Shown one piece after another: positions 1-64,000 of a stretch of DNA of 64,000 nucleotides (position 1 is its first letter; each line of letters opens with the position of its first letter). Where the stretch lies: positions 91,056 through 155,055 of the forward strand of contig JBDRSV010000024.1 of NCBI GenBank assembly GCA_043824495.1. Reading direction: 5' to 3'. Below the pieces are notes generated by a model. It was not told the origin of the DNA and searched no databases. It was given only the letters and a program-made list of their open reading frames with translations. Made by a program: the position numbers and the translations under genes. This DNA comes from Candidatus Aenigmatarchaeota archaeon. GTDB lineage: Archaea > Aenigmatarchaeota > Aenigmatarchaeia > QMZP01.

Positions 1-767
1 TTTTCTATCCCAACCACTTTTCTATGCTGGGCGACATCCAAGTAAAAGGCGCCGTAAATGCTATTCCGAAAACGGCTACAGCAGAAATTTGGGTGGCATA
101 TCTCGATTCGAACGGAATCGAAGAGAGACTACGTCCCATCAGATCCGAGCTGAAAAAGGAATTTGCATCAAGCGATTCCAATCTCGCGATCATATTCAGG
201 TCTAGTTCTCGGACTGAGTTTATGGCAGACGAAGTGGCGCATGATGTGATCAATTTTCTCCTGGAGATGCCAGACGGTGTCATTAGCATGTCACTTGATC
301 TGGAGGATGTTCCATACACATCCTCGAATGTTGGAGTCGTGAAAATCGAAAACGACTCTCTGGTTGTGGAAATATTGTCCCGATCCTTCTCTGATGACGA
401 TCTTTCCTGTATGAAAATGGAGATCGATCGCATCTGCCAGAGTCACAGTGCCACTGTAGAGTTCCCTGTAGAATCTTCAGGTTGGGAACCAAACCCTGAC
501 TCATATCTCCTTCAGGTCGCGCAAAAAACATGGGGTGAATGCGTTGGTGAGAATCTCAAACTTGTGGCAGTTCACGCAGGGTTGGAAGCTGGCGCAATTC
601 AAAACCGATGTGAAATCCTGTTTCCTAACAGGATAATGGACGTCATCTCACTTGGCCCCCAAATCGAGAAATCACACACATCAGATGAGAGAGCGTCCAT
701 CACATCCGTCGTCCAACTCTACAATTTCATGAAAGTTTTCGTGCTCGAATTGGTACATGAAAACTGA
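1..767 (+). CDS. Xaa-His dipeptidase (PepD, peptidase M20C family), C-terminal ~255 aa. The ORF is open to the window start, so the 5' end is missing.
   Basis: The frame is open from position 3. The C-terminal motifs AVHAGLEAG...ISLGPQIEKSHTSDERASITSV resemble the PepD C-terminus (HAGLECG...GP.I...HSPDER). The region is GC-rich. Confidence 0.55.
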   Translation, partial: FYPNHFSMLGDIQVKGAVNAIPKTATAEIWVAYLDSNGIEERLRPIRSELKKEFASSDSNLAIIFRSSSRTEFMADEVAHDVINFLLEMPDGVISMSLDLEDVPYTSSNVGVVKIENDSLVVEILSRSFSDDDLSCMKMEIDRICQSHSATVEFPVESSGWEPNPDSYLLQVAQKTWGECVGENLKLVAVHAGLEAGAIQNRCEILFPNRIMDVISLGPQIEKSHTSDERASITSVVQLYNFMKVFVLELVHEN

Positions 768-867
768 TTGAGGTCTGTAGTGAATCACGTAGAAAAAAAG
801 GAACAGAAGAGAATGTTAATTTTTTCAAATCAAGCAGCGAACAACAAAGTTCGCTCAGAAAACTGAG

Positions 868-2388
868 GTGATTTTCATGACTCAACAGGAAGCCCTCACA
901 AGGCTTACAAAACTCTGGGGAAAGGCTGCACTTCTCGATTCTTGTGGCCAGCTTCTGGGATGGGACGAACGAGTTTACATGCCCAGAAAGGGTGCAAAAC
1001 ATCGCGCAGATCAGCTTGCCATGGTGGCGGGAATGGTGCATGAACTCCAGGTTGATCCCAGAATCGGTGATCTTCTGGGTGCAATCAGCGGAAGTGATCT
1101 GGTTCGCGACCCGAGTTCAGACGCTGACGTCATCGTCCGCGAAATCGGCCGGGCTCACTACCGGCTGGTGAAAATGCCGCAATCGCTGGTCGAAGAGATC
1201 ACGCGCGTCACTACGCTCGCCCAGGGTGCGTGGGGCGAGGCGCGCGCCAACTCCGACTTCAAGTCGTTCAAGCCATGGCTGGAGAAAGTCATCGCACTGA
1301 AGAAGCAGGAAGCCGAAGCCGTCGGGTACAAAGACGATCCATACGATGCCATGCTCGATGTTTACGAGCCGGGCGCAACGGTCACCTCAATCGACGAGAT
1401 CTTCGCCAAGAACCGTGAAGAACTCGTGATGCTCCTCGATAAGATCAAAGGCTCGGGCAAAGGCCCCGACACCACGATCATCACCCGTGAATATCCAATC
1501 GAAGCACAGAAGACATTCGGTCACGAGGGCGCTGCCGCAATCGGTTTCGACTTCGAGCGCGGTCGTCTCGATATCACGACCCACCCCTTTTGCGCCGGCA
1601 TCGGCCCCGGCGATACGCGCATCACCACTCGTTACGATGTCCATCATTTCCCCGGCGCGTTCTTCGGTATACTGCACGAGGCCGGACACGGTATCTACGA
1701 CCAATGTCTGCCCGATGACAAGTTTGGCAGTCCGCTGGGTGAGTATATCTCGCTCGGTATCCACGAGTCGCAGTCGCGCATGTGGGAAAATATGGTCGGA
1801 CGCTCACGCGCCTTCTGGACACGCATGTATCCCAAAGCGCAGAAGGCATTCCCCAAAGCGTTAGGCGATGTTCCGGTTGACGCGTTCTATTGGGCGATCA
1901 ACGACGTCCGTCCGTCGTTCATCCGTGTCGAAGCCGACGAGGCCACTTACAACCTGCACATTCTGCTGCGTTTCGAAATGGAGCGCGCGTTCTTCTCGGG
2001 TGACTTGAAGGTCGATGACATCCCGGGCGCCTGGAACGAGAAATTCAAATCATACTTCGGCATCACCCCGCCCAATGACGCGCAGGGCTGCATGCAGGAC
2101 GTTCACTGGAGCGCGGGACTGGTTGGCTATTTCCCGACCTACGCACTTGGCAATCTCTACTCTGCGCAGTTCTTCGCCAAAGCCAACGAGGATCTCGGCG
2201 ACCTCCACGCCCAATTCGCCAAGGGCGAGTTCGCACCGCTGAAGAAGTGGCTGCAAGACAACATCCACAGCCACGGCCGCCGCTATCTCGCATGCGAGCT
2301 GGTCGAACGTGTCACCGGCAAGCCGCTCGGCTCCGAAGCGGTGATGGCGTACATGAACAAGAAGTTCGGTGAACTCTACGGCTTCTGA
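868..2388 (+). CDS. Carboxypeptidase Taq-like metallopeptidase (M32 family)
   Basis: HEAGHGIYDQ carries the HEXXH zinc site, and HESQSRMWEN is present, as in the Thermus carboxypeptidase Taq family. Length ~500 aa, GC-rich. Confidence 0.85.
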   Translation: MIFMTQQEALTRLTKLWGKAALLDSCGQLLGWDERVYMPRKGAKHRADQLAMVAGMVHELQVDPRIGDLLGAISGSDLVRDPSSDADVIVREIGRAHYRLVKMPQSLVEEITRVTTLAQGAWGEARANSDFKSFKPWLEKVIALKKQEAEAVGYKDDPYDAMLDVYEPGATVTSIDEIFAKNREELVMLLDKIKGSGKGPDTTIITREYPIEAQKTFGHEGAAAIGFDFERGRLDITTHPFCAGIGPGDTRITTRYDVHHFPGAFFGILHEAGHGIYDQCLPDDKFGSPLGEYISLGIHESQSRMWENMVGRSRAFWTRMYPKAQKAFPKALGDVPVDAFYWAINDVRPSFIRVEADEATYNLHILLRFEMERAFFSGDLKVDDIPGAWNEKFKSYFGITPPNDAQGCMQDVHWSAGLVGYFPTYALGNLYSAQFFAKANEDLGDLHAQFAKGEFAPLKKWLQDNIHSHGRRYLACELVERVTGKPLGSEAVMAYMNKKFGELYGF

Positions 2389-2539
2389 GAAGTACAATAC
2401 ACCGAATAAACCAGAGTCACTAAAACCCGATAACCTTTAATCCCAGTGGCTAGTAGTGTCGGTCGCTGGGCTGTGGTTCGAGGGAGTTCGCCACAAGAGG
2501 CTCGATGTTCAAGGAGACTGGACTCGAAAGGTTGACAAC

Positions 2540-2947
2540 ATGATGAGACGCATGATTTTCTTGTTGCTGTCGCTTCTGCTGGTGATCAGTTGCTCAGACT
2601 CGGATACTTCAGACGGTTTCTTCCCAAGTCTTGACGAGCAGTATGCTCAGGGTCTGGGAATGTCTTCTGACAAACCATTTCAGGGATTTTATGATCTTAG
2701 TAGTGGATGCAAGATCATACCTGGTGGTCATGTCGAAATTTGCTGCAGAATCCAAGGCGGTCTTAGTCTGGCTGTCAAGGACGCAGTGAATCGCTCCGAT
2801 CGACTAAAAATAGAATTCGGTGGTATCGAGAGCGTCTTATTCGAATCTGGTCAGACAGAAGACACCTTGCGATTGACGGCGATTTCCGAAAAACACCGCG
2901 AGAAAAGGTTGTACATTGTGGTGGTGAACAGTGCTGTGGGGACATAG
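2540..2947 (+). CDS. Putative lipoprotein (hypothetical)
   Basis: MMRRMIFLLLSLLLVISCSDS is a signal peptide with a lipobox Cys. GC-rich, bacterial-style. Confidence 0.5.
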   Translation: MMRRMIFLLLSLLLVISCSDSDTSDGFFPSLDEQYAQGLGMSSDKPFQGFYDLSSGCKIIPGGHVEICCRIQGGLSLAVKDAVNRSDRLKIEFGGIESVLFESGQTEDTLRLTAISEKHREKRLYIVVVNSAVGT

Positions 2948-3009
2948 GTTCTCGCCGCGAATCCAAACAGGTATTCAAGAAGAGTCAATTCCTTCTGCCT
3001 GTTTTTAAT

Positions 3010-3030
3010 TTGTCTAATTAAAGGGATATA
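3010..3030 (-). repeat. Junction motif copy 1 (TTGTCTAATTAAAGGGATATA), at the right edge of a GC-rich block
   Basis: Inverse orientation of the 21-bp motif that recurs at 17661, 20177, 36287 and 56969. A hairpin precedes it on the GC side (AAACAGG...CCTGTTT, 2970-3008). Confidence 0.6.
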
Positions 3031-3110
3031 GAAAGAAAAAATTAGAAATGTTCAGACATATAAACCTTATAAACTATAATGCTCAATAATTGGTATAATT
3101 CGAAAGGAAA

Positions 3111-3458
3111 ATGACATATATGAAAGCTAAGACAGATATTGGGGTTGGTTTGAAGCCACCTGAGCATAAATGTGAAGAAGAAAACTGTGCATGGCACGGG
3201 AAATTGCCTGTCAGAGGCAGAGTGTTTAGAGGTAGAGTTAGGGCCGCTAAATCTCAGAAAACAGCTATAATCGACTGGGGATTCCATAGATTCGTGCCTA
3301 AATACGAGAGATATGAGAGAAGAAAATCAAGAGTGACTGTTCATAATCCTGGCTGTATGAATGCTAAAGAAGGGGATAATGTTGTAATAGCAGAATGCAG
3401 ACCAATTTCAAAGACAAAGCACTTTGTAATTGTTGGTGTGCAAAAGGAAGGAAAATAA
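3111..3458 (+). CDS. rps17: 30S ribosomal protein S17 (uS17)
   Basis: The sequence matches the archaeal S17 fold and length, and L14 follows immediately. Confidence 0.85.
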   Translation: MTYMKAKTDIGVGLKPPEHKCEEENCAWHGKLPVRGRVFRGRVRAAKSQKTAIIDWGFHRFVPKYERYERRKSRVTVHNPGCMNAKEGDNVVIAECRPISKTKHFVIVGVQKEGK

Positions 3459-3459
3459 T

Positions 3460-3858
3460 ATGAAAGCGATATCAGCCAATATGACAAGGTGTTTGCCTGT
3501 GGGAGCAAGAATTAATTGTGTAGATAATTCAGGAGCAAAAATAATTAGAATAATTTCTGTAAGAGGATTTAAAGGTATACGAAGAACAATTCCTTCAACT
3601 GGTATTGCTGGTTTATTCCAGTGTAAAGTACTCAAAGGAAATGAGAAAGTTCGACATCTGGTTCATAAAGCTGTTATTGTAAGACAAACAAAAGAATTCA
3701 GAAGAGCAGACGGAACAAGAGTGTCATTCGAAGATAATGCAGCTGTATTAGTGGATGACAAAGGGGATCCAAAGGGTAATAGCATCAAGGGTCCTATTGC
3801 AAGGGAAGTTGTTGAGAGATTCCCAACAATTGGTAAGATTGCAAGCACAGTAGTTTAA
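3460..3858 (+). CDS. rpl14: 50S ribosomal protein L14 (uL14)
   Basis: Start MKAISANMTRCLPVGARINCVDNSGAK, with the NCVDNSGAK signature. The internal Met start gives ~132 aa. Confidence 0.9.
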   Translation: MKAISANMTRCLPVGARINCVDNSGAKIIRIISVRGFKGIRRTIPSTGIAGLFQCKVLKGNEKVRHLVHKAVIVRQTKEFRRADGTRVSFEDNAAVLVDDKGDPKGNSIKGPIAREVVERFPTIGKIASTVV

Positions 3859-4211
3859 TGGTGACTGACATGACAGATAACATAGATTTCAGTGAATTCC
3901 AAAAAGTTAATATAAGAATAGGAACAATTGAAGCAGCTGAGCCTGTTGAGAACACAGAAAAGCTGTTGAGGCTTCAAATAAGTTTAGGCGAAGAGAAGAG
4001 ACAAATTGTTTCTAGTATAGCAAAGGATTTCACACCTGATCAACTCATTGGTAAGCAAATACCAATACTTACCAACCTGGAGCCAAAAAGTTTCAGAGGA
4101 ATTGAAAGTCAGGGTATGATCTTACTGGTCGTAGAGGAACAAGATGGTTCAGAAAAGCTCACATTAATAACGCCTGAAAATAAAGTTCCTACAGGATCTA
4201 CAGTCAGGTAA
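3858..4211 (+). CDS. tRNA-binding domain protein (Trbp111/CsaA/EMAP-II-like OB fold)
   Basis: VNIRIGTIEAAEPVENTEKLLRLQISLGEE...IESQGMILL is the typical tRNA-binding OB domain pattern. It is inserted between L14 and L24. Confidence 0.6.
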   Translation: MVTDMTDNIDFSEFQKVNIRIGTIEAAEPVENTEKLLRLQISLGEEKRQIVSSIAKDFTPDQLIGKQIPILTNLEPKSFRGIESQGMILLVVEEQDGSEKLTLITPENKVPTGSTVR

Positions 4212-4216
4212 GAGTA

Positions 4217-4561
4217 ATGTCAAAAAAGAGAACAGTTGCAATATTGGTGGGGATATTAATGTTGTTATTGGTATTCCTGGTCGTACTACCGCTATCATTC
4301 GACTCTTCATTGGGAGCTGACTCATTACCTGATTCAGCTTTTTATGAAATTGAATTAGCAGGTGAGAACATAGCATGTGGTATATCACTTGATAGAAAAG
4401 CATGTTTGCTTGAACTTGCTAATGAAAGAGACCAAGAAGTGGAAGAGTTAAATATAAAACAAAGAAGATTATTCGATGAAGATGAAAAGCAACAGTATGA
4501 ATTGCTCATAATTAAAACTGAAAACGCAGCTTCGAGATTAAGAATCGAGGCACTAAAATAG
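4217..4561 (+). CDS. Hypothetical membrane-anchored protein
   Basis: N-terminal transmembrane helix (VAILVGILMLLLVFLVVLPL), and a complete ORF. Confidence 0.4.
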   Translation: MSKKRTVAILVGILMLLLVFLVVLPLSFDSSLGADSLPDSAFYEIELAGENIACGISLDRKACLLELANERDQEVEELNIKQRRLFDEDEKQQYELLIIKTENAASRLRIEALK

Positions 4562-4569
4562 GAGATCAA

Positions 4570-5094
4570 ATGAAACAGACATGGTCTAAAGACTGGTTGA
4601 GTTCAAAACAACCAAGAAAGCAAAGGAAATATAGAGCTAATGCACCGCTCCATATTAGACGTAAGTTTATTTCTGCACACTTGAGTGAAGATTTGAGAAG
4701 ACAATTCAGTAGAAGAGCATTCCCTCTAAGAAAAGGTGATCAAGTAGAAATTATGAGAGGTAGCTTCAGAGGTAAGAAAGGTCAGGTAACTCGAGTAAAC
4801 TTGTCAAAAAGTAAAGTTTACGTTGAAGGTGTAAACGTGAAAAAAGTGGATGGATCTGAAGTTGCAAGAGGAATCCAACCTTCCAACATTAGAATAATCA
4901 GTCTGAACCTTGACGATAAAAAGAGAAGAATCGCTGTAGACAGAACAAGAGACCAGAAAAAATCTGTAAAAGAAACAGTCAAAGAAGTGAAAACAGAAAA
5001 AGAAACAAAACCGGTAGCTAAACCAGATAAATCAAAAGTTCCAGCGAAAGAAGCTAAAACCACTCCTAAAAAATTAACAAAGGAAGGGAAATGA
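4570..5094 (+). CDS. rpl24: 50S ribosomal protein L24 (uL24) with a Lys-rich C-terminal extension
   Basis: KOW motif region RKGDQVEIMRGSFRGKKGQVTRV. The C-terminus is K/E-rich (KKSVKETVKEVKTEKETKPVAKPDKSK). Confidence 0.85.
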   Translation: MKQTWSKDWLSSKQPRKQRKYRANAPLHIRRKFISAHLSEDLRRQFSRRAFPLRKGDQVEIMRGSFRGKKGQVTRVNLSKSKVYVEGVNVKKVDGSEVARGIQPSNIRIISLNLDDKKRRIAVDRTRDQKKSVKETVKEVKTEKETKPVAKPDKSKVPAKEAKTTPKKLTKEGK

Positions 5095-5135
5095 GTTACT
5101 TTATGCTTAAATAGTTAATAATTAAGAGGTTTGAT

Positions 5136-5846
5136 ATGTCACATTTAAAGAGATACGCGATGCCAAGGAACTGGCCAGTTGAGGTCAAGAAGAAAATTTT
5201 TATAGTTAGACCTATGCCTGGGCCTCATGCTATAAATAGATGCATACCTCTAAAAATTCTGATTAAAGATTCTCTAGACTATGCAGATACATCAAGAGAA
5301 GCAAAGAAAATTATCACATCAGGAAAAGTTAAAGTTGATGGTGTGATAAGAAGAGATGTTAAGTTTCCTGTGGGATTGATGGATGTTATAGAATTGCCTG
5401 ATGCAAAGGAAGCTTATAGAGTTGTTCTCAATAGAAGAGGAATAATATTGAAGAAGATAAAATCTGATTCTGATAAGAAATTATGTTTAATCAAAAACAA
5501 AGTGAGTGTTAAAAAAGGACATTTTCAACTAAATCTTCATGACGGTAGAAATATACTCCTAAAAACAGGAGCTGACGCTTACAAAACAGGCGATTCCATT
5601 GTTATCCAACTTTCTGATAATAAAATACTCAAGCACTACAAACTAGAAAAAGGAGTACCAGCTTTCATATACGCAGGAAAGAATATGGGTGTCTCAGGAA
5701 CAATAAAGGAAATCAAAAAGAAGAAAACAATGGTAGAGAAATCTGTTATTATATTTAAGACTGATGAAAAAGAAATGGAAACCCTTAAGGGTTACGTTTT
5801 CCCAGGTTACTTGGATTTGGGTGAATCTGGAAAGGAGAGTAAATGA
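5136..5846 (+). CDS. rps4e: 30S ribosomal protein S4e (eS4)
   Basis: MSHLKRYAMPRNWPVEVKKKIFIVRPMPGPH is the typical S4e N-terminus. Sits at the archaeal operon position after L24. Confidence 0.9.
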   Translation: MSHLKRYAMPRNWPVEVKKKIFIVRPMPGPHAINRCIPLKILIKDSLDYADTSREAKKIITSGKVKVDGVIRRDVKFPVGLMDVIELPDAKEAYRVVLNRRGIILKKIKSDSDKKLCLIKNKVSVKKGHFQLNLHDGRNILLKTGADAYKTGDSIVIQLSDNKILKHYKLEKGVPAFIYAGKNMGVSGTIKEIKKKKTMVEKSVIIFKTDEKEMETLKGYVFPGYLDLGESGKESK

Positions 5847-6352
5847 CAGAAAACCCAATGAGACAGATAAGAATAGAGAAGGTCACTGTAAACATGGGAG
5901 CAGGTGAAGCCGGAGCTAAGTTAGATAATTCTGTTAAGCTTATTGAAAAATTAACAGGAGCTAAAATTGTTATTACAAAAACACATAAAAGAACCACATT
6001 CGGTGGACCAAAGAAAAAACCTATTGGAGCCAAAACAACTCTAAGAGGTAAAAAAGCTGAAGAATTCTTAGAGCTAATGTTAAAAGCTGTTGAAAATAAA
6101 TTAAGAAAAAAACAATTTGATGTTAATGGAAATTTCTCTTTTGGTATAAAAGAATACATTGATATACCAGGTGTCAAATACGATCCAGATATTGGAATTA
6201 TGGGAATGGATATCTGTGTAACATTACAAAGACCTGGATATAGAGTTAAGAATAGAAAAATAAATCAAAGAAAGATTGGGATGAAACACAACATTAAAAA
6301 AGAGGACTCCATGGAATTCATGAAAACTAGATTTAAGGTAGAGGTAGTTTAG
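5843..6352 (+). CDS. rpl5: 50S ribosomal protein L5 (uL5)
   Basis: Start MRQIRIEKVTVNMGAGEAG, with GMDI and the usual L5 pattern. Operon position fits. Confidence 0.9.
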   Translation: MTENPMRQIRIEKVTVNMGAGEAGAKLDNSVKLIEKLTGAKIVITKTHKRTTFGGPKKKPIGAKTTLRGKKAEEFLELMLKAVENKLRKKQFDVNGNFSFGIKEYIDIPGVKYDPDIGIMGMDICVTLQRPGYRVKNRKINQRKIGMKHNIKKEDSMEFMKTRFKVEVV

Positions 6353-6574
6353 ATGTCATTTTTAAAAGTTAGAAAACAGATAGAGAAAAAACCTATCAAG
6401 GTTGCAAGATATGATAAATTTAACAAACCAAAAAAGAGAAAATTCGGAAAAAATATTCATAGATGCGCAAAATGTAACAGAACAGGCGGGATGATAAATA
6501 AGTACGATTTACATTATTGTAGACAGTGCTTCAGAGAACAAGCAGAAAAATTAGGATTTGTAAAATATAGTTAG
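6353..6574 (+). CDS. rps14: 30S ribosomal protein S14 (uS14, zinc-binding type)
   Basis: C-terminal C-x2-C...C-x2-C zinc-binding motif (CAKCNRTGG...YCRQCFRE). Operon position between L5 and S8. Confidence 0.8.
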   Translation: MSFLKVRKQIEKKPIKVARYDKFNKPKKRKFGKNIHRCAKCNRTGGMINKYDLHYCRQCFREQAEKLGFVKYS

Positions 6575-6582
6575 GAGTTAAT

Positions 6583-6969
6583 ATGAGACACGATTTAATT
6601 TCAGATGCATTATGCATAATAAAAAACGCAGAATTCATTGGTAAAAAGGAGTGTAAGGTTCCTGTGTCTAAGTTAATTAAAGGTATGTTGACAATCATAA
6701 AAACCAATGAATACATTAAGGATTTCAAGTTAACACATGAAGAGAAAGGAGATTATTTTCATGTTCATCTTGCAGGTAAAATAAATGATTGTAATTCTAT
6801 TAGACCACAATACTCATTCCAAGTAAAAGACGTTGTTAAATGGGAAAAAAGATTCCTTCCAGCAAGAGAGATAGGAATTTTAATTATTACCACATCAAAG
6901 GGCATAATGGATCAAAGACAAGCAGAAAAAGAAAAATCCGGTGGTAGATTACTGGGTTATGTTTACTAG
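6583..6969 (+). CDS. rps8: 30S ribosomal protein S8 (uS8)
   Basis: N-terminus DLISDALCIIKNAE and C-terminus GGRLLGYVY, typical of S8. Confidence 0.85.
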   Translation: MRHDLISDALCIIKNAEFIGKKECKVPVSKLIKGMLTIIKTNEYIKDFKLTHEEKGDYFHVHLAGKINDCNSIRPQYSFQVKDVVKWEKRFLPAREIGILIITTSKGIMDQRQAEKEKSGGRLLGYVY

Positions 6970-6977
6970 GTGATTAT

Positions 6978-7241
6978 ATGATAACAAGCAGAGACATTAA
7001 ACATGCAGAAGAGCAAAAAAAATTGTTGATTGGAACAAAAAGTATAGTGAAATCACTAAAAATCGGGGAACTGGAAAGAGTCATTTATGCTTCTAATTGC
7101 CCAGAATCCACATTGAAGGATATAAATTATTATTTAAAATTAACTAAAACTGAAGTGGAATTATTCGATGGAAATTCTTCAAAACTAGGTGAAACCTGCG
7201 GTAAACCCTTTAATATACTTATGATCGCAATAAAGAAGTAG
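6978..7241 (+). CDS. rpl30e: 50S ribosomal protein L30e (eL30)
   Basis: LLIGTKSIVKSLK...VIYASNCPE...LGETCGKPF matches the L30e family. Confidence 0.8.
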   Translation: MITSRDIKHAEEQKKLLIGTKSIVKSLKIGELERVIYASNCPESTLKDINYYLKLTKTEVELFDGNSSKLGETCGKPFNILMIAIKK

Positions 7242-7247
7242 ATAAAT

Positions 7248-7652
7248 ATGCCAATAAAACTAGAAACAATGACAATTAGAACTATTGCAACATTTGAAAA
7301 CGTAACGAACGTTCATGCGGTGGATTGCATAATTGCAGACGATTACATGTGTTTTCTTGTTGATCCTGAAAAAGTTGGCTTAGCAATTGGCAAAAACGGA
7401 TCAACAATAAAACAATTAAGAAAAATGTTTAATAAACAAATAAAAGTGTTCGGTTACTACAGAGATCCAGAATCTCTTGTAAAGGGGGTAATACCCGAAG
7501 TAATTGAAATAGAACAAAATAGTGGAGCTTTGGTAGCTACTCTCCCAAGCGGAGAAAAATTATCTATAATAGAGAAAAACAACAAGAATATTAAGATACT
7601 AAAGGAAATATTAAAGAGACATTTTTCCATCAAGACATTAAAACTCAGATAA
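7248..7652 (+). CDS. nusA: Archaeal NusA-like transcription factor (KH domains)
   Basis: KH motif VGLAIGKNGSTIKQL, ~135 aa. It follows L30e as in archaeal RNAP operons. Confidence 0.75.
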   Translation: MPIKLETMTIRTIATFENVTNVHAVDCIIADDYMCFLVDPEKVGLAIGKNGSTIKQLRKMFNKQIKVFGYYRDPESLVKGVIPEVIEIEQNSGALVATLPSGEKLSIIEKNNKNIKILKEILKRHFSIKTLKLR

Positions 7653-7657
7653 GATAT

Positions 7658-8287
7658 ATGATTCAAATGAAAATTAAGATAATAAAAAAATCTGGAAATG
7701 ACCTTGAATTCACAGCTGAAAACATCAGTATACCTTTAGCAAATGCACTTAGAAGGATAATGATTTCTGAAGTGCCAACATTATCAGTTGACTGGATTGA
7801 TATTCATAATAATACATCTGTTTTGTTTGATGAGATGATATCTCACAGAATTGGTTTAATTCCAATAAAATTCAACCCTGATAAATTTAACTTTATAGAT
7901 GATTGTAAATGTGAAGGCAAAGGATGTACATTGTGTCAAGCAGTGTTCTCAGTGACCAAGAAAGGTCCATGTATTGTTTATTCGGGGGACATGAAACCTG
8001 CAAACAAAGAAGCAATTTTCACAGATCCTAAATTCCCTATAGTTGAACTTCTAGAAAATCAAGAAATCAAACTAGATGCTATTGCAAGACTTGGAATAGG
8101 ACAAAATCACTCAAAGAATCAAGCAGCTATAGCAGCATATGAATATGATGGTGACGGAAAAGCATTGAAATTTAAATTTAAGATAGAGTCTGTATCAGGT
8201 TTGAAACCTGATTACATTGTTGAAAAAGCAGCACATATATTAGAATTAAAAGCAGCGGAATTTAAGAAGGAAGTCAATAAGATATGA
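7658..8287 (+). CDS. rpoD: DNA-directed RNA polymerase subunit D (Rpo3/RpoD)
   Basis: ANALRRIMISEVPTLSVDWIDIHNNTSVLFDEMISHRIGLIPI is the classic Rpo3/Rpb3 N-terminal motif. It also has a Cys cluster, CKCEGKGCTLC. Confidence 0.8.
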   Translation: MIQMKIKIIKKSGNDLEFTAENISIPLANALRRIMISEVPTLSVDWIDIHNNTSVLFDEMISHRIGLIPIKFNPDKFNFIDDCKCEGKGCTLCQAVFSVTKKGPCIVYSGDMKPANKEAIFTDPKFPIVELLENQEIKLDAIARLGIGQNHSKNQAAIAAYEYDGDGKALKFKFKIESVSGLKPDYIVEKAAHILELKAAEFKKEVNKI

Positions 8288-8496
8288 GCGCTCAATTGGT
8301 TGTATCCTGGATCCTTGGTAGCATATTCATGCTAGGAGGGGTATGGATAATAACAAACCTCGAGATGAATCTTGGGGTGACCGAGTCCTCTTATATTGTC
8401 GCTCTTATTATAGCATTTATCATGTTCCTTCTAGCTGGTTTCCTATGGATTTCGGTTGCCGTGGGTACAGAAAAACAGCCGCATCACCACCATTAA
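8284..8496 (+). CDS. Small two-TM membrane protein ending in HHHH (hypothetical)
   Basis: Two hydrophobic helices, and the ORF ends ...EKQPHHHH before the stop. The start overlaps the rpoD stop (ATGA). Confidence 0.3.
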   Translation: MSAQLVVSWILGSIFMLGGVWIITNLEMNLGVTESSYIVALIIAFIMFLLAGFLWISVAVGTEKQPHHHH

Positions 8497-8606
8497 TTCC
8501 GAAATGAGCTATTCCTGCATTTATAAATATTTATATCAATAAGAACCAATATACTCACAAAATCTATATAAATCCTTGAGCTGAATAAGCTCATACAAGT
8601 GATATC

Positions 8607-9029
8607 ATGGGACAATTTGGAGCACGAGAATTAAAGAAAAAGAGGAAAAAGTTTAGATGGAAATCTACAAAACACAAGAGACATCAGCTAAAATTATGGA
8701 AGAAATCACCTCTTAGAGGAGCTCCTATCGGAAAAGGTATAGTTCTTAAGAAGAAGGGTATTGAACAAAAACAGCCACATTCTGGTATTATTAAAGCTGT
8801 CAGAGTACAGATAGTTAAAAACGGTATTAATGTTACAGCATTTGTACCAAAAACAGGTGCAATCAAGCATATAGACGAGCATGACGAAGTAACAATAGAA
8901 GGAATGGGCGGATCTCAGGGTGGAGCTGTCGGTTCTATGCACGGTATCAAGTTTAAGGTTTTCAAGGTGAATAATATTTCTTTGAAAGAAATTCTAAAGG
9001 GGAAAAAACAGAAGTCTAAGGGCGGTTAA
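8607..9029 (+). CDS. rps12: 30S ribosomal protein S12 (uS12)
   Basis: The [27 protein letters not shown] region fits S12, and S7 follows. Confidence 0.85.
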
Positions 9030-9031
9030 TT

Positions 9032-9622
9032 ATGTCAATATTACTTTTTAATAGATGGGATACGAGCAAAGTTGAAGTCCAAGATCCTAGTCTTAAGAGA
9101 TATGTTAATTTGGAACCTGTTATAGTACCTAGAACTAACGGTAAAATGAGAGGTCAGCACAAATATAAAGTTAATATAGTTGAAAGATTCACAAACAGAC
9201 TCATGGTTAATGGCCATAGAGGAAAAAAACATAAAATCACATCAGGTCATCATGTTGGAAATACAGCAACACTTTTCAATCACATGAAAGCTGCTTTCAC
9301 AGAAATAGAAAACAAGACAAAGAAAGATCCTGTGCAAGTTCTTGTACACGCAATAGAGAATTCTTCAGTAGTTGAAGAGGTTGCTTCTTACAGAATGGGT
9401 GGCATAATGGCTAGAAAAGCTGTTGTAGTGTCTCCTCAGAGAAGGCTAGACCTAGCATTAAGATACCTCACGCAAGGAATCTACAAGAAGAGCTTCAAAA
9501 ACAGGCAACCTCTCTCAAGAGTCATCGCAGATGAGCTCATAGCTGCTGCTAACAACGACACAAAAGTCTTCGCAATCCAAGAGAAAAACAGAATAGAAAG
9601 AGAAGCCGAAGGCGCTAGATAA
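9032..9622 (+). CDS. rps7: 30S ribosomal protein S7 (uS7)
   Basis: Length and motifs fit archaeal S7 (VERFTNRLMVNGHRGKK...). Order is S12 then S7. Confidence 0.9.
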   Translation: MSILLFNRWDTSKVEVQDPSLKRYVNLEPVIVPRTNGKMRGQHKYKVNIVERFTNRLMVNGHRGKKHKITSGHHVGNTATLFNHMKAAFTEIENKTKKDPVQVLVHAIENSSVVEEVASYRMGGIMARKAVVVSPQRRLDLALRYLTQGIYKKSFKNRQPLSRVIADELIAAANNDTKVFAIQEKNRIEREAEGAR

Positions 9623-9708
9623 TTTTAATGTGCTATTTTTAGTGTCAGTAATTTCGTATAACAGGTAGCTCACACTACTTTTTTCTAAAAATAAAAGAAA
9701 TTGGGTAT

Positions 9709-10134
9709 TTACCCAATGTAATTAGCTTGTCCTGCACCTTGAGGTTTCAAGACTGGGATACCTATTGGTGGTGGTAGCTGTAAATCGTCAGCCATGTAAG
9801 CTATCTTTAGAAGACATCTCCTGAATAAGTGATTCAAGATTTCTATGTTTATTTCTTCTGGTAATTTTTTGTCTTTTTTCCAAGCTTTCATTACTATTGC
9901 TAGTGTTTTTGGAAGATAGATAACTTCTCCGCCTACCTTGATGTCGGCCAAATCAGGTGCATATTTTGTCTCAAACTCGAATGTTACGGACATTCCTTTT
10001 TTGTTAAGTGTTCCGATGTTTACTTCTTTTACACCTATGATTTTTGGTGTTGAGTTTACTTTAATTTCACCCTTAATTGGCTTTGGTTTTTTATTTGCCT
10101 CAAATGAGGTAAATGCGAGTCCTATGATTGGCAT
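9709..10134 (-). CDS. Hypothetical protein
   Basis: Complete 141-aa ORF in an AT-rich region. No family recognised. Confidence 0.4.
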   Translation of the reverse strand: MPIIGLAFTSFEANKKPKPIKGEIKVNSTPKIIGVKEVNIGTLNKKGMSVTFEFETKYAPDLADIKVGGEVIYLPKTLAIVMKAWKKDKKLPEEINIEILNHLFRRCLLKIAYMADDLQLPPPIGIPVLKPQGAGQANYIG

Positions 10135-10248
10135 ACTAATCTCCTTAATATTATGTATACTATTACATATTGTTATTTAAATGCATATTATGCTCTCATT
10201 TACGAATATTTCTTCATATATTTATATTTCCGTACACAAATCTATACT

Positions 10249-10782
10249 ATGAATATTCTCATACCAATGGCAGAGGGCTTTGAGGAAATAGAAGCTATTA
10301 CAGTTATAGATGTTTTCAGGAGAGCTGGAATCAATACTATCAGCGTCGGTCTTCCTGGTACAATGGTCACAGGAGCTCACGGCATCAAAGTTTTTGCTGA
10401 TAAGAGACTTGATGAAGTGAATATAGACGATTTTGATGCTCTTGTTCTTGTTGGTGGAGATCCTGGATACCACAATCTAGGTAAATCACAGAAGATAATA
10501 GAAGCCATCAAGAGGTTTGAAGCAGCAAAGAAACCTGTAGGAGCTATATGTACTGCGCCAGCTATTCTAGGTAAGCTAGGTCTACTAGACGAAAGAAGAG
10601 CAACAATATATCCCGGAATGGAGAGAGAGATACCAAGACCAAGAGGAAACAGAGTCATAGACGATGATAATATAATAACATCACAAGGACCTGGAACAGC
10701 TATGGAATTTGCTATCCAGATTGTGGATAAACTCAAGGGTCCTTCAATAGCGGGTAAGGTAAGAAGGGAACTGGTGGCTTAA
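10249..10782 (+). CDS. DJ-1/PfpI family protein
   Basis: MNILIPMAEGFEEIEAITVIDVFRRAG, and the nucleophile-elbow Cys in VGAICTAPAILG. Confidence 0.8.
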   Translation: MNILIPMAEGFEEIEAITVIDVFRRAGINTISVGLPGTMVTGAHGIKVFADKRLDEVNIDDFDALVLVGGDPGYHNLGKSQKIIEAIKRFEAAKKPVGAICTAPAILGKLGLLDERRATIYPGMEREIPRPRGNRVIDDDNIITSQGPGTAMEFAIQIVDKLKGPSIAGKVRRELVA

Positions 10783-11007
10783 ATGAGCGGATTAACTGCA
10801 GCCGAGAAAGAAATTCTAGAAATAATGTCAAAGAGACTTTTAGTAACAACAAGAGAGTTGAACAAATTCTTGAGCTCTGATAAATACAATGGAGGAACTG
10901 ATTTTAGTTTACAGAGACTTGTAGATCAAGGATACTTAGAAAGAGTAGAATCCTTAGGGACAACTGTTGTTGTAACTCAGAAAGGCTTGAGAGCTCTAAA
11001 AGCTTGA
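10783..11007 (+). CDS. Small winged-helix DNA-binding protein (hypothetical)
   Basis: 74 aa with an HTH-like region, immediately after the DJ-1 gene. Confidence 0.4.
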   Translation: MSGLTAAEKEILEIMSKRLLVTTRELNKFLSSDKYNGGTDFSLQRLVDQGYLERVESLGTTVVVTQKGLRALKA

Positions 11008-11070
11008 GTAAAGATCTTTTTATAGTAAAATGACATATATAGAAGTACTTCGATCGAATGATCTTAGAAT

Positions 11071-11233
11071 AGCCCCGTAGTGTAGTGGTCAAAGTTTGAC
11101 AACCTGTGTGCTCGCATGTAGTTGTCTACACGACTAGGCATATCGGGCCTTGGTTTTCGCAACTAAGGATCTGAGCGAGAAATCGCTGTGAAAGAGGATA
11201 CCCGGTGACTGCGGTTCGAATCCGCACGGGGCT
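11071..11233 (+). tRNA. Intron-containing tRNA (~162 nt). The anticodon is not resolved; candidates are UUG (Gln) or UGG (Pro).
   Basis: Acceptor stem AGCCCCG/CGGGGCT, U8. T-arm TGCGG-TTCGAAT-CCGCA. Because it is ~85 nt longer than a standard tRNA, one or more introns are implied. Confidence 0.55.
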
Positions 11234-11266
11234 ATCATTTTTATTGTATACTTACAATTATTTCTT

Positions 11267-12952
11267 ATGTATCCACTAGAAAAGTTCAGAGACGATATTA
11301 AATCAGTGATAGCTGAATACAAAAAGATAAAGAAAGATGAAGTTGTTTTAGCAAAACCTCCTCAAGGTATTCCAGCAGATTTAGCCTATCCATGTTTTGG
11401 CTTGGCTAAAAGAGAAAAAAGAGATCCAGTAGAATTTGCTCTCACAACAGTGGAGAAAATAAAACCTAGAGGATTGATATCCAGAATAGAAGCTAATGGT
11501 CCATACATAAACTTCTATGCAGACTGGAGTAAGATGGGAAGCTTAGTTTTGAATGGAATAATAAAAGAAAAAAACGCTTATGGTAAAGGAAAGAAAAAGA
11601 ATAAGATTCTAGTGGAACACACTTCAGCCAATCCAGATGGTCCTTTACATCTAGGTCATTTCAGAAACACTGTTATAGGAGACTCTTTAGCAAGAATATT
11701 ACGATTCTATGGTCATGAAGTAAAAACAGATTTCTATGTAAATGATACAGGAAGACAAATAACTCTAGCTTCTTGGATGTATTTACAAAATGAGCCTAAA
11801 CCTAAAGGTAAGCTAGATTGGTGGGTTTATGACTTGTATTTCAAATGTAACCAGAAATTGAAAACCAATCCAAGTATAGAAAATGAAATAACAGATATGA
11901 TGCTTAAGTTTGAAAATGGAGATAAAGAACTAAGAAAAACACATGAGTTCATAGTTGATCAATGCTTGAAGGGGCATAAAGAAACTCTAGAAAGCATTGG
12001 AATTAAAATCGATAGATTCTCAAAGGAAAGCGAATTCCTATTCACTGGAAAAGTTGATGATGTTTTGAAGAAGATACTCAAAACAAAGGAAGGAAAATCG
12101 TCTGGTAAAAGAGTATGGGTTGACTTGAAACAATTCAAAATAGAAAGAGAATTCACTCTAACAAGATCTGATGGAACAACAATTTATCCAGCAAGAGATT
12201 TGGCATATCATGCAGACAAGTTTGAAAGAGCAGATCAAAACATAAATATTATAGGAACAGATCAGAAATTTTACTTCAAGCAGTTAACATCAACTCTTGG
12301 TTTACTATTTCCAAAGAAAACAGAGAATTATCATGTTTTGTTTTATGAGTTTTTGCTGTTGCCAGAAGGAACAATGTCTACACGTTTAGGTAAATTTATT
12401 TCAGTTGATGAACTTGTAAAGAAATTTACAGAAACTGCAAGAAAAAGTATAGAAATAAAAAATCCAAAATACTCAACTAAATTCAAGGATGATATAGCTA
12501 AGATGGTTGGTATAGGTGCATTGAAGTATGCAATGATAAAAGTTTCGCCTGAGAAAACATATTCTTTCAGTGTGGATGACAGCCTAAATTTCGAAGGTAA
12601 CACGGCACCTTATATTCAATATACTCATGCAAGAGCTTCTTCGATACTTCAGAAAGCTGGTAGTAGCAAACATGTAATCAAGTATATAGGAGAAGAAGAG
12701 AAACAAGTCATGAACAAGTTAATGGAATTCCCATATGCAGTGAAAAGAGCTTCTAAAGAATATAGACCACACATAATAGCTAACTATGCATATGATCTAG
12801 CAACGTCTTTCAATAACTTCTATCACTCGGTTCCTGTACTGAAAGCAGAAAAAGACTTAATAGGAACAAGACTAGCTATAGTAAAAGCTGCTCAGATAGT
12901 TTTGAAAACAAGTCTAGATCTTCTAGGTATAGAAGCACCTGATAAGATGTAG
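11267..12952 (+). CDS. argS: Arginyl-tRNA synthetase
   Basis: NPDGPLHLGHFRN is the class I HIGH motif of the ArgRS type. 561 aa, ending in ...DKM as in ArgRS. Confidence 0.9.
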   Translation: MYPLEKFRDDIKSVIAEYKKIKKDEVVLAKPPQGIPADLAYPCFGLAKREKRDPVEFALTTVEKIKPRGLISRIEANGPYINFYADWSKMGSLVLNGIIKEKNAYGKGKKKNKILVEHTSANPDGPLHLGHFRNTVIGDSLARILRFYGHEVKTDFYVNDTGRQITLASWMYLQNEPKPKGKLDWWVYDLYFKCNQKLKTNPSIENEITDMMLKFENGDKELRKTHEFIVDQCLKGHKETLESIGIKIDRFSKESEFLFTGKVDDVLKKILKTKEGKSSGKRVWVDLKQFKIEREFTLTRSDGTTIYPARDLAYHADKFERADQNINIIGTDQKFYFKQLTSTLGLLFPKKTENYHVLFYEFLLLPEGTMSTRLGKFISVDELVKKFTETARKSIEIKNPKYSTKFKDDIAKMVGIGALKYAMIKVSPEKTYSFSVDDSLNFEGNTAPYIQYTHARASSILQKAGSSKHVIKYIGEEEKQVMNKLMEFPYAVKRASKEYRPHIIANYAYDLATSFNNFYHSVPVLKAEKDLIGTRLAIVKAAQIVLKTSLDLLGIEAPDKM

Positions 12953-13083
12953 AGTGATTAAACGGTAAGCATAATCAAGCTAATAGCACTTATTATAATT
13001 ATTTATTTAGTAGTTTCTATTTTCCAATGTTACTGGCCTGCGAGTATGCTTGAAGAAGTCTTATGTATTTATGGTCCACTATT

Positions 13084-13614
13084 CTAGACACTATTCCACA
13101 ATCTCTGAATTAGTTGATTCATTGTAATCTTTTTCTGGAACAGTTCTTTTACATCATTCTTTTCAATCTGCACTCTTATCTGTGCCTTATTCTCTAAATC
13201 ATTCTTATAAGATTCAACTCTTGCAACTAACTCTGGTTTTATCGCTTCATTTTCAGCTTCTACTGCAAATTTTCTTACAAAAGAAGCATCCATAGCTAAA
13301 AGATCATTTGCAATTCGTTCTCTGTAAAGAGACTTAACCATTTTTGTTATTGTAGCTGCTTTTTCTACAGTAGCTGAATCAGATGCTTTCTGTACCACAA
13401 AAGCTTCTACACTCCCTGCACTAACAGGAACAGCTTCTTCTATACCTAAAGTATCTCTGTAAATACTCTCTTTCTGTGCAGATGTTGTAGCTTGATGTTT
13501 TATTACATCAGATGATCTTATGTCTACTAGAGCAAATCTTCCAGAAGCTTGTACAAGAGACATTGATAAAACTAACAAAATTCCAATTATCATCAAAGTT
13601 AATTTATAGTTCAT
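13084..13614 (-). CDS. Secreted hypothetical protein
   Basis: Signal peptide MNYKLTLMIIGILLVLSMSLVQASG. Its start overlaps the upstream gene (operon). Confidence 0.45.
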   Translation of the reverse strand: MNYKLTLMIIGILLVLSMSLVQASGRFALVDIRSSDVIKHQATTSAQKESIYRDTLGIEEAVPVSAGSVEAFVVQKASDSATVEKAATITKMVKSLYRERIANDLLAMDASFVRKFAVEAENEAIKPELVARVESYKNDLENKAQIRVQIEKNDVKELFQKKITMNQLIQRLWNSV

Positions 13615-14410
13615 TGAACCACTCCGTTAATTTTATTGAGTGTGCTGGATATGTTTTATCCACCACCAATATTTTTTTCTTCTCTAAATTCTTAAGCGCC
13701 GCTGCAAGACTAGATTTTGATATTCCCGATTTCTTTTCCAGTTCACTTCTCCTGATAACTCCTTTATTTTCTACGACTATATTTACAATCTTCTTTTCAT
13801 TCACTGATAATGTTTTTATGACCGATTCCTTTTTGGATAACCCTGGTTTCATTTTGTGTATGATTAATCCAATTCCAATGATTATGATAATACCAATAGC
13901 TGCAAACACGAATATAATTGGGTCGGTAGTCTTTGGTAGTTCCTTTTCAAATGAATATGATATTTCAATTGAGTTTATTCCTGCCCACCGAAGTTCTGTT
14001 ATATCTCCAGTTTGTATGTAAGCTGAAGGATTTGATGAAATTATTTTTGTGTTGTCAGGCATCAAAATAACAATGTTGTTATTTTGTAATCCTGTATCCA
14101 TATTGAATTTCCAGTTACCGTCTGTTTTTGATGTGAGTAGAGATGTTGTGTACAAAACAACAGCTTCTCTAGTTTCTCCAATTGACACTTCTATATAATC
14201 ATCATGCACTAGATGCAACCCGCCTCTTACTAGTACCTCATCCACATCTGCTGGGATTGGTAGACGATAAATACCTGATCCTGTTATTGTTATGCTTACT
14301 AATGTGTTTCCATTATCTTCTATGATTATGTAATATTCGGTTGCTTCTTGCGCATACACTGTCGGTATCAGCGCGAGCAATCCTATCATGATCAGCAATA
14401 CAACTTTCAT
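13604..14410 (-). CDS. Membrane-anchored protein with a C-terminal winged-HTH (possible membrane-bound regulator)
   Basis: N-terminal signal peptide, a central TM helix (IIFVFAAIGIIIIIGIGLII), and a C-terminal EKKSGISKSSLAAALKNLEKKKILVV HTH-like region. Confidence 0.5.
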   Translation of the reverse strand: MKVVLLIMIGLLALIPTVYAQEATEYYIIIEDNGNTLVSITITGSGIYRLPIPADVDEVLVRGGLHLVHDDYIEVSIGETREAVVLYTTSLLTSKTDGNWKFNMDTGLQNNNIVILMPDNTKIISSNPSAYIQTGDITELRWAGINSIEISYSFEKELPKTTDPIIFVFAAIGIIIIIGIGLIIHKMKPGLSKKESVIKTLSVNEKKIVNIVVENKGVIRRSELEKKSGISKSSLAAALKNLEKKKILVVDKTYPAHSIKLTEWFNEL

Positions 14411-14475
14411 ACATGAAAGTTAATTTTTGCCTACTTAAATATGACCTGGGGGAAGGGTTCCCCAGGTATATAATT

Positions 14476-15171
14476 TTACCAGTAAAGACCTGGTCCGAAT
14501 GGGCCGATTGGTACTTCTATTGGTTTATTTGGTTTAGGTTGTGGTGTGTTCCACTCTTCAGGGAACCCTGGTCCTATACCACAGTCCCCGCATACTGCTA
14601 TTCGTGGGAATACTTTGTATTCACCGTATGAATAGTCTCCGTAGATATCCATGGCTTTCCAGTGATTTCCACTGTACCAACCAAAGAAGAGCTCATCTTC
14701 ATAGAAGCCAGCGAATTTGTGGTTCTCATAAATTCCCCATACTTTGACTCCATTATTATCTTCACCAACAAAATATCCATTTGCGTATGTTCCCCATATA
14801 ACATTTTCTCCGTCATGTGTCCATAGAATAAATCTATGTGGTCCTGTGTAGTAGGGCATTGTTTCTCCTGTTGTATCAGAAGATCCTGTACTTGGAGCTT
14901 CCATTTTGTCTACTGTAGCTTCGTAACTTGAAGGTATAGAAGCTGTAGCTTCTGTTTTAAACTCTTCTAGCTTATCTGCTACATTCGTTTTCACGATTTC
15001 TATATGCTCTGTGTTCACGCTGTTAGCGAATCCAAATCCCCTCTTCATATCATTCAGTTTCTGAATAAGAGGTTCATAATCCTCGCTTGAAACAGCTTGT
15101 GTTGAGGCAATTCCTAGTGCCAATACTGACACGAAAACAATTGCCATAATATATTTGGTGTCCATTTTCAC
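14476..15171 (-). CDS. Secreted hypothetical protein (W/Y/G-rich)
   Basis: Signal peptide MKMDTKYIMAIVFVSVLALGIASTQA. Complete ORF. Confidence 0.5.
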   Translation of the reverse strand: MKMDTKYIMAIVFVSVLALGIASTQAVSSEDYEPLIQKLNDMKRGFGFANSVNTEHIEIVKTNVADKLEEFKTEATASIPSSYEATVDKMEAPSTGSSDTTGETMPYYTGPHRFILWTHDGENVIWGTYANGYFVGEDNNGVKVWGIYENHKFAGFYEDELFFGWYSGNHWKAMDIYGDYSYGEYKVFPRIAVCGDCGIGPGFPEEWNTPQPKPNKPIEVPIGPFGPGLYW

Positions 15172-15315
15172 ACCCCCTTGACATCACCAAGGAATGAACA
15201 GGATATAAAGACCATACCGAACAAAAGTGAACAATCATGTTATATCCCTCTAATTAGACAATATAAAACAATCAGGTGCCGAGTGCACACCTAATTGTCC
15301 TTGCCAATCCTCTTC

Positions 15316-16422
15316 TCATCTCAGCTTCAAAAACGCTATATGAGGTGCAGGCAGCCACTTGACTAACGATTCAGTCCAAGAGAAAGACCATTTCAGCTTC
15401 TTCTTCATCTCGTGAACCTTCATACATTTCACCGAGACTAGATTCCAGTTCAGGATGCCGAAAGCTGTGCCCAAGAGACCACCGACAAGCATAACGAAGC
15501 CCTGTCCTACAAGATCCATTCCGGCGGAGGAAACGAGAAATTTGTAAGCGAGAAATCCGCCCAAGACTCCGTCAACTGCACACAACACTCTCTGGAAACA
15601 GTGAACCATCTTGATGATGTTCCAGATAAACTGACCGATAAATGTGAGGACCACCGAGATGCACACCAAGACAACGAAAATGACGGTCAGTGCAGTGAGA
15701 ATTGGGTACCAGACAGAAAGTAGAAGCAAACTGAAGAGAATGTATCCCATCGCGTTGAGATACCCGAGTTTTATTTCTCGGCGGTTCTTCTCCTCAAGGA
15801 AATACCTCCTTCTTAACACACCGATGTCGTATTTTTGGTCCGTGTGTCTGCTTATTCCGAGAGCCTCCCCAATACTCTTATAGTTGTACAAAACGTCTTC
15901 CCCGCTAGCGTCTTTCTTATCGACCATCATGAAAGGATAGAAGAACCTTCCGCGATCACGACTTCCAACAAAAGCGAGGAAAGAAAGAACGCCGGAAAAG
16001 ATCACAACACAGGCACCAGAGAGCGCCAACAGAAGAATGCTGCTGAGAGCGAGTTGAAGGATGTTCAGTGTTTCAGCATCTGCGAAAAGACCGGAAAATA
16101 TGTGATGTGCTGGCCACAAGCCGAGCACAAGACTCGGAAAAAGGAACGGGTGTGGCTTCGAGCATAACCAGTCCTTGGCTTTTCCGTAGTTGTCTCTGAT
16201 ATAAAACGGCCAAGTTCCGATATCATCCAACATCTCTCCGAGCATCACTTGGATCGCTTTGGCCACCTCACGGAGGTCGTAACCAAAATAACCAGCTGCT
16301 CCGCCGGCCAGGAAAGCAGCAACCCACATGTACAACTTGTCCGGCATCAGCCACATGGCAGTTGCACAGAACACGATGCCTCCAATGAAGCATCCGATTC
16401 CGATCTTCATCCAATCTTTCAT
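15316..16422 (-). CDS. Multi-pass membrane protein (hypothetical)
   Basis: Several hydrophobic helices. GC is intermediate (~47%). Confidence 0.5.
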   Translation of the reverse strand: MKDWMKIGIGCFIGGIVFCATAMWLMPDKLYMWVAAFLAGGAAGYFGYDLREVAKAIQVMLGEMLDDIGTWPFYIRDNYGKAKDWLCSKPHPFLFPSLVLGLWPAHHIFSGLFADAETLNILQLALSSILLLALSGACVVIFSGVLSFLAFVGSRDRGRFFYPFMMVDKKDASGEDVLYNYKSIGEALGISRHTDQKYDIGVLRRRYFLEEKNRREIKLGYLNAMGYILFSLLLLSVWYPILTALTVIFVVLVCISVVLTFIGQFIWNIIKMVHCFQRVLCAVDGVLGGFLAYKFLVSSAGMDLVGQGFVMLVGGLLGTAFGILNWNLVSVKCMKVHEMKKKLKWSFSWTESLVKWLPAPHIAFLKLR

Positions 16423-16489
16423 GGCGAAAATCTCCTTCTCGTTGTATTTCTTTGTTTATAGTTATCGTCCTAGAATTAATTCAAAACAA

Positions 16490-16996
16490 TCATATCTGCA
16501 AAGGTTCAAGCAGATACATCAGACTTCGGTCTCGTAATTCTGTCCTCTTATAAGGAGGGAGATCTATGAGACAAAGACTGGAAATACTCACGTGCATGGT
16601 TTGATACTTGGTTTCGTCTGCTTGGTACATTCCCGTAAAGATTATATTATTCAGGACAAACCCGGAAACTACTGTCCAGATCCAGAATGCCATCCATCCA
16701 TCGTACAAGAAGACGCTGGCAATCGCTGAAATGATTGCACCCACTGCGAGAACACCTACCTCAAAGAGAAGCATCGTAAAGATATCTCCCACGGGGTCGT
16801 TTTTGTCCTCTTCCCACCAATCCTCCATGACGAGTTCGTGGATAATCATGTCAATGAGATTCTGCCTGTTCTGCATTTTCTCGTGGTAGGCTATGAAACG
16901 AGTTGGTTGACGAATGTTGTGCCAGATGATCAATCCAATTGGCACCCAGATGACTGCTGTAGTGACAAGCAGCCAGAGAACTACTCTAGTTTCCAT
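16490..16996 (-). CDS. Membrane protein (hypothetical)
   Basis: Probable start METRVVLWLLVTTAVIW, with several TM segments. Confidence 0.45.
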   Translation of the reverse strand: METRVVLWLLVTTAVIWVPIGLIIWHNIRQPTRFIAYHEKMQNRQNLIDMIIHELVMEDWWEEDKNDPVGDIFTMLLFEVGVLAVGAIISAIASVFLYDGWMAFWIWTVVSGFVLNNIIFTGMYQADETKYQTMHVSISSLCLIDLPPYKRTELRDRSLMYLLEPLQI

Positions 16997-17234
16997 GTCC
17001 CCTCCAGGATTGATTGTTAGAAAAAATACTAGTATAATCACTCTCGTTAATTGACATTTCTGTCTTTCGTTGTCGTAGAGTATTGATTCCTAAATTACAG
17101 ATGATGACTTTACCTCGAACAAGAATCTTGTGCCAGGTGCTAAAAGTTGTCAGCGATGATAAATGTGGAACATGATGCATAGAATTTAACCTAAAATTTT
17201 ATAAACCTATACAAAACCTTTTTATACCTCTTAA

Positions 17235-17639
17235 TTGACAATATATAGTATGAAGAAAAAAGCAAAGAGGACCACAAAGAAAACAGTGAAAAAACCAGTC
17301 AAGAAAATAAAAATAGAAAAGAGAGTAACACCAAAACCAAAAAAAGAAGAGAAAATTAAATGTCCTTATTGTAAGAGTTCTAGAGTGGTTTGGAGAGGAT
17401 ATAGATACAACGAAAAGACTGACAAGCACTTAAGATTATGTAACAACTGTAAGAGAAAGTTCACAAAAAGAGACGAGTTCTTCCGTATGAGATTCGGTGA
17501 AGAAGAGATAAAAAGAGCTGTGGAATTATACAAGAAAGGTTATTCTTCTGCAGAAGTAGTTCAGAACCTGAAAAGAAATCATGGAATAAAGGTTTCAAGA
17601 TGGACTGTGATCTGTTGGCATAAGAGATACACTAAGTAA
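17235..17639 (+). CDS. Zinc-ribbon plus HTH protein. It resembles the N-terminal DNA-binding module of IS1 InsA and IS6-type transposases, but has no DDE domain.
   Basis: Lys-rich N-terminus, then CPYCKSSRVVWRGYRYNEKTDKHLRLCNNCKRKF (a C4 zinc ribbon), then an HTH-like region (GYSSAEVVQNLKRNHGIKVSRWTV). It ends 22 bp before junction motif copy 2. Confidence 0.5.
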   Translation: MTIYSMKKKAKRTTKKTVKKPVKKIKIEKRVTPKPKKEEKIKCPYCKSSRVVWRGYRYNEKTDKHLRLCNNCKRKFTKRDEFFRMRFGEEEIKRAVELYKKGYSSAEVVQNLKRNHGIKVSRWTVICWHKRYTK

Positions 17640-17660
17640 TTATTTTTTTTATCAGTTATT

Positions 17661-17681
17661 ATATCCCTTTAAATGGACAAT
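17661..17681 (+). repeat. Junction motif copy 2 (ATATCCCTTTAAATGGACAAT), at the left edge of a GC-rich block
   Basis: Forward orientation. A hairpin follows it on the GC side (GGGAGAGGTGCAG...CTGCACACTCTCCC). Confidence 0.6.
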
Positions 17682-17754
17682 GCAAAGGGAGAGGTGCAGT
17701 ATTCCACATCTGCACACTCTCCCACCACATCACCTTTTCAGGCTTTGCAGATTT

Positions 17755-19629
17755 TTACTTCAGAAGCGTCATCTTTTTGCTTTCCGTCAGGCTGGCCGTT
17801 TGCAACCGATAGAAGTACATACCGGACGCGACGGCCTTACCGTAGCGGTCGGTTCCGTCCCAGCTAACCTGATGTGTTCCTTCGGGCTGGGACCCGTTGA
17901 CGAGAGTGGCAACGTTGCGGCCGAGGATATCAAAGACCTCTAGCTTTACGTCTCCTCCCTGAGTCAACTGATAGGAAATCACGGTTCCGGCGTTGAAGGG
18001 GTTCGGGTAGTTCTGGTTCAAGCTGAATGATGTAGGAACGGCTCCTGTTGTCTTGTACGCGATGTTCAGCGTACCTAATGGAATCCACCCAGCCGGAACT
18101 GTCCGGCTGTTGTTGATCTCGTCAGCTATCGTTTTGGCCAACTCGTGATCGCCGAATGGATCGTCGATCAAGTTGTCGCAGTATGTTACCGCCTGTGACA
18201 CAGTCGCGCCGTCATCGCTAATCACAGCGGTTTGTGCCAGTTTGCCGCTAGCGACATTGAGTAGCAAAGCCATGAGTTGCTGTCTGGCTCGATCAATCAT
18301 GTCAACGCTGCCCTTGAGGTTCAGCAACGTCTTCGCGACTTCGAGCTTGTCTTCACAAAGATCCGACACGGGTGGATCGTACACGACGACCTCGTTCACT
18401 GCGTTCGAGTTGAAGTGGCCCGCGATGAGGTCGAGATAGCTACACAGAGTTGAAGCATCGATTTGCGCGCGGCCATTCCCACCAGTAGCGACGCCGACGT
18501 TGTGTTTCCAGAAGCCGATTGTTCGTTGTTCTCCAGCGTCTGACGGGCATCCCAATTCAAAGTCGATTTGGGCTGTGCCTTCACAATCGAGATCGACGGA
18601 CTGTTCGCTCGGAAATGCCGTATACCCGAGGGGGCCAACAAATGATACCATGTAGCTGGCCTCACCCGGGAGGTTCTCGAAATCGTAGTAACCGGCTTCA
18701 TCAGTCACAGCCGATTCTACAAGTACACCGGTGGCATCGAAGACATCAATCGTGATACCAAGAACAGAGCAGTCAGCACTCAGTGTGCCCTCAATTGCGG
18801 CGAAGCATTCTTCCTCTCCACCTCCGCATGCACACGTTCCATCTTCCACCTCAATGGCGGTGATGGTGTTGTCGTAGGCGTCCTTTGACCAGACGACGGT
18901 CAACGGCGCGAAGTTGATGACGTCGCATTCGAGATCCTCATCCCGACCACCGATCGTCGCGAAGTCACTGAGATACACGCCCGTTGTCTTGTCAATGCGA
19001 ACGATGTTGCCCAGACCATCGCGCCCGATGTAAAGGGTGTTCCCCGTCCCAACAATAACACCACTTATTCGATCCAGTGTATTGCCGGCCGCGTCGGTCG
19101 GATACAACGTTCCCAGATAGGCTCCCGAGCCCGCATCGAAGTGGTCAATGCCCGTTGATACATCATCGGAAACCCAGACACTGTTATCCGTCGCATCAAA
19201 GCCAATGCCGTCGATGAAACAGAAGCCCGGTGTTACCACAGAAAACTGGAAAGTGGCTACGCCGGTGGTGGGATCGATGAGATACACGTTCGCCGGACAT
19301 TCGTTGTCACTGCCTCCCCAGATCATGTTGCGCGTATTGTCCCATGCAATAGCGCCGATCGAAACTGGTGTGCCATCCGGTTTGAAAATGGAAACGAAGC
19401 CGAGATCGGTGCCGAATTTGTCTATCGAGTAGAGAGTTGGGTCGAAAGAGTTGGTGTAGAAAATCACACCATCACATCCAACTGCAACACCGATACCGAC
19501 ACCAGACGAGCTTGGAACAGGAACTGTGACGTTCGTGATGACATCACCGGGAGCTGCCATTGACGTAGCGGTGATAGCGGTGAAGAGGCAGAACACAACA
19601 AGCGCAGTGAAAGCTGTGAGACGCTTCAT
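17755..19629 (-). CDS. Large secreted protein with beta-propeller-like repeats, a carboxypeptidase-regulatory-like domain and a T9SS-type C-terminal sorting domain
   Basis: Signal peptide MKRLTAFTALVVFCLFTAITATSMA. The C-terminus NYPNPFN...VFDILGRNVATL...GMYFYRL matches the Por/T9SS C-terminal-domain consensus. GC-rich, bacterial (FCB-group-like). Confidence 0.7.
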   Translation of the reverse strand: MKRLTAFTALVVFCLFTAITATSMAAPGDVITNVTVPVPSSSGVGIGVAVGCDGVIFYTNSFDPTLYSIDKFGTDLGFVSIFKPDGTPVSIGAIAWDNTRNMIWGGSDNECPANVYLIDPTTGVATFQFSVVTPGFCFIDGIGFDATDNSVWVSDDVSTGIDHFDAGSGAYLGTLYPTDAAGNTLDRISGVIVGTGNTLYIGRDGLGNIVRIDKTTGVYLSDFATIGGRDEDLECDVINFAPLTVVWSKDAYDNTITAIEVEDGTCACGGGEEECFAAIEGTLSADCSVLGITIDVFDATGVLVESAVTDEAGYYDFENLPGEASYMVSFVGPLGYTAFPSEQSVDLDCEGTAQIDFELGCPSDAGEQRTIGFWKHNVGVATGGNGRAQIDASTLCSYLDLIAGHFNSNAVNEVVVYDPPVSDLCEDKLEVAKTLLNLKGSVDMIDRARQQLMALLLNVASGKLAQTAVISDDGATVSQAVTYCDNLIDDPFGDHELAKTIADEINNSRTVPAGWIPLGTLNIAYKTTGAVPTSFSLNQNYPNPFNAGTVISYQLTQGGDVKLEVFDILGRNVATLVNGSQPEGTHQVSWDGTDRYGKAVASGMYFYRLQTASLTESKKMTLLK

Positions 19630-20176
19630 GGATTTTTATTCCTTAGGTTGTGAGGGAAATATGACCCTCCGGGTTTGTTTTTCGATTAGTTTCTGATTGT
19701 TTGTCGTTTACCACGTTTCCAAGTTAAGGTCCGCGAATCGCTATTTTCATTGGCATCCTCTCTTTGGGTTAATGTTGTCCGCACAAATTGCGGGATTAAA
19801 AGAAGGAAAGACACAAAAGATAGAGTATGTCTTATGTAGACTGAGAGTAAAATCATTCGAAGAATAAAGCTAATACTATTAAAACAAACATGCATGTTTG
19901 ATGTGTTTCTTTTCATGTTTTTTGTGTTAGCCAATGTACCGTTTCTATGGTTAATTGGATTGATTGAGTTGCAATCAATACAAATTTAAATGATGTTCGA
20001 ATGAGTAGCATGATTTAAATTGTATACAAAAATTGACGTTGATTCATCGTCGTTTTTTTGTGTTTTGGTATTTTTTTTGATTCTAGCTTGTCGCTTTTGT
20101 CAAGTCTTTAACTCAAGTATATAGCTTACAGGTATTTAAATGTTTTCTAACACATTTTTTTTAATTTTCTTTCTTT

Positions 20177-20197
20177 TATCCCTTTAAATAGACATAT
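20177..20197 (+). repeat. Junction motif copy 3 (TATCCCTTTAAATAGACATAT), at the left edge of the ORF-free GC-rich region
   Basis: Forward orientation, followed by a weak AACGGGCG...CGCCCGTT inverted repeat with a ~38-nt loop. Confidence 0.55.
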
Positions 20198-23100
20198 AAA
20201 AAGGCAAACGGGCGAAGATTTGGAGCCAAACTCTTCTTGATGTCTCACCTCCGCCCGTTAAATGCCGTTGTCCGGCCTATCAATTTACCCGCCGGTTAGG
20301 TGAGCACATGTGCTCGTGTCCCAGAGGCGCATGTTTTCATGCCCTCCTTTGCCGGGTTCTTACGCGAACGTGCTGCTTGACCGAGATAATGTAGCTGCCA
20401 GATTCCCCACAACCTTGTTATTGGTGGAACCGCGACAGCGGTCGGTCCAGTCCGTATGCATCGTAGCCTCACTTGGTGAAGGACTGCGAATCAAGAGACG
20501 GGGATTCAGAAGAATCCCCGTCTCACGAGTTGACGGTTGGTACGAGATATATCAAAGGAAGTCTTTATGCCATTGGGTGCATTCCGAAACCTTTAGCCTC
20601 GTCCGTCTCCGAGGGATCCTATCAAAGGTTTCATAAAGGAAATTTCATGGACCTCGTTACGATAGGATCGGAGTGGCGTAAAGCCACGGCCAGAACCTCG
20701 AGGTCCCCCAGGATAAGATCACCGTTTGAATATGAGTCAGCGGTGAACGTAAGGGTGCTGGCGATTCTTCTTCGCATTCAAACCCTCCAGGGAACACTTC
20801 GTAATTTGTGTTGTCAGCGGCTGTTTACGAATCGGCGGTGATCGTTTCCACCACGGTACATGTCGGCGTGGTGACAAACGATGAAGAAGCGACTTCAAAA
20901 CGCGCGCGGCCATTGCTCGGCGGCGGCGAATGAGCCCAGGCATTGACGGCGGTCGCGGCGGTATTCATCCAGGAAGCGACCACTGGTGACCCGCGAAGGG
21001 TCGGTAATCGGTTCATAGAGCAAGCTCCATTTCTTCCGATAGGAAAATTCCAATCCACTTTACAAACTCTCGCCTAAACAGAAAGTATTGTCACATAACT
21101 TTCCGTCGCAAAAGAGAATGTGAAGAGGAAACAATTTCGTACACCTCGTCAAGAGATCGTCTCCATTTTCACCCTACATGGGCTAGGCGAGAGGATAGAC
21201 CAGTTGCTGATAGAGATGTAGAGGGAACCGTTTTCATCCGAAGATCTCTCCCGTCCCTCAGGGAGTAAGTTGCTCGTCCACCAGGTTCCCATACCAAGGG
21301 AGCTGGCAACTCTGCCATTCTCTCTATCCGACTCTCTGTTGTCATCGCCACTACGGCAACAACTCTTAGCCTATCCGGCGTAGGATTATGAGAGTGTAGA
21401 GCGAATTCCTCGTTCCATGTTTGTTCTGTATCGCTGCCTGTTATGATATCCAATCCTGAAAACGGGATTGGGTCAGCGGTATAAACAATACAGGAACCAT
21501 ATATGAGGTAGCAGAGTGTCATGATTCCCAGCATGACAACTCCTTACAAGGGCACATGGTTATATGGTAAATGCTCTCTCCGTCAACAAATCGTGCCCTC
21601 TAAGACATGTTTAGGAGAGAAAGGCGACAACTCATGAAGTGTTCTTCAGGTGGACCCGTCATCACTGTTATTGCGTTGACGGCCTTCTCCTTGACCCGGA
21701 CTTAGACGTGTGGCTTTCGGTGTTTTCGCGGCGCGTTTCTGCTGTTTTGGACTACGCTTCTTGTTGCTCGGAAGCCCGTCTCGGGCACCACCGTGACACG
21801 TCATGAAAGACCTCGTTTGTGAGGAGTTCAGTTCAAGCTTGTGCTGGAACTGTTTGGAACGAGGAATTGTTACTCTTTACGGCGAGCGATTGTGTGTCAT
21901 CGTAACTCCTTGACAATGGTTTCCACAAGCTCCAAAATAAAAAAGAGCTGTTGTTTTCAAATTCAGTTGGGAATCTCCTAGCCCGCCCCCAGAACTGACT
22001 AGAGGAGATCCCCAACTTTTGTACAGCGCACCCCGTGCATTGTTTTCAGGGTGGAGGGGCCCGGCGGTCAACTGAGCCCCTCACTGGACGAATCGGTCAC
22101 AGATAACATGTTACGCATTACCGACTCGAAATCTATGCCACGGCAGTAGATGGAAGTGGTCGCATCTACCGCCGGGCTTCACGACGTTGTGCATTTTGTC
22201 GCCTTCAGCCTTACACAACGCCGTTATTTCCCCACCCACAGGGAATTTAATATCGCGGGGCCTCACTCAGGAGACCCCGCTTCCGTTGGGTTTACTACCG
22301 AATTGTTCGGTAGCGTTCTTCCACGACAGACATACGCACATGCGCACGTCTTCATTTCTTTGAGGACCTACTCATCTCCGATTTGAGTAGGTCCTCGGCT
22401 CCCCACAACCCCCCGATCAGCACCGGGAATTTTTTTGAGGGGAAATCTGAGCAGATATCTCAGACTCCCCTCCCGTCAGGTCTACCGACCAGCACTTCCG
22501 GTTGGACGCCGGAAATTCTTTATTAGAAGGGGTTTCCCCTCTCCAAGAAACCCCTTCCTCTTCGGCGTAGCGCGTCTCACGCGCTTTAGTGCATCGATCC
22601 CCACCGATCAGGTAAAACCCTTGGATGGTTCTCTCCCCGAACCCCCACTGAAATATTTTGGAACCCCTCATAGATCCCCGTAATCTCCGAGAGGTTCCGA
22701 CAGCAGCACCATACAAATGGGACTACCGTGACAATCAAAAATACCGGAATCCACCGCGTCAGAAGAGGATTCCGGTATTCTACATCGCTGGTTGTGTTGA
22801 GAGCTTACCCCTTACTGGTCTTAACGAGTATGTTACGTCGGACTTCCTTTCACCAAATATACGGGTCACTACAGAATACCCGATCGATCCGCTTTGTTGT
22901 CTTAATCTCACCAGCGGATAGTGACGCGGTTACAGCCAGCGATTTCGCCTTTATACAACAGGCGTCTCCAAACCAAAATGGAAATTGGAGTTGTTGCTTC
23001 CACACTTCCGGATTTCCCCCTCCGGTAAACTCTAAGGTACTGATAGGTGACCGCTCGTGTTTCTTGTGTTCGCAATTGCCGATTGCATCAAGCTCTTCGT

Positions 23101-23949
23101 AGATCTAGATCTGGAAGTAATTAGCAAACGATCACAATAAACAGACAACTGGGAGAAGTCCATTTCTACCAGTACCTGGATTTTCTAACCCTCGGGAGGT
23201 GTGTACAAGCCTAAGCAGAGTTTGTCCTGTTGAATTGGCCCCGAGGGTAAGTGGCCTTCCGGAAGAGAATTGGTGAGGTCCTGTAACAGAACTCTATCTC
23301 ATTCCGGGGTAAAGCTCAAGGCACAGCCAGAAGGAGACGTATTACCTTGAGAAGTTGGTCTCCCGAGTGAAGAAATTCGAGATGTCCCATCGATGAAGGA
23401 CATCTCTTCTCCACTCGGGCTCATTCGTCAGCCTGGAAGGAGAAGTGCAAGAGTTTTCGCGCAATTACTCTCTCTCCTCCCGGGAAATTTATGACCTCCT
23501 GGTCCGAAACTTGTGCCGCGGTAAACCAGAAGGCGTAACTGCTAGGCTATGTGACGGCCACAGCAGTAGGGATCGAATCCAATACACGAAAGACAGCTAA
23601 GACTAACTCTGTCTCGTGTGGTTTACGAGTAAAATTCAGAAATCGATAGTCTTCGGCCTCTTCGAGGGAAACTGCTTAAGCGCTTAATTGCAGCGCGTTA
23701 TGTTTCCTGGTAAGTGACCTGTTCTCTAGGATGTACCGAAGGCTAACTTAGTTAGTCTCGGGAAATTCGCGTGTGATTGGTAGAAATGAAACATGAAATG
23801 TCCTTATATATAAATGTAATTTAATTACTTAAATAGGTTGATGGATAGCTTTAAAAAGGTACTATTAAAATTATTTTTTTGTGAAGGGATCGATATACCA
23901 AGTGCTTCCAAAAATAAAGAGTAGAAAAAAATAAGAGTGAAAAAAGCAA

Positions 23950-25992
23950 TTAACCAATGAATTCAACCTTTTCAAAACTGCCGTTTTCTTCAAATTTGTC
24001 TAATGTTGATACGAAAATTATTACTTTTTTCTTGTCTTCTTTACAGATTCTAGCTGCTTGTTGTATTACCATGTTCTTGATTCTGTCTGAAGCACATATG
24101 AAATGATTGCTTTGTTTCAAGTCCTGATAAATTAATTCTCTATCATCTGTGTCTTCAACCATTATAGTTAATTCTTTTCCATCGTTCTGTAAATATATTC
24201 TGTTACCTTCTTGTTCACTCTTCCATCCGACTTCATTAAAGGTCTGCATGATACCTGTTAAGTTCAATTCTTTTTTCTGTGTTGAGTTACCAAATTTATT
24301 AGTGAAAACTTTCTCTCCTATATTTGTAAGAAAGTAATAACATAATCTATTCTTCTTAACTTTAGCATCAGCTGAATCAACTAATCCGTTATAAGTTAAG
24401 TTCTCAACCTTTTTCTTGAAAGTTGCTCCTGACATTTTTACATTTGTGTATATCTGAGATGTGTAAGCAGCACTACCATTACCAATGGTTTTCATCATAG
24501 CCCACTCTTGTTCTCCTAAATCCTCAATTGGAAGAGAGTTTATGAATTCTTCTTCCTTTACTGGAGGAGGTGAGTAGCTATCTTCTTTAGCTATTCTGTC
24601 TTTCATGTGCTCTCTGATATCATCATCTACAATAGAGTTCTTAACCAGTTTAGCCTTGTCGAATTTTACAAGGAATGGTTCTGGGAAATTCATAGAGTGT
24701 CTCAAAAGCATGAAACCGTGACCTACTGGCAGTCTTCTTAGATACTTACCTTCTTCTCTAGAATCAAGACCAAGCATGTTTGAAGCGTCTTGAATATCTG
24801 AAGTATGTTTTGTATCCAAACCTAGATTCATGTATATATGAGTAGAAGTATTACCAATTGCTGGATATGAAACTAAAGATGGATGCTGATCTATGTATAT
24901 CATTCCTAATCCTAATTCTCTAATTTCTCTAAATATTAATTCTACAACGGTTTCTGATCCTAATTTGGCAGATTTTTCTCTGTTAAGAACATGATGAGCT
25001 TCTTCCATCACTATACATCCTATGACTTCTTCTTTTCCGCCTTCTACGAGTAACCAATCTCTTATCCACTGTAGAATTATTTCTATGATAAAGCTCTTAT
25101 CATTAACATCAAGAGCATCTAATTCTAGAATTGTTACCTTTCCTTTCTTGAAGAAATCAGATGGTTTTATACCTTCTACACAGTCGAATATATGACCTGT
25201 GTCTTTGAAGCATAATGACTCTAATGGTCTTTCAGCTGTTGCTAACCAGTTTCTTTCTCTTGTTGGCAGCTTACCTTCTGCATATTCTGCTAAGTAATCT
25301 TTAAGGTCAAACAGTGTTGGATTTTTCTTTTCCTTGAAAACTCCATCTAAAGCTTTCAAGATTACGTGTCTTCCACCACCGAGTAACCAGTAAGAATGAT
25401 CGAATATTGAAGAGAACTCTTTCATCCACTGTGTTTGACTAATTCCTTTAGGACCTTTCAGTGGATTGAATTTGAAAGGAGCTACGCCTCTTCCGATTGT
25501 GTAAATATCTATTTTGTCTTTAATTTTAGTTGATAGTAAATCTTTATAATTTCTCTTAGAGAAATCAAATATCAAAACAGGAATATCCTTTTCTGCTAAT
25601 TCTTCAATTAAGTTATATGAAATATTTGTTTTACCATAACCAGATGAACCAAATATTCCTATATGTGTAAGTAAGTTTTTCTCTTCTAGCATGATTGGAT
25701 ATAAACCCTTTCTTCCGTATAAAACATCACCTAATCTAATTGTTCCTTTAGCTGCTGCTTCTTGGCTAGGAGGTTCCATTAGTACTGTATCTCTTAGATC
25801 TTCATCAGCAGAAACTGCGGCTTTTATAACATCAAGTAGTTCGAAGATTCTTTGTCTTACATCTTCGTTTCCAACTAAGTAAGCTTTACTTAATCTCAAA
25901 GCTTTGTCTTTACCCAAGATTGGAGTAAGCTTCTTAATTTCATCTGCAATTAGTTTTTCTTGAATATTAATCATTTGTACCACCCAAATCAT
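23950..25992 (-). CDS. HerA/DUF87-like P-loop ATPase (FtsK-HerA superfamily) with a C-terminal wHTH-like extension
   Basis: Walker A GIFGSSGYGKTN and Walker B-like IVMEEAHHV. 680 aa, in an AT-rich archaeal-like segment. Confidence 0.7.
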   Translation of the reverse strand: MIWVVQMINIQEKLIADEIKKLTPILGKDKALRLSKAYLVGNEDVRQRIFELLDVIKAAVSADEDLRDTVLMEPPSQEAAAKGTIRLGDVLYGRKGLYPIMLEEKNLLTHIGIFGSSGYGKTNISYNLIEELAEKDIPVLIFDFSKRNYKDLLSTKIKDKIDIYTIGRGVAPFKFNPLKGPKGISQTQWMKEFSSIFDHSYWLLGGGRHVILKALDGVFKEKKNPTLFDLKDYLAEYAEGKLPTRERNWLATAERPLESLCFKDTGHIFDCVEGIKPSDFFKKGKVTILELDALDVNDKSFIIEIILQWIRDWLLVEGGKEEVIGCIVMEEAHHVLNREKSAKLGSETVVELIFREIRELGLGMIYIDQHPSLVSYPAIGNTSTHIYMNLGLDTKHTSDIQDASNMLGLDSREEGKYLRRLPVGHGFMLLRHSMNFPEPFLVKFDKAKLVKNSIVDDDIREHMKDRIAKEDSYSPPPVKEEEFINSLPIEDLGEQEWAMMKTIGNGSAAYTSQIYTNVKMSGATFKKKVENLTYNGLVDSADAKVKKNRLCYYFLTNIGEKVFTNKFGNSTQKKELNLTGIMQTFNEVGWKSEQEGNRIYLQNDGKELTIMVEDTDDRELIYQDLKQSNHFICASDRIKNMVIQQAARICKEDKKKVIIFVSTLDKFEENGSFEKVEFIG

Positions 25993-26515
25993 TAAAGATC
26001 TTTAAGATCTTATTTTCTGTTTGTAGTTGTTCCAGGAGCTCTCTTAGCTCTGTTTTTAATTCTAATCCATCTCTCCAAAAAAGAATATTTTCTTGTCTTT
26101 TTTCTTTTCTGAGAATAGAAACATCAAGTTTGAAATTTCTCTTTTCATCGATGTCTGTGATATGATTCATCATATCGTCTTTTTCTTCGATGTCTTCTTC
26201 AATTTCTTTTAAGAATGTTTTGTGGAGAACTTCTCTTTCTTTCATAGTGTTTTCAATTTCACTAACTCTTATTTGCAAGAATTCTACTTTATCGAATAAG
26301 CTTCCAATAACTAGAGGATCATCTCTTTTTAGAGCAGTGAGTTTACTTTCTTCAAATCTTGGCATTGATCTTTTCTTAATAATTTGAACTTCTCTAACTT
26401 CGGGTTCATCTAGATCAATCTCATCATGTCTAATTAAAGACTCACGTCTTCTCTTTTTTGTAATGTCTTCATACTCGTCAAGAGTTTTATAATAGGGTTC
26501 CATTAATCTGTCCAT
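25967..26515 (-). CDS. Coiled-coil protein, partner of the HerA-like ATPase
   Basis: Highly charged and heptad-rich (EIENTMKEREVLHKTFLKEIEEDIEEKDD...). Its stop overlaps the ATPase start, so the two form an operon. Confidence 0.5.
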   Translation of the reverse strand: MDRLMEPYYKTLDEYEDITKKRRRESLIRHDEIDLDEPEVREVQIIKKRSMPRFEESKLTALKRDDPLVIGSLFDKVEFLQIRVSEIENTMKEREVLHKTFLKEIEEDIEEKDDMMNHITDIDEKRNFKLDVSILRKEKRQENILFWRDGLELKTELRELLEQLQTENKILKIFNDLGGTND

Positions 26516-27377
26516 AATAATTACCTCGAGTGACCATTTGTCACTATCTGATAGTTAAAATATGTATAAAGGGTTTATAAAGCTTTCGGTTAGCTTGCAG
26601 TGTGCTGTTTTTGAGCGTAAAAATCGTGTACGAAAGACAATTTTCTTGGGTTTCCATGACTTTTGTGCCAACGAAAGACATATTCTGTCTTTAGTAAGAG
26701 AGTTAATAAAGATTTCTGTCTCGCGCCTTATAAAGGATCCGAATTGGATATTTTATATAGTAATTAATTACTATTGTAGAGATCTTTATTTACTTAAGTC
26801 TTTACATAAATAATTCTCAAATACTTTTTGTCTTTGCTAAAGTTTAATGCAGATTTTCCTCGAAACTTTTGTGGAAATTCTTGAAATCAAATGTCTTCTA
26901 GTTTTGCTAGAGCTTTTGAAGACATGGAAACTCTCATAAAACCCCAACCGAAAAGTATTTAAACCCTTTGACTATAATTTCACTATAGATTAGTGACAAC
27001 AAATTAAGAAATGTCTGAGTTATGTGTGGTGTCAAATCCTACATAACTATCTTTACAATCTACGCAACTTTGAATAAAAAGAATTTCGGGTTAAACTCGC
27101 AATTCTAAACTCAGAGAAATTGAGTGCACAGGAATTTAGGCGCGGCCTAAAATCCCCATAAGAAATCCAAAAAAATGACACGCTTTGTGTCAAAAAATGT
27201 GATTTGAGGGGGTTTGATTTCCTTAGCTCTGAGTATCTACTTTTCGAAAACCACGAAGACTCGCGTAACAATTCTAAGCAATAAATATAGTGAAATTCCA
27301 GACTTCTGTAGACTTTCGCTGTCTGACATAGAAATTAACAAGTTGACAATAAACGGAAACTTCTGGGAGGGATTGTC

Positions 27378-27740
27378 ATGAGAAATATCATGAGCTGTGT
27401 TTTCCTGCTGCTCACATTATTCCTGGTGAGTTGTGCGAAAAGTGGTCCGGAGCTGGGGAGTGATATCCGGATCAGTGGAACAATCGTCGACATGAGCGAA
27501 GGAGGTAGTAGGGATTTCCTGATCCAGTCCGGAGGAAAACTCTACCATTTCGGTACTCGACTGCAATTTAAATGGAGTAAACTTCGTGCGGGACATTACG
27601 TCACCGTGGATGGGAAGTTTGGGGGACCGTGCGAGGAAGCCTCAATGTTCAGACGCTACATGTACGACGACGAAGGGAACTTCATCAAGTCCCTCGAGGT
27701 CTATGACATCATCCATGTTTCGAACGTGGAGAGGCAGTGA
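27378..27740 (+). CDS. Putative lipoprotein (hypothetical)
   Basis: MRNIMSCVFLLLTLFLVSCAKS is a lipobox signal. A TTGACAATAAAC promoter-like element lies ~35 nt upstream. Confidence 0.5.
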   Translation: MRNIMSCVFLLLTLFLVSCAKSGPELGSDIRISGTIVDMSEGGSRDFLIQSGGKLYHFGTRLQFKWSKLRAGHYVTVDGKFGGPCEEASMFRRYMYDDEGNFIKSLEVYDIIHVSNVERQ

Positions 27741-28240
27741 TCCCACTGAGTTCATCCAATTCATCGGGTGGACCCAGATGAGATTATTGTCTAAAGGCTA
27801 AATCAGCAGGCCTTGAATTGTTGGTAGGGATCATTGGAAGATTCCCAAAAACATGGCAAGGAGGGCAACATGTCGCAGGGAACCAAAAACACCAAAGACA
27901 CAGGAACAAGAGCGTTTCTGGTTATCGACGGAACTACAGGAGACCTCATTCCTGTGAAAGCATCGTCTGGACGAAAAGCTGAGCAAATCGCCGGCAGCGT
28001 AACCAGACAATCCCGCAAATAAAATTACCCACTGTGAATTCCCCAGGAGTATCATCCGCCCGGAAGATACTCTGTTCTCCCCCATACTACCATAGGCCAC
28101 ACGGAGCTCATCAGGTTTTCACTTGGTGGGCTCCAGTGAGATCTTTGGTGGTTAACGTTCCATAACCGTTTCATTCACAACCTTTTGCCGACCTTGTCTG
28201 CATTGCAGCTCAAGGAAGTGTGTAAAGGAAGGAGAGTGTC

Positions 28241-28942
28241 ATGTTATTGCATGTAACAGTAATAAGCCGCGGAGACAGAACAACGATCGATGTTCCCAGA
28301 ACAGAATTCAACTGGGATACCAATCAATGTCGCGTAGTTGAAGGTGCAGAGGAAGCTGAAAGAAATCTCGGGGTGGCGGAGAATCTCGAAATCCGTAAAC
28401 CCGCGGCTTACCAGGGACCCTATTTATACTGTATTGTAGAGGTGGGGTTCGAGGAAATTTGTTTTCCCCCGACTTTCCTCAAGTGGATCGAGAATGTTCC
28501 CGAGGATGAGAAAAGAGCCATCCTTATCGTTCCCACCAAAACCATCCGAAAGGCCGATGATAGTCACTATATGGGATCTATAGATCGTTATAGGTATTAT
28601 CCTCATGGTGAAGTCTTCCTGATTGGTCGCAGAATCATCGTGAGGAACATCTACCTATCACCTGATAACATCAAGATGGTGGTGGATAAAATCCTTGCCC
28701 GACTGAGTGACGGCCTGTTCCTCCGGTTGGCCTTTGAGTTTCTCCAGGCTACGCCGATCAGTGACAATCCTACGGTGACTGGAGAACATATCACCATGTT
28801 GGATAATCTCTTCACGGGGACGCGTTCCCTTCGGAGAGGAGATTCAACTCGTCGCGAACGGTTCAATCATGTTCGGGCCGTGATTGGACATATGGCCAAA
28901 CACGGGATAGTTCTGTCTGGCAAGATCGAACCCGTGAAGTAA
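28241..28942 (+). CDS. Hypothetical protein
   Basis: Preceded by a strong SD (AAGGAAGGAGAG). The upstream leader is conserved with the one before 32758. GC-rich. Confidence 0.5.
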   Translation: MLLHVTVISRGDRTTIDVPRTEFNWDTNQCRVVEGAEEAERNLGVAENLEIRKPAAYQGPYLYCIVEVGFEEICFPPTFLKWIENVPEDEKRAILIVPTKTIRKADDSHYMGSIDRYRYYPHGEVFLIGRRIIVRNIYLSPDNIKMVVDKILARLSDGLFLRLAFEFLQATPISDNPTVTGEHITMLDNLFTGTRSLRRGDSTRRERFNHVRAVIGHMAKHGIVLSGKIEPVK

Positions 28943-28983
28943 TCAACGGCTTGGAAACCAAGTCAAATCAACGACAATGAAAG

Positions 28984-29316
28984 TTGAGGTGTAATATGAA
29001 TAGGCGAATACAGAGTATGATTGTGATGACTGCGACTTTGATAGCTGTTGCAGTCTTTCTCCAAGTCTCACAGCTTCACGCGGCACATTTGATGGCAACC
29101 GCAATTGCAATTGCGGTTGTGGTGATGATCGTTGTTAACATGGGAAGAGTTCCCAACACTCGGCAGAAGTTTCGGAACTTCTCTGTCGGAGCCGTTTTCG
29201 GGAGCATCTTCCTGTGGGAGTTGTTCAAGGTTACGTTCTTGAATCACCCTGCGGCTCTTTGGAGTGTGGTTGTACTCGGAGCTGCGGCAGTCTCATTTCT
29301 GACGTTCCGCCGGTAG
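28984..29316 (+). CDS. Small membrane protein (hypothetical)
   Basis: Three hydrophobic helices. Confidence 0.4.
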   Translation: MRCNMNRRIQSMIVMTATLIAVAVFLQVSQLHAAHLMATAIAIAVVVMIVVNMGRVPNTRQKFRNFSVGAVFGSIFLWELFKVTFLNHPAALWSVVVLGAAAVSFLTFRR

Positions 29317-29387
29317 TACTGAAGTTCACCGGGGATCCCGATCAATCTGGTTGGGATCCCCTCAACCTGACAATAAACTGTTGTTAA

Positions 29388-30233
29388 ATGTTCCATTACA
29401 CCAAGGAGGGCGCAATGCGTCACCAACGTTTCATCACCACAGTACTGGCACTCATGTTCTTGACTGTGCCGGCAATGTTCAGCAGTGCGGTTCTGGCCGA
29501 TCCGATTTCATCCGGAGACGGTCAAATGTATGTGGTCCAACAGGGAGATTGGTTGACGCGGCCGATCATCCCGACACTCTACTCGGATGTGTTGAAGCCA
29601 GGCGACTTGAAGAGTGCTCTCTGGATCGCTGACATCTTCGATACACTCAACATTAACATCACCCACCGCGACAAAATTCGGGCGTATGATACCATCATGG
29701 CGCCGTCATTCGCGGCGTTGAAGAAGTACAAACATCTCGCACCCGCCGACGTGGTCATCAACCTGTTCGCCACGTATGATATCGCGTCCATGGAACTTGT
29801 GGACGCCGAGTTTGTAAGAAAGCGCATCGAGGACTTTGAGGGTACTTACTGGTACAAAAATCGAGCCGCGTGGGCCCGAATTTTCGGAGTCGGTAATGGC
29901 ACGTATGTCTGCGGTGACACCGTGATGCCGTTCTCATGGTTCATGAGCTGCAATACGGACGGTAATACGGGAATGACTATCTCCATCTCCATGGACGAAG
30001 GAGATCTCACCGCAGTTCGCAAGGTTCCAGGTACACGTAACGGATTCTGGGGAGCCAGTCGTGACAATAAGTTCACATACGTGGGCTTCGGCAACGACTG
30101 GATCGATCGTTGCGACTGGAATGACGAGACCGAGAGCTGGGACATTCCACCAGTTCTGAATGAGATCGTCGGAACTCTCAACAACTTTCCATTCGTCCAG
30201 TATATGACCGTCGTCGCGTACGAACTGGAATAG
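29388..30233 (+). CDS. Secreted protein, paralog A (hypothetical)
   Basis: Signal peptide and TM region. The C-terminal region (FSWFMSCNTDGNTGMT) resembles the FAWVAWTNTDGNLQF region of the next gene. SD CAAGGAGGG. Confidence 0.55.
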   Translation: MFHYTKEGAMRHQRFITTVLALMFLTVPAMFSSAVLADPISSGDGQMYVVQQGDWLTRPIIPTLYSDVLKPGDLKSALWIADIFDTLNINITHRDKIRAYDTIMAPSFAALKKYKHLAPADVVINLFATYDIASMELVDAEFVRKRIEDFEGTYWYKNRAAWARIFGVGNGTYVCGDTVMPFSWFMSCNTDGNTGMTISISMDEGDLTAVRKVPGTRNGFWGASRDNKFTYVGFGNDWIDRCDWNDETESWDIPPVLNEIVGTLNNFPFVQYMTVVAYELE

Positions 30234-30294
30234 TTGTTACAGGGGATCCTGACCAATTCGGTTGGGATCCCTTCAACTTGACAATTAACGTAAC

Positions 30295-31659
30295 ATGTTA
30301 ACAATGAATACCAACAGAGAAGGAGAAAGTCAAATGTGTAACATCATCATCCGTACCATCGTGGCACTGGCACTCATGGTTCTGATCGTGCCGGCCATCA
30401 CCAACATCGCAATTGCGGACGGAACGCCGTGTGGTCTCACCGTAGGTAATGGCAACGACATCGATCGCGACTTCGTTGCATTCCTCAACAAAGAAGGAAT
30501 CAGATGGTTAACAATCGAGGAATTCGTTGAGTGCTACTCCCAACTGATCGGTCCAGGTAGTACCATGTTGAGCACCACTCGGGGATATGGCTGGGGATAT
30601 ATTGACGTTCCTTTCAAGTTTGGCGATTCGGTCGCGTCTATAGTGAACATGGAGATCATGCCAGGCGTCCGGATCAATATGGCTTGGGATCAAGCGGTCA
30701 TCTTCTACAAATATGCGAATAATCATGGAATGCATATTCTGAAGAAGACGGAGAATGACCGTGAGGTTCCGGCCTGGAGCGGCTTGATTGATGAAGCTAC
30801 GGTGCGTCAACATGTCAACGGCTTCGAAGTGTCCGCGCAGATTCCGAGTGATGTTCTGGAATCGGATGTTGCGATTATCCGGATGCGAGATTTAAAGGAC
30901 GCCTACTTGGCCGAGAACACCGACGTTATCGAGTCTTACCTCATCGAGAAGTTTGACCTCGACGACGATTCCGAGCCGTATTCTGACAATCGGCCAAATA
31001 TATTTCATCGCAGTGGCGAAGTCTTACTGGACTCGGAGATGTTCTTCGTGTATGAAGGTCTGGAAATTCTCAATCTCATCATCAATGATCGGTGGATTGG
31101 TGTACGATTCCCCGGATCGACCTATATCCACTTCATCAACATCGGACCGAGAAAAGTCCACGACTTGAATGCCAACTTCGTCGAGACGAAAACTCCGAAC
31201 AACACCGGCGGTCAGATCAGTATCCCGCAGGATGTGATCGAAAAGATGACGTGGATCGATTCCGTCTATTCGGATAGGATGTCCCCGAATCCGATGTTAG
31301 GTTTCGGAAACGGTGAGTACCTGGCGAGCTCTGGGATCGTTTCGTTCGCGTGGGTTGCCTGGACCAACACCGATGGCAACCTCCAGTTCTATCTCAATGT
31401 TCTCCTTAACATTGATCATCAGGTGACGATCGAGACTGTGTCTCACTACGGTGGGCCTGATGTTTGGAGGGCGTGGAGTCCGAATCAGACCTGCACAGAG
31501 GTGGAGACTGGAAACGGCTGGTGTTATATTCACTGTTCCCAGTCGGAAAGTGGACCTCGAATCTGCGACTATAGACAAGCCTTGGACGATGCAGTCGCGG
31601 CGTTCAATGGCATCGATTTCTTCACGAACATGAAGGTGATCATGTACACGGTGAAGTAA
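30295..31659 (+). CDS. Secreted protein, paralog B (hypothetical)
   Basis: Signal peptide and TM region (IIIRTIVALALMVLIVPAI). Shares the C-terminal module with paralog A, and has the same hairpin-plus-TTGACAAT upstream module. Confidence 0.55.
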   Translation: MLTMNTNREGESQMCNIIIRTIVALALMVLIVPAITNIAIADGTPCGLTVGNGNDIDRDFVAFLNKEGIRWLTIEEFVECYSQLIGPGSTMLSTTRGYGWGYIDVPFKFGDSVASIVNMEIMPGVRINMAWDQAVIFYKYANNHGMHILKKTENDREVPAWSGLIDEATVRQHVNGFEVSAQIPSDVLESDVAIIRMRDLKDAYLAENTDVIESYLIEKFDLDDDSEPYSDNRPNIFHRSGEVLLDSEMFFVYEGLEILNLIINDRWIGVRFPGSTYIHFINIGPRKVHDLNANFVETKTPNNTGGQISIPQDVIEKMTWIDSVYSDRMSPNPMLGFGNGEYLASSGIVSFAWVAWTNTDGNLQFYLNVLLNIDHQVTIETVSHYGGPDVWRAWSPNQTCTEVETGNGWCYIHCSQSESGPRICDYRQALDDAVAAFNGIDFFTNMKVIMYTVK

Positions 31660-32092
31660 AGCCGAACGCCACGAATTACTAATCCGCTCTTCTTCCCAAA
31701 GAAGTGTGGCTAGTGTGAAAGGAGTATGGGAAGGTTCCACAGTAGTAGCATCAACGGCAAAAAGTAAAAGACAAAAAAATGAAGGCCAAACCCGAGGAGG
31801 AACTCGAAGTGAAGACGAAACGAAGGTCATGCCAATATCCCATTTCGCCCATGATGGCGACTCATATTCTCATAGTCTGACCGGCCGCCGGCGACGCCAC
31901 GGGCCTCTTATATAGTTAGCGGGGCCCATCGCCAATGCAGTCAAAATCCCGGGTAGGCTTCAACCCCTACCCGGGGTTCCAAATGAGCTCATCTAGTTCA
32001 GATATTTTCTAGGTGGGCCCATTTGGAATTGTAAATGATTGTTGACTGTTCAATGAGCGTTCCGAAAGGAACATTGCAAGGAGATTTTTATC

Positions 32093-32557
32093 ATGACACA
32101 GCAGATGACATCAGTACCAGATGGTTGGGGCGGAGCAGGTGGCGACAGTCTCGGCACAGATGCACTCGAGCTTCTGAAGAAAATGGGATTCGACAATGCA
32201 ATGGGACAAGCGTTGCTCGGCAGCTTTAATCCACAGGGTTTCGTGGATGCGCTTCTCACGTTCCGACCGTTCCCGGTTGGCGGAGTCTCTCCCGAAGCTC
32301 GGAACGAGAGCAGAGAAGCTCAGTGGATTTATCTCACATGGATCTTCACCAGTCGGCAGAGAGCCTCCTTTCCCGTCGAAGGGGTGAGTGGCCTTGCTGA
32401 CTTCGTGGATATTGTCCGGAAAGCACAGAGCGATGCGGACGCGAACGAACATGCAGTTCGAATCTTGTCCAGGTTTGGGTGTGTCGATCTCCTCGTTGGT
32501 GAAGGTCGGACCTTCTTGCACACGAAAGCCATCGATTTCGCTAATTCCCAAACGTAA
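32093..32557 (+). CDS. Hypothetical protein
   Basis: Complete 154-aa ORF flanked on both sides by the repeated intergenic hairpin module. Confidence 0.45.
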   Translation: MTQQMTSVPDGWGGAGGDSLGTDALELLKKMGFDNAMGQALLGSFNPQGFVDALLTFRPFPVGGVSPEARNESREAQWIYLTWIFTSRQRASFPVEGVSGLADFVDIVRKAQSDADANEHAVRILSRFGCVDLLVGEGRTFLHTKAIDFANSQT

Positions 32558-32757
32558 GTCCGCGACATCACCAACCAATCCCGGGAACAAGACAGTTCAA
32601 TCTGTTCCCGGGTTCCAAATGAGTTCATGTGGTTTGATTTCTTGACTAGGTGGGCTCATTTGGAATTGAGTTGTAGTAGAACCATAACCCATTCACGACC
32701 TTTTGTCGACCCTGTCTGATATCAGTTCAGGGAAGAATCTAAAGGAAGGAGAATTCA

Positions 32758-34749
32758 ATGCATTCACTCCAAGAAGTAAAAGAACACATCAAGACAACGA
32801 TGTGCAAAGCGGTTCAAGTGAATCGCTGGATGATGTGGATCGCGCTCGTCGTCATATGTATTGTGGCGATTGAGTTGTTCGTTTGGTTGCCTTCACTGCC
32901 AGAAGAGGCGCAAGACGTCCTTTCCCCATTCATAGAAGGTGGAAACAGGAATGCAGGCACGTTATTACTCCACTTCTTCTGTTTCATGGGTGCATTGGTG
33001 TCTATCTTCTTCAAAATCTTCGGTCCGATCACAAGATCTTATGATAATACACTTTTCTGGGAACTCCATCTGGGTGGAACAAAAAGGATCGGATTCCGCC
33101 TGGGTGACTGGCCTACTGGTGTGTTCATTGAAGCGGCAGACGTTCTCAGTGATTTACCAGCGAATGTCAGGAAAAGAATTCCGTGCACCCAGTATGCTGT
33201 TTCTCGAATTAAAAGCGTAACGGAATTCGACGACAGCGGTAGAGCCATCGTCCCACGGGATGAGAGTGTGTCTTCTGTGAGATTCGCCACAGTGGATGAT
33301 GGTCGACCGGGAACGCTCGACTTGGATAGGGTGTTCTCCTGGGCGCATAAGTACATCCGAGGCTATTATATCTGCCTGGCCTTTACATGTCTGTTCCTGG
33401 CTTGGCCGGTGATAACCGGCTACTCGATCGCGAGCTTCATGCACGACCTCCCGGTCCAGATCCACGACATCGCTGTTGACCCATCTCAGAATTCGACGAA
33501 AGTAATCGTCAGTTCTGATCGCAATGTCCGGTATGACTCAAGAATCGAGGTTGCAGATGACTGTGTCTGCTCCCGATTCATTCTGAACATATACCCGGCA
33601 AAGTGTGATTTCCTGGAGGAGATCTTTGCCAGTGACTATGTAATGAGAGGGTATTATGGGGCTCGAACCAACACCGGGCAGCTCTCCGAAGCAACTGGAT
33701 GGAATGGTGTCAGGCAAATCAACATCAGACAAGTTGGTGACACCATCAAGATTGTACTCGGCCTGAAAGATATGGTTGAGTACGCAATGAGTCGCTCGTC
33801 AGAGCACGGCACAAAGGATCTGGTCGTTGGTCTGGACACGCCAGTCGAGTCCAAACAGACATCGGGCGAATATTGGACCGCGAACAAGTTCGCAGATCAG
33901 TACGAAGTTCCTGACAACAATGCCCGTCGCGAGTCATCGTGTGGTGAATGGAAGTCGTTCGTCAGATTTGTATCTGCGGATAGTAACAACGTATACTTCT
34001 CTGCCAGATACGGTGGAGTGTACAGAGTGGATATGAATGGATGGATTGACACGATCGTCCCAAACAACGAGGTTGATTACTACCACACGCCAGTGAGTAG
34101 CGGTAATAAACTCGCTGGCATCCATGATGGGAATGATCTCTGTATTGTGGATATGGATACCAGAAAGGTCAAGAACGTCACCCATGGACAAATATGGGAC
34201 GTCGATTGGGTCTCGGACACCGGACTCGTGTTCTGGAGAGATCTTGATGGTGTCTGTTACTACTCCCTCTCTGCGGACTCGTCTTGGTCTTTGAACAAAA
34301 AGGCCAAATTCCCATCTGTGTGTGGGGATAAGATATTCTACCTCACACACTTACGCACCCATCGGGATGAGTGGGATTCCACACTAATCTGGGAGATGAG
34401 CCTTGACGGGTCTTCCAGAACCGTAGCTAGGTTGAAGGGAGGCTACTCACACCTGAGTATGTCTTCGGACTGCTCAATTGCAGTTCTGAAAGAGCCGTAT
34501 AGTTCTGACCGCACGTGGGTCAATAGAATCAAAACATTCTCCTTCAACGACTGCATTATGACAACACTGACGGAGTGTGGTGAGTCTCCAAGGATCACTA
34601 CAGACAATCGAATTGTTTATGTCAAGTTGTATCCTGTGGAGGGGCGTGGGGATTTCAACTCGAACTCAGAAGTCCGGATCATGGATCTGGACGGCAGAAA
34701 CGACACCTTGATTGTCAACAGAGAGGAACTCCGGAAGTTTCCGATGTAA
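32758..34749 (+). CDS. Membrane protein with a large C-terminal beta-propeller-like extracytoplasmic domain (hypothetical)
   Basis: N-terminal TM helices, 663 aa. Repetitive W/D/G-rich blade-like segments. The upstream leader is conserved with the 28241 gene. Confidence 0.55.
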   Translation: MHSLQEVKEHIKTTMCKAVQVNRWMMWIALVVICIVAIELFVWLPSLPEEAQDVLSPFIEGGNRNAGTLLLHFFCFMGALVSIFFKIFGPITRSYDNTLFWELHLGGTKRIGFRLGDWPTGVFIEAADVLSDLPANVRKRIPCTQYAVSRIKSVTEFDDSGRAIVPRDESVSSVRFATVDDGRPGTLDLDRVFSWAHKYIRGYYICLAFTCLFLAWPVITGYSIASFMHDLPVQIHDIAVDPSQNSTKVIVSSDRNVRYDSRIEVADDCVCSRFILNIYPAKCDFLEEIFASDYVMRGYYGARTNTGQLSEATGWNGVRQINIRQVGDTIKIVLGLKDMVEYAMSRSSEHGTKDLVVGLDTPVESKQTSGEYWTANKFADQYEVPDNNARRESSCGEWKSFVRFVSADSNNVYFSARYGGVYRVDMNGWIDTIVPNNEVDYYHTPVSSGNKLAGIHDGNDLCIVDMDTRKVKNVTHGQIWDVDWVSDTGLVFWRDLDGVCYYSLSADSSWSLNKKAKFPSVCGDKIFYLTHLRTHRDEWDSTLIWEMSLDGSSRTVARLKGGYSHLSMSSDCSIAVLKEPYSSDRTWVNRIKTFSFNDCIMTTLTECGESPRITTDNRIVYVKLYPVEGRGDFNSNSEVRIMDLDGRNDTLIVNREELRKFPM

Positions 34750-34830
34750 GCGTGTAGTTATCATTCACACCCCGCCTGGATTCAATTCCAGGCGGGGTTG
34801 ATCATGAAATAAAGAGAAGGGGAGTGTACC

Positions 34831-35835
34831 ATGATAAAAATGTTTGGTAAACTGCTCTGCGGAGTTGCCATGGTTGTAGGCGGGTTGATCGCAGTGCTAG
34901 CGACGATCACTTTCTTCGCAGTCATTGGGAACATGGTAATCGATACTTACAAAATTGGCATGCATTTCTCTCCGTTGTTACCGACAGCCTTCATCAGCCT
35001 TTGGGTCGCCGCCGTCATGCTTTGGATTACCACCCTCGGCGCGAAAGGCCTCGGATGGTCGGTATCATGCCATTTGAAATTCAACATCGGTTACGGTTCC
35101 ATGCTGCTGGGAATCGTCGGCGTAATTGTGATCCTGGGATACTACACATATCTCTTCACCTTTGCTGACATCCCAGGACAACTGGTTGTCCTCAGTATTG
35201 ACGGTATGGAGACGTTCAGTCGGGTGGAAGTTCGTCTCATGAAAATCATGGATTTGGTGCCTCTACTATTCGCATCCATTTGCACCGGATTCACCGGACT
35301 GGCTCTCTGGTGGGGACGAATACAATCAATCCGGTTTCCGTTCTCCCGTTGGTTCGGAATCGCTGTCGCGATGATTCTTGTTATTGTCATGGCAGTGCCT
35401 GTTCTTGGTCAGGCCGATTCCACAGGCTTCACTGAGGCCAAGACCCATCTTTGTGGGATGCAGATGAATTATGCTGAATATTTCGGTGAGTTGTTCGCGG
35501 CGCGTTTCGCATCCCGGGAACTTGATATCAATATCTTCGATGCCGATGAAGAGTGGATGTGGAGAATGGTTGATTCAACATTCTACCGAAGGGATACACT
35601 CTTTGCTGTCAGAGACGGGTTCTCGTCGGTATTTAATATGGCCGAAGAGAAGGCCGAGCTTGTGGCCGCGACTGATCTGGCGAGAATTGTCGGGAAAATC
35701 AGGGGAATCCCGGAAGGTGAACGCGTTCCTTTAAGGTATTGTTTCCGTGGGGGACAGTTCATCAAGAAAGATACAAACAGAGGTTACCATGCGGTTGTAG
35801 TGCAGATTCTTCCGCTGTCTGAGAATCTGGAGTGA
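34831..35835 (+). CDS. Multi-pass membrane protein (hypothetical)
   Basis: At least six hydrophobic helices. SD GAAGGGGAG. Confidence 0.5.
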   Translation: MIKMFGKLLCGVAMVVGGLIAVLATITFFAVIGNMVIDTYKIGMHFSPLLPTAFISLWVAAVMLWITTLGAKGLGWSVSCHLKFNIGYGSMLLGIVGVIVILGYYTYLFTFADIPGQLVVLSIDGMETFSRVEVRLMKIMDLVPLLFASICTGFTGLALWWGRIQSIRFPFSRWFGIAVAMILVIVMAVPVLGQADSTGFTEAKTHLCGMQMNYAEYFGELFAARFASRELDINIFDADEEWMWRMVDSTFYRRDTLFAVRDGFSSVFNMAEEKAELVAATDLARIVGKIRGIPEGERVPLRYCFRGGQFIKKDTNRGYHAVVVQILPLSENLE

Positions 35836-35973
35836 AACCAACATTATCCTTTCAACATTTGATGGAGGACGGGTCATGAAACTAGTCTTAAATCGTAGGC
35901 ATCTTATAGATCCCGCCAGTGTCATTGGGCCACGCGTGAACTGGTTGTTCTCCTGAATGGCCAAGAGGTTCAG

Positions 35974-36222
35974 GTGCGTCCTATCGACCAGACGATAATT
36001 CTGATCGGACGCGATCCGGAATGTGACGTAATACTCGATAATCGCGCCGTCGACTTCTTCCATGCTCACATTGATTTCGGCGAGAATTTTGTAGTAATTG
36101 ACAACGTGTCACTCAACGGCACGTTTGTCAACGGAGAAAAGGTCGAGAAAGCGGTTCTCCGTCCTGGTGATGTGATCACAATAGCCAGGTATGAGATTCA
36201 CATCCGGTCCCTCCGGAAGTAG
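35974..36222 (+). CDS. FHA-domain protein, N-terminally truncated or frameshifted
   Basis: GRDPECDVILDNRAVDFFHAHIDF...DNVSLNGTFVNGEKV...PGDVITIARYEI is the FHA consensus. The FHA-like sequence continues upstream (ELVVLLNGQEVQV) with no start codon. MKLVLNRR... sits in a different frame at 35876-35953. Confidence 0.6.
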   Translation: MRPIDQTIILIGRDPECDVILDNRAVDFFHAHIDFGENFVVIDNVSLNGTFVNGEKVEKAVLRPGDVITIARYEIHIRSLRK

Positions 36223-36286
36223 ACGACGCGATGGTAGTCTTGTTCCAATTCCGTACAGGTGTTTACAAAATCTGTGCGGGATTTGT

Positions 36287-36308
36287 ATTGTCTAATTAAA
36301 GGGATATA
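36287..36308 (-). repeat. Junction motif copy 4 (ATTGTCTAATTAAAGGGATATA), at the right edge of a GC-rich block
   Basis: Inverse orientation, the same variant as copy 1. An 8-bp stem (CCGTACAG...CTGTGCGG) precedes it on the GC side. Confidence 0.6.
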
Positions 36309-36390
36309 AGAGTTAAGGCTTTGCACAAAAACTCTGTTTTACACAAAAACTGTGCTTAGCCTAAAAAATTCAAGAAAAAGGAGGTGAAGC

Positions 36391-36609
36391 GTGAAAAAGG
36401 TTAAAAGTTGGAAATCTAAAGATAATAATATGATGATTACTCCAAGATTAGTGTTAATGTTCATTTTTGGACTTATTGCTATTTATGGTCTTTTTGCTGC
36501 TCTTAGTCCAGAAAGGTATATAATTCCTCTAGTTTCAGGTGAATTTGCACAAATTATTGGGTTTATTATATTTATCATAGCAGGTTATTTTTTTGTTAGG
36601 TTTAGATAA
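36391..36609 (+). CDS. Small membrane protein (hypothetical)
   Basis: Two TM helices, with an RBS-like GGAGGTGAAG upstream. Confidence 0.3.
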   Translation: MKKVKSWKSKDNNMMITPRLVLMFIFGLIAIYGLFAALSPERYIIPLVSGEFAQIIGFIIFIIAGYFFVRFR

Positions 36610-36874
36610 TATGGACAAAATACAACTTAAAAAGAATAAGATAGATCTGGAAGCTAGATATATAATGCAAGAAAGAAATGCTATTTTATTGGCCCTCCCT
36701 GCTTTACCATTAACTTCTTTTAACTTGGGTTTGTTTGTAGGTCAACTTGATCCATTAGTCTCTGCATTCATTGCTTTGGTTGTTTTTGAATATCTTTATT
36801 TTATTAAGCTTCATTTTGATCGAAAATTAAAGGATAAAATAAAAGAAATTGATGATCTGATGAGAATTACCTAA
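36593..36874 (+). CDS. Small membrane protein (hypothetical)
   Basis: Overlaps the preceding ORF, and has a hydrophobic core. Confidence 0.3.
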   Translation: MLGLDNMDKIQLKKNKIDLEARYIMQERNAILLALPALPLTSFNLGLFVGQLDPLVSAFIALVVFEYLYFIKLHFDRKLKDKIKEIDDLMRIT

Positions 36875-36935
36875 GGCGAATTCTGACCAAAAACCCTTGC
36901 ATTGATTTATATTCCTTTCCAACTAATTCTTTCCT

Positions 36936-37589
36936 ATGACAAAACCAATCGCACTATCGGCAAGTAGCATAAGACTTTTCCTAGAGTGCCCTCGATGCTT
37001 CTGGCTGCATATAAACAAGAAGGTAAGAAGGCCTTCGGGAGCTTTCCCATCGTTGCCAGCGGGTATGGACAAGATACTCAAGATACACTTTGATGAGTAC
37101 AGGGAGAAAGGCAAGATACCAAAAGAGCTAGAAGGCAAATTCAGCGGCAAGCTTTTTGGTGATACAGAAATATTGGGTGTGTGGCGTAACAACAGAAAAG
37201 GGCTAAGACATACAGACAAAAAGAGTGGCATTATTCTCATGGGAGCGTTAGATGACCTCTTTGTCACCAATAATGGACAGTTTGCACCATTGGACTTCAA
37301 AACAAGAGGCTATCCCCTCAAGGAAGACACACATGAACACTATCAGCACCAGATGGACATTTACTCATATCTTCTAGAAAAGAACAACATGAAGACTGCA
37401 GGCTATGCAATACTCATATTCTACCATCCGAAACGTGTTACAAGCACATGCAATGTTGAGTTTAATGCAGACCCTTTGAAGGTGAAGACCAGCATAAAGG
37501 ACGGTGAGAAGATATTTTTGGATGCTGTAAAATGCCTTTCGGGGAAAGAGCCCAATCCTGGCAAGGACTGTGGGTTTTGTAGATGGTGA
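36936..37589 (+). CDS. Cas4-like/RecB-family PD-(D/E)xK nuclease with an Fe-S cluster cysteine set
   Basis: N-terminal CPRC. Motif II GALDDL, motif III LDFKT, QhxxY (HQMDIYSYLL), and C-terminal C...CGFC. No CRISPR array nearby. Confidence 0.65.
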   Translation: MTKPIALSASSIRLFLECPRCFWLHINKKVRRPSGAFPSLPAGMDKILKIHFDEYREKGKIPKELEGKFSGKLFGDTEILGVWRNNRKGLRHTDKKSGIILMGALDDLFVTNNGQFAPLDFKTRGYPLKEDTHEHYQHQMDIYSYLLEKNNMKTAGYAILIFYHPKRVTSTCNVEFNADPLKVKTSIKDGEKIFLDAVKCLSGKEPNPGKDCGFCRW

Positions 37590-37696
37590 TTCAAATCTAT
37601 TTTCAGTGTCAAACAAACCTATTTAAATAAAACAGACCACTTTCTATTGGAACTAATTAAATATATACCAACTGAAACCAATAATTAATAGTTCAT

Positions 37697-38329
37697 ATGC
37701 TTATGGACGAACGAAAACCAGAAATAAAAATTGTAGATAGGTCATTCTTACTTTACCTTCTATCGAAGGCCCAAGAAGCTAAAGCAGAATTAGGTAGAAC
37801 CTTATTACAGAAATTTGTTTTCGCTACTGAGGTTACTACGAAAGGAAAGGGTGGTGGAGGGCTAAATTATTATATTTATAAATGGAAACATGGTCCATTT
37901 AGCAAAGAGCTTGCACAAGATAGAGAAGTTCTTCTAAAAAACAATTTAATAACAGATAGTAATGAACTTACAAAAGAAGGGCATAAAATATTATCATATA
38001 TTAATCCCATTGTTGATAAAGATTCGGAATCTAAAGCCGTAATAAGTGTAATAACTAAAACTCTTTCTGGGAGAAGCTTGTCTCATATATTAGAAATTAT
38101 TTATAAGTCCGATTTTGATCTCCCAAATGGGAAAAGAATGAAAATAAAGACAATACCAGAGGGGACTCCAATGATTTTCAGATCGGAAGAACGAGATGTT
38201 AAAAACAGATCTCTCTTCACAGAATCTACGATAGAAACACTGGCCATAATGATGAATAAGGAAAAACATTCTTCTCTTAAGAAAGCCATGTCAATGCCGA
38301 TGATAGGAGAATTCAAATATGATATATGA
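37697..38329 (+). CDS. Hypothetical protein
   Basis: Complete 210-aa ORF. Its stop overlaps the next gene, so it is in an operon with it. Confidence 0.45.
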   Translation: MLMDERKPEIKIVDRSFLLYLLSKAQEAKAELGRTLLQKFVFATEVTTKGKGGGGLNYYIYKWKHGPFSKELAQDREVLLKNNLITDSNELTKEGHKILSYINPIVDKDSESKAVISVITKTLSGRSLSHILEIIYKSDFDLPNGKRMKIKTIPEGTPMIFRSEERDVKNRSLFTESTIETLAIMMNKEKHSSLKKAMSMPMIGEFKYDI

Positions 38330-38724
38330 TAAAAAAAAGATTTCTTGAAACTAGCGGATTTCGTGAATTCTTCCAAAGTTTGAGCGATTTCGACAAAAAA
38401 AATGTTAAAAAAATTATAGAAAAAATAAGAGAACGTGTGGAGTATAATATACTTAAACCAGATAGTTTTCTTCGCTATGAGTTTGCAGGCACGCGGAAAG
38501 AAAGAAGAGAAAGACTTAGAGTATTCTATCGCGTGTGTGAGGAATGCCGAAGACTAGGTCATGATAAAATCGAAGGCAGATGTCACGATTGCCCAAGAGA
38601 AGACGATATCATTTGTCTTATATGGGGAGACGATATTCGAGACGATGAAACATATAAAGATAAAACAATGCTTGACAGACCAGGAGCTAAAATAGATAAG
38701 AGGTCAAATGAATTCTGTGAATGA
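38326..38724 (+). CDS. Hypothetical protein with an internal C4 zinc ribbon (possible RelE-like core)
   Basis: RYEFAG...RVFYRV flanks CEECRRLGHDKIEGRCHDCP. The RelE-like resemblance is weak. Confidence 0.35.
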   Translation: MIKKRFLETSGFREFFQSLSDFDKKNVKKIIEKIRERVEYNILKPDSFLRYEFAGTRKERRERLRVFYRVCEECRRLGHDKIEGRCHDCPREDDIICLIWGDDIRDDETYKDKTMLDRPGAKIDKRSNEFCE

Positions 38725-38761
38725 ATTAATTTTTTATTTTACGGCGATTTTGGCCTAAAAC

Positions 38762-38995
38762 CTATCTATCAACAGTCTCTACCCACGGCGCTTTTCTCTC
38801 AGGCAGTTTACTTCCTTTGATCACTATCTTGAATTTTAGTGGATTAGTAATATGCTTTCTGAATTCGTCTTTCCTCATTTCTGTCAAGTGTCTGACTATC
38901 TCAACAACATTGAGTCTGTATTCTTCGCTGAATCCTTCTTTTGGTGGTTTAGGGTCCTTTATTCTAATGTCTTTTAGAATTATATCTACCATCAT
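38762..38995 (-). CDS. Hypothetical small protein
   Basis: Complete 77-aa ORF. Confidence 0.3.
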   Translation of the reverse strand: MMVDIILKDIRIKDPKPPKEGFSEEYRLNVVEIVRHLTEMRKDEFRKHITNPLKFKIVIKGSKLPERKAPWVETVDR

Positions 38996-39018
38996 TATAT
39001 TTGGAGCAAAGAAATAAA

Positions 39019-39324
39019 TTAGCTTTCAATTCGCGTGGGGAGCCCCGATTCTCTGAGGCGTTTTATACGTTCCTCATGAGTCATTTTACCTGTGCCTCTT
39101 TCTATAGAGTCCTTTATTTCTGTTTTAGATGCTTTGCATTCAGGACATTTGGTATGGACATCGAGCTTTTCTGGATGATATTTTGGTATCAATTTACTTC
39201 TTCCTGCAGCATGAGCTCTCCCTTCGCTATACCAATCAAGTGTTTTGGTAATATCAATATCCGCCTTTTTACAGAATGGGCACCTGATACTTTCTCTTGT
39301 AAATTCAGGTTTTGATCTTGTCAT
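39019..39324 (-). CDS. Zinc-ribbon protein (hypothetical), downstream of the RM gene
   Basis: CPFCKK...CPECK C4 zinc ribbon. It is 5 bp from the RM ORF. Confidence 0.4.
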   Translation of the reverse strand: MTRSKPEFTRESIRCPFCKKADIDITKTLDWYSEGRAHAAGRSKLIPKYHPEKLDVHTKCPECKASKTEIKDSIERGTGKMTHEERIKRLRESGLPTRIES

Positions 39325-39329
39325 ATATC

Positions 39330-42056
39330 TTATATTTTCTCTATTATTTTCTTCTCTTCTTCTGTTATCCCGTATATTCTATATATATATGAATCTATTT
39401 CTTTGTCAATTCTTTGTATCTCATTTTCTATATGTACTCTTCTATCCGTTTTTTTGTCACCTATCTCATTTAAACTGTTATTCATAGAAATTATTTTATC
39501 AACTAAGTTAATGACATCTTTCTCTGTTTCTTTACTAACTAGTTTAATAGGAAATTTCTTCGTATTAGCAATTAGTATTTTTTGGAATAGCCTTTTTGAA
39601 GGATCTAAATATTTCTCTTTATGGTAAAAAGTCATTAGCTTTGAGTTTAAAATTGCTAGAATATATTTAATTTGATCAGAACTACCGTTCTTGGGTATTA
39701 TATTAAATCCTATTTGTGTGTTATATAACTCCTTTTCGGTATATCCAGCGTATATTTTTGGAGGTTTACCACTGATAATCTGTCTCACGACTATACGAGG
39801 TTTTAAGAAAAATCTCTGTTCTCTGGGAGCGCCTAGCCATTTCCCATAACTAATATATTCTGTTTGGTTCCATTTTATACCATATCTTATAATGCCTGCT
39901 CCAGATAAGAGGGGTTTGAAAGTTTCATTCTTTTTTGTTTCTGAATGAAAAACTTTATTTTTTATTTGATCTTGTGTATGACCTTTGTATTTATCATAAG
40001 GTGTTAATCCTAGCGAGAAATCGCACAAATCTATCAAAGGTTTTGTACCTTCTTCAATCTTTTTAATTATTTTACTTATAGTAGGATTTCGAGATATATT
40101 GATAATGTTATCACGACTCCAGTCTAGTTGATTAAATGTTGTGTATGTATTGCAATTTTCTTTGTCTATGAAACTTATCTTTTCTTCACTAGGATAAATC
40201 AAAAGTTCACATTTAGTACTTTTTGTTGGCTTCTTTTTTTGGTATATGAGTATTATGGTCTCTACTTTAGCCTTCTCAAAAACATTATCAGGAAGTCTCA
40301 CAATCTTTTTAAGAGTCGCTTCGTTTAATAGTAATTTTCTTATTTTTGAATATGATTGATTATATAGGATTGAATTCGGTATAATAAAACCGAAGTATCC
40401 TCCATTCTTTAGTAGACGGAAAGATTTTTCAACAAAAACTGAGTACAGATTCATTCTATTTTCTACTGTTTCATATGCCGAAAATAAATATTTAACAATT
40501 AGAGGATCTAGCTGTTTTATATCTACATACGGTGGATTACCAATTATAATATCAAAGGAACCTCCTTCAAAATCGTCTATCCATTTAAAAGAGTCTAATC
40601 CAGCAACCTCTTCAGCATCTATTAAACTGTTTCCATGACATATATGAGTATCAATCTCTGTGGGTAGTTTTCTTCCCTTTTCTGCAGCCTTCAGTAATAA
40701 ATTCAGTTTTGTTATTTCTACTGCTTTATTGTCTAAGTCCACACCGTAAAAGTTATTCTTAAGCATGTGTGTTTTAACTGAATAAATTCCCTGATAATCT
40801 AATCTCATTTGTTTTGCTTCTGGTTTTTGCATCATACTATTCAACAAATGATCAAAAGACTTTATTAAGAATGAACCAGAACCACACGCAGGGTCTAATA
40901 TTTTAATTTCTAATGGCTTCGTTTTTTTATCTGTTATTAACTCTCCTAAAGTGTTTCTAATAATATAATCTACTACATAAGTCGGTGTGTAATAAATGCC
41001 TTGTTCCTTTCTATGTAGTCTCGAATCTCTTAATTGAGCTTTCCCTGATTTCTTTTGATCAAGAATTAGACCCAAGTATTGCTCATAAACTTGACCTAGA
41101 ACATCAGCATCTATCCAGTCAAAATTATAAATGTATGTTTTGTCTTTCGATTCGTATAAATAATAAATTAAATTTTTAATTATAGATCCGTTGATATTGA
41201 TTGTATCACAATCATTATCTCTCGATATAGCAAACAAACCACTGTTATATACATCATCATATGTTTTGAATATTTCCTTCAGTTTTGTGTAAGCTTTACT
41301 ATCATGTAGGTGTTTTATATCGCTAAGTATAACACCATCAGGATTTATGTTTATGTCTTCACAGCGTCGAATAAATATAAGTCTGTCTAGAATTCTCTGG
41401 ACTATATCATCCTTCTCATCAATAGAATACTTTTTTGCATAGGTTTTCTCAATGTCGCTAGCAATTAAACTTCTTATAAGCATCAAATCATTAAGCAGGG
41501 TTTTATCGATAGAAACCCTTTTCTTCAATCTACCTTCATCTTCAGCTTTTTTAAGGATAATATTTTCTTCAAAACTGTTTTTTGATAAGAAAAGCAAATC
41601 TTCAAAGCTGTTGATATAATCTTCTGGGGTATTGAAAACTCGGAATTTATTTCTTATAGAATTTTCTTCCTCTACACAAAATATTCTTGTTTCTTCAAAG
41701 TTGGTTGATACTGCAAAAGGTACTCTCTTTGATAGTGCATATGATATTACTTGTTTATCCGCTTCTCTATCTAAAGATACACCAACCTTTTTGACTTCAA
41801 GAAAGAAAACAGTTCTGCCATTAATCTTAAAGGCGTAATCTGCGCGTCCTCTTTGACTTCCTCTATGTGCTTGAGACTGTTTATCAAAATCATTTCGCTC
41901 CCAACCAAGCAACTGAAAAAGAGGTTCAATTAATCTAGTTTCTGTATCAGCTTCTGACAGTTTTTTATATGATTCTTTGTCAGCGTTGAATTCGTTAATT
42001 AATTTTTGAATTTCCTCCTTAATGATCTCTTTATCCATATAATTAGAATGAAACAA
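39330..42056 (-). CDS. Single-chain restriction-modification enzyme (Type IIL/IIG, MmeI-like): PD-ExK nuclease, then a gamma-class N6-adenine methyltransferase, then a target-recognition domain
   Basis: The N-terminus has D...FFLEVKK (PD-ExK). Methyltransferase motif I is ILDPACGSGSFL and motif IV is IIGNPPY, in gamma-class order. 908 aa. Confidence 0.75.
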   Translation of the reverse strand: MFHSNYMDKEIIKEEIQKLINEFNADKESYKKLSEADTETRLIEPLFQLLGWERNDFDKQSQAHRGSQRGRADYAFKINGRTVFFLEVKKVGVSLDREADKQVISYALSKRVPFAVSTNFEETRIFCVEEENSIRNKFRVFNTPEDYINSFEDLLFLSKNSFEENIILKKAEDEGRLKKRVSIDKTLLNDLMLIRSLIASDIEKTYAKKYSIDEKDDIVQRILDRLIFIRRCEDININPDGVILSDIKHLHDSKAYTKLKEIFKTYDDVYNSGLFAISRDNDCDTININGSIIKNLIYYLYESKDKTYIYNFDWIDADVLGQVYEQYLGLILDQKKSGKAQLRDSRLHRKEQGIYYTPTYVVDYIIRNTLGELITDKKTKPLEIKILDPACGSGSFLIKSFDHLLNSMMQKPEAKQMRLDYQGIYSVKTHMLKNNFYGVDLDNKAVEITKLNLLLKAAEKGRKLPTEIDTHICHGNSLIDAEEVAGLDSFKWIDDFEGGSFDIIIGNPPYVDIKQLDPLIVKYLFSAYETVENRMNLYSVFVEKSFRLLKNGGYFGFIIPNSILYNQSYSKIRKLLLNEATLKKIVRLPDNVFEKAKVETIILIYQKKKPTKSTKCELLIYPSEEKISFIDKENCNTYTTFNQLDWSRDNIINISRNPTISKIIKKIEEGTKPLIDLCDFSLGLTPYDKYKGHTQDQIKNKVFHSETKKNETFKPLLSGAGIIRYGIKWNQTEYISYGKWLGAPREQRFFLKPRIVVRQIISGKPPKIYAGYTEKELYNTQIGFNIIPKNGSSDQIKYILAILNSKLMTFYHKEKYLDPSKRLFQKILIANTKKFPIKLVSKETEKDVINLVDKIISMNNSLNEIGDKKTDRRVHIENEIQRIDKEIDSYIYRIYGITEEEKKIIEKI

Positions 42057-42193
42057 ATTCTAATAAGCTTTATCTTCACCAATAATTTCTGTTTCTCCTT
42101 TTCTGCCGCTGTACAAGTTCTGGTTCAGTGCGGTTCAACTTAGTTCAACTGAACTGTAGAAAACTTTATAAGCCCTATAAACAAGGATAATGT

Positions 42194-43213
42194 ATGCAAA
42201 AAAAATATTCAGCAGATTGGCTTGAAAAAGCTGAGATTGTGAAAAGAAAAATAAAGGACCTACAACTGGATCCAGAAAATGTTAGGTTTAGCCATATACC
42301 ACAAATTCATAAGAGCACAAAAAACATAGAAGAAATAATGAAGGAGGATGACGGCATCTTTGACCTTTATGATCAAATACTTTCTTCAAATGGTATTATA
42401 GAGCCTATTGTAATTGATTCAAATAATATGGTCATCGAGGGTAATCGAAGATTAACTTGTTTGAGGCTCTTGGATGACCAGGCAAAAAAAGGAGAATTAG
42501 ATGATGAAGGCATATCTAGAACCCAGTTTGAAGAGGTGCAATGCAGACTCTTGCCTAAAATAGATGACGAAACAAGGGATCTTTTCCTTGCAACAATACA
42601 TGTGAAAGGCAAGAAGCCTTGGAAAAGATTTAATAAAGCCAAGCATATATACAGGCTTAACAGAATGCACAAAATAAGTTATGACGAAATAGCAAGACTT
42701 CTTGGGATGGGAAAAGCCACCGTCCAGAGAAATGTTTCTGTTTATGTGGAGGTCAGTAAATATCACACAAGATTCTCTGACGATAAAGAATGGTTTAAGA
42801 AATTCATGCTCTATGAGCAGTTTTTTATGAGAAAAGATTTAAGAGATTTTAGAGAAGATCAAGAAAACATAAACATTTTTGCTAAATGGGTTTATTCTGG
42901 AAAATTTCAAAATCATAAAGATATTAGAAGATTATATGAAGTCCTAAATGATGAGGACTCAAAAAATGAATTTGAAAAGACAAATATGGAGAACGCCATA
43001 AAAACATTGGAAACCAAGAATCCTGAGCTCGTAGACGCTGACTTTAAGAAAATAAACGACACTATAAGTGTTTTACAAGAAATTTCAAGAGCTAAGCTCA
43101 ATGATATTGTCTCAAACCCAGAGAAAATAAAACTATTAAATTCGCTTGAGCATGAACTGAAAAACTTACTGATTGATATAGAAAGCAGAAAAGACAGCTT
43201 AAGGAAAAAATAA
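42194..43213 (+). CDS. ParB/Srx-like nuclease-domain protein with an HTH
   Basis: IEPIVIDSNNMVIEGNRRLTCLRLL is the ParB-like N-terminal domain motif, and SYDEIARLLGMGKATVQRN is an HTH. It is divergent from the RM gene, with a palindromic operator-like site between them. Confidence 0.6.
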   Translation: MQKKYSADWLEKAEIVKRKIKDLQLDPENVRFSHIPQIHKSTKNIEEIMKEDDGIFDLYDQILSSNGIIEPIVIDSNNMVIEGNRRLTCLRLLDDQAKKGELDDEGISRTQFEEVQCRLLPKIDDETRDLFLATIHVKGKKPWKRFNKAKHIYRLNRMHKISYDEIARLLGMGKATVQRNVSVYVEVSKYHTRFSDDKEWFKKFMLYEQFFMRKDLRDFREDQENINIFAKWVYSGKFQNHKDIRRLYEVLNDEDSKNEFEKTNMENAIKTLETKNPELVDADFKKINDTISVLQEISRAKLNDIVSNPEKIKLLNSLEHELKNLLIDIESRKDSLRKK

Positions 43214-43371
43214 TGACCAGGGTGGTGGAAGGGGCGACTGACGGGTGGCCCTCCATAACTTCCTTTGTCAGGAAGCGAACACGGTAAAACGTGCCCTGGT
43301 CTTCATAATCTTAATGTTTGATTAATATTTATATGTTATTTATATATTCTTTTTCTATCTTATTAACTAAT

Positions 43372-43590
43372 CTATAGTTTCCAATAAGTAACTCCACCTC
43401 TGGTTTTACCTCTAGATAAGTACCCGCGTTTAAATAATCTCTTAAGTGTTTTATCTGCACTATGCCAACTCATTTTCGTTCTTTTCGCTATCTTATTTGT
43501 TGTTATGGGTCTCTGGGTTCTTCTAAGAAGATTAAGTATAGCAGATTCCTTTGGACTGAATCTTGAATGTCCGTTTACCATTTTAATCAC
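43372..43590 (-). CDS. Small winged-HTH DNA-binding protein
   Basis: SAILNLLRRTQRPITTNKIAKRTKMSWHSADKTLKRLFKRGYL is a wHTH pattern. Confidence 0.45.
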   Translation of the reverse strand: MIKMVNGHSRFSPKESAILNLLRRTQRPITTNKIAKRTKMSWHSADKTLKRLFKRGYLSRGKTRGGVTYWKL

Positions 43591-43849
43591 GCCTTATCAA
43601 CTTGAAGCTGACTTTAATATCTTTCTTGTCCTTAAGTGGAATTGGAGTTTCTACAGTATACTCTAAAAGATCTTCTTCAGAGAATTTTATTGCATCCGAT
43701 ATCTCTCTTGGAAACCTCACGAAAAACAAGTCTCGTGAGTCCTTGCTTATTTTTGCTGATTTTGTTATAATCTCTTTATCATATGGGAGCTCTTTTTCCA
43801 GTGATCTCTTTTTTTCAGGTTTTTCCCATTGTATGTTTTTTCTTCCCAT
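43583..43849 (-). CDS. Hypothetical protein
   Basis: Its stop overlaps the start of the downstream wHTH gene (43372-43590). Confidence 0.35.
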   Translation of the reverse strand: MGRKNIQWEKPEKKRSLEKELPYDKEIITKSAKISKDSRDLFFVRFPREISDAIKFSEEDLLEYTVETPIPLKDKKDIKVSFKLIRRD

Positions 43850-44027
43850 ACTTAATATATTGCATGTGTTCTTTATAAAAGTTATGGTGTATTTTTAAAG
43901 CTTTGTATGCAAAATGCAAACCTTTATAAGGATAAACATTCTAAATTACATATGTAACTTACAAACTCATAAAATATAAGGAGGTGATAACGAGACTGGC
44001 GATAAGGTATAACTTCGCCAGTCTCTC

Positions 44028-45038
44028 ATGCTTATGAAAACGAAACAACTTACTTTAGATCGAGACTGGAGCCAATATAACTTGGCCCAAACACAGGAGA
44101 AACTTCTATTCATGAGAATACTGAGTGATGCCGTTAATTCCATGAATATAGAATATACATACAAAGGCAACGGAAGACCAAGCATAGGCATAGAGGACAT
44201 GATAAAAGTCCTCGTGATAAAGGTTTTCAACGGCTTCTCGCAGAGGAGGACAATACCAGATTTGTATATGGCTAAAGGTTTAGGCTACATACCTGAAGTC
44301 CCACACTTCAATTCCATAAGCAACTACTTCAACAGCACTGAATTGACTTATTATCTTGAGCAGCTCTACAGGATATTGGCTATGCCATTCATTCCTATAG
44401 AACAGTACTTTGCTATCGATTCTACTGGTTTTGGTAAATACAATACCAATTGGACTGCCAGCAAATATAAAAACGCAAGCATGAGAAGCTTCAACAAGCT
44501 GCATATAATATGCGGAGTGCGGACAAACATAATTGTGATAGCTAAAGTGACAGATGCACACCAACACGATTCTCTTCAGTTTCCTAAGATGCTTAAGGAG
44601 ACATGCAAAATATTCACAGTAAAAGAGATCTCTGCAGACAAAGGATATCTAGCACTCTATAATGTGAATGCAGCTAAAGAATTAGGCGTAGTACCCTACA
44701 TAATGCCCAAGAAGAACACAAAGTTATATTCCAAAAAGAGATGGGTGGATGGAGAGGCATGGGATAGAATGGTACTCATGTGGAGACATAAAGAGGAAGA
44801 ATTCAGAAAACACTACCATCTGAGATCGAATGTTGAGAGCAGCTTCTCAATGATGAAGAGGAAGTTTCTTCCTTTCATAAGGAGTAAGAACCCTATTGCA
44901 CAGAAGAATGAAATTCTGGCTAAGGTTGCTTGTCACAATATATCCGTTCTTGTCCACTCAATCTTTGAATTGGGTTTAAACATAGATTTTAAAAATATAG
45001 ATTCAACAGATGAAAGGAGGGAATATTATGACGCCTGA
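44028..45038 (+). CDS. IS4/IS5-superfamily DDE transposase (DDE_Tnp_1)
   Basis: AIDSTG (D), ISADKGY (D), HYHLRSNVESSFSMMKRKF (the Y-x2-R-x3-E-x6-K signature). A hairpin GAGACTGGCGA...TCGCCAGTCTC lies just upstream. Confidence 0.7.
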   Translation: MLMKTKQLTLDRDWSQYNLAQTQEKLLFMRILSDAVNSMNIEYTYKGNGRPSIGIEDMIKVLVIKVFNGFSQRRTIPDLYMAKGLGYIPEVPHFNSISNYFNSTELTYYLEQLYRILAMPFIPIEQYFAIDSTGFGKYNTNWTASKYKNASMRSFNKLHIICGVRTNIIVIAKVTDAHQHDSLQFPKMLKETCKIFTVKEISADKGYLALYNVNAAKELGVVPYIMPKKNTKLYSKKRWVDGEAWDRMVLMWRHKEEEFRKHYHLRSNVESSFSMMKRKFLPFIRSKNPIAQKNEILAKVACHNISVLVHSIFELGLNIDFKNIDSTDERREYYDA

Positions 45039-45444
45039 AGAAGGGATGAAAATATTAAACCAGTATCTAAGTGATATGAATAAATTAAGGGAGAAAAGAT
45101 ATTATGAGGGTAAAGATGAATTAAACTTACTTGATAGAAAAATAAAAACTTTCATAAATAGAGTTTTCCCAGATTATGAAGAAAGGCAGAAAGACTATTA
45201 TAGAACTGTACATGCTTGGTTTATTGCTACAATGCATGAAGAGACAGAAGAAGAAAAACAAACGGATTACATGAATCAAATAAGAAAAATGACACTATTT
45301 GTCAATACTTTGTTGGATGAATTACAAGTTTTTGGGTTGGCATCAGAAAAATTTGGACCAACAAAAACTGAGACAGAAAAAGAAATAAGCGGTGGAATTC
45401 CAGGCATTCTAAAAGGTAAATACAAACGAACTAAAAGCGAATAG
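45010..45444 (+). CDS. Hypothetical protein
   Basis: ORF overlapping the 3' end of the transposase gene. Confidence 0.35.
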   Translation: MKGGNIMTPEEGMKILNQYLSDMNKLREKRYYEGKDELNLLDRKIKTFINRVFPDYEERQKDYYRTVHAWFIATMHEETEEEKQTDYMNQIRKMTLFVNTLLDELQVFGLASEKFGPTKTETEKEISGGIPGILKGKYKRTKSE

Positions 45445-45513
45445 TAAAAGGTTTTTGTGCAAAGCCAAGAGTTAAACATAAACTATAAATAAAAGAAGAT
45501 ACAAGAAGTCCAC

Positions 45514-46281
45514 ATGGAACCAATTATATGTTTTGGGCAACAGCCTAATGGAATATTTCCTAAGAATTTCTTTGTGGCTAAGATAGATTCAGCTAGAAAG
45601 CTTCAGCGGGAAATTGGTGGAAAAATAATATGGTTCTGTCACGATTCAGATCATGATCACAGAGAAACAAAAACAAGAATAGAATCTAATATGCATAAAG
45701 AAGGTTTTGTTGATCTTAACTTCTCGATTAAGAACAAAACCCAAAGGAAATATACTCCTTTATACCTAAAAGAAATAACTCCGGAATGGAAAGAAGAAAC
45801 AAGAAAAATTCTAGAAAGAATTGTTTCACTAGAATTGCTTATAATATTCTATTCTGTGAATGAAACAAGAGTAGCGGATTTCTGTATAGAGATGTATAAG
45901 AGAATGGGATTACTTGATGGTATAGATATTGTAAGAAGTAGTGATCCTAGGTTTAGAGAAGAAGCAGAGAAGCCAGAAGAAGAATTCATAGATGTGGAAT
46001 ATGATGGAGAAATAGTAAGAGCTAGGTGTATGAAAGATGGGTTATATTTACATGAAGGCGGAGATAGTTACAAGAAGATGGCGGATATGTGTGATTATTC
46101 AAAGAAACAAGTCTCCGCTGCTAGAGATTCTAGGTTTCCCTGGATGCAATCTGTAATTAAAGCAACTCATTATGTGTATGGAATGTCAGAGAAAGAATAT
46201 ATAAAGAAACAACAAATAGAGATGGTTCCTAGAGATGAAATAGATAAGAAAGATTTTGCATTTATTCAATTACTTAAATAA
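45514..46281 (+). CDS. Hypothetical protein
   Basis: Complete 255-aa ORF, convergent with the PIG-L deacetylase gene. Confidence 0.4.
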   Translation: MEPIICFGQQPNGIFPKNFFVAKIDSARKLQREIGGKIIWFCHDSDHDHRETKTRIESNMHKEGFVDLNFSIKNKTQRKYTPLYLKEITPEWKEETRKILERIVSLELLIIFYSVNETRVADFCIEMYKRMGLLDGIDIVRSSDPRFREEAEKPEEEFIDVEYDGEIVRARCMKDGLYLHEGGDSYKKMADMCDYSKKQVSAARDSRFPWMQSVIKATHYVYGMSEKEYIKKQQIEMVPRDEIDKKDFAFIQLLK

Positions 46282-46944
46282 ATCTAAATTAAGTTCTAGT
46301 GGTCTATCAACTATGAAGGATTCTCCATATTTAGAACCAATTAGACTACCTACACTTTGTCTATAGAAGCTTAGTCTATCTACAACACCTTCTGTTTGTG
46401 ATTTGTGACAATTTGCTAATTCTTTCCATTTCTCAAAATAGTCTGTTACATCACATACTAGATTAGGTTCTAGATGTCTTGGAATCATGTAATAAATTAC
46501 ATGTGGAACAAAATGATGATCATGGTCTAATTTGATATTCTTGAATTTAGCTAATCTCAGTGCATGTTTCACTATATTTCCTGTAGTGAAATGATCAGAG
46601 TGAGCTACTCCATCGTGATGCCCTGCATTGTTCTCATAATATGGAGCAAATACAATATCTGGTTTATGCTTTCTAATAACGGAAGCTATTTTTTCTCTAC
46701 TTTTATAATTGTCTTCTATTTGACAATCTTTGAAACCGAGGAATTCGAAAGAAGCTCCTGCGAATTTAGCAGCTTCCTCAACCTCTTTTTCTCGTATTTC
46801 AGGAGAACCCTTTGTCCCTGCTTCACCCTTGGTTAGTACAGCTAAGCTAACCTTGAAACCCTGGTCTACTAGCTTGAGTAGGGTCCCACCCATAGCAAAT
46901 TCTACATCGTCTGGATGAGCACCAAAAATTAGAACGCTTTTCAT
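46270..46944 (-). CDS. PIG-L/LmbE-family deacetylase
   Basis: N-terminus ...IFGAHPDDVEF..., His/Asp-rich, 224 aa. Confidence 0.75.
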   Translation of the reverse strand: MKSVLIFGAHPDDVEFAMGGTLLKLVDQGFKVSLAVLTKGEAGTKGSPEIREKEVEEAAKFAGASFEFLGFKDCQIEDNYKSREKIASVIRKHKPDIVFAPYYENNAGHHDGVAHSDHFTTGNIVKHALRLAKFKNIKLDHDHHFVPHVIYYMIPRHLEPNLVCDVTDYFEKWKELANCHKSQTEGVVDRLSFYRQSVGSLIGSKYGESFIVDRPLELNLDLFK

Positions 46945-47034
46945 GTGTATTTGTTCTCGTCTGAGTTTATATGCGTTTTTGTATAGAATATAGTGGCATA
47001 GATAGATTCAATAACTTTTGTTACTAATGAAAAT

Positions 47035-49560
47035 TTATTTTATGATATGAATTGCAACTGATTTTTCATATCCTTTTATGAAATCTTCTACCATGTCTCT
47101 TGCTGTAGTGTCTGAATGTTGTATTGGTGGATGCTTCATGAAATAAGCTGATGGACCTTCTAAGTAGCCTCCGATACCTCTATCTTTTGCTATTTTTGCA
47201 CAGCGAATACCATCTATTACTACACCAGCAGAATTTGGAGAATCTTCTACAGAAAGTCTGAGTTCTAAATTAAGAGGAACATCTCCGAATTTTCTTCCTT
47301 CCATTCTAATGAAACAAATCTTGTTATCTTTCTGCCATGGAACATAATCACTTGGTCCAATATGAATATTTTCTGGTTCTAGTGGTATTGGTAATTGAGA
47401 CTGAACAGCTTCTGTCTTGCTGATTTTTTTGCTCTTGAGTCTTGATCTCTCAAGCATGTTTAGGAAATCTGTGTTATGAACTAATATGTTTGAACAAATA
47501 AACCGTTCAAATGGTTTTGTGCTTATGTCATAAACATACACATCTTTTAATTTTATTTTTCTAATGTTTTTTATCTTAAGGAAGCGAGTATCGCCTGTAC
47601 ATAATTGTTTAATTTTTTCTCTTTCAAACTCACTTTTAACTTTATCCAATTGAGAAAGAACTATATGAGTTCTAATTGATCCGTGTTTGTACCACGTTGT
47701 TGATTTTATTTTCCATTTTTTCAAAAGTTTTATATTTGGTATTCGATGTGTTCCATAACGTTTTAATTTATTATTAGTATTGAGCATTGCCTTTTTCTTG
47801 TAATCTTGTAAAAATCCTACTTTATTTATGAACAATTCCATATCAATTTTTGATGATATTAATCCATGCCAAGCATACCCTAGTTTGCTGTTATATGCAG
47901 TTCTAGTGCTACTATATCTTTCCTTGAAAATTGTTGAATTTATTCCTAATCTCAAAAACAATGTCTGTATATCATTCAAAAGGTCACGAGAAACAGATGT
48001 CCATCTTATCTGTTTTCCTGTAACACCACCATCACCACTTAAATAACCTCTTAAAACTAATGATATTTGTCTATCTGATAAATTAAAAATCCATTCTGGT
48101 ATCCGTTTTGTATAAGCATTTCCCCCTAAACCAATAGCTAACTTAAATATTTTAGACAATATTTTTGAATGAATCCTTACACTAATACCGTCATTTCTAA
48201 CGCTATATCCAATATTAAATCTATCTGTTAAACTATCTATAAGGTACATACACTCAGGTTCAGCACCGCATGCAATTTCTATATTAGATGAACCTTCTCT
48301 ATCATAATTACCATCTGCAATCCATAAACCAACCAACTGTAAAAGATCATCTGTAATTGGGAATTTAACAGGAATTTTTATTTCAGGATGACCACGGACA
48401 TTTATATGACCGTCTGATACACCATCAACTAATAATTTATTACTATATGGACTTAGATCTATACTTTCAATTTCTTCTGATTTAGCATGTGGTAACACTC
48501 TAGGAACAGCAATATACGTTTCATTTCCTTTTAGTATTTTTACAGGGATTTCATTTAATATACCGTCATCGCTTAATGTAAAGACATTATGATCCCCTGT
48601 GATTTTTATTGTCCTACCTTCTTCGGTAGTTATTTCATAAATAGGTTCAGATACCTTATGTCGTATTAGTGCATTTATATCTGATAGGACAACGTTATAA
48701 TTATCATTTATAGTAAAACATCGCATATTTTCATTAATTTCTTTCATAATTACAATGTCTTTTCCATCAGATCTTTTCTTACCATAAAGCTCCAAATAAG
48801 AGTCTATCAAATCTCCAATTTTAACCCGCTTTAATTGATTGTTTATAACTACAGGAACCTCCTGATCTCCTGTTACACTGTTCCCCCCAGTATTCAATTG
48901 ATATGTCCTATCAATCTTTATTCCTCTATCAGAGAATAACTTTGTTAAAACTCTATGTGTAATTGTTGCACCTAATTGACTCTTAATATCATCACCAATA
49001 ATAGGAATTCCTTTTTCCTTGAACTTATCACCCCATTCAGGATTTGATGCAATGAAAACAGGCATACAGTTAATGAATCCAACACCTGCATCTAAACAAG
49101 CTTGTGCATAGAACTTAGTTGCTTCTTCACTTCCAACAGGCATGTAATTAATTAGCACATCAGCCTGACTATCCTTCAACACTTGAACAACATCCACATT
49201 TTTTTTCCCTGATTTTTTAAATCTATTATCTTCAGGATAATTATTCATATGATCTGCTACACCATCTAACACAGGTCCCATCTGAACTTCCACTCCAATG
49301 TGAGGAACATCCTTATAAAATATAGTAGTGTTGTTAGGCTTTGCGAATATTGCTTCCGACAAATCTTTATCTACCTTTCTCTCATCAATATCAAAAGCAG
49401 CTACTGGTTTAATATCAGATATTTTATATTCACCTAGAATATTATGCATTAGACCTGATACTGGTTTACTAGAATCTACATCTTTGTAATAGAATAATCC
49501 CTGAACAAGACTAGAACAACAATTACCAACTCCAGCAAATGCAACCTTTATTTCTGTCAT
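47035..49560 (-). CDS. ino1: myo-Inositol-1-phosphate synthase containing an intein
   Basis: The N-terminus [17 protein letters not shown] and the exteins ...YQLNTGGN / [20 protein letters not shown] match MIPS. A 469-aa insert carries LAGLIDADG motifs. Confidence 0.85.
47473..48879 (-). mobile_element. Intein with a LAGLIDADG homing endonuclease domain, inside ino1
   Basis: Starts SVTGDQEV (block A-like) after GGN. LAGLIDADG-type motifs LVGLWIADG and LRGYLSGDG. Ends ...NILVHN followed by Thr (+1). Confidence 0.7.
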
Positions 49561-49626
49561 GTTTTACACCTGTAAAATAGTTGGTCAAGAAAGTATATAT
49601 ACTTTACGTGTGTAAATTATTCAATA

Positions 49627-49938
49627 ATGAAACCTTTAGAGAGACTAGAGAAATTGAATACAAGTGATTGTTTGTGGGTCTACATTCTTAGTATACTGAA
49701 TAAGACTCCTATGCATGCATATGCGGTAAGAAAAGAAGTGGAAAAAAGGTTTGGTTTTACACCAGGAAATGTGACATCTTACAAGGTTTTATATTTACTC
49801 AAAAGAAATGGTTATGTAAGTAAGAGTAAATATGGTAGAACAATTGTATACGACATAACTACAGATGGAAAGAAAGAACTGAAAAAAGCAGCAGGCTTCT
49901 ACAGAAGTCTTGCTCAAAAGCTTGAGGCGAGAAAATGA
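49627..49938 (+). CDS. PadR-family transcriptional regulator
   Basis: CLWVYILSILNKTPMHAYAVRKEVEKRFGFTPGNVTSYKVLYLLKRNGYV is the PadR wHTH. Confidence 0.7.
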   Translation: MKPLERLEKLNTSDCLWVYILSILNKTPMHAYAVRKEVEKRFGFTPGNVTSYKVLYLLKRNGYVSKSKYGRTIVYDITTDGKKELKKAAGFYRSLAQKLEARK

Positions 49939-50525
49939 CACTGTATAAGAAAAGAAAAAAATTCGATTCACATTCAAAAAAACTAGGATCGTTTTTCTCT
50001 AAGTTTGGTCTATCTCCAAATCAGTGGACTATGGTTGGTTTTATTCCAGCCATAATAACTGCTTATTTTCTGTATGTAGGAAGCTTGTCTCTAGCTGCTT
50101 TATTCTTCATAATTACTATAGTAGTTGATGTGATAGATGGTTCTGTTGCAAGACATATGGGAAAATCAACTAAACTAGGAGCATATTTGGACACTGTGGT
50201 TGATAGATATGTAGAACTCATAATCATCATAGGATTGCTATTCGTATCAATGCCTGTTATACTTCTACCCATGTATGCATGGATCTTCTTGTTCTTATTC
50301 GGATCAATGATGACTACGTATGTAAAAGCAGCTGCAGTTGAAAAGGGTTTAACTACAAAGGAAATCAAAGGTGGACTGCTTGAAAGAACAGATAGAATGG
50401 TTATTCTGCTGATTGGACTTCTTTTGGGTATAGTTAATCCATTATATTTGAGTTATGTTATTATCTTGTTAGCAATACTCACAAACATTTCTGCTTTACA
50501 AAGATTTTCTATTGCAACGAGTTAA
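49935..50525 (+). CDS. CDP-alcohol phosphatidyltransferase (candidate archaetidylinositol-phosphate or di-myo-inositol-phosphate synthase)
   Basis: DVIDGSVARHMGKSTKLGAYLDTVVDR matches D-x2-DG-x2-AR...G-x3-D-x3-D. Multi-TM, and adjacent to ino1. Confidence 0.75.
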   Translation: MTLYKKRKKFDSHSKKLGSFFSKFGLSPNQWTMVGFIPAIITAYFLYVGSLSLAALFFIITIVVDVIDGSVARHMGKSTKLGAYLDTVVDRYVELIIIIGLLFVSMPVILLPMYAWIFLFLFGSMMTTYVKAAAVEKGLTTKEIKGGLLERTDRMVILLIGLLLGIVNPLYLSYVIILLAILTNISALQRFSIATS

Positions 50526-50563
50526 GGATAAATTATTTAAACAGGAACATACATCTTGTTCTC

Positions 50564-50827
50564 ATGACAGATTTAGATCTCAGTGATTATTTAGTAGCTA
50601 GAACATACTTAACGGAATTTCCTGAAGATCCTACACATGAGGATATAGGGACACTTATTCAGCTGGCAGATTCTCATGACCATTTCGTGATAAGAGAAAG
50701 AGCTTATGATATCTTAGGCAGACTTGGATATCCTACTGAGTTACATGTAGCTGCAGTTGATCCTCATCTTGTTGTAAGAAAAACTGGAAATAGATGGTTG
50801 AATGAGTGGAAAGTGTTATATGTCTAG
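50564..50827 (+). CDS. Hypothetical protein
   Basis: Complete 87-aa ORF. Confidence 0.35.
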   Translation: MTDLDLSDYLVARTYLTEFPEDPTHEDIGTLIQLADSHDHFVIRERAYDILGRLGYPTELHVAAVDPHLVVRKTGNRWLNEWKVLYV

Positions 50828-50857
50828 ATATTTAAACCCCTTTTCTATAGTCCTACT

Positions 50858-52045
50858 ATGAGTCAATTCTCAAACATAGAAGATGCTATACATGATGTAA
50901 AACAAGGAAAACCTATCATAGTTGTAGATGATGAACACAGGGAAAATGAGGGAGATTTAATTGTTGCTGCAGAAAAAGCCACTCCAGAAAATATTAATTT
51001 CATGGCTAAATTTGGAAGGGGTTTAATTTGTACTCCTATTACCAGAGAAAGAGCATCAGAACTTGGTTTAGATTTAATGGCTAGAACAACAGATAGACAT
51101 GGTACTGCTTTTACTGTTTCAATAGATCACAAAGATACAACAACAGGAATATCTGCCACTGAAAGATCACTTACAATACAAAAAATTATAGACGAGAATT
51201 CTAAAAAAGAAGATTTTTATCAACCTGGTCATGTGTTTCCTTTAATCAGCCTAAAAGGTGGAGTGCTACATAGAGCAGGTCATACAGAAGCTACTGTAGA
51301 CTTAGCTGTTCTAGCTGGTTTGAAACCAGCTGGTGTTTGTTGTGAAATAATGAAAGAAGATGGAGAAATGGCAAGACTCCCTGATTTATTAGAATTTGCT
51401 AAAACACATGAATTGAAAATCATAACAATAGCTGATTTAATTCAGTATAGAACAAAGAAAGACAAGCTCATAGAAAGAATCACAGAAATCAAGATGCCAA
51501 TAAAATATGGAGAATTCAGAGCATTTGGTTACAAAGACAAAGTGTATGGTGAAGAATTTTTGGTTCTAGTAAAAGGTGAAATTAAAGATAATGTTCTAGT
51601 TAGAGTGCATTCAGGGTGTGTTACAGGTGATATTTTCGGTTCTAAAAGATGTGATTGTGGTCCTCAGTTAGATGCAGCTTTGAAACAAATTTCAGAAGCT
51701 GGCAATGGTGTTTTACTATACATACAACATCACGAAGGAAGAGGAATTGGTTTGCTAAATAAACTAAAAGCTTACGAGCTTCAGGATCAAGGTCATGATA
51801 CAGTGGAAGCAAATGAGAAATTAGGATTCAAACCAGATTTGAGAGATTATGGTTTAGGAGCTCAAGTTCTTGTTGATCTAGGACTGAAAAAGATACGATT
51901 ACTTACAAATAATCCAACAAAAATAGTCGGTTTAGAAGGATATGGACTCGAGATAACAGAGAGAGTTCCTCTCAAAACAGTACCAAATGAATACAACCAT
52001 AAATACCTAGAAACTAAGAAAGAGAAGATGGGTCACGAGTTATAG
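50858..52045 (+). CDS. ribBA: Bifunctional 3,4-dihydroxy-2-butanone-4-phosphate synthase / GTP cyclohydrolase II
   Basis: RENEGDLI is the DHBP synthase motif, and CDCGPQL is the GTP cyclohydrolase II zinc site. 395 aa. Confidence 0.85.
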
Positions 52046-52144
52046 CTACTTTTGAACGTATTTAAGTCAAAAAGCTTATAAATCCTATATAAATAATACA
52101 AACCTAAGGGATGAAATCCCTCTTATGGGATGGAGGTAAAAAAT

Positions 52145-52516
52145 ATGGCAAAACCAAGTTTTGTAACATTCGATGTTCCTGCAGATGTAGTAAATAAAAT
52201 ATATGAGGCACTTTCCCTAGCAAACACTACAGGTAAGATAAGAAGAGGAGTAAACGAAGCAACAAAAGCAATAGAAAGAGGAAGCGCAAAGTTTATTGTT
52301 ATTGCAGAAGATGTAACTCCTGAAGAAGTAATCATGCACTTACCGTTGTTATGTAAGGAAAAGAAAATACCTTATGCATTTGTTCCTACAAAAGCAGAAT
52401 TGGGAAAAGCATCAGGAATAGATGTTCCAACATCTTCATTAGCTGTGCTTGAAGAAGGCGATTCTAAGAAAATCTTCGCAGAAGTTAAAGCTAAATTAGA
52501 TGCTTTGATCAAGTGA
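52145..52516 (+). CDS. rpl7ae: 50S ribosomal protein L7Ae (eL8 / K-turn binding)
   Basis: MAKPSFVTFDVPADVVNKIYEALSLANTTGKIRRGVNEATKAIERG is the canonical L7Ae sequence. Confidence 0.85.
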   Translation: MAKPSFVTFDVPADVVNKIYEALSLANTTGKIRRGVNEATKAIERGSAKFIVIAEDVTPEEVIMHLPLLCKEKKIPYAFVPTKAELGKASGIDVPTSSLAVLEEGDSKKIFAEVKAKLDALIK

Positions 52517-52722
52517 TTGTTATGGTAGTATCAGCAGAAGTAGTTCAAGTCGCAGGTAAATTGGGCGTCAAAGGCGTAAGCAGAGTTAGATGTAAGGTTC
52601 TTGACGGTCGTGATAAGGACAAAATAGTCACAAGAAACGTTTCAGGTCCTATCAGAAAAGGCGATATTATACTATTAAAAGACACCTCAATGGATAGCGT
52701 GTCTTCACTTCAGAAGAGATAG
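52513..52722 (+). CDS. rps28e: 30S ribosomal protein S28e (eS28)
   Basis: AEVVQVAGKLGVKGVSRVRCKVLDGRDKDKIVTRNVSGPIRKGDIILL is the S28e consensus. It follows L7Ae. Confidence 0.8.
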   Translation: MIVMVVSAEVVQVAGKLGVKGVSRVRCKVLDGRDKDKIVTRNVSGPIRKGDIILLKDTSMDSVSSLQKR

Positions 52723-52794
52723 ATTCTCTGACTTCTGATAATAAATTCCTTCTTATTAGAAAGAATATCTTTGGATGAGAGGGGGGACTAAACG

Positions 52795-52920
52795 CTCCTC
52801 GAGGGTTCATATGTCCTACCTATAGGCAAAATAGAGCATGTGGGGCACGTAAAAGACGCTCCTATAAGAGAAACCCTAGAAGAAACTGGTATAACTCCCT
52901 TATTTGAGCAAGTTTGGTAG
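52795..52920 (+). pseudogene. NUDIX hydrolase remnant (NUDIX box only; no start, ~37 codons)
   Basis: Translates to ...VLPIGKIEHVGHVKDAPIRETLEETGITPLFEQVW*. The REx2EExGI part of the NUDIX box is intact. There is a stop 5 codons upstream and no start codon. Confidence 0.35.
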
Positions 52921-52952
52921 GGTCATTTCAGATATTCTTGAAAAGGATAAAT

Positions 52953-53366
52953 ATGAAATTATGTAGTGCTTGTTTGCTTGGAGTTAAGTGTAGATACAAT
53001 GGGAAAGATAAAGCAGACGAAAAAATACTAGAACTATCCAAGAAAGAAGAATTGATACCCGTTTGTCCAGAACAACTTGGTGGATTATCTACTCCTAGAG
53101 AGCCAGCTGAACGGAAGGGAGACAGAATGATAACAATATCAGGTAAAGATGTTACTGAAAATTTTGAAAGGGGAGCTGAAGAGACACTCAGAATAGCCAA
53201 AATGATGGGAGTGAAAGAGGCCATATTAAAACAAAAAAGTCCTTCTTGTGGATGTGGAAAAGTTTATGATGGAACATTCACTGGAAAAATAATTAAAGAG
53301 GATGGTATAACGGCATCTTTATTGAAAAGGAATGGTATTAAAGTGATGTCTGAAGAGGATTTATGA
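52953..53366 (+). CDS. DUF523-family protein (YbbK-like)
   Basis: MKLCSACLLGVKCRYNG...PVCPEQLGGLSTPREPAE is the DUF523 signature. Confidence 0.65.
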   Translation: MKLCSACLLGVKCRYNGKDKADEKILELSKKEELIPVCPEQLGGLSTPREPAERKGDRMITISGKDVTENFERGAEETLRIAKMMGVKEAILKQKSPSCGCGKVYDGTFTGKIIKEDGITASLLKRNGIKVMSEEDL

Positions 53367-53427
53367 TAAGTCCCTTCATGTAAACTATATAAATACCCAG
53401 GACAAATAAAACCAGATAGGTGATCAC

Positions 53428-53595
53428 ATGAAGTGTAGTTTTTGTGGTGAAGCAATAAAAGAAGGAACTGGAAAGATGTTTGTTAGAACTGATGCTAGAG
53501 TTTTTCATTTCTGCGGTTCTAAGTGCCAGAAAAACCAGAGAATGGGTAGAGTAGGAAAGAACCTAAAGTGGACTAGTAAGTTCGAGAAGGGTTAA
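53428..53595 (+). CDS. rpl24e: 50S ribosomal protein L24e (eL24). It is not in the supplied ORF track because it is only 55 aa.
   Basis: MKCSFCGEAIKEGTGKMFVRTDARVFHFCGSKCQKNQRMGRVGKNLKWT has the C4 zinc motif and TDARVFHFC, canonical for L24e. It completes the L7Ae-S28e-L24e cluster. Confidence 0.8.
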   Translation: MKCSFCGEAIKEGTGKMFVRTDARVFHFCGSKCQKNQRMGRVGKNLKWTSKFEKG

Positions 53596-53601
53596 TTTTG
53601 T

Positions 53602-53793
53602 ATGAGAAAATATACTCTTACTTTCAGAGATGATCCAACATTTCTACTAGAAGAATCCGGTGTTGATGTTCTAGCTAATATGACAAAACCACCTGTACGA
53701 TTTTATCCATCAGGTGATATTAGAAATGACCTTCCTGACTCAAGAGATTTTCTGCTTCAGATGCTTAGAGATCGTGGTTACGGGGACAGGTAA
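53602..53793 (+). CDS. Hypothetical small protein
   Basis: A 63-aa ORF convergent with the diphthine synthase gene. It has low complexity and may not be real. Confidence 0.2.
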   Translation: MRKYTLTFRDDPTFLLEESGVDVLANMTKPPVRFYPSGDIRNDLPDSRDFLLQMLRDRGYGDR

Positions 53794-54543
53794 CTAAACA
53801 GATTCAATAAACTCTTTTTCTAAGAAGTGTAATTCACCAGGAATGAGTATTACTGATGGTGTTGTTTTGATATTTTTAGTTATCAATTCTTTTGCTTTAC
53901 CTGAAACTATTTGTTGTTCTCCACCAATTTGATAAACACCTATAACAAGAGTTTCTTCTGTTATTACGTCTTGTTTCTTTTCTTTTTCCATGTCTATGAG
54001 AATTTCTAACCCTTCTTTGACTGTCATGTATCTGTTTTCTTCTGATTTTACATCAAGCAAAACAAGTGTGTGTAGGCCATTTTTCTTGTTTTTCTGAATT
54101 GTTTCATAACAACTTGTAGGTTTGTAATTATCTTGTGGATAAGCTATAGTTGTGGTGGCTCCGAATTTGTATGGTTGTAAACCACTTTCTCCTATAGCTG
54201 AGTAAATACTAGAACCATGAATTACTTGAGTTTCAATTCCTGCTTTCTTTGCATCAAGAATAATAGATGTGTGTGTAGTTGCTACTAGAGCATCTCCACC
54301 TACTAGAATTCCTACGTTCTTTTCTTTTGCTTCCTTCAGAATTGTTTCAATACCCTCTTCTAAATCACTTCTTTTGATCTCTTTTACTGGTTTTCCTATT
54401 AGCTTATTTAGTTTCTTCTCGTCTATATTCATTCTGGTTGTGTATAGTTCCAAGTAAAGAATGTCACATTTCTGAGCTGTTTCTAAAGCTCTGATACTCA
54501 TATCTTTCTCATCATACAATCCAAGTGAAATTAAGTATAACAT
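53794..54543 (-). CDS. dphB: Diphthine synthase (Dph5)
   Basis: MLYLISLGLYDEKDMSIRALETAQKCD is the tetrapyrrole-methylase-fold diphthine synthase N-terminus. 249 aa. Confidence 0.8.
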   Translation of the reverse strand: MLYLISLGLYDEKDMSIRALETAQKCDILYLELYTTRMNIDEKKLNKLIGKPVKEIKRSDLEEGIETILKEAKEKNVGILVGGDALVATTHTSIILDAKKAGIETQVIHGSSIYSAIGESGLQPYKFGATTTIAYPQDNYKPTSCYETIQKNKKNGLHTLVLLDVKSEENRYMTVKEGLEILIDMEKEKKQDVITEETLVIGVYQIGGEQQIVSGKAKELITKNIKTTPSVILIPGELHFLEKEFIESV

Positions 54544-54642
54544 ATTTATCCCATCTGAGCAAGCAATCCCTTTCTTCTTACTCTCTTAAATGAATAGTAG
54601 TATAACGGTATTTAAAGAATAAGTTTTACCTGTTTAAATGTT

Positions 54643-55014
54643 TCATGTATAAAGTGGTTTTAGATCATCTACAGGATACACACCAAGAGTTTTAATGTAG
54701 GTTCTAGTTCCTTTTAGTGAATAAGCGTGTCTGATGTGGACACCCAATCTTCTTTTAAATCCACCAAGTGTCGACTCTGCGCTAACTAGTTTATCAGAAA
54801 ATTCATCTAGATCATATTCTGTTCCAAATGAAGCCAAATCGTCTCTTAATCTCCTACTTCTCTCTCTAGATGATATATTTATTTCTGCTGGATTTGTGTA
54901 ATCTATTCCATGTTTTCCACAGAAATCGGATATCTGGGTAAGTGTAAGAAGATCATCCAGAAGAACTCCACTAGCTTCTCTTAGAAAAGCTGCTGTGTTA
55001 TCGTTATTTGCCAT
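54643..55014 (-). CDS. Hypothetical protein
   Basis: Probable start MANNDNTAAFLREASG. The longer ORF (to 55128) carries an N-terminal extension that is unlikely to be real. Confidence 0.35.
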   Translation of the reverse strand: MANNDNTAAFLREASGVLLDDLLTLTQISDFCGKHGIDYTNPAEINISSRERSRRLRDDLASFGTEYDLDEFSDKLVSAESTLGGFKRRLGVHIRHAYSLKGTRTYIKTLGVYPVDDLKPLYT

Positions 55015-55055
55015 ACGGAGTAATAATAAGAAATAATTTAAATAAGTTTTCCATG

Positions 55056-55337
55056 CTAAACAGAACCTATAATGATTAGAGCTACTACGATAACCAAAGC
55101 TAGCATAAGCATAAATATCTGTTTCCATGAACTGAAAAAGAATTTTGCCATGAAGAATAATATTATCAGTATTAGTACACCGGCTAGAATAGTTCCTTCT
55201 ATACCTATGTTACTAACAGGGTTGAGAGAACCCATTAATTCTAGAAATAGACCAAAGATACCACTCAGTGTACTCATAGTGTTCCCTATAACAAGTTGTA
55301 TCATTTCAAGTATCACAATCAATGGAGCATCTGCCAT
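55056..55337 (-). CDS. Small membrane protein (hypothetical)
   Basis: Three hydrophobic helices. Confidence 0.3.
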   Translation of the reverse strand: MADAPLIVILEMIQLVIGNTMSTLSGIFGLFLELMGSLNPVSNIGIEGTILAGVLILIILFFMAKFFFSSWKQIFMLMLALVIVVALIIIGSV

Positions 55338-55362
55338 TGATTAATAATTAGTCTGAGTGCAT

Positions 55363-56547
55363 TTATTTCTTTGTGAGGATCTCAACTATGTCTCCATCCT
55401 TGAGCTCGTACTCTGCACCCACTTTCTTACGATCTGTCTTCATTCCACCTATGAATTTATCTGCTAAATCTGTGTGGATTTTTCCAGCGAACTGTTTCAA
55501 ATGAGTTCCTCTAGGAACTAAATGTACGTCTGGTAGAACATTTCCATCTTTATCTGTCATTTTACCTATGTTTGTAACTGGATAAACAGCTATCATATCG
55601 AGTGTTTCAAAAACAGTATGATTCAATATATTTTGTATACCAGTAGATTCATATTTAACAAGAATTTTTTCTTTTATGAACTCTAAAGCTGAGATTTGTT
55701 TTGGTGTTAGTCTATGCGCAACAACTATCTCAAAGTCTTTATCTCCTGGATTATATTTGATGAAACCATGCTCATTAGCTTCTCTTAAAGCTAGTTCACA
55801 CTCGGCTGTACATGGAATTATATGTTTATGTTTATCATGTAAAAGTTTGAAATTCTTCTGACCATCCTCTGTATCTATTTTATTTCCTGCTATCACAATA
55901 GGTTTGTTTCTTTTTCTTAGCTCACTTACTAAATGTATTAAATGATCTTCTTTTGTGTGCACTTCTATGTCTAATTTCTTAACTTCGTCTCTAACAGTTT
56001 CATAATCTAATTGTAAACCTGACAATTGTTCGTAAATTAAATCTTCTAGTTTTGCATCAGTTGTTTCAGCTTTTTTAGAGAGTTGTTTCCAGTTGTTTTT
56101 TAATATTTGAAACATCCAATAATCTATTTCTCTAGGTAAGAAATGGATATCTTCTTCAGGATCATGCGAACCTGCTTTTACAGGATTACCTTCCCCGTCT
56201 GTTCCTCCAGATAGATCAACTACATGAATTAGTCCTGATGCTGTCATAATGTCTGTTAGAAATTGATTACCTAAACCCTTTCCCTTATGTGCATCCGGAA
56301 CAAGTCCTGCTATGTCTATAAGTCTGACTGGTATGTATCTAATTCCGTCAATACATTTAGAATTCTTAGGCTTGCAAGTAACTCCTTGTGTCTTACAAGG
56401 ACATTCTGCTGTTACGTAAGCAACACCTTGGTTAGGTTTGATTGTTGTGAATATTCTGTTGCTTATTTCTATGTCTATCAGAGTAGCTGCTTTGAAGAAT
56501 GTTGATTTACCTGTGTTTGATTTACCTACAACCCCTATTTGGATCAT
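55363..56547 (-). CDS. Obg/YchF-like GTPase with a C-terminal TGS domain
   Basis: G1 GVVGKSNTGKST, G3 DIAGLV, G4 NKID, and a C-terminal TGS domain (ELKDGDIVEI). Confidence 0.8.
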   Translation of the reverse strand: MIQIGVVGKSNTGKSTFFKAATLIDIEISNRIFTTIKPNQGVAYVTAECPCKTQGVTCKPKNSKCIDGIRYIPVRLIDIAGLVPDAHKGKGLGNQFLTDIMTASGLIHVVDLSGGTDGEGNPVKAGSHDPEEDIHFLPREIDYWMFQILKNNWKQLSKKAETTDAKLEDLIYEQLSGLQLDYETVRDEVKKLDIEVHTKEDHLIHLVSELRKRNKPIVIAGNKIDTEDGQKNFKLLHDKHKHIIPCTAECELALREANEHGFIKYNPGDKDFEIVVAHRLTPKQISALEFIKEKILVKYESTGIQNILNHTVFETLDMIAVYPVTNIGKMTDKDGNVLPDVHLVPRGTHLKQFAGKIHTDLADKFIGGMKTDRKKVGAEYELKDGDIVEILTKK

Positions 56548-56582
56548 ATGATATATTTATTTAGTAAATTTAAAAACGATTC

Positions 56583-56951
56583 ATGGGCTTCAATTCCGGT
56601 AACCAGTTCAGAATTGCAGGTATACTTTTGATATTGGAAACTATAGCTCTTCTATATTTCTCTATCGTTCCGTATGCATCTATAGACACTGGGATAGAAG
56701 CATTGCGCCTCGGAGACTTCGAACACTTGATGGCTTATCTCATCTATGCTCTTTTAGCTGAGCGAGTATTAAGTCAGACAAAATTCAAGAAGCATAGAGT
56801 TATACTAGCATTCTTAATTGCAGCAGCTTTTGGTGGAATAAATGAGGTTATACAATCTTTCATTCCTTTGAGAGAAGCAGATATGATTGATTTAGCCTTT
56901 GATACTGTTGGTTCTGTCATCGGTAGCTTTTTGCTTGGTCTTAAGAAATGA
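56583..56951 (+). CDS. VanZ-like membrane protein
   Basis: Four TM helices, with a GGINEVIQSFIPLREADMIDLAFDTVG motif like the VanZ family. Confidence 0.5.
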   Translation: MGFNSGNQFRIAGILLILETIALLYFSIVPYASIDTGIEALRLGDFEHLMAYLIYALLAERVLSQTKFKKHRVILAFLIAAAFGGINEVIQSFIPLREADMIDLAFDTVGSVIGSFLLGLKK

Positions 56952-56968
56952 TTTTTTATAACCTTCTA

Positions 56969-56989
56969 TATCCCTTTAAATAGACAATA
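56969..56989 (+). repeat. Junction motif copy 5 (ATATCCCTTTAAATAGACAAT), at the left edge of a GC-rich block
   Basis: Forward orientation, followed by the hairpin GGGGAAAGTGTGA...TCACACTTTTTCTCCCC. Confidence 0.6.
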
Positions 56990-57063
56990 TAAAGGGGAAA
57001 GTGTGATTGGTGGTCACACTTTTTCTCCCCTTGTAGCACCCGGAGAAGCTGCTCGCGTTGCAG

Positions 57064-57528
57064 TTAATCGTCGAGGTCGAGATCCTGAATGGGACCGTCT
57101 GCGGGATCGATCGCCTTGTCGGTACATGTGAACTCATTGCCGTGACCCTCACCGAAGTTGGCTCGGGCCGTGATCTGGAACGTGCCGTCTGTTGACGCCG
57201 CGGGGACAATTGTGGTAGGCGAAGTAACCGCGAAGAACATTGTGTCCTTGGACCCACTGGCAGGAGCAGGTTTGAACTCGATCGTTGTGTCGCTGTCGCC
57301 ATAGTCGAAGCGGGCAGCGGGAGCCAATGAGCGAGTTAAACTGCTACTGCGAAAGGCTTCAATGCCTCCGGACAAACCGAGGTCGATAGCCTTGTCCCTG
57401 GCGATCTTCTCGATTGTTGTGCTTCTTACGTCTACTTTTACATCATTCAGAACTGTGTCCCCGAACTTCAGGTTGATTTTAATGCTGTCGGCCACGATAC
57501 CCCTCCGTTTCTGCGTGATCAATGTCAC
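57064..57528 (-). CDS. Hypothetical protein
   Basis: Complete ORF, GC-rich, first of a three-gene minus-strand cluster. Confidence 0.45.
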   Translation of the reverse strand: MTLITQKRRGIVADSIKINLKFGDTVLNDVKVDVRSTTIEKIARDKAIDLGLSGGIEAFRSSSLTRSLAPAARFDYGDSDTTIEFKPAPASGSKDTMFFAVTSPTTIVPAASTDGTFQITARANFGEGHGNEFTCTDKAIDPADGPIQDLDLDD

Positions 57529-57536
57529 GTCTGTGA

Positions 57537-58082
57537 TTAGTCCTTCTCAGCCTTCTGAAGTTTCAGACAAATGGTCTCACCGTCAGTTGCGTGGTCGTAG
57601 TCAAATGTAGTCGCAAATTTGGCGCTCCCGATCTTGATTCGAGCGTGAATCTGACACTTCTTGGGAATACTCGGGAGAGTTATCTCCCCACGAATGATCG
57701 TAGAGCCGCCTTCAGTGTCCTCATCATCTATCTTGAAGTAGACGATGGTCCCATTCGGAGTTGCGATACAGTCATCGCCGTGGCATACTTCGGCTTTGAC
57801 GGTGACTGAAGCACGAACAAAGTCGAGATCGAAATCGGTGTTCCCATCAGCCGTGTCATAATCCAGACGTGCTTCGTACAACTCGCCGTCGATTGTTACG
57901 AATGCTTCAAGCGATCCAGCCGCGAGGACGCCCATTAAGACGATGATACCGTTTTCTTTCACGGTGGCACGATTTTCTTCGCTTGCGTCGCCTGCGTCAT
58001 TACCAAATAATACTGAGATGCCTTTTGGTATTAGCTCAGTATCTTCGTAATAGGCGGTCAGTTGAAGTGTCGTTTTATCCAT
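57537..58082 (-). CDS. Hypothetical protein
   Basis: Complete ORF, GC-rich. It is 8 bp from the downstream gene. Confidence 0.45.
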   Translation of the reverse strand: MDKTTLQLTAYYEDTELIPKGISVLFGNDAGDASEENRATVKENGIIVLMGVLAAGSLEAFVTIDGELYEARLDYDTADGNTDFDLDFVRASVTVKAEVCHGDDCIATPNGTIVYFKIDDEDTEGGSTIIRGEITLPSIPKKCQIHARIKIGSAKFATTFDYDHATDGETICLKLQKAEKD

Positions 58083-58127
58083 TTATCCTTTGCCCTCCTT
58101 GTATGGTTTGCCTGTTCCATATAGGCG

Positions 58128-59030
58128 TTATAAACTGACTGTCACAAGAATGTGGTGTGACTTGTCCCCATATTCACTTTGGCGCATTGGCAAGAGCATT
58201 ACTCTACCAATCTTGCCTCCTATATAGTACCAGGAGGATTTAACACCGAACTCGTATCCGCCTCCGAGAAGAAGGAGGTATTTCCCATGCTGCCAGGCAA
58301 ACGCCTTGTCAGCACCGATTCCAACATTTCCGGATTTCGTATCACCGAAGGTCTCAAAGCCCAGGCCGTGGAAGAGGCCAACAGAACTAGAGAAGACCCA
58401 TTTACCCTTTCTGAAGTTCTGGTAGGCATCGAATCGTGTAGCTTGAATTCTTGCAGATCTCAGAAAACCGAGAACTGATGATTCTTTGTGATTAAGTTTC
58501 CATTCAAACCTGGTTCCAAAGTCCAAGTCCCACATGTTCTGGGATGGTTCGGTGATCCATATGGGACCGCCAGGAATGTACTCGGTTCCGGGAGCAATGA
58601 AATTGACAGTTCTCGTTCTCACCCAGATTCTTCGAGCCCCGATAGCAAGTCGAAATTTTCCAGGAAGAACTCCGAGAGCAAACCGAATATTCGTCGTTGT
58701 GGCGATTTTTTGGAAGTCGGTCTGTGCAGGTGGTACGCCTTCTGATTGAGTGTAACCACCGAGACCCATTAGAGTAAAGCTAGTCTCGGTACCCAGTGGG
58801 CGGAGAAGGAACGGGAGCTTGTACGAGGCTCCAGATTCTATTACCCAGAAATCTGTCCGCGAACCATACATCCCGTCTGTTGGGGTCTTGAGAATGTAGG
58901 TGAAGACTGACGAGTTGTCGTAAATTGGTGGTGGTTTGGCATCCACTTTCACCGGAGACACTACCACCACAAACAGTGTCACTGCTGCGATGATGTTACG
59001 CATCGAGACCCTCGCGATAACTTTATGCAT
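58128..59030 (-). CDS. Secreted beta-rich protein, a putative outer-membrane beta-barrel (hypothetical)
   Basis: Signal peptide MRNIIAAVTLFVVVVSPVKVDA. The sequence alternates aromatic and hydrophobic residues as in an OM barrel. Bacterial-style. Confidence 0.45.
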   Translation of the reverse strand: MHKVIARVSMRNIIAAVTLFVVVVSPVKVDAKPPPIYDNSSVFTYILKTPTDGMYGSRTDFWVIESGASYKLPFLLRPLGTETSFTLMGLGGYTQSEGVPPAQTDFQKIATTTNIRFALGVLPGKFRLAIGARRIWVRTRTVNFIAPGTEYIPGGPIWITEPSQNMWDLDFGTRFEWKLNHKESSVLGFLRSARIQATRFDAYQNFRKGKWVFSSSVGLFHGLGFETFGDTKSGNVGIGADKAFAWQHGKYLLLLGGGYEFGVKSSWYYIGGKIGRVMLLPMRQSEYGDKSHHILVTVSL

Positions 59031-59263
59031 CGAAACCCCCTTGGCTGAACGCCGTGACCGAGTCTATAGAAATCTCTCTACTTCTATCTCAACACGAAAG
59101 ACGATTTACTTGACTTTCGTGATTAAGTGGTTACCTAAATACAAATACCAGCACTGAGATGAGATTAATCTTCTCAGATAAATGCTGGGTTAAAGGTGTG
59201 TTTAGTTGAAAAACATGAATATAGAGGATTCTTGATAATAAACTTTTAAAAAGTAGGTGAACC

Positions 59264-60091
59264 TTAAAATAGGCCGAATTTCTTCTTTTTGAACTGTTTA
59301 TAGAATTCTGTCTGAGTTTTGATGGTAAATGTTTGTGTTATTGAGATTCCCAATAACATTATTATTGCTCCTATTATTATGCTAACAGATCCTGATTGTA
59401 ATGCTTTGAATAGTTCTGCTTCACTTCCGCCCATCATTGCGGCTGGTCCCAATGCTAGTGCAATTGCTCCTAATAATGGTAATGAGAATATGAATAATAT
59501 TACCAACACAAGAAGTGTGATTATTATCCAAATTAAAATTACACGAAGAGGACTCTTTGTGACTATGTGGTAAGAGTCTTTTAGGGAATTGAGTATTCCA
59601 TTCTTCTTAATGACTAATGACTGTAAGCTGAAGAAGAACAGTATTGAGATTATTACAGATACTATGGTTGATAGAACAGGACCAGCAAATGGTATTGCTC
59701 CGGCTATGGTACTGAAAATCATTGATATTATTGATATTAGTATAACCAAACCTAAACCTGGTAAGAATTTAGAGTAACCAACACTCCAGCTCTTACTCAC
59801 TTCCTTTTCTTTATCGCTCTGATGTATAAGAGCTATTGTTAAGTATAGATTTAGTAATGTCCATACAGCAAACAAGAACACAAGTGAGACGATGAATCCA
59901 CCTAAACTAAACAGAGCAAGTGGGTTTATAGCAGCTTCAGTTATCACAGATAATATTGATTCTAAATTAGTTGCTGCGAGACCAAATGCTACTAAGAAGA
60001 ATACTAAATGGAGTATGAAAAATGGTAACCATCTTCGAGGTGAAAACCCGAATTTGAATCCCTTCTCCAATGCATCTCCATAATTGAGCAT
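59264..60091 (-). CDS. Multi-pass membrane protein (hypothetical)
   Basis: At least six hydrophobic helices. AT-rich. Confidence 0.5.
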   Translation of the reverse strand: MLNYGDALEKGFKFGFSPRRWLPFFILHLVFFLVAFGLAATNLESILSVITEAAINPLALFSLGGFIVSLVFLFAVWTLLNLYLTIALIHQSDKEKEVSKSWSVGYSKFLPGLGLVILISIISMIFSTIAGAIPFAGPVLSTIVSVIISILFFFSLQSLVIKKNGILNSLKDSYHIVTKSPLRVILIWIIITLLVLVILFIFSLPLLGAIALALGPAAMMGGSEAELFKALQSGSVSIIIGAIIMLLGISITQTFTIKTQTEFYKQFKKKKFGLF

Positions 60092-60105
60092 AATTATACT
60101 TTACC

Positions 60106-60462
60106 TTACTTTCTTATAAACATTGATTTTCGCTTATCTATTATTATAATGTAACCTATTATTGCAAAGAATAGCATAACCAATGTATATGGGAATAGTA
60201 TTCCGGTTATGAAAAACAGATAACCTATAAATCCCCCAACAATAGCGAATATGACAACTGTCCACCCATAAAAATTCCCATCAGATGGCATTACAGCTTC
60301 AATTAAAACTAATAGACCGACAACGAAAACTATAGAACTTATGAATAAATCGAGAGCGCCAAATACACCTGAAAAAAGTAAAGCCCCAGCAACAAATCCC
60401 TTTGCTGCACTCTTGGGATGAAAAAATGGTTGTTCAATCATATACCTATCCATAAACCCCAT
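60106..60462 (-). CDS. Membrane protein (hypothetical)
   Basis: Three TM helices. The start is placed at an internal Met to avoid overlap. Confidence 0.35.
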   Translation of the reverse strand: MGFMDRYMIEQPFFHPKSAAKGFVAGALLFSGVFGALDLFISSIVFVVGLLVLIEAVMPSDGNFYGWTVVIFAIVGGFIGYLFFITGILFPYTLVMLFFAIIGYIIIIDKRKSMFIRK

Positions 60463-60961
60463 GTGAAGTTGGTGTGTCTGTCTTTTCAATAGCAAAATAA
60501 TCTTTGATTCCATTTCTGTAATTGAGTATTAAATTTCTACACTTTGCTATGTAACCTTGTCTAACTCTATCGTAAAACAAATAGGAATACATGTACCATA
60601 TAGGTTTTAAGATAATACTTTTGCCACCAAAACTTGTTCTAATAGCGCCTTGTAGTTGTAAACTAAAATCTCCAGATTTGTCTTTTTTTGATGTGTGCCC
60701 TTGAACTTTTATTTTTATGTAAGCATCAGAATGTCTACTGAGTTTTACTCTCACCCACCATTTAGAGAAAAAAGAAGTTGGATCACTTGAAACGTCCCAA
60801 TTAAGTTGTGTTTGAGCAGTACCTGAGGAACTCACGTGGAAAAATGGCTTTAGACTTCCCGATATTCTTTTAACAACATCAAATGAATTTGGACCTTGGT
60901 ATTTAACATAGCTAAATCTGTCTGGTGCAAGACAGTCATCTTGAATTTGCAACTTTCCCAT
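60446..60961 (-). CDS. Hypothetical protein, paralog 1 of a tandem pair
   Basis: Shares the architecture of the upstream 60969-61508 gene (GPN near the N-terminus, a WW/WV basic core, and a C-terminal W/Y-rich region ending in a Cys). Confidence 0.45.
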   Translation of the reverse strand: MGKLQIQDDCLAPDRFSYVKYQGPNSFDVVKRISGSLKPFFHVSSSGTAQTQLNWDVSSDPTSFFSKWWVRVKLSRHSDAYIKIKVQGHTSKKDKSGDFSLQLQGAIRTSFGGKSIILKPIWYMYSYLFYDRVRQGYIAKCRNLILNYRNGIKDYFAIEKTDTPTSHGVYG

Positions 60962-60968
60962 AATTACC

Positions 60969-61508
60969 TCAGCTCGTTTCTACTTTAACATCTTCTGAGT
61001 TCTTGTTTAATTCCTCGAAGAATTCTCTCATTTTTCTTTGTAAATAAACAGTCATGTGTCTACAGTCTTCTGCATACTCTTCTCTTTTTCCGTGATAGAA
61101 TAATCTATGCCAAAGAGTTCTCATCATTTCGTAAAATAATGTTCTTTGCCATATTGTATCTTGTGGATATTCTGTTCTTAATAGGCCCCTGATATCTATT
61201 TTTGCATTCCCCGTCTTCTCATTTCCTTGTGCAGATAGGTCTATTCTAACAAAAAGATATGTGTTCAAATCCATATCTTTGTGTATCCACCATCGTACCT
61301 TTATCTTATCTCCCTCTTTACCTTTTCCGTAAGAATAATCAGTTTCTTGTATATCGCTATCAGCGACTTTGAATATATTTTTCATGCCTTCGTATAGGCC
61401 GTTATAGAGCTTGATTACGTTCGGACCAACAAACTTCATTGTTATTCCACCTGGCTCTTCCTCAAAGCAATTGTCCTCCATAACTAACTTTGTTCTTGCA
61501 AAAACCAT
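60969..61508 (-). CDS. Hypothetical protein, paralog 2 of a tandem pair
   Basis: KFVGPNVIKLYNGL...KVRWWIHKD...IWQRTLFYEMMRTLWHRLFY parallels the neighbouring paralog. Confidence 0.45.
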   Translation of the reverse strand: MVFARTKLVMEDNCFEEEPGGITMKFVGPNVIKLYNGLYEGMKNIFKVADSDIQETDYSYGKGKEGDKIKVRWWIHKDMDLNTYLFVRIDLSAQGNEKTGNAKIDIRGLLRTEYPQDTIWQRTLFYEMMRTLWHRLFYHGKREEYAEDCRHMTVYLQRKMREFFEELNKNSEDVKVETS

Positions 61509-61532
61509 TAAATCACCAACTTATGTATTTAT

Positions 61533-61742
61533 TTGTCTCTAGGAAATAAATATAAGTATAGGTGTTCTATGTTTGGATTGATAGGTATCATTGTAGGAAT
61601 TCTAATGTTCCTTATTGGAGTATTTTTATTTTTCTTTTTTCCGTCGAATGCGTCTCATCAGTCAAGTAGTTTCGCTCTAACGGGTATTTTAATAGGACTC
61701 TTGTTAATGATTATAGGTGCAGTTTTAATATTTTTACCGTAG
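61533..61742 (+). CDS. Small two-TM membrane protein (hypothetical)
   Basis: Two hydrophobic helices. Precedes the 516-aa gene. Confidence 0.3.
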   Translation: MSLGNKYKYRCSMFGLIGIIVGILMFLIGVFLFFFFPSNASHQSSSFALTGILIGLLLMIIGAVLIFLP

Positions 61743-61749
61743 GTGAATT

Positions 61750-63300
61750 ATGGGATTAATAATAGATGACTTTAGGGATTGGGCAATGGAGTCAGGACCT
61801 TTGACAGGCACAGCTGTATGTGGATCTCCTTTCGAAATGCAGATAATTTTAGATTATACAGGACTTAGGGGAAGCGGTTCTAACATATATTATTCTCTAA
61901 TATACCAAGCACCTAAATGGAACTTCAAGGTCAAAAAAGTAGACGAATGGATAGAAGTTACACCAGCTTTTGCTGATTATTATAATATAACTATTGCACA
62001 AAAGCAAAAGATAGAGGGTGCAATTAAATCTGGGTTAGCTTCTGCTTCCCAATCTGTTGCTGATTATGAACTACTTGCTCACGATGCAAGAAGATATAGA
62101 GAAATAATAGATTATTTCAAGGAGGGTCAAAAAGACGATCATGTTCTACGTTCTCTGTTCCTTGACAGAGTGGATGTGTATACAGGAGATAATTACTCTC
62201 TTGTTACAATGGCTAAGAGGTGGCCAACAATAATAACTGATTTCATAAGAATGGAGAGTGCTTGGACGAATCCAGACATAATTCCGGAGGATAAGCAAGT
62301 TAAGCTCATAATGAATAATCTTGATGTTTCTCAAGCTGAAGCTACTATTCTGAAAACAAAGAATCAGCTGTTCAGAAAGTGGAAAGTAATGTTTTTCCCT
62401 GTTGTTAAGGATAGATATGCAAGAATACAGGCCATGGTTGAAGCAAGAAGAAAATCAATTGACGAATACAAGAACTGGCTTAAACCGTATGTGGCTAAAT
62501 ACAGAATGATAAGAGAGAAAACCGAATTAAATCCAAAAGAATATGTTTCAAATGCTTATATGACTCCTGGTTTTGGTCAATCCCAAGCATCTACAGGAGT
62601 AAGATTATGGTTCTTTAAAGTGTTCCCTCCAGAACAAATGGGTAAATCAGAATCAGTTAGAAGTGACGGAAAATTCATGATAAATCCTTATGATGACTTA
62701 GTCAAAGAGTGGAAAAAGAAAATAGAAGAAAAGTATGGCGTTGAAATAACAGATGACGAAGTAAAAAAACTCCTCAAAGAAAAATCATCAGGAGACAATC
62801 CTGAAATGGATCCTGGTGAGATATATTATATTCTAATAGACCTGAATATAGAACTTGCTCTAACCAAAACACCTCCTCCACAAGGGTCAGAACAAGACAA
62901 TTTGATGTTTAAACCTGTGAGAGCATGGGTAATGTCTCAGAATGTTTTGTTAATTCATTTACTTGAAATATATGCAATAGAGAAAAGTTTTGATAAATAT
63001 GTAAATGAGATGGTTGGAGCTCCTAGTATAGAAAAAAATATTCTAGAAAATATAGAAAAGGAGTTTGAGGAGCCTAAAACAGAGAAAATGACAGGATTGA
63101 AAAACGCTGGAAGAAAGATCAATAGAGCTGGAAGAATATTTAGGAAGGGTGGAGAAAAGATATTTTACGTGTTTGTAAAGAAAGGTCCATATGAAACCGT
63201 TTTCGAGGAAAGAGTATCAAAGATGTATATGCGTGGTGCTGGTGGACAGTATGGTAGGGTAATAGGCTTCATACAACAAAAAATGGGCGTTGGTAATTAG
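61750..63300 (+). CDS. Large hypothetical protein (516 aa)
   Basis: Complete ORF. No recognised family. Confidence 0.5.
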   Translation: MGLIIDDFRDWAMESGPLTGTAVCGSPFEMQIILDYTGLRGSGSNIYYSLIYQAPKWNFKVKKVDEWIEVTPAFADYYNITIAQKQKIEGAIKSGLASASQSVADYELLAHDARRYREIIDYFKEGQKDDHVLRSLFLDRVDVYTGDNYSLVTMAKRWPTIITDFIRMESAWTNPDIIPEDKQVKLIMNNLDVSQAEATILKTKNQLFRKWKVMFFPVVKDRYARIQAMVEARRKSIDEYKNWLKPYVAKYRMIREKTELNPKEYVSNAYMTPGFGQSQASTGVRLWFFKVFPPEQMGKSESVRSDGKFMINPYDDLVKEWKKKIEEKYGVEITDDEVKKLLKEKSSGDNPEMDPGEIYYILIDLNIELALTKTPPPQGSEQDNLMFKPVRAWVMSQNVLLIHLLEIYAIEKSFDKYVNEMVGAPSIEKNILENIEKEFEEPKTEKMTGLKNAGRKINRAGRIFRKGGEKIFYVFVKKGPYETVFEERVSKMYMRGAGGQYGRVIGFIQQKMGVGN

Positions 63301-63408
63301 TTTAGAATTTTCTTTTCGTAGTGGTTTATATAAACTGAAATCAATATACATTCAGCTATTGGTATAAACTTTATAAACTAATAATTTGTTTATCAAACAG
63401 TGATTTGG

Positions 63409-64000
63409 ATGGCTAAAAATAAAAAAATAACTAAGAGAGCAGTTAAGAAATCGGTTAAGAAAACAGCTGAAAAGCCAGCTAAGACTGCCAAATCAAAATC
63501 TAAACCTACTCCTAAGACCAAGAAACTAACACCAGAACAAGAAGCAAAAGAGCTTGATGATGAAAAGCTAGAAAGAATAGATCTTCTAAAGAAATTCACA
63601 AAGGATGTTTTGAAAGAGTATGGTCAGCTAATTAGAGCTATAGTATTATTTGGTTCTACTGCTAGAGGCGGGTTCAAGAAGCACTCTGATATTGATATTT
63701 TTGTTATAGTTGATGATACAAGAGAGAAAATCACTCCTATGCTTAGAGATAAACTAGAAGACGATTTAGACAAAATAGCTAAGAGCTGCTCAAAGAAAAT
63801 GTCTGTGCAGCAACCTTACATGCTCACTGAATTCTGGAGACTTGTGAGAGAAGGTCATCCAATTGTTTTCAATTTCATAAGAGAAGGAGTTCCCGTATTT
63901 GACAGAGACATGTTTTTACCTATCAAGAGATTACTTCAAATAGGAGAGATAAAGCCGTCTCAAGAAGCTGTTGAGAAATTTATTGAGAGAGGACCTAAGA
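63409..64000 (+). CDS. Minimal nucleotidyltransferase (Pol-beta superfamily) domain protein with a Lys/Ala-rich N-terminal tail. The 3' end runs past the window.
   Basis: GSTARGG...HSDIDIFV is the NTase motif. The ORF is open to the window end, so it is not in the ORF track. The N-terminus is KKxxKK-rich. Confidence 0.65.
   Translation, partial: MAKNKKITKRAVKKSVKKTAEKPAKTAKSKSKPTPKTKKLTPEQEAKELDDEKLERIDLLKKFTKDVLKEYGQLIRAIVLFGSTARGGFKKHSDIDIFVIVDDTREKITPMLRDKLEDDLDKIAKSCSKKMSVQQPYMLTEFWRLVREGHPIVFNFIREGVPVFDRDMFLPIKRLLQIGEIKPSQEAVEKFIERGPK

Follow-up and report, generated by a model that had tools for sequence, protein, structure and literature searches.

Compositionally foreign gene cassettes adjoin copies of a conserved 27-bp site in the chromosome of an aenigmatarchaeote

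The DNA analysed here is a window of 64 kb out of a 172-kb contig, which originates from groundwater of the Aspo Hard Rock Laboratory at 345 m depth. The host is an AT-rich Aenigmatarchaeota (DPANN) chromosome of about 34% GC in which blocks of about 50% GC are embedded. A preliminary description had listed five GC-rich blocks, and their coordinates are essentially as given (GC 0.49-0.53 vs 0.33-0.35 in the remainder). It had taken all of them for gene blocks. Their composition is foreign indeed, yet the block at 20198-23750 is non-coding, and a sixth foreign block, from 15268 to about 17100, had been overlooked. The DNA in between carries archaeal informational genes: Pfam searches of the Logan gene models return S4e, the L7Ae family, S28e, L24e, Rpo3 and a TP_methylase of the diphthine-synthase type. 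The intron-bearing tRNA is a tRNA-His(GTG) at 11070-11236 with an intron of 74 nt. It is recovered only by ARAGORN with the intron option, and neither ARAGORN in default mode nor Rfam detects it.

The compositional mosaic is real. Codon usage and k-mer composition both set the blocks apart from the host. GC3 of block genes is 0.49-0.70 compared with 0.26 +/- 0.04 (range 0.19-0.35) in host genes. The GC-normalised tetranucleotide signatures of blocks 1, 2, 4 and 5 correlate with each other at 0.57-0.74 and with the host at 0.03-0.22, while the host correlates with other Aenigmatarchaeota, among them GC-rich ones, at 0.42-0.83. A Shine-Dalgarno-like site stands ahead of 16 of 18 block genes vs 17 of 43 host genes; many host genes have a TATA-like box which begins 27-33 nt ahead of the start codon. 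The AAGGAAGGAGA sites noted earlier ahead of 28241 and 32758 exist and belong to a repeated element (family D10). TTGACA-type promoters, cited as a further bacterial hallmark, are not enriched (13 observed, 11.2 expected). Taken together, composition, codon usage and Shine-Dalgarno usage support a foreign origin of the five coding blocks.

Block 1 (1-3003, plus strand; GC 0.46-0.61, GC3 0.49-0.70) reaches beyond the upstream end of the window by about 960 nt. It comprises the C-terminus of an M20-like peptidase (24-767), an M32 carboxypeptidase (877-2388; Pfam M32, 594 bits) and a lipobox protein (2540-2947), all on the plus strand. It is flanked by RNase P p29 and methyltransferase genes on one side and by rpS17 of the ribosomal-protein cluster on the other (Logan contig L004). 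At its end, directly inside the motif copy, is a hairpin (2965-3004, minus strand; ViennaRNA fold) which is terminator-like for the converging genes. Block x, the overlooked one (15268-17100, minus strand; GC 0.44-0.53, GC3 0.53-0.57), starts with a hairpin (15268-15298), and two genes on the minus strand encode membrane proteins (15316-16422 and 16490-17041); the region is missing from the syntenic relative L031. Block 2 (17687-19830, minus strand; GC3 0.61) has its hairpin at 17687-17723, followed by the gene of a surface protein with a T9SS tail (17755-19629, minus strand), including its GC-rich upstream region. The T9SS C-terminal sorting domain is real: TIGR04183 scores 51.5 bits (cutoff 23), PF18962 30.4 (cutoff 27), and FlgD_ig 46 bits.

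Block 3 (20202-23790) is GC-rich, hairpin-rich and non-coding. It has no ORF above 142 codons, its six-frame translations are junk-like, a period-3 signal is absent except at about 20.8-21.4 kb, and Rfam yields no hit. Perfect 13-bp hairpins occur, and the mean fold z-score is -2.1 to -2.5 vs +0.2 to -1.7 in GC-matched coding controls. The same holds for its positional counterparts L031_X and L034_X. In relatives these counterparts are gene-poor regions of 2.1-2.3 kb between a Zn-ribbon gene and a HerA-like ATPase, and they share no sequence similarity with block 3. Next follows a conserved host core (23950-26515, minus strand) between two inward-facing motif copies, with orthologues of 56-68% identity in L031 and L034. 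It consists of a HerA/FtsK-type ATPase (23950-25992, minus; Pfam DUF87, PADLOC HerA) and a 182-aa partner (25967-26515, minus). The best curated match of the ATPase is the Ced DNA-translocating ATPase CedD (NCBIfam; 61 bits, E = 8e-17), far under the model cutoff.

Block 4 (27300-36281, plus strand) carries nine genes, which encode a lipoprotein, ORFans of secreted or membrane type and, at 35974-36222 (plus), a small FHA protein; a hairpin follows (36251-36279). It has repeated regulatory elements of its own, and its position in L031 is occupied by an unrelated two-gene cassette. Inspection bears out both lipoboxes of the preliminary description, LLLVISC in the ORF from 2540 and LFLVSC in the ORF from 27378. 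Block 5 (56992-59150, minus strand) begins with a hairpin (56992-57032) and contains three ORFan genes (57064-57495, 57537-58082 and 58128-59030). The product of the last one had been called OM-barrel-like; no library contains a matching family.

What can be said about donors differs from block to block. Homologues of the T9SS protein have 45-62% identity, and some are named Zixibacteria. Its closest full-length homologue resides on a bacterial contig together with UvrA, RuvABC and other T9SS cargo. This supports an FCB/Zixibacteria-type bacterial ancestry of at least one cassette, as judged from the sequence of the T9SS protein, and the FCB-group donor proposed earlier holds for this protein only; a bacterial partner is pure speculation. 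The nearest relatives of the M32 peptidase are unnamed metagenome proteins (59% identity), and the nearest named ones are from Phycisphaerales (47%). The largest block-4 protein has zero homologues among 5.8 billion proteins, hence homology gives no demonstration of a bacterial origin of block 4. The label bacterial-type is firm for the T9SS block alone, loose for the M32 block, and not borne out by homology for the 9-kb block, which is made up of ORFans. Large and recent transfers had been suggested: the blocks are indeed unameliorated, yet databases contain no close donor.

A 27-bp motif, TTATATCCCTTTAAATAGACAATATAA, adjoins one edge of all six blocks with a junction of 0-5 nt. Six exact pattern matches occur in the window whereas shuffles predict 0.00, and a PWM scan at a threshold of at least 8 bits returns only the seven known sites. 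The copies at 3004-3030 (minus; 36.2 bits), 15241-15267 (plus; 37.3 bits), 17660-17686 (plus; 35.6 bits), 20175-20201 (plus; 33.1 bits), 36282-36308 (minus; 38.8 bits) and 56967-56993 (plus; 38.9 bits) point into blocks 1, x, 2, 3, 4 and 5, respectively. A degenerate copy (17221-17247, plus; 22.2 bits) covers the putative core promoter region of a Zn-ribbon/HTH gene. Four of the copies, at 15241, 17221, 17660 and 20175, are direct repeats. The sharp block edges reported earlier, 3009, 17682, 20198, 36286 and 56990, all lie inside a motif copy. The polarity is fixed: motif, A-run, hairpin, and the 3' ends of converging genes. GC rises by 0.19 to 0.23 at four motif sites, always with the same polarity; a step of 0.15 is attained at just 2.8% of positions in the window. 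Hairpins located up to 60 nt from the motif on its inner side have a mean dG of -14.7 kcal/mol, and controls one of -11.0 (p = 0.009, n = 24). The adjoining gene converges on the motif in all five coding blocks and at the related loci L011, L012, L013, L016, L017, L022, L024 and L029. The motif includes a TATA-like sequence and could be purely regulatory. The far block edges carry no motif remnant (best PWM scores -14 to -26 bits, i.e., background), and target-site duplications are absent at the blocks. In these respects the blocks are unlike classical two-ended transposons or att-flanked islands.

The motif is present in contigs of Aenigmatarchaeota and uncultured archaea from 37 to 62% GC. 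The window and L031 have in common the order ArgRS, Zn-ribbon gene, motif (plus), DUF87 ATPase, 182-aa gene, motif (minus), MIPS and PadR. The motif facing block 4 has a syntenic copy in L031, and inward of both motif copies the DNA is wholly unrelated. The nucleotide alignment terminates within the motif, at 17681. Likewise, syntenic motif positions in the window, L031, L034 and L039 have completely different adjacent DNA, hairpin included. In L011, a genome of 37% GC, a GC-rich cassette of 600 nt starts immediately past the motif. In L029, 5-6 direct copies spaced by about 1 kb stand straight after ArgRS and the Zn-ribbon gene and form a tandem array of ~1-kb cassettes. Some of these motif-bounded units hold native tRNA genes, so the motif alone is no proof that adjoining DNA is foreign. 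Cassettes at other loci again encode envelope proteins. Polymorphism at the population level was not observed at a motif junction; the single case that had looked like one, L039 vs L040, proved to be identical sequence.

The Zn-ribbon/HTH gene (17250-17639, plus; NCBI tag ABIJ92_04335) has homologues of 62-77% identity. In its product of about 95 aa, homology to IS6/IS1 transposases covers their N-terminal DNA-binding module; a catalytic domain is missing. NCBIfam models assign members of the family to transpos_IS6 (11/12), transpos_IS1 (10/12) and IS1_IS1595_Zn (10/12), and the HTH weakly matches a transposase or small-terminase fold. By this homology the protein descends from the N-terminal, DNA-binding part of transposases of the IS6/IS1 type. 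Linkage of the gene to the motif is seen in L029, L031, L034, L039 and L043, and motif copies flank the gene in the window, L034, L039 and L043. The protein is a candidate for binding the motif. In three lineages (window, L034, L039) its ATG is located at motif position 30-31, and this gives the site the look of a repeat of transposon-end type that carries a core promoter facing inward. The 5' TATAT has the geometry of the host TATA-like boxes if the mRNA is leaderless, and the motif may possess promoter activity. Full-length IS6/IS1 transposases, recombinases, integrases and reverse transcriptases were not found in 70 kb or in the related loci inspected.

Since one conserved site accompanies every block, random large transfers give way to a site-associated process; the data suggest an apparently systematic acquisition. 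Of the six inserts, five are intact gene cassettes whose codon usage is not that of the host and whose Shine-Dalgarno sites are strong, and one is non-coding; each of the six begins exactly at the inner edge of a phylum-conserved site. We propose that foreign DNA was docked beside site copies already present, in an IS-derived, site-directed reaction which would yield single cassettes as well as tandem arrays. Afterwards the site and its putative binding protein would bound or regulate transcription of the acquired genes as an antisense promoter or insulator. To such an IS-derived, motif-anchored platform, with its presumed recombination mechanism, we give an even chance of being correct. With best matches of 45-62% identity and an ORFan as the block-4 protein tested, a very recent direct transfer from a sampled neighbour fits poorly.

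The motif may instead be purely regulatory, a core promoter, operator or insulator of a Zn-ribbon/HTH regulon, with foreign DNA arriving untargeted by unrelated routes and persisting where insertion is tolerated or where antisense or insulating control renders genes harmless. The position of the Zn-ribbon start codon fits a leaderless core promoter with the start at the inner edge, L005 has the motif upstream of sense-oriented genes, native tRNA genes border it in L029, and A-run plus hairpin resemble the terminator of a converging gene. Yet there are just seven sites among about 70 genes and every foreign block abuts one in identical polarity. No 27-mer could emerge de novo next to each insert, so either the sites were there beforehand and were targeted, or the motif was copied. 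Further, the motif lacks the purine-rich BRE (AAAGC-TTTATAAA) which is present in clear host promoters, and tandem arrays spaced by about 1 kb are unusual for a plain operator. A solely regulatory motif is thus unlikely, although it deserves to be taken seriously.

Alternatively, the cassettes may circulate in a motif-tagged mobile gene pool among Aenigmatarchaeota of differing GC, or their plasmids and viruses, in which case the bacterial ancestry of some genes would be older. The GC range of motif-bearing genomes, the lack of a close donor for any block and the recurrence of envelope proteins agree with this. The tetranucleotides of blocks 1, 2, 4 and 5, however, are nearer to the bacterial T9SS-bearing contig (0.51-0.69) than to GC-rich Aenigmatarchaeota loci (0.10-0.57), nearly all block genes have strong Shine-Dalgarno sites, and a homologous cassette was seen in no other archaeon. 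We consider such a pool decidedly improbable.

Causality may also be reversed. The 27-mer would then be a tiny mobile or copied element which inserts beside stable stem-loops (terminators, tRNA 3' ends and the like), as do group IIC introns and REP-type elements, and it would neighbour foreign genes since strong GC hairpins in an AT-rich genome occur mainly in foreign DNA. Apart from the copy in the Zn-ribbon promoter, each one has a hairpin only a few bases away, one copy in L029 is 5 nt from a tRNA 3' end, and the far block edges are devoid of the motif. On the other hand, syntenic copies with different neighbours favour a stable anchor with variable surroundings, block 3 is rich in perfect hairpins and has zero internal copies, and transposition machinery of such a kind is neither known nor seen. 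We rate a hairpin-seeking 27-mer as very unlikely.

A chimeric misassembly of archaeal and bacterial reads, the other possibility raised initially, might be read from the abrupt switches in composition, from the short repeat at one edge of each block and from a break of the Logan assembly at 17094-17112, but it is hardly credible: about 12 junctions would each require a shared k-mer, whereas exact repeats among motif copies reach 21 nt at most and no repeat able to cause a misjoin is common to the far edges. MEGAHIT had been used for the deposited MAG (PMC11484514), and an independent single-run assembly (Logan, SRR26275509) is 100% identical wherever the two were compared (window 17094-44749); exact look-ups of genes, together with contig coordinates, show that two Logan contigs jointly cover the whole window and every junction. 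Host gene order resumes past every block as in L031, and L011, an unrelated MAG from the Black Sea, has the same architecture of motif plus GC block. We regard the contig as almost certainly an authentic chromosomal segment.

Docking beside pre-existing copies of the 27-bp site would have two precedents. It would be analogous to IS26, where translocatable units insert beside an IS26 copy, and to integrons, where cassettes insert at attI/attC.

In a repeat search of the window, one repeat family was found to sit exactly at the sharp block edges recognized in the preliminary description. With mismatches allowed, this 27-bp motif occurs at 3004-3030(-), 15241-15267(+), 17221-17247(+), 17660-17686(+), 20175-20201(+), 36282-36308(-) and 56967-56993(+). 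The degenerate pattern TWTATCCCTYTAAWTRGACA has 6 matches against 0.00 expected from shuffles, and a position weight matrix from 28 instances yields nothing in the window beyond the known sites at ≥8 bits. GC-rich DNA begins 0-5 nt from the motif 3' end at six of the seven copies. Across four copies the GC content steps up by +0.19 to +0.23; steps of ≥0.15 are encountered at only 2.8% of window positions. Each of the six block-facing copies has an A-run with a stable hairpin directly on its inner side, and the block genes run toward the motif in 5/5 coding blocks. The far border of each block bears no trace of the motif, a repeat search of the window detected no sequence shared by these opposite borders, and a second degenerate motif or a surrogate inverted repeat at the far edges was rejected because the scores are at background. 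The sole inverted pair, 20175(+)/36282(-), encloses 16 kb including conserved host genes; its flanks differ and inspection by eye revealed no target-site duplications around it. Blocks outside this pair carry one motif only. A dif/Xer-type site was rejected as the motif is multi-copy and palindromic only in TATAT...ATATA. It is not a general host promoter either: host promoters are of the type AAAGC-TTTATAAA and none contains the 27-mer.

The blocks differ in composition from the host DNA. In a 1-kb sliding profile a GC content of about 33-35% is broken by stretches of 48-58%, with transitions that are abrupt at 200-nt resolution. GC3 is 0.26 ± 0.04 in 20 host genes vs 0.49-0.70 in all block genes, i.e., the ranges are disjoint. 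GC-normalised tetranucleotide profiles of blocks 1 (1-3003), 2 (17687-19830), 4 (27300-36281) and 5 (56992-59150) correlate with each other at 0.57-0.74, yet with the host at 0.03-0.22; these four blocks are closer to a bacterial T9SS contig (0.51-0.69) than to GC-rich Aenigmatarchaeota loci. Strong Shine-Dalgarno-like sites are present upstream of 16/18 block genes compared to 17/43 host genes. By these four measures the GC mosaic in an archaeal contig is real, and so are the GC-rich blocks as initially listed, except that a sixth foreign block at 15.27-17.1 kb (block x, 15268-17100) had been overlooked and that the supposed gene block at 20.2-23.8 kb has no coding signal. TTGACA or sigma-70-type promoters, which had been claimed for the blocks, are not enriched. 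The label 'OM-barrel-like' for one of the proteins has no support as a family match is missing. The archaeal informational genes between the blocks were confirmed by Pfam-annotated gene calls.

The preliminary description offered two explanations, large bacterial transfers or a chimeric contig. The same DNA is present in SRR26275509, a groundwater metagenome sampled at 345 m depth in the Aspo Hard Rock Laboratory (borehole SA2600A). MAGs of this run were generated with MEGAHIT, and SRR26275506 is the matched metatranscriptome (PMC11484514). Two contigs of Logan, an independent assembly of SRR26275509 alone, reproduce the window. The first extends from 5.3 kb upstream of the window to 17112, the second from 17094 past the window end (spans taken from contig coordinates and exact gene look-ups). 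Together they cover all block junctions, and direct alignment of two Logan loci that cover window 17094-44749 showed 100% identity. At the break, 17094-17112, the Logan contigs overlap by 19 nt, about 110 nt ahead of motif copy 17221 at the far edge of block x; this may be a graph branch from strain variation. A chimeric contig would require about twelve shared k-mers. The sole repeat at block borders is the 27-mer, and the longest exact match between its copies is 21 nt. The most telling evidence against a chimera is synteny with a relative, L031, the core genes of which share 61-85% protein identity with the window. The alignment runs from the ribosomal-protein cluster to ArgRS and takes in the Zn-ribbon gene, the operon of a HerA-like ATPase and MIPS-PadR, and each GC-rich block is a gap in it. 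Block 1 separates the RNase P p29 gene from rpS17; beyond the block the ribosomal-protein cluster resumes normally. By assembly identity and synteny a chimeric contig appears excluded for practical purposes, and a bacterial transfer is upheld for part of the DNA. MAG contigs with alternating GC need not be chimeras, and composition-based decontamination should not discard them.

The general claim that the GC-rich blocks are bacterial holds for block 2. Its protein of 624 aa has a T9SS type A sorting domain (residues 541-620; TIGR04183, 51.5 bits, cutoff 23; PF18962, 30.4 bits, cutoff 27) and, judged by eye, an N-terminal Sec signal peptide, MKRLTAFTALVVFCLFTAITATSMAAPG. Among its 211 homologues those with names are from Zixibacteria. 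The closest full-length relative, 45% identical, is encoded on a contig with UvrA, RuvA, RuvB, RuvC and more T9SS cargo, a gene content that points unambiguously to a bacterial setting. Since none of the T9SS machinery (PorK/L/M/N, SprA, PorU/V) is among the Pfam-annotated genes of the ~70 kb available and the host is an archaeon, the domain is best viewed as a relic of bacterial ancestry and not as evidence for T9SS function in this archaeon. The M32 peptidase of block 1 is at best 59% identical to unnamed metagenome proteins, and its nearest named relatives are from Phycisphaerales (47%). Block 1 thus seems to lean toward bacteria, not specifically toward the FCB group, and the proposed FCB-group donor is retained for the T9SS protein only. 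For blocks 4 and 5 a bacterial origin has no homology support. The largest protein of block 4 has zero homologues among 5.8 billion sequences, and the block 4 proteins have no significant Pfam family except for one small FHA protein; the block 5 proteins have no family matches. A phage or plasmid origin of both blocks was rejected because tblastn of the 454-aa and 300-aa proteins against phage and plasmid collections returned no match.

The blocks are foreign and compositionally unameliorated, yet the databases contain no close donor, which fits poorly with a very recent transfer from a sampled neighbour. Inter-domain gene transfer into Aenigmarchaeota is known at the level of gene trees, and bacterial transfers were judged mostly ancient (PMC8407114). 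Block 4 also contains internal repeats of regulatory elements: a 30-nt leader with a Shine-Dalgarno sequence in two copies (28206-28235/32723-32752), a 51-nt hairpin-plus-TTGACAAT element which precedes two paralogous secreted-protein genes (29328-29378/30239-30289), and a hairpin repeat of ~60 nt on both sides of a 154-aa gene (31971-32031/32607-32668).

Exact-pattern scans identified the motif in MAGs of Aenigmatarchaeota and 'uncultured archaeon' at a local GC of 37-62%. Further, 19 metagenome contigs carry it; in about a dozen the extended 27-mer is intergenic with a hairpin next to it. To judge from these scans, the motif belongs to the lineage, not to this contig. The single match in viral contigs falls within a coding region of a contig with 29% GC and appears to be fortuitous. 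In a Black Sea MAG (L011, 37% GC) a FEN1 gene is followed by the motif and a 600-nt GC-rich insert with a converging ORF, i.e., the same architecture as in the window in miniature. In another locus, L029, an array of five or six direct motif copies comes after ArgRS and a Zn-ribbon/HTH gene. The copies are spaced at about 1 kb, with a hairpin at each, and the units encode small membrane proteins or tRNAs on the opposite strand. The tRNA genes are at L029 3682-3836 and 5511-5679, and one tRNA with an intron terminates 5 nt away from a motif copy. The window has the L029 locus in expanded form, namely as the four direct copies between ArgRS and the HerA-like ATPase.

Window and L031 have a common skeleton: ArgRS, the Zn-ribbon gene, motif(+), a segment X, HerA-like ATPase(-), a 182-aa protein(-), a segment Y, motif(-), a segment Z, MIPS and PadR. 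The segments X, Y and Z of the two are unrelated. Two further units, each with a motif copy, are present in the window: block x between ArgRS and the Zn-ribbon gene, and block 2 between the Zn-ribbon gene and segment X. The nucleotide alignment with L031 stops at 17681, inside the motif. Apparent strain-level variation at the motif (loci L039/L041 vs L040/L042) was a gene-calling artefact, the sequences being identical. Back-to-back motif pairs with outer ends facing, 13-53 nt apart, are present in three loci (L016 1773-1824, L039 1284-1372, L043 2184-2232) and recall abutted IS ends. On a contig of an uncultured archaeon (L005) a group II intron (4288-4579; RF02012, 63 bits, plus domain V-VI) is located ~3 kb from a direct motif pair. 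Group IIC introns target hairpins; the intron might be relevant to the hairpin-flanked motif or a coincidence.

Which protein may recognize this site? The AT-rich gene at 17250-17639(+) codes for a Zn-ribbon plus HTH protein with few homologues of ~95 aa and 62-77% identity. Motif copies adjoin every homologue inspected: L031 has the motif downstream of the gene, the related locus L034 on both sides, and L039 and L043 have three copies around it, including a back-to-back pair upstream. With NCBIfam profiles 11/12 family members match the IS6 transposase N-terminus, and 10/12 match IS1 transposases and the IS1/IS1595 zinc-binding domain; these matches are at 21-37 bits, far under the cutoffs, and confined to the DNA-binding module (transpos_IS1 profile positions 1-78 of 199). 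The DDE catalytic domain is missing, i.e., the proteins of 95-129 aa correspond to the N-terminal module only. In a structure search an AlphaFold model of modest confidence (pLDDT 72) matched HTH folds weakly (E > 0.1), namely those of small terminases and of the DNA-binding domains of the Tc3, SETMAR and IstA transposases. As hhalign against E. coli InsA aligned the Zn-ribbon alone with 11% probability, the link to IS6/IS1 rests on the NCBIfam profiles.

In three lineages, those of the window, L034 and L039, motif position 30-31 coincides with the first in-frame ATG of the Zn-ribbon gene, which places the 5' TATAT of the motif at about -29. In clear cases of host genes a TATA-like box begins 27-33 nt upstream of the start codon. 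In archaeal core promoters the TATA box is positioned ~26 nt upstream of the transcription start. By these spacings the motif has the geometry of a core promoter, with a predicted transcription start at its inner edge, exactly where the variable DNA begins. This putative promoter does not possess the AAAGC-type purine-rich BRE typical of host promoters. In IS1 and IS6 the terminal repeat binds the N-terminal domain and bears an inward promoter. The pair of motif and Zn-ribbon protein would parallel such ends.

Block 3 (20202-23790) follows motif 20175 and extends over 3.6 kb; it lacks a coding signal and contains several perfect 13-bp hairpins. Its mean folding z-scores are -2.1 to -2.5 vs +0.2 to -1.7 in GC-matched coding controls. 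In the window, L031 (10330-12600) and L034 (10340-12820) alike, a gene-poor, hairpin-rich region of 2.1-3.6 kb is found between the Zn-ribbon gene/motif and the convergent operon of the HerA-like ATPase. The counterparts of block 3 (2.1-2.3 kb) have z-scores of -1.4 to -3.1 and deviate somewhat more on the strand that encodes the ATPase operon; the ATPase genes next to them are at ~0. None of the three regions resembles another in sequence, and between block 3 and its counterparts no similarity was detected even at word size 7. An rRNA or a known large ncRNA was rejected as Rfam was blank at gathering threshold and at E ≤ 1. Recent pseudogenes are unlikely: a period-3 signal is present only in one ~600-nt window, with junk-like translations. 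The region is either a candidate for a fast-evolving long structured RNA or a build-up of hairpin elements. Its GC richness need not by itself imply a foreign origin.

The adjacent HerA/FtsK-type ATPase (23950-25992(-)) and its 182-aa partner (together 23950-26515) are conserved in three lineages. The best curated match of the ATPase is CedD (NF053655, 61 bits vs a cutoff of 600), and generic HerA families match too. Ced partner membrane proteins were not identified at the locus. A Ced-like ATPase beside imported DNA is suggestive; it is not evidence for DNA import. Just upstream of the operon a 57-nt stretch (26536-26589) is 76-81% identical across genera. It contains AAAGC-TTTATAAA and thus is probably the operon promoter.

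Other features of the window may be noted. The intron-bearing tRNA mentioned in the preliminary description is tRNA-His(GTG) at 11070-11236 with a 74-nt intron, which immediately precedes ArgRS; it escaped detection by ARAGORN at default settings and by Rfam, even at E ≤ 1. L029 has an intron-bearing tRNA at the same position. The myo-inositol-1-phosphate synthase gene (47035-49560, 841 aa) harbors an intein with a LAGLIDADG domain, and the L031 orthologue of 360 aa is intein-free. A tRNA-binding-domain gene (PF01588) and a small membrane-protein gene, host-like in composition, are located inside the ribosomal-protein operon between rpL14 and rpL24 (3858-4561). Directly outside motif 36282 there is an AT-rich defence/mobile island (36391-45444), absent from L031, with a Cas4-like PD-(D/E)XK nuclease (36936-37589), a type IIG restriction-modification enzyme (39330-42056), a ParB-like PDC-M38A/PD-Lambda-5_A protein (42194-43213) and a DDE_Tnp_1 IS element (44028-45038).

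The conserved site, its exchanged or added inner neighbour and the extra site copy that accompanies each added unit lead us to prefer a site-directed docking mechanism. DNA would be docked beside a pre-existing motif by a site-directed reaction, the inner neighbour would be replaced or added to, and each added unit would bring a further copy of the site. We infer this by analogy to IS26 units and to integron cassettes at attI/attC. A recombinase is not visible in the window, target duplications were not seen at the blocks, and solitary blocks have the site on one side only. The cassettes may not have arrived straight from bacteria; they may circulate in a motif-tagged archaeal gene pool. Alternatively, the motif may be purely regulatory, i.e., a promoter, operator or insulator of a Zn-ribbon regulon, beside which foreign DNA gathers for selective reasons; however, this leaves unexplained why 6/6 inserts adjoin a motif copy, in the same polarity each time, when the sites number only seven. 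That the motif itself may have been copied next to hairpins is disfavoured by the syntenic conservation of its positions.

Extending site-directed docking to a complete system, one can propose that Aenigmatarchaeota hold an IS-derived gene-capture platform, a proposal which we consider rather unlikely as a whole. It would consist of the 27-bp docking site/inward promoter, a domesticated transposase DNA-binding protein, and possibly the adjacent Ced/HerA-like translocase together with the non-coding region rich in hairpins. DNA from foreign sources, bacteria among them, would be inserted in one orientation and transcribed by the host antisense from the site. For the many bacterial-type genes in the reduced genomes of DPANN archaea, transfers have so far been inferred gene by gene, without a mechanism. 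A phylum-wide polar boundary together with a transposase-derived putative binding protein and cassette arrays would provide a concrete molecular handle. A literature search produced no paper with the motif string, and we found no description of a polar boundary site with a transposase-derived companion gene in the literature searched.

How does this compare with known systems? Features of a tRNA-targeting integrative element are not apparent in the window: there is no integrase, the two borders of any block have no direct repeats, and the window's sole tRNA is away from block edges. Ordinary genomic islands of DPANN share the foreign composition, the envelope and secreted cargo, and the nearby defence genes with an IS element; they are not reported with a phylum-wide conserved boundary sequence of fixed polarity. 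The one-ended units of ISEcp1 and IS91/ISCR likewise have one conserved end, foreign DNA of variable length and an unrecognisable second end; their conserved end contains a promoter, to which the putative promoter of the motif would correspond. In contrast to those, no transposase gene lies beside the motif, and their promoter is sense to the cargo whereas the motif is antisense.

IS26/IS6-family translocatable units and pseudo-compound arrays share several features with the locus. It encodes a DNA-binding module like that of IS6/IS1 transposases, direct copies of one short sequence separate unrelated cargo of diverse origin (window 15241/17221/17660/20175; L029), and new cargo is placed directly beside an existing copy without target-site duplications. 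There are also differences. The repeated unit is a 27-bp site vs an IS of 820 bp, the DDE catalytic domain is absent, and the site is unlike IS6 or IS1 terminal repeats. The cargo has a fixed orientation to the site with a hairpin always abutting, and the locus is chromosomally fixed and syntenic across genera. No block in the window is bounded by terminal inverted repeats with target-site duplications of 8-9 bp.

Archaeal integrons have been described (Ghaly et al., 2022; PMC9668308). Pfam calls for the window, L029, L031 and L034 (limited flanks) contain neither an IntI tyrosine recombinase nor any other integrase family, and attI was not seen. The 27-mer is one-sided and asymmetric whereas attC is an imperfect palindrome with R'' (RYYYAAC) and R' (GTTRRRY) boxes; both strings are absent from the 27-mer. 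Several cassettes are multi-gene (up to 9 kb), solitary and scattered in either chromosomal orientation, and the promoter-like element is antisense to the cassette genes, again different from integrons. What is shared are arrays of ~1-kb cassettes, co-oriented (five to six direct copies in L029, four in the window) with genes converging on the site, and the order of an ORF 3' end followed by an element resembling a recombination site, namely a variable hairpin plus conserved sequence. In both, the arrays could plausibly serve to capture genes across domains. Provided that the capture platform is real, it would be a cross-domain cassette system which functionally stands between an integron and an antisense 'trap' locus.

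Follow-up and report, generated by a model that had tools for sequence, protein, structure and literature searches.

Gene content and origin of the GC-rich blocks

The stretch of 64,000 nucleotides analysed here (the window) belongs to a metagenome-assembled genome (MAG) of the Aenigmatarchaeota, and its host is a tiny symbiotic-type archaeon with AT-rich DNA; an AT-rich archaeal chromosome had already been proposed from a sequence-only reading. Set into the host chromosome are multi-gene, GC-rich blocks of 1.8-9 kb, separated by host DNA spacers of 0.5-20 kb. Each block of bacterial origin in the window is a co-oriented gene set, and each block ends at a short conserved box (boxes 1 to 6 from left to right). 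Block A (1-3008 in the window, forward strand) starts approximately 960 nt before the window, and its GC-rich span runs from 4300 to 8270 of locus L034. It lies between rpp29 and rps17, where it splits a ribosomal-protein operon and an otherwise conserved gene neighbourhood. Its genes, directed toward box 1, encode an M20 peptidase, an M32 carboxypeptidase and a 163-aa ORF, and it ends in a terminator-like hairpin (2965-3004) with a 4-nt tail reaching position 3008. Block A2 (15263-17050, reverse strand) consists of a tail, a hairpin (15265-15301) and ORFs of 368 and 183 aa directed toward box 2. In block B (17682-19700, reverse strand), the tail and hairpin (17687-17723) adjoin a single gene for a T9SS-sorted protein (17755-19629). 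Block C (20197-23750, reverse strand) has a tail and a hairpin (20203-20266) but no ORF in any frame over its 3.5 kb; a dense chain of approximately 14 unrelated hairpins occupies 22150-22850. Block D (27300-36286, forward strand), whose GC rise begins at approximately 27050, holds at least nine co-oriented genes; most are ORFans whose products have signal peptides or TM segments, and the last encodes an FHA protein. Several strong terminators and paralogue repeats lie inside block D, which closes with the hairpin at 36247-36283. Finally, block E (56989-59090, reverse strand) has a tail, a hairpin (56992-57032) and three genes directed toward box 6, all of them ORFans (of 300, 181 and 154 aa).

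The suggestion that these blocks carry bacterial-type cargo is confirmed by both nearest homologues and base composition, which are Zixibacteria-like. The M32 peptidase of block A shares 84% amino acid identity with a Zixibacteria-like protein, and its matches (84% and 74% identity) are encoded on bacterial contigs that are uniformly 59% GC and lack the box; the homologues of the T9SS protein of block B are zixibacterial. In the tetranucleotide comparison of AT and GC segments that the sequence-only reading had proposed, the correlation of blocks A, B, D and E is 0.69-0.81 with a Zixibacteria contig but only approximately 0-0.3 with host DNA, whereas host segments reach 0.82-0.90 among themselves. 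The blocks are recently acquired bacterial (Zixibacteria-like) gene blocks.

A conserved box at one end of every block

A motif scan allowing up to three mismatches located six box copies in the window, against 0.01 expected from shuffled sequence. They lie at 3009-3029 (box 1, reverse strand, sequence ATATCCCTTTAATTAGACAAA), 15242-15262 (box 2, forward), 17661-17681 (box 3, forward), 20176-20196 (box 4, forward; the most diverged, with three mismatches), 36287-36307 (box 5, reverse) and 56968-56988 (box 6, forward; a perfect match to the consensus). The motif reported earlier is therefore real, but its five copies become six, and three of the coordinates given for it were off by one base. The overlooked copy at 15242 forms the left end of the intermediate-GC segment at 15300-17050, which had been described as having none. 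All six copies sit exactly where the AT-rich sequence switches to GC-rich sequence (GC approximately 0.33-0.35 versus 0.46-0.55), which bears out the assignment of the motif to block ends.

Conservation extends beyond the 21 nt of the motif: the whole unit spans approximately 30 nt and reads YTATATCCCTYTAAWTRGACAAT-ATAAA. Every block has the same order of parts, from the block genes through a unique hairpin and a short T-rich tail to ATTGTCTAWTTAAAGGGATAT. On the AT side of the window boxes, conservation ends within approximately 10-35 nt; pairs of boxes have a further 20-35 nt in common on the AT side. The boxes at 15242, 17661 and 20176 form a direct-oriented tandem. The 21-mer is the core of a junction box of approximately 30 bp that is specific to the Aenigmatarchaeota lineage.

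Each block ends in a terminator of its own

A stem-loop on the GC side, noticed earlier at five motif copies, is present at all six. The six stems have 14-22 pairs and begin only 2-6 nt from the box. When the 55 nt on the cargo side of 15 boxes (window plus other loci) were folded, the mean energy was -16.4 kcal/mol, compared with -11.4 kcal/mol (sd 4.5) for random windows inside GC blocks, a difference of approximately 4 standard errors. The order of box, short T-rich tail and hairpin holds for six of six window blocks and for 15 of 15 boxes overall; the tail measures 2-6 nt in the window and up to 8 nt elsewhere, and among these 15 boxes the genes read toward the box wherever neighbouring ORFs could be called.

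The hairpins themselves are not conserved. All 15 differ in sequence, length (21-69 nt) and spacing, so that they are not the conserved subterminal hairpins of a transposon, as had been supposed, but resemble the intrinsic terminators of the cargo genes. An intrinsic terminator was defined as a GC-rich stem-loop followed by a T-tract within approximately 40-60 nt of the stop codon, and the box hairpins, with 9-22 pairs and T-rich tails, are of this kind. In the zixibacterial homologues, a hairpin of this type follows the stop codon at a distance of 30-40 nt. Because donor-type genes end in hairpin and T-tract terminators without a box, the cargo brings the hairpin but not the box. In each block, the last gene retains its own bacterial-type intrinsic terminator, the tail of which is fused directly to the box. 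Rfam covariance models run over the whole window gave no match at gathering thresholds or at E<=1.

The junctions are genuine

The contig is metagenome-assembled, and it had been proposed that the blocks might reflect chimeric assembly or binning, with Zixibacteria and Aenigmatarchaeota reads joined at a shared k-mer of 21 nt. In an independent assembly, however, two contigs match the window with 100% identity, one over 1-17112 and the other over 17094-29629, and span four of the six junctions. It is true that these two contigs break at 17094-17112, which is the far end of block A2. Against this, the contig on which block A interrupts the ribosomal-protein operon was recovered again without a single base change, k-mer joins would require copies longer and more uniform than these boxes (21-30 nt, 0-3 mismatches), the motif is missing from bacterial relatives of the cargo, and the same junction architecture recurs in unrelated metagenomes, studies and assemblers. 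An artefact is hardly credible on this evidence; the motif marks true biological junctions.

The box in other Aenigmatarchaeota

The box recurs in other Aenigmatarchaeota loci. It was found in both AT-rich and GC-rich MAGs and contigs from other studies: it adjoins fen1 in a Black Sea MAG (L025) and rpp29 in a syntenic relative (L041), lies beside the MIPS gene region in L026, and occurs twice in L020, where two boxes stand back to back only 15 nt apart. Judged from these sequences, the box is native to the Aenigmatarchaeota lineage and not to the donor. In the rpp29-rps17 gap, the box of L041 is at the other end from that of the window and points the other way. L030, L031 and L033 have in common a 1.4-kb unit of box, hairpin and genes that stands in three unrelated contexts; the box lies inside this unit, and 194 nt separate it from a sharp boundary. 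The 42 kb of host DNA of the window and approximately 45 kb of related operon loci contained no unoccupied box, so the search for empty sites in relatives, also proposed earlier, came back without one.

Promoter-like features and a neighbouring Zn-ribbon/HTH gene

Host promoters read AAAnCTTTATAAAnCC, and the box is built alike, with a TATA followed by CCC and, after that, an AT-rich element. The start site predicted from the box coincides with the junction, and four of the six boxes rank in the top 0.05-0.2% of window positions for a host-promoter PWM in the cargo-facing direction. Of its two directions, the one into the cargo gives the better match to the promoter model. A TATA-like reading of the box pointing into the cargo, as suggested earlier, is plausible. 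In the outward direction, the box also reads TTTRYA-17 nt-TATAAT (TTTGCA-17-TATAAT at 17686-17658), and a host gene starts 40-100 nt downstream of the outward-reading box in at least four loci.

A weak box-like copy, box' (17222-17242, forward strand), lies at the expected leaderless promoter of a gene for a Zn-ribbon and HTH protein (17250-17639, forward strand), directly upstream of it. The PWM score of box' is 17, where 0.2 matches are expected at a score of 9 or more. The protein matches the DNA-binding module found at the N terminus of IS6-family transposases, and its relatives of approximately 290 aa are IS6 (DDE_Tnp_IS240) transposases; the DDE domain is absent from the ORF at 17250-17639. 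Box' and box 3 flank the gene as direct, not inverted, repeats. A homologue of the protein abuts the box in L003, and no IS6 remnants were found in other spacers. The box is probably the binding site of a candidate factor, the neighbouring Zn-ribbon/HTH protein. The link between protein and box is seen at two loci and at one weak box.

One-ended blocks and known mobile elements

At the far block ends there is no direct, inverted or partial box copy and no other common motif; the earlier remark that the opposite edges of blocks B, C, D and E carry no copy was correct, and no block has the motif at both ends. Because the other end of a block lacks the motif, the boxes are not terminal inverted repeats, contrary to the geometry first proposed: each block has one box. 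Inspection of the far-end sequences revealed no duplicated tail sequence, so the target-site duplications that were to be looked for did not appear. A transposon with terminal inverted repeats was rejected, since the orientation of the box is set by the cargo genes (the box is always 3') and not by a partner copy; the inward-facing appearance is a by-product of gene direction. Nor is the stretch from 17661 to 36308 one composite element, as had been thought possible, because it holds the inner box at 20176, AT-rich host-type genes (among them a HerA-like ATPase) and oppositely oriented blocks. The cargo ORFs encode peptidases, the T9SS protein and ORFan products, with no transposase inside the blocks, and none of the window boxes is accompanied by a recombinase, reverse transcriptase or full transposase.

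In homology-facilitated illegitimate recombination, reportedly described by de Vries and Wackernagel in 2002 in naturally transformable bacteria, one end of the incoming DNA is held by base pairing and the other joined illegitimately at variable positions, as is proposed here. Its anchors are said to be 150 bp or more of true homology at any position, whereas the anchor here would be a T-tail of 3-5 nt at one 30-bp site. LINE-type target-primed reverse transcription, by which processed copies of cellular RNAs arise and which is not known in archaea to our knowledge, resembles the blocks in that the 3' end of the copy is the 3' end of the RNA, insertion is sense-only at an A-rich, primer-like target, and the 5' end varies. 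It differs in that here no reverse transcriptase and no target duplications are seen and one block is too long and terminator-rich for a single RNA.

IS6/IS26 translocatable units and one-ended capture by ISCR/IS91 similarly place variable cargo on a single conserved sequence, and IS6/IS26 cargo segments are separated by direct-oriented copies; an IS6-type Zn-ribbon/HTH module is encoded beside the box as well. In contrast, the complete IS, DDE or HUH domain, inverted repeats and 8-bp duplications of those systems are absent here, the conserved sequence is only approximately 30 bp, and the junction is always on a terminator tail. An IS6/IS26 element (DDE_Tnp_IS240 between 14-20-bp inverted repeats) was rejected because the ORF at 17250-17639 is Zn-ribbon/HTH only, and IS200/IS605, IS91/ISCR and Helitron elements were rejected because the hairpins are unconserved between the 15 copies and no HUH or TnpB gene was found.

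Integrons (attI plus the folded attC of promoterless cassettes) share with the box a reusable site beside which foreign genes gather, a cargo 3' end set by a sequence-variable hairpin, a gene orientation fixed relative to the site, array-like layouts and cargo that crosses domains. They have been reported in Archaea (Ghaly et al. 2022, PMC9668308), and the box motif is absent from the supplementary files of that study. The approximately 70 window ORFs scanned gave no Phage_integrase or IntI match, and the attC R''/R' cores (RYYYAAC ... GTTRRRY) are absent, the hairpin bases being A-tract/T-tract without a conserved 5' core. The box blocks conserve only the 3' flank of the hairpin, their hairpins are ordinary intrinsic terminators, and they are up to 9 kb long with many genes and lie scattered among host genes with AT-rich spacers, unlike a contiguous array of short single-gene cassettes.

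Possible mechanism of gene capture

Three other roles of the box were weighed. It is unlikely that the box is the conserved end of a mobile unit (attC-like or IS-end-like, for example an IS6-type remnant) that travels with the cargo, in cassettes of cargo, hairpin and box mobilised between sites and genomes by a trans-acting transposase or recombinase. The recurrence of the sharply bounded unit of L030, L031 and L033 in three unrelated surroundings, the different ends and orientations of the box in the rpp29-rps17 gap of two relatives, the likeness of the boxes at 15242, 17661 and 20176 to arrays separated by IS26 copies, the adjacent IS6-type DNA-binding module and the AT-side similarity of box pairs all favour such a unit. 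However, the bacterial donors lack the box, which must then be attached to the cargo inside the archaeal lineage; a second end, a target-site duplication and a DDE domain are absent near any box; box' and box 3 are not inverted; and conservation in the window ends at approximately 10-35 nt, not at 194 nt as in L030. Quite unlikely is a box with no part in integration, acting as an antisense or restart promoter and Zn-HTH operator that was duplicated or selected beside foreign DNA, whether for silencing that DNA or for keeping downstream host genes expressed. Its host-promoter-like architecture with the predicted start at the junction, the outward TTTRYA-17 nt-TATAAT upstream of host genes and the position of box' directly before a gene are consistent with this, but selection alone cannot put the same 30-mer 0-8 nt from a terminator tail at 15 of 15 independent loci. 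Moreover, approximately 25 host-gene upstream regions in the window lack a box, the weak box' being the sole box-like one, the AT-side gene converges on the box in at least three loci, leaving nothing to restart, and the boxes of L020 stand back to back.

Very unlikely, in our judgment, is RNA-mediated capture, in which a nick at ...ATAAA-3' in the box would prime reverse transcription of intrinsically terminated bacterial transcripts or of their 3' decay fragments, a target-primed process like that behind LINE-made processed copies. The retrocopy test gave 3' ends and orientation that fit: the cargo ends where intrinsic termination ends RNAs, in a hairpin and a short U-rich tail, the orientation is strictly sense in every scorable case, the blocks begin 20-330 nt upstream of a first gene led by a Shine-Dalgarno sequence, the primer-like ATAAA is complementary to U-tails, and the unrelated, non-coding hairpins of block C are what repeated 5'-truncated captures might leave. 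On the other hand, the window contains no reverse transcriptase, a single transcript is unlikely for block D, a 9-kb native cluster with strong internal terminators and paralogue repeats, the hairpin chain of block C is wrongly oriented for the box at 20176, and the far ends may take in promoter regions. We also know of no precedent for the entry of bacterial RNA into an archaeon, which counts against this route.

Tentatively, and at somewhat less than even confidence, we favour a docking role for the box, at which foreign DNA would be attached by one end only and which could serve again. The imported nucleic acid would most likely be single-stranded DNA from a Zixibacteria-like partner, and trimming of the foreign strand would proceed from the 3' end until it is halted at a stable terminator hairpin. 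The leftover T-rich tail may then pair with ATAAA at the inner edge of the box, the strand would be joined there, and the other end would be sealed by illegitimate joining. The genes would always point toward the box because pairing between tail and ATAAA would select the sense strand. The box would outlast each event and be available for reuse, which would account for the multi-part blocks and the tandem layout at 15242, 17661 and 20176. After integration, the box may also drive antisense transcription into the foreign genes. Because every box found in the host DNA surveyed is occupied, which itself speaks against a docking site, the existence of free sites is something we infer. Further observations also count against it: the pairing of tail and ATAAA would involve only 3-5 nt, the opposite positions in the rpp29-rps17 gap fit a cargo-borne box at least as well, the unit with an internal box occurs in three contexts, and the window boxes have no recombinase, reverse transcriptase or full transposase beside them. 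Taken as they stand, the hairpin-plus-box junctions point to a dedicated, so far undescribed form of cross-domain gene capture.

Architecture of the Box Junctions

When the whole window was scanned with the query ATATCCCTTTAAATRGACAAT, allowing up to 3 mismatches, six copies of the junction box were found, at 3009-3029 (-), 15242-15262 (+), 17661-17681 (+), 20176-20196 (+), 36287-36307 (-), and 56968-56988 (+); shuffled sequence yielded 0.01. All five copies listed in the sequence-only reading are real, but the total is six: the copy at 15242 had been overlooked, and it forms the left end of the intermediate-GC segment that was said to carry none. At every copy the GC content switches from ~0.33-0.35 to 0.46-0.55. 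Alignment of the flanks shows that the conserved unit spans ~30 nt, YTATATCCCTYTAAWTRGACAAT-ATAAA, outside of which no common sequence is present, and a PWM scan of the window added one weak copy, box', at 17222(+) and no others.

On the GC side of all six copies, a stem-loop of 14-22 pairs begins 2-6 nt from the box, so that the stem-loop reported earlier holds for the enlarged set, and the stem-loop sequences are all different. The cargo-side 55 nt of 15 copies (window and other loci) have a mean folding energy of -16.4 kcal/mol, compared to -11.4 (sd 4.5) for random windows of the GC blocks. A control based on any 9-pair hairpin within 75 nt was passed by 45% of random windows, and the energy comparison was used instead. 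In each gene-bearing block all genes run toward the box, and in gene orientation the last gene is followed by the hairpin, a short T-rich tail, and ATTGTCTAWTTAAAGGGATAT. The first genes have strong Shine-Dalgarno sequences, and the blocks start 20-330 nt upstream of them.

The block edges opposite the boxes (far ends) were searched in the window for any further motif, for the box in inverted form, and for duplicated target sequence; no common motif, no inverted or direct box fragment, and no duplication were found, and therefore the element is one-ended. This disagrees with the paired, inverted-repeat-type ends and target-site duplications expected of a mobile element in the sequence-only reading: each block has a single box, and the "inward-facing" pattern merely tracks gene direction. 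The composite once proposed for 17661-36308 is likewise abandoned, as that interval includes another box, host genes, and blocks of opposite orientation. The zixibacterial homologues of the block-B gene have a similar hairpin and T-tract 30-40 nt past the stop codon, with no box; thus, the hairpin, unlike the box, is part of the cargo. The box was also not found in six Zixibacteria-like contigs.

Host Genes and Foreign Cargo

The genes in the AT-rich DNA of the window include those for archaeal ribosomal proteins, ArgRS, a HerA-like ATPase, and an inositol-phosphate synthase with an intein. Long ORFs occur in five of the six GC blocks, with Pfam-supported genes in three (A, B, and D). Block A (beside the box at 3009) encodes an M20 and an M32 peptidase and interrupts a ribosomal-protein operon between rpp29 and rps17. 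Block B (box at 17661) encodes a 624-aa protein with FlgD_ig and a type IX secretion sorting tail, and block D (box at 36287) encodes an FHA protein and at least eight secreted or membrane ORFans; the former three proteins and the FHA protein were assigned by Pfam. Blocks A2 (box at 15242) and E (box at 56968) contain ORFans. The genes of block D form a native cluster of 9 kb, within which there are terminators and paralogue repeats. Its intergenic repeats (28160-28235/32682-32752, 29328-29378/30239-30289, and 31971-32031/32607-32668) are 80-84% identical, include a common hairpin followed by TTGACAAT(A/T)AAC, and accompany paralogous genes for ORFans of 281 aa and 454 aa.

Block C (3.5 kb, box at 20176) is devoid of ORFs in all six frames, regardless of the stop codon chosen, and matches no Rfam family. 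Recoding was rejected for this block: all three stop codons are frequent in six frames, and blastx against the collected homologues was empty. The possibility that the GC blocks are rRNA or other RNA genes was also rejected, given the long ORFs and the lack of any tRNA gene or Rfam match in the 64-kb window, even at E<=1. Within block C, 22150-22850 is a 700-nt non-coding chain of ~14 unrelated, closely spaced GC-rich hairpins (MFE z-score -10.3) that belongs to no Rfam family; many of these hairpins have T-rich tails on the + strand, the reverse of the orientation expected for cargo of the box at 20176.

The nearest homologues of the M32 peptidase (84% and 74% aa identity) come from bacterial contigs with a uniform GC content of 59%, which also encode complex I, AlaRS, and similar proteins, and among the M32 homologues listed with a source name, many are from Zixibacteria. 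The T9SS protein of block B also has zixibacterial homologues (best match 62%). No donor more than 90% identical, as needed to map both breakpoints, was found, with 84% (M32) and 62% (T9SS protein) being the best matches. After correction for composition, the tetranucleotide profiles of blocks A, B, D, and E give correlations of 0.69-0.81 to a Zixibacteria contig; to host DNA the values are ~0-0.3. Host segments reach 0.82-0.90 among themselves and 0.78-0.83 against a syntenic relative. The earlier view of bacterial-type cargo in an AT-rich archaeal chromosome is thus borne out, and the donor is, as judged from homologues and composition, Zixibacteria-like. Approximately one third of the 64 kb is unameliorated DNA of this kind, each piece joined via a box.

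Several other genes were observed in the AT-rich DNA. Between the oppositely oriented blocks C and D, 23950-26515 encodes a 182-aa coiled-coil protein and a 680-aa HerA-clade ATPase that has a C-terminal wHTH-like region and is weakly similar to CedD, the DNA-import ATPase of the Ced system, and to HerA proteins of defence. A gene for a Cas4-like PD-(D/E)XK nuclease (36936-37589) lies ~630 nt from the box at 36287, on its AT side; no CRISPR array and no other cas genes were seen. An apparent defence and mobile island (39330-45038) contains a 908-aa Type IIG restriction-modification enzyme, a 339-aa protein matching the PADLOC candidates PDC-M38A and PD-Lambda-5_A, and an IS with a DDE_Tnp_1 transposase (44028-45038). 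The myo-inositol-1-phosphate synthase gene (47035-49560) contains a LAGLIDADG intein, and an intein-less allele is present in a related contig (L026:34-1152).

Junctions in Independent Assemblies and Other Genomes

In an independent assembly (Logan) of run SRR26275509, two contigs match the window at 100% identity, one over 1-17112 and the other over 17094-29629, and together cover four box junctions. The box copies also differ among themselves, and the same architecture was found in other studies; chimeric assembly joins, the other explanation raised at the outset, can therefore be set aside. Both Logan contigs end at 17094-17112 with a 19-nt overlap at the far end of block A2, which may reflect population heterogeneity or a repeat.

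A genome collection of 596 Gb was scanned with the pattern, for which ~35 chance matches were calculated, and matches were accepted only with both the flanking consensus and a hairpin; most others fit chance or were unrelated, such as a conserved Sphingobacterium gene. In a Black Sea Aenigmatarchaeota MAG, the box lies 13 nt after fen1 and is followed by a hairpin and a 650-bp block of 51% GC in a genome of 35% GC. The architecture is also present in L026, from a relative of the window organism, and in two further contigs (L027 and L032), and the box occurs in GC-rich archaeal MAGs (L010, L020, and L022), one of which (L020) has two back-to-back boxes with 15 nt between them. Three contigs (L030:1117, L031:1415, and L033:1028) have in common a unit of at least 1.4 kb with a box, a hairpin, and genes of 113, 99, and 62 aa. 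This unit starts sharply at (A)GAACTAAACGCCCGGGG, 194 nt from the box on the non-cargo side, and its flanks are unrelated (homocysteine methyltransferase, BFN nuclease, and an HU-like fragment). A viral origin was rejected, as two scans of IMG/VR returned nothing beyond one chance match.

The rpp29-rps17 gap is an insertion hot spot. It contains different accessory genes in each of the Aenigmatarchaeota relatives examined (L034:3380-8380, L040:4309-5156, L041:7909-10001, and L043:280-3157), namely a methyltransferase, a HAD hydrolase, an AMP-binding enzyme, and small ORFans, and in the syntenic relative L041 a diverged box copy directly follows rpp29. In the nearest relatives, on which an empty-site comparison would draw, S17 is only ~70% identical and the gap contains different genes. 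Taken together, the junction signature is real and reproducible, and it is apparently undescribed so far.

Promoter Likeness of the Box, and a Candidate Trans-Factor

Host promoters in the window consist of AAAnCTTTATAAAnCC, often followed by a second AT-rich element. With a crude PWM of these promoters, four of the six boxes rank in the top 0.05-0.2% of all positions; in this alignment, YTATAT takes the place of the TATA element, with CCC after it, in the direction of the cargo, and therefore the predicted start site lies at the box/hairpin junction. Read outward, the box resembles TTTRYA-17 nt-TATAAT. The invariant positions ATCCC ... GACA surround a variable AT-rich center, a pattern more suggestive of a protein-binding site than of a plain TATA box.

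Box' occupies the exact position expected of a leaderless promoter for ORF 17250-17639, which encodes a 129-aa Zn-ribbon and HTH protein (Zn-HTH). The closest relatives of Zn-HTH are stand-alone proteins of ~100 aa, and its relatives of ~290 aa are IS6-family (DDE_Tnp_IS240) transposases. A homologue of 46% identity lies directly against a box in another archaeal MAG (L003), where 1 kb separates two box copies. Remnants of the gene were not found in the other AT spacers of the window. No integrase or RT was found in the window, nor was a complete transposase associated with any box there. Zn-HTH is the only candidate trans-factor found.

Proposed Mechanism and Alternatives

Any explanation must account for one conserved end that always sits on a terminator tail, for cargo that is always in the sense orientation, and for many loci in several genomes with different cargo each time. 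In the reading that we tentatively prefer, the box serves as a reusable docking site. As for the joining, we infer that a foreign single strand would be trimmed back to its hairpin-protected 3' end, that its T-rich tail would pair with the ATAAA at the box's inner edge, where it would be joined, and that the other end would be sealed by illegitimate joining. The main rival, that the box is the end of a mobile unit, is favored by the 1.4-kb unit, which has an internal box and occurs in three different contexts, and by boxes at opposite ends of the rpp29-rps17 gap in two relatives; we consider it unlikely. A purely regulatory module is more improbable, as the precise fusion to terminator tails would be left without explanation, although the box could secondarily act as an antisense or restart promoter. 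Capture of RNA would account for the 3' ends and the orientation as well as the DNA route does; however, DNA is favored on the grounds of block D, a native 9-kb cluster in which internal terminators and paralogue repeats occur, and the RNA route seems the least probable of these alternatives.

Extending the docking-site reading, one may speculate, with considerable doubt, that Aenigmatarchaeota possess a dedicated, novel cross-domain capture system, in which the promoter-like ~30-bp box, probably bound by the domesticated IS6-type Zn-HTH (a role likewise inferred), takes up single-stranded nucleic acid from a Zixibacteria partner, provided only that its 3' end has a terminator hairpin and a T/U tail. 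Among known systems, the integron (attI and folded attC) comes closest, and integrons have been reported from archaea (PMC9668308); however, their defining features, IntI, R''/R' cores, and contiguous short cassettes, fail here. A search for attC cores gave no match, and the box motif is absent from the supplementary files of the archaeal-integron paper (PMC9668308). TIR transposons, HUH elements, and IS6/IS26 each have at least one defining feature that does not apply here. Retrocopies agree in 3' ends and sense orientation, but the window has no RT and block D contains internal terminators.

Implications for Gene Transfer into Archaea

Bacterial gene transfer has shaped archaeal evolution, and to our knowledge almost nothing is known of the route by which bacterial genes integrate into archaea besides the recently reported archaeal integrons. 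The junctions turn the statistical inference of horizontal transfer into discrete sites open to experiment, and in the signature an archaeal ~30-mer is tied to bacterial genes of recent capture. Bacterial transfers into Aenigmarchaeota were previously judged ancient (~42% identity), and bacteria were ruled out as partners (PMC8407114). The present blocks contradict this view: they are far closer to bacterial genes than those transfers and are compositionally unameliorated, which suggests a specific association between Aenigmatarchaeota and Zixibacteria. Should the box prove to be a docking site, it would provide a simple marker for captured genes and their donors in any metagenome, and it could become a tool for directed insertion in archaea. 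If the capture system is true, bacterial intrinsic terminators would act universally as "attC-like" ends, the association between a DPANN archaeon and a bacterium would be physically recorded in the boxes, and bacterial genes would have a general route into archaea.

Follow-up and report, generated by a model that had tools for sequence, protein, structure and literature searches.

A reordered ribosomal protein and RNA polymerase gene cluster shared by one clade of Aenigmatarchaeota

The unusual gene order S8-L30e-NusA-RpoD in the genome of a Candidatus Aenigmatarchaeota archaeon is in all likelihood a genuine, vertically inherited arrangement typical of one Aenigmatarchaeota (DPANN) clade. 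Within the 64-kb stretch of DNA analyzed here (hereafter the window), the cluster runs on the + strand throughout in the order S17-L14-[tRNA-binding, MetRS-beta-like]-[114-aa membrane ORF]-L24-S4e-L5-S14-S8-L30e-NusA-RpoD-[70-aa two-TM ORF]-S12-S7, and this order is a conserved trait of the clade rather than an oddity of one genome. Judging by their sequences, the named genes appear to be ordinary, single housekeeping genes, with nothing that points to a new biochemical function; it is their order that is new. RpoD is 100% identical to NCBI MFH1978515.1, from a 171,815-bp contig of a metagenome-assembled genome (MAG) of Candidatus Aenigmatarchaeota archaeon, in support of the DPANN part of an earlier sequence-only reading that had termed the genome streamlined and DPANN-like; streamlining is not demonstrated: GC-rich islands that look foreign and a 4.3-kb stretch poor in ORFs lie in the window.

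Pfam and NCBIfam models recovered every gene named in that reading with its coordinates and + strand, and we add a 114-aa ORF (4217-4561) that it had omitted. S17 (uS17; PF00366, 1.3e-21) ends at 3458 and starts at ATG 3111 or ATG 3120 (the gene call on a Logan contig is 112 aa), and is followed by L14 (uL14, 3460-3858; PF00238, 5.8e-32). Beyond the insert described below come L24 with a Lys-rich C-terminal tail (uL24, 4570-5094; PF16906, KOW), S4e (5136-5846; PF00900, PF08071, PF01479), L5, which overlaps S4e by 4 nt (uL5, 5843-6352; PF00673, PF00281), S14 (uS14, 6353-6574; PF00253; NF004424, 72.6 bits versus a cut-off of 54) and S8, with which the truncated spc block ends (uS8, 6583-6969; PF00410, 1.2e-24). 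L30e (6978-7241; PF01248; best NCBIfam model NF002172, 65 bits, below the cut-off of 77) leads into a NusA-like protein of archaeal type that carries two KH domains (7248-7652; TIGR01952, 101.4 bits versus a cut-off of 74.35) and RpoD/Rpo3 (7658-8287; PF01000, PF01193; NF001988, 208 bits), the latter aligning as a short form that lacks a Cys-rich segment of about 55 residues, probably the Fe-S domain. The 70-aa ORF (TM70, 8284-8496), whose two hydrophobic segments are evident from the alignment, belongs to a conserved, unannotated family of ~65-aa proteins and precedes S12 (uS12, 8607-9029; PF00164, 1.6e-34) and S7 (uS7, 9032-9622; PF00177, 6.4e-31). A separate ORF at 52130-52516 looks L7Ae-like by eye.

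The stand-alone tRNA-binding gene reported between L14 and L24 is indeed there: it encodes an OB-fold protein (3858-4211; PF01588, 3.6e-24; TIGR00399 metG_C_term, 117.7 bits versus a cut-off of 116.65) that resembles the beta subunit or the C-terminal domain of MetRS. It shares its domain with stand-alone MetRS C-terminal-domain proteins (TIGR00399; Trbp111/CsaA-like, PF01588) and scores above the family cut-off, but the copy here sits inside the spc cluster. The same slot holds a tRNA-binding gene in loci L010, L014, L019, L033 and L083-L087. The neighboring 114-aa ORF has an N-terminus that looks hydrophobic by eye and matches PF18915 (DUF5667) weakly, at 25.3 bits and short of the cut-off of 27; L083 and L085 have homologues with 47-55% identity in this slot.

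Comparison with canonical archaeal clusters (PMC10833476) bears out that the order is non-canonical. The S10-spc cluster reads L3-L4-L23-L2-S19-L22-S3-L29-SUI1-Rpp29-S17-L14-L24-S4e-L5-S14-S8-L6-L32e-L19e-L18-S5-L30-L15-SecY (PMC10833476); the window and the Logan contig keep the order of L2 through Rpp29 and of S17-L14-L24-S4e-L5-S14-S8 with tight spacing, but the cluster ends after S8, the tRNA-binding gene and the 114-aa ORF interrupt L14-L24 and, in this genome, a 5-kb bacterial-type island parts Rpp29 from S17. The continuation said to be missing after S8 is absent: tblastn found no homologue of L6, L32e, L19e, L18, S5, L30, L15 or SecY across the 64-kb window, and in species-representative relatives no L6...SecY block lies within 10 kb of rpoD. 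L30e-NusA and S12-S7 usually follow RpoH-RpoB-RpoA, as the sequence-only reading held, in the str/L30e cluster rpoH-rpoB-rpoA1-rpoA2-L30e-nusA-S12-S7-fusA-EF1a-S10 (PMC10833476); here both pairs are retained and still neighbors, but S8 rather than rpo genes lies upstream, rpoD and TM70 stand between nusA and S12, and EF-2, EF-1alpha and S10 are absent downstream. The usual place of RpoD in the S13-S4-S11 operon likewise agrees with the alpha/L18e cluster, S13-S4-S11-rpoD-L18e-L13-S9-rpoN (PMC10833476), an order that we also found at most other loci, including those of other Aenigmatarchaeota; the rpoD of the window is the orthologue by its NF001988 score, but it has lost its neighbors on either side and has TM70 as its partner. 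For Asgard archaea, splits of rpoD-L18e-L13-S9 from S13-S4-S11 and a co-occurrence of the alpha/L18e and str/L30e clusters are reported, with no description in the same source of rpoD alone inserted between nusA and S12 (PMC10833476). Fragmented ribosomal protein clusters are known from DPANN genomes such as ARMAN-2 (PMC10833476), and here too conserved information-processing operons of small-genome archaea are broken and re-joined, but the new order is stable across many species and goes beyond mere dispersal. The S8-L30e-NusA-RpoD order of Aenigmatarchaeota is not described in PMC10833476 or in the related literature checked for it.

The novel S8/L30e junction (6970-6977, + strand) spans 8 nt, contains the Shine-Dalgarno-like motif GGTGA and is equally tight (8-22 nt) in L083, L085 and L087; the NusA/RpoD spacer measures 5 nt (7653-7657). 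Between L14 and the 70-aa ORF no gap exceeds 8 nt, save one of 41 nt before S4e, and the RpoD stop and TM70 start overlap by 4 nt (ATGA). Because the gaps are this short and RpoD and TM70 overlap, the layout suggests that S17 through TM70 form one transcription unit of 14 genes and about 5.4 kb, with its presumed promoter region in the AT-rich spacer at 2948-3119 (+ strand). Within the unit, the narrow spacers, the Shine-Dalgarno-like motifs and stop codons that overlap the next start codon would couple translation, and ribosomal proteins would be co-expressed with NusA and subunit D, the assembly-platform subunit of RNA polymerase. S12 is preceded by a 110-nt spacer (8497-8606, + strand) with a TATA-like box, TTTATAAATATTTATAT, and a ATTTAAATA / ATTTATATA / TTTATAAATA motif lies 5' of S12 in 12 of the 13 other loci shown (9 non-redundant). 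S12-S7 thus looks like an adjacent unit with its own presumed TATA-box promoter, and the operon fragments earlier called fused would not truly be so at this point.

To the 5' side, the 3' part of the GC-rich island (about 5 kb in all, between SUI1-Rpp29 and S17) occupies positions 1-2947 (+ strand), upstream of 3111, and extends beyond the window start; the Logan contig carries L2-S19-L22-S3-L29-SUI1-Rpp29 on its far (5') side. GC reaches 0.58 in the island versus 0.29-0.40 in 400-nt windows over the cluster. The island encodes, on the + strand, the C-terminal part of an M20 peptidase (truncated at the window start), an M32 carboxypeptidase (877-2388), whose nearest named relatives are from Zixibacteria (60-72% identical), and a 163-aa orphan ORF (2456-2947). 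Relatives lack the island at the Rpp29-S17 site, and it splits these two genes in this genome only. Downstream of S7 lies a conserved 141-aa orphan gene without a Pfam or NCBIfam match (9709-10134, - strand), which is inverted here, lies on the + strand after S7 in the closest relatives and is 65-70% identical to the L083 and L085 genes. Conserved + strand neighbors follow (10246-12952), namely DJ-1/PfpI, a 74-aa wHTH protein (10783-11007) and arginyl-tRNA synthetase (11267-12952), in an order kept in L083 and L085.

The comparison with relatives covered 80 RpoD loci of GTDB species representatives. NusA-RpoD adjacency recurs in 13 other species representatives (L006-L008, L010-L014, L018, L019, L022, L029 and L033), and the S8-L30e junction is visible in 11 of these on the DNA retrieved. 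TM70 is followed by S12 in seven of the 13 and adjoined by S15 instead in four. The same order appears on another six contigs, which come from ENA, JGI and Logan samples and belong to the closest relatives (RpoD 57-66% identical); L083-L086 also have in common the tRNA-binding gene, a homologous 112-114-aa ORF and the downstream 140-aa, DJ-1, wHTH and ArgRS genes. The order was met in none of the well-studied lineages, only in uncultured Aenigmatarchaeota. An RpoD tree, built by neighbor joining from this one protein and carrying no support values, places every TM70-linked rpoD in one clade; NusA-linked contexts intermingle in it with the other TM70-linked ones, so that it fixes neither the order of events nor the number of origins.

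TM70 itself could offer another explanation, namely that it is a new transcription or translation accessory factor (for example, a membrane tether) whose coupling to rpoD selected the exit of rpoD from the alpha-type cluster. At 24 of the 80 loci, in two different wider contexts, the gene after RpoD belongs to the TM70 family, with gaps between -68 and +230 nt (21 of the 24 lie between -4 and +102 nt); the two genes overlap within the window, the family is small and of restricted distribution (82 cluster representatives among 1.84 billion proteins), and distant members come after aS21-EF1beta, another translation neighborhood, on two contigs. In 'type B' relatives a wHTH gene immediately follows RpoD-TM70. 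Against the accessory-factor reading, TM70 resembles no known family or structure (no match in Pfam, NCBIfam or PDB), L087, L033 and L010 have no TM70 beside rpoD (the L010 contig stops a few hundred nt past rpoD), and the homologue L091, on a 960-nt contig, lies between a cut ORF upstream and an HD-domain gene. Gene neighborhood lends a physical link weak support, a role in RNA polymerase is not obvious for a two-TM micro-protein, and we consider this explanation improbable.

Still less probable is that the locus is a second set of genes that arose by duplication and may be decaying, with canonical clusters kept elsewhere in the genome. Every gene of the cluster is intact, spacing is tight, scores against family models are good, and a search covering the 64-kb window of the 171.8-kb contig found no second copies. 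The arrangement is kept over deep divergence, with RpoD identity down to 41%, which argues for function, and in L011 S13-S4-S11 runs directly into L2 instead of RpoD, so the NusA-linked rpoD is no extra copy there.

An assembly chimera of separate operons or organisms scarcely merits belief: the window is strongly GC-mosaic (0.31-0.36 versus 0.48-0.58) and holds bacterial-type genes (those for the Zixibacteria-like M32 peptidase and for a protein whose sorting tail is of the type IX secretion, T9SS, kind), and the Logan contig stops at 17112, near the start of another GC-rich block, but junctions within 3111-9622 lie in uniformly low-GC sequence with 5-8-nt spacers, in relatives too ArgRS is followed by a GC-rich gene that weakly matches a FlgD_ig-type domain, and the junctions recur in species-level genomes (NusA-RpoD in 13, S8-L30e in 11) and six contigs from different studies and assemblers. 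The Logan de Bruijn-graph contig SRR26275509_25775, which may have been assembled from the reads that also gave the MAG, matches window positions 1-17112 at 100% identity and spans every cluster junction and both island borders. Misassembly within 3111-9622, suspected earlier at 6970-6978 or 7653-7657, is effectively refuted.

For the vertically inherited arrangement, comparison suggests an origin in which the S10-spc cluster was cut after S8 and the L6...SecY block moved elsewhere, while the L30e-NusA pair would have left rpoA2 and joined S8 directly. RpoD would have left S13-S4-S11 and L18e-L13-S9-rpoN, gained its two-TM partner TM70 and been placed with it between NusA and S12-S7. Later and more narrowly, the MetRS-beta-like tRNA-binding gene and the ~113-aa ORF may have entered L14-L24 in a sub-clade and, in this genome only, the 5-kb Zixibacteria-like island may have entered between Rpp29 and S17. 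The arrangement is a lineage-specific form of already known operon shuffling and, because the cluster is made wholly of ordinary housekeeping genes, a modest evolutionary curiosity.

The cluster genes between positions 3111 and 9622 were identified from an ORF listing together with Pfam and NCBIfam scans, and all of them lie on the plus strand. S17 (3111/3120-3458) and L14 (3460-3858) are followed by a tRNA-binding OB protein (3858-4211; PF01588; TIGR00399 metG_C_term, 117.7 bits against a cut-off of 116.65), a 114-aa ORF that has a hydrophobic N-terminus and matches DUF5667 weakly (4217-4561), L24 (4570-5094), S4e (5136-5846), L5 (5843-6352), S14 (6353-6574) and S8 (6583-6969). Next come L30e (6978-7241; top NCBIfam match NF002172 at 65 bits, under its cut-off of 77), NusA (7248-7652; TIGR01952, 101 bits), RpoD/Rpo3 (7658-8287; NF001988, 208.2 bits with a cut-off of 153; PF01000 and PF01193), the 70-aa ORF TM70, whose two hydrophobic segments are apparent from its sequence and from alignment A4 (8284-8496), S12 (8607-9029) and S7 (9032-9622). 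The sequence-only reading had named these genes correctly, including the stand-alone tRNA-binding gene between L14 and L24, but its list was incomplete, as it had overlooked the 114-aa ORF between the tRNA-binding gene and L24. Its guess of a DPANN-like genome was right, the RpoD of the window being 100% identical to MFH1978515.1 from a Candidatus Aenigmatarchaeota MAG. L24 (174 aa; 135-175 aa in relatives) carries a Lys/Glu/Thr-rich C-terminal extension of approximately 50 residues past the Pfam domain, and a second ORF that looks like L7Ae by eye lies at 52130-52516.

A misassembly at 6970-6978 or 7653-7657, raised earlier as a trivial explanation of this order, was rejected on account of the identity of a Logan contig, the short-spacer junctions and the recurrence of the same junctions in many other genomes, so the order stands: Logan contig SRR26275509_25775 (22,374 bp) is 100% identical to window positions 1-17112 and spans every junction. 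Of the two flagged sites, one is an 8-nt spacer upstream of L30e that contains GGTGA, the other a 5-nt spacer upstream of rpoD.

Compared with the canonical S10-spc cluster, the window keeps the order S17-L14-L24-S4e-L5-S14-S8 with two additional genes between L14 and L24, but where S8 is canonically followed by L6-L32e-L19e-L18-S5-L30-L15-SecY, here it is followed after 8 nt by L30e. The reported absence of the L6-to-SecY block held up, since tblastn with the block from another archaeon found no homologue in the 64-kb window, and none lies within 10 kb in related loci either. L29-SUI1-Rpp29, canonically placed directly before S17, are upstream in the present genome, parted from S17 by a 5-kb island. 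In the str/L30e cluster L30e-nusA are preceded by rpoH-rpoB-rpoA1-rpoA2, whereas in the window they are preceded by S8, and no rpoB or rpoA was found among the window ORFs inspected, part of which were scanned against Pfam. The S12-S7 pair, which directly follows nusA in that cluster, is intact but separated from nusA by rpoD and TM70, and in place of EF-2, EF-1alpha and S10 it is followed by a 141-aa orphan (minus strand), DJ-1, a wHTH gene and ArgRS. Finally, rpoD lies between S13-S4-S11 and L18e-L13-S9-rpoN in the alpha/L18e cluster, and between NusA and TM70 in the window. The order S13-S4-S11-RpoD-L18e-L13-S9-RpoN is described in PMC10833476, which documents breakage and re-joining of all three clusters in Asgard archaea and mentions them for DPANN; the specific stable arrangement of the window is not described there. 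An Aenigmarchaeota genomics paper (PMC8407114) contains neither a discussion of operons nor this order, and a literature search found no paper describing it. The arrangement is one more case of known operon re-shuffling, mechanistically unsurprising, in which the specific order itself is new.

To place the arrangement among relatives, we used an alignment of RpoD homologues in a scan of one genome per GTDB species, and annotated the resulting 80 loci by tblastn and with HMMs built in this analysis. rpoD lies downstream of nusA in 13 species-level genomes (L006, L007, L008, L010, L011, L012, L013, L014, L018, L019, L022, L029 and L033), directly in most and approximately 0.85 kb downstream in L019; all are titled Aenigmatarchaeota except L033, titled Nanoarchaeota. 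The order S17-L14-(tRNA-binding)-L24-S4e-L5-S14-S8-L30e-NusA-RpoD was seen on the fetched DNA in 11 of the 13. TM70 and then S12 follow in seven, with S12-S7 in six of these (S7 was not detected in L022) and a 3.1-kb laminin-G/VWA gene interposed before S12 in L012, while in four of the 13 S15 adjoins TM70 in place of S12. The whole order is common to the closest relatives (six contigs from ENA, JGI and Logan samples; RpoD 57-66% identical), L087 being without TM70. Contigs L083-L086 also share a homologous ORF of 112-114 aa that follows the tRNA-binding gene and, further downstream, the 140-aa orphan, DJ-1, the small wHTH protein and ArgRS; between NusA and rpoD they carry a 301-aa gene on the minus strand. 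The 141-aa orphan, on the minus strand of the window (9709-10134), is found on the plus strand after S7 in the closest relatives, at 65-70% identity, and represents a single-gene inversion.

Most other fetched loci, from other Aenigmatarchaeota, Bathyarchaeia, Asgard archaea, methanogens and Woesearchaeota, keep rpoD in the canonical S13-S4-S11-RpoD-L18e-L13-S9-RpoN order, and in four loci with canonical S13-S4-S11 (L061, L074-L076) DUF655 homologues lie 1.6-10 kb from rpoD; loci in which rpoD is linked to NusA or TM70 contain no such homologues. Other Aenigmatarchaeota form a further group, in which rpoD-TM70 has an opposite-strand site-2 protease gene upstream and wHTH or RecJ plus S15 downstream. 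In a neighbour-joining tree of RpoD, which carries no support values, all TM70-linked rpoD genes fall into one clade, with the two contexts intermingled. S13-S4-S11 run directly into L2 in L011, so that the NusA-linked rpoD is no spare copy in this genome. Further non-canonical joins in Aenigmatarchaeota include this fusion of S13-S4-S11 upstream of L2 (L011, 2006-3343) and RpoD-L18e-L13 followed by L32e-L19e-L18-S5-L30-L15 (L047, 10004-16900).

From L14 to TM70 the spacers measure at most 8 nt, apart from one of 41 nt upstream of S4e. Three pairs of neighbouring genes abut or overlap, and the stop codon of rpoD overlaps with the start codon of TM70 (ATGA); many starts in the cluster are preceded by GGAGG- or GGTGA-like motifs. 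From these short spacers, overlaps and Shine-Dalgarno-like motifs we infer that S17 through TM70 would be transcribed as a single unit and translated in a coupled manner. Within the 110 nt that separate TM70 from S12 lies TTTATAAATATTTATAT, and ATTTAAATA, ATTTATATA or TTTATAAATA occurs upstream of S12 in 12 of the 13 other loci shown (9 non-redundant), L014 being the exception, which suggests that S12-S7 most likely constitute a neighbouring unit with its own predicted TATA-box promoter. A scan for sigma-70 promoters and terminators, uninformative for an archaeon, gave counts equal to those of shuffled controls.

Three genes of the cluster deserve separate mention. The tRNA-binding gene, which passes the model for the MetRS C-terminal domain or beta subunit, fills the slot between L14 and L24 in L010, L014, L019, L033 and L083-L087 as well as in the window, among whose ORFs no MetRS was found. 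RpoD retains the Rpb3/RpoA insert and dimerisation domain, and its score exceeds the NCBIfam cut-off for equivalogs, but it is a short form (209 aa versus approximately 260 aa in relatives) that lacks the Cys-rich segment of approximately 55 residues (CP...C..C..C; CPxx...CxxCxxC) seen in the longer relatives in alignment A3, although it retains a CxC...CxxC motif at residues 83-93. This ferredoxin-like segment, which we take to be the Fe-S domain of the D subunit (ferredoxin-like domain 3), is present in most relatives with the same gene order.

TM70 belongs to a family of approximately 65-aa proteins with two hydrophobic segments and the consensus KLV..WI.GG.FLL.G.WI..NLE...GVS..SY.LAL.IAF.LFL.AGLCWISVAVATR. 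An exhaustive profile search of 1.84 billion proteins yielded 82 cluster representatives, compared with only 2 proteins from a word-index search. The family has no Pfam, NCBIfam or PDB relative: 37 members gave only weak compositional transmembrane matches against Pfam, and a PDB profile search gave none. Of the 80 RpoD loci, one from each GTDB species, 24 have TM70 after rpoD. In two more distantly related members the preceding genes are aS21-EF1beta (L089, 1432-1650; L090, 614-829), which are absent from all rpoD loci fetched, and one further member is preceded by a cut, unidentified ORF and followed by an HD-domain gene; the family is not restricted to the neighbourhood of rpoD. We consider it very improbable that TM70 is an accessory part of the gene-expression machinery of archaea that has so far escaped notice. 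On this reading its translation would be coupled to that of rpoD in one Aenigmatarchaeota clade; one possible role would be a membrane tether that holds RNA polymerase or ribosomes in place at the membrane of these tiny cells, and recruitment of TM70 could explain the departure of rpoD from the S13-S4-S11 cluster.

The Logan contig reaches 5.3 kb upstream of the window, where the order is L2-S19-L22-S3-L29-SUI1-Rpp29, then a methyltransferase (minus strand), an M20 peptidase, an M32 carboxypeptidase, a 163-aa orphan and S17. The island formed by the methyltransferase, the two peptidases and the orphan ORF occupies window positions 1-2947 plus 2.3 kb upstream (3492-8209 of the Logan contig, L002), and its GC content is 0.46-0.58 versus 0.29-0.40 across the cluster (400-nt windows). 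Since Rpp29 lies directly before S17 in L006, L008, L011, L013 and L087, and L083 has a different 2-kb insert at this site, sequence comparison identifies the island as a recent acquisition of this genome only. For its M32 peptidase, the closest relatives with a name come from Zixibacteria (60-72% identity). The island resembles a recent transfer from bacteria to archaea that landed in the midst of a ribosomal-protein super-operon, and its presence presumably forces S17 to rely on a promoter of its own.

Elsewhere in the window the GC content alternates between approximately 0.33 and 0.48-0.50, with GC-rich blocks at approximately 17.7-24 kb, 28-36 kb and 56-59 kb. One of their genes (17755-19629, minus strand, 624 aa) encodes FlgD_ig together with a C-terminal sorting domain of the bacterial type IX secretion system (T9SS; Por_Secre_tail, 30.4 bits, above cut-off), which is unusual in an archaeon; the remaining ORFs of the blocks are orphans. 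As L085 also has a GC-rich gene (1174 aa, weak FlgD_ig match) after ArgRS, the blocks are probably lineage features and not chimeric assembly. An ORF-poor stretch of 4.3 kb (19630-23950, GC approximately 0.48-0.50, notable parts at 22100-22800 and 21300-21500) was negative in searches for Rfam families and rRNA motifs, in a search for ORFs under alternative genetic codes and in a Pfam scan of its short ORFs. Positions 22150-22800 fold with much greater stability than shuffled controls (z = -9.0 on the plus strand; z = -13.7 on the minus strand, with an MFE of -305.8 versus -223.5 +/- 6 kcal/mol), into about ten nearly perfect hairpins, 10-15 bp each, arranged in a chain. The syntenic ORF-free gap of L083 (16059-18382) contains segments with z of -5 to -9 and shows no sequence similarity to the window stretch, which may be a lineage-specific large structured RNA. 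By eye, an 841-aa ORF (47035-49560, minus strand) looks like myo-inositol-1-phosphate synthase with an insert of approximately 450 aa resembling an intein or homing endonuclease, and a 908-aa ORF (39330-42056, minus strand) with an NPPY motif looks like a type IIG restriction-modification enzyme, with a ParB-like ORF (42194-43213) and a transposase-like ORF (44028-45038) downstream.

No new mechanism is revealed by this locus, as all named genes are standard housekeeping genes. As genomic characters, the junctions S8|L30e, NusA|rpoD and rpoD|TM70 are rare and simple to score; they could act as synapomorphies delimiting a clade inside the Aenigmatarchaeota independently of sequence trees, and could help to check the plausibility of MAG binning and assembly for these archaea. 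The locus also points to an unannotated family of small membrane proteins accompanying transcription and translation genes. It shows that cutting and re-joining can turn even the most conserved super-operons of archaea into a new and stable unit, one that would co-express ribosomal proteins with NusA and an RNA-polymerase assembly subunit.
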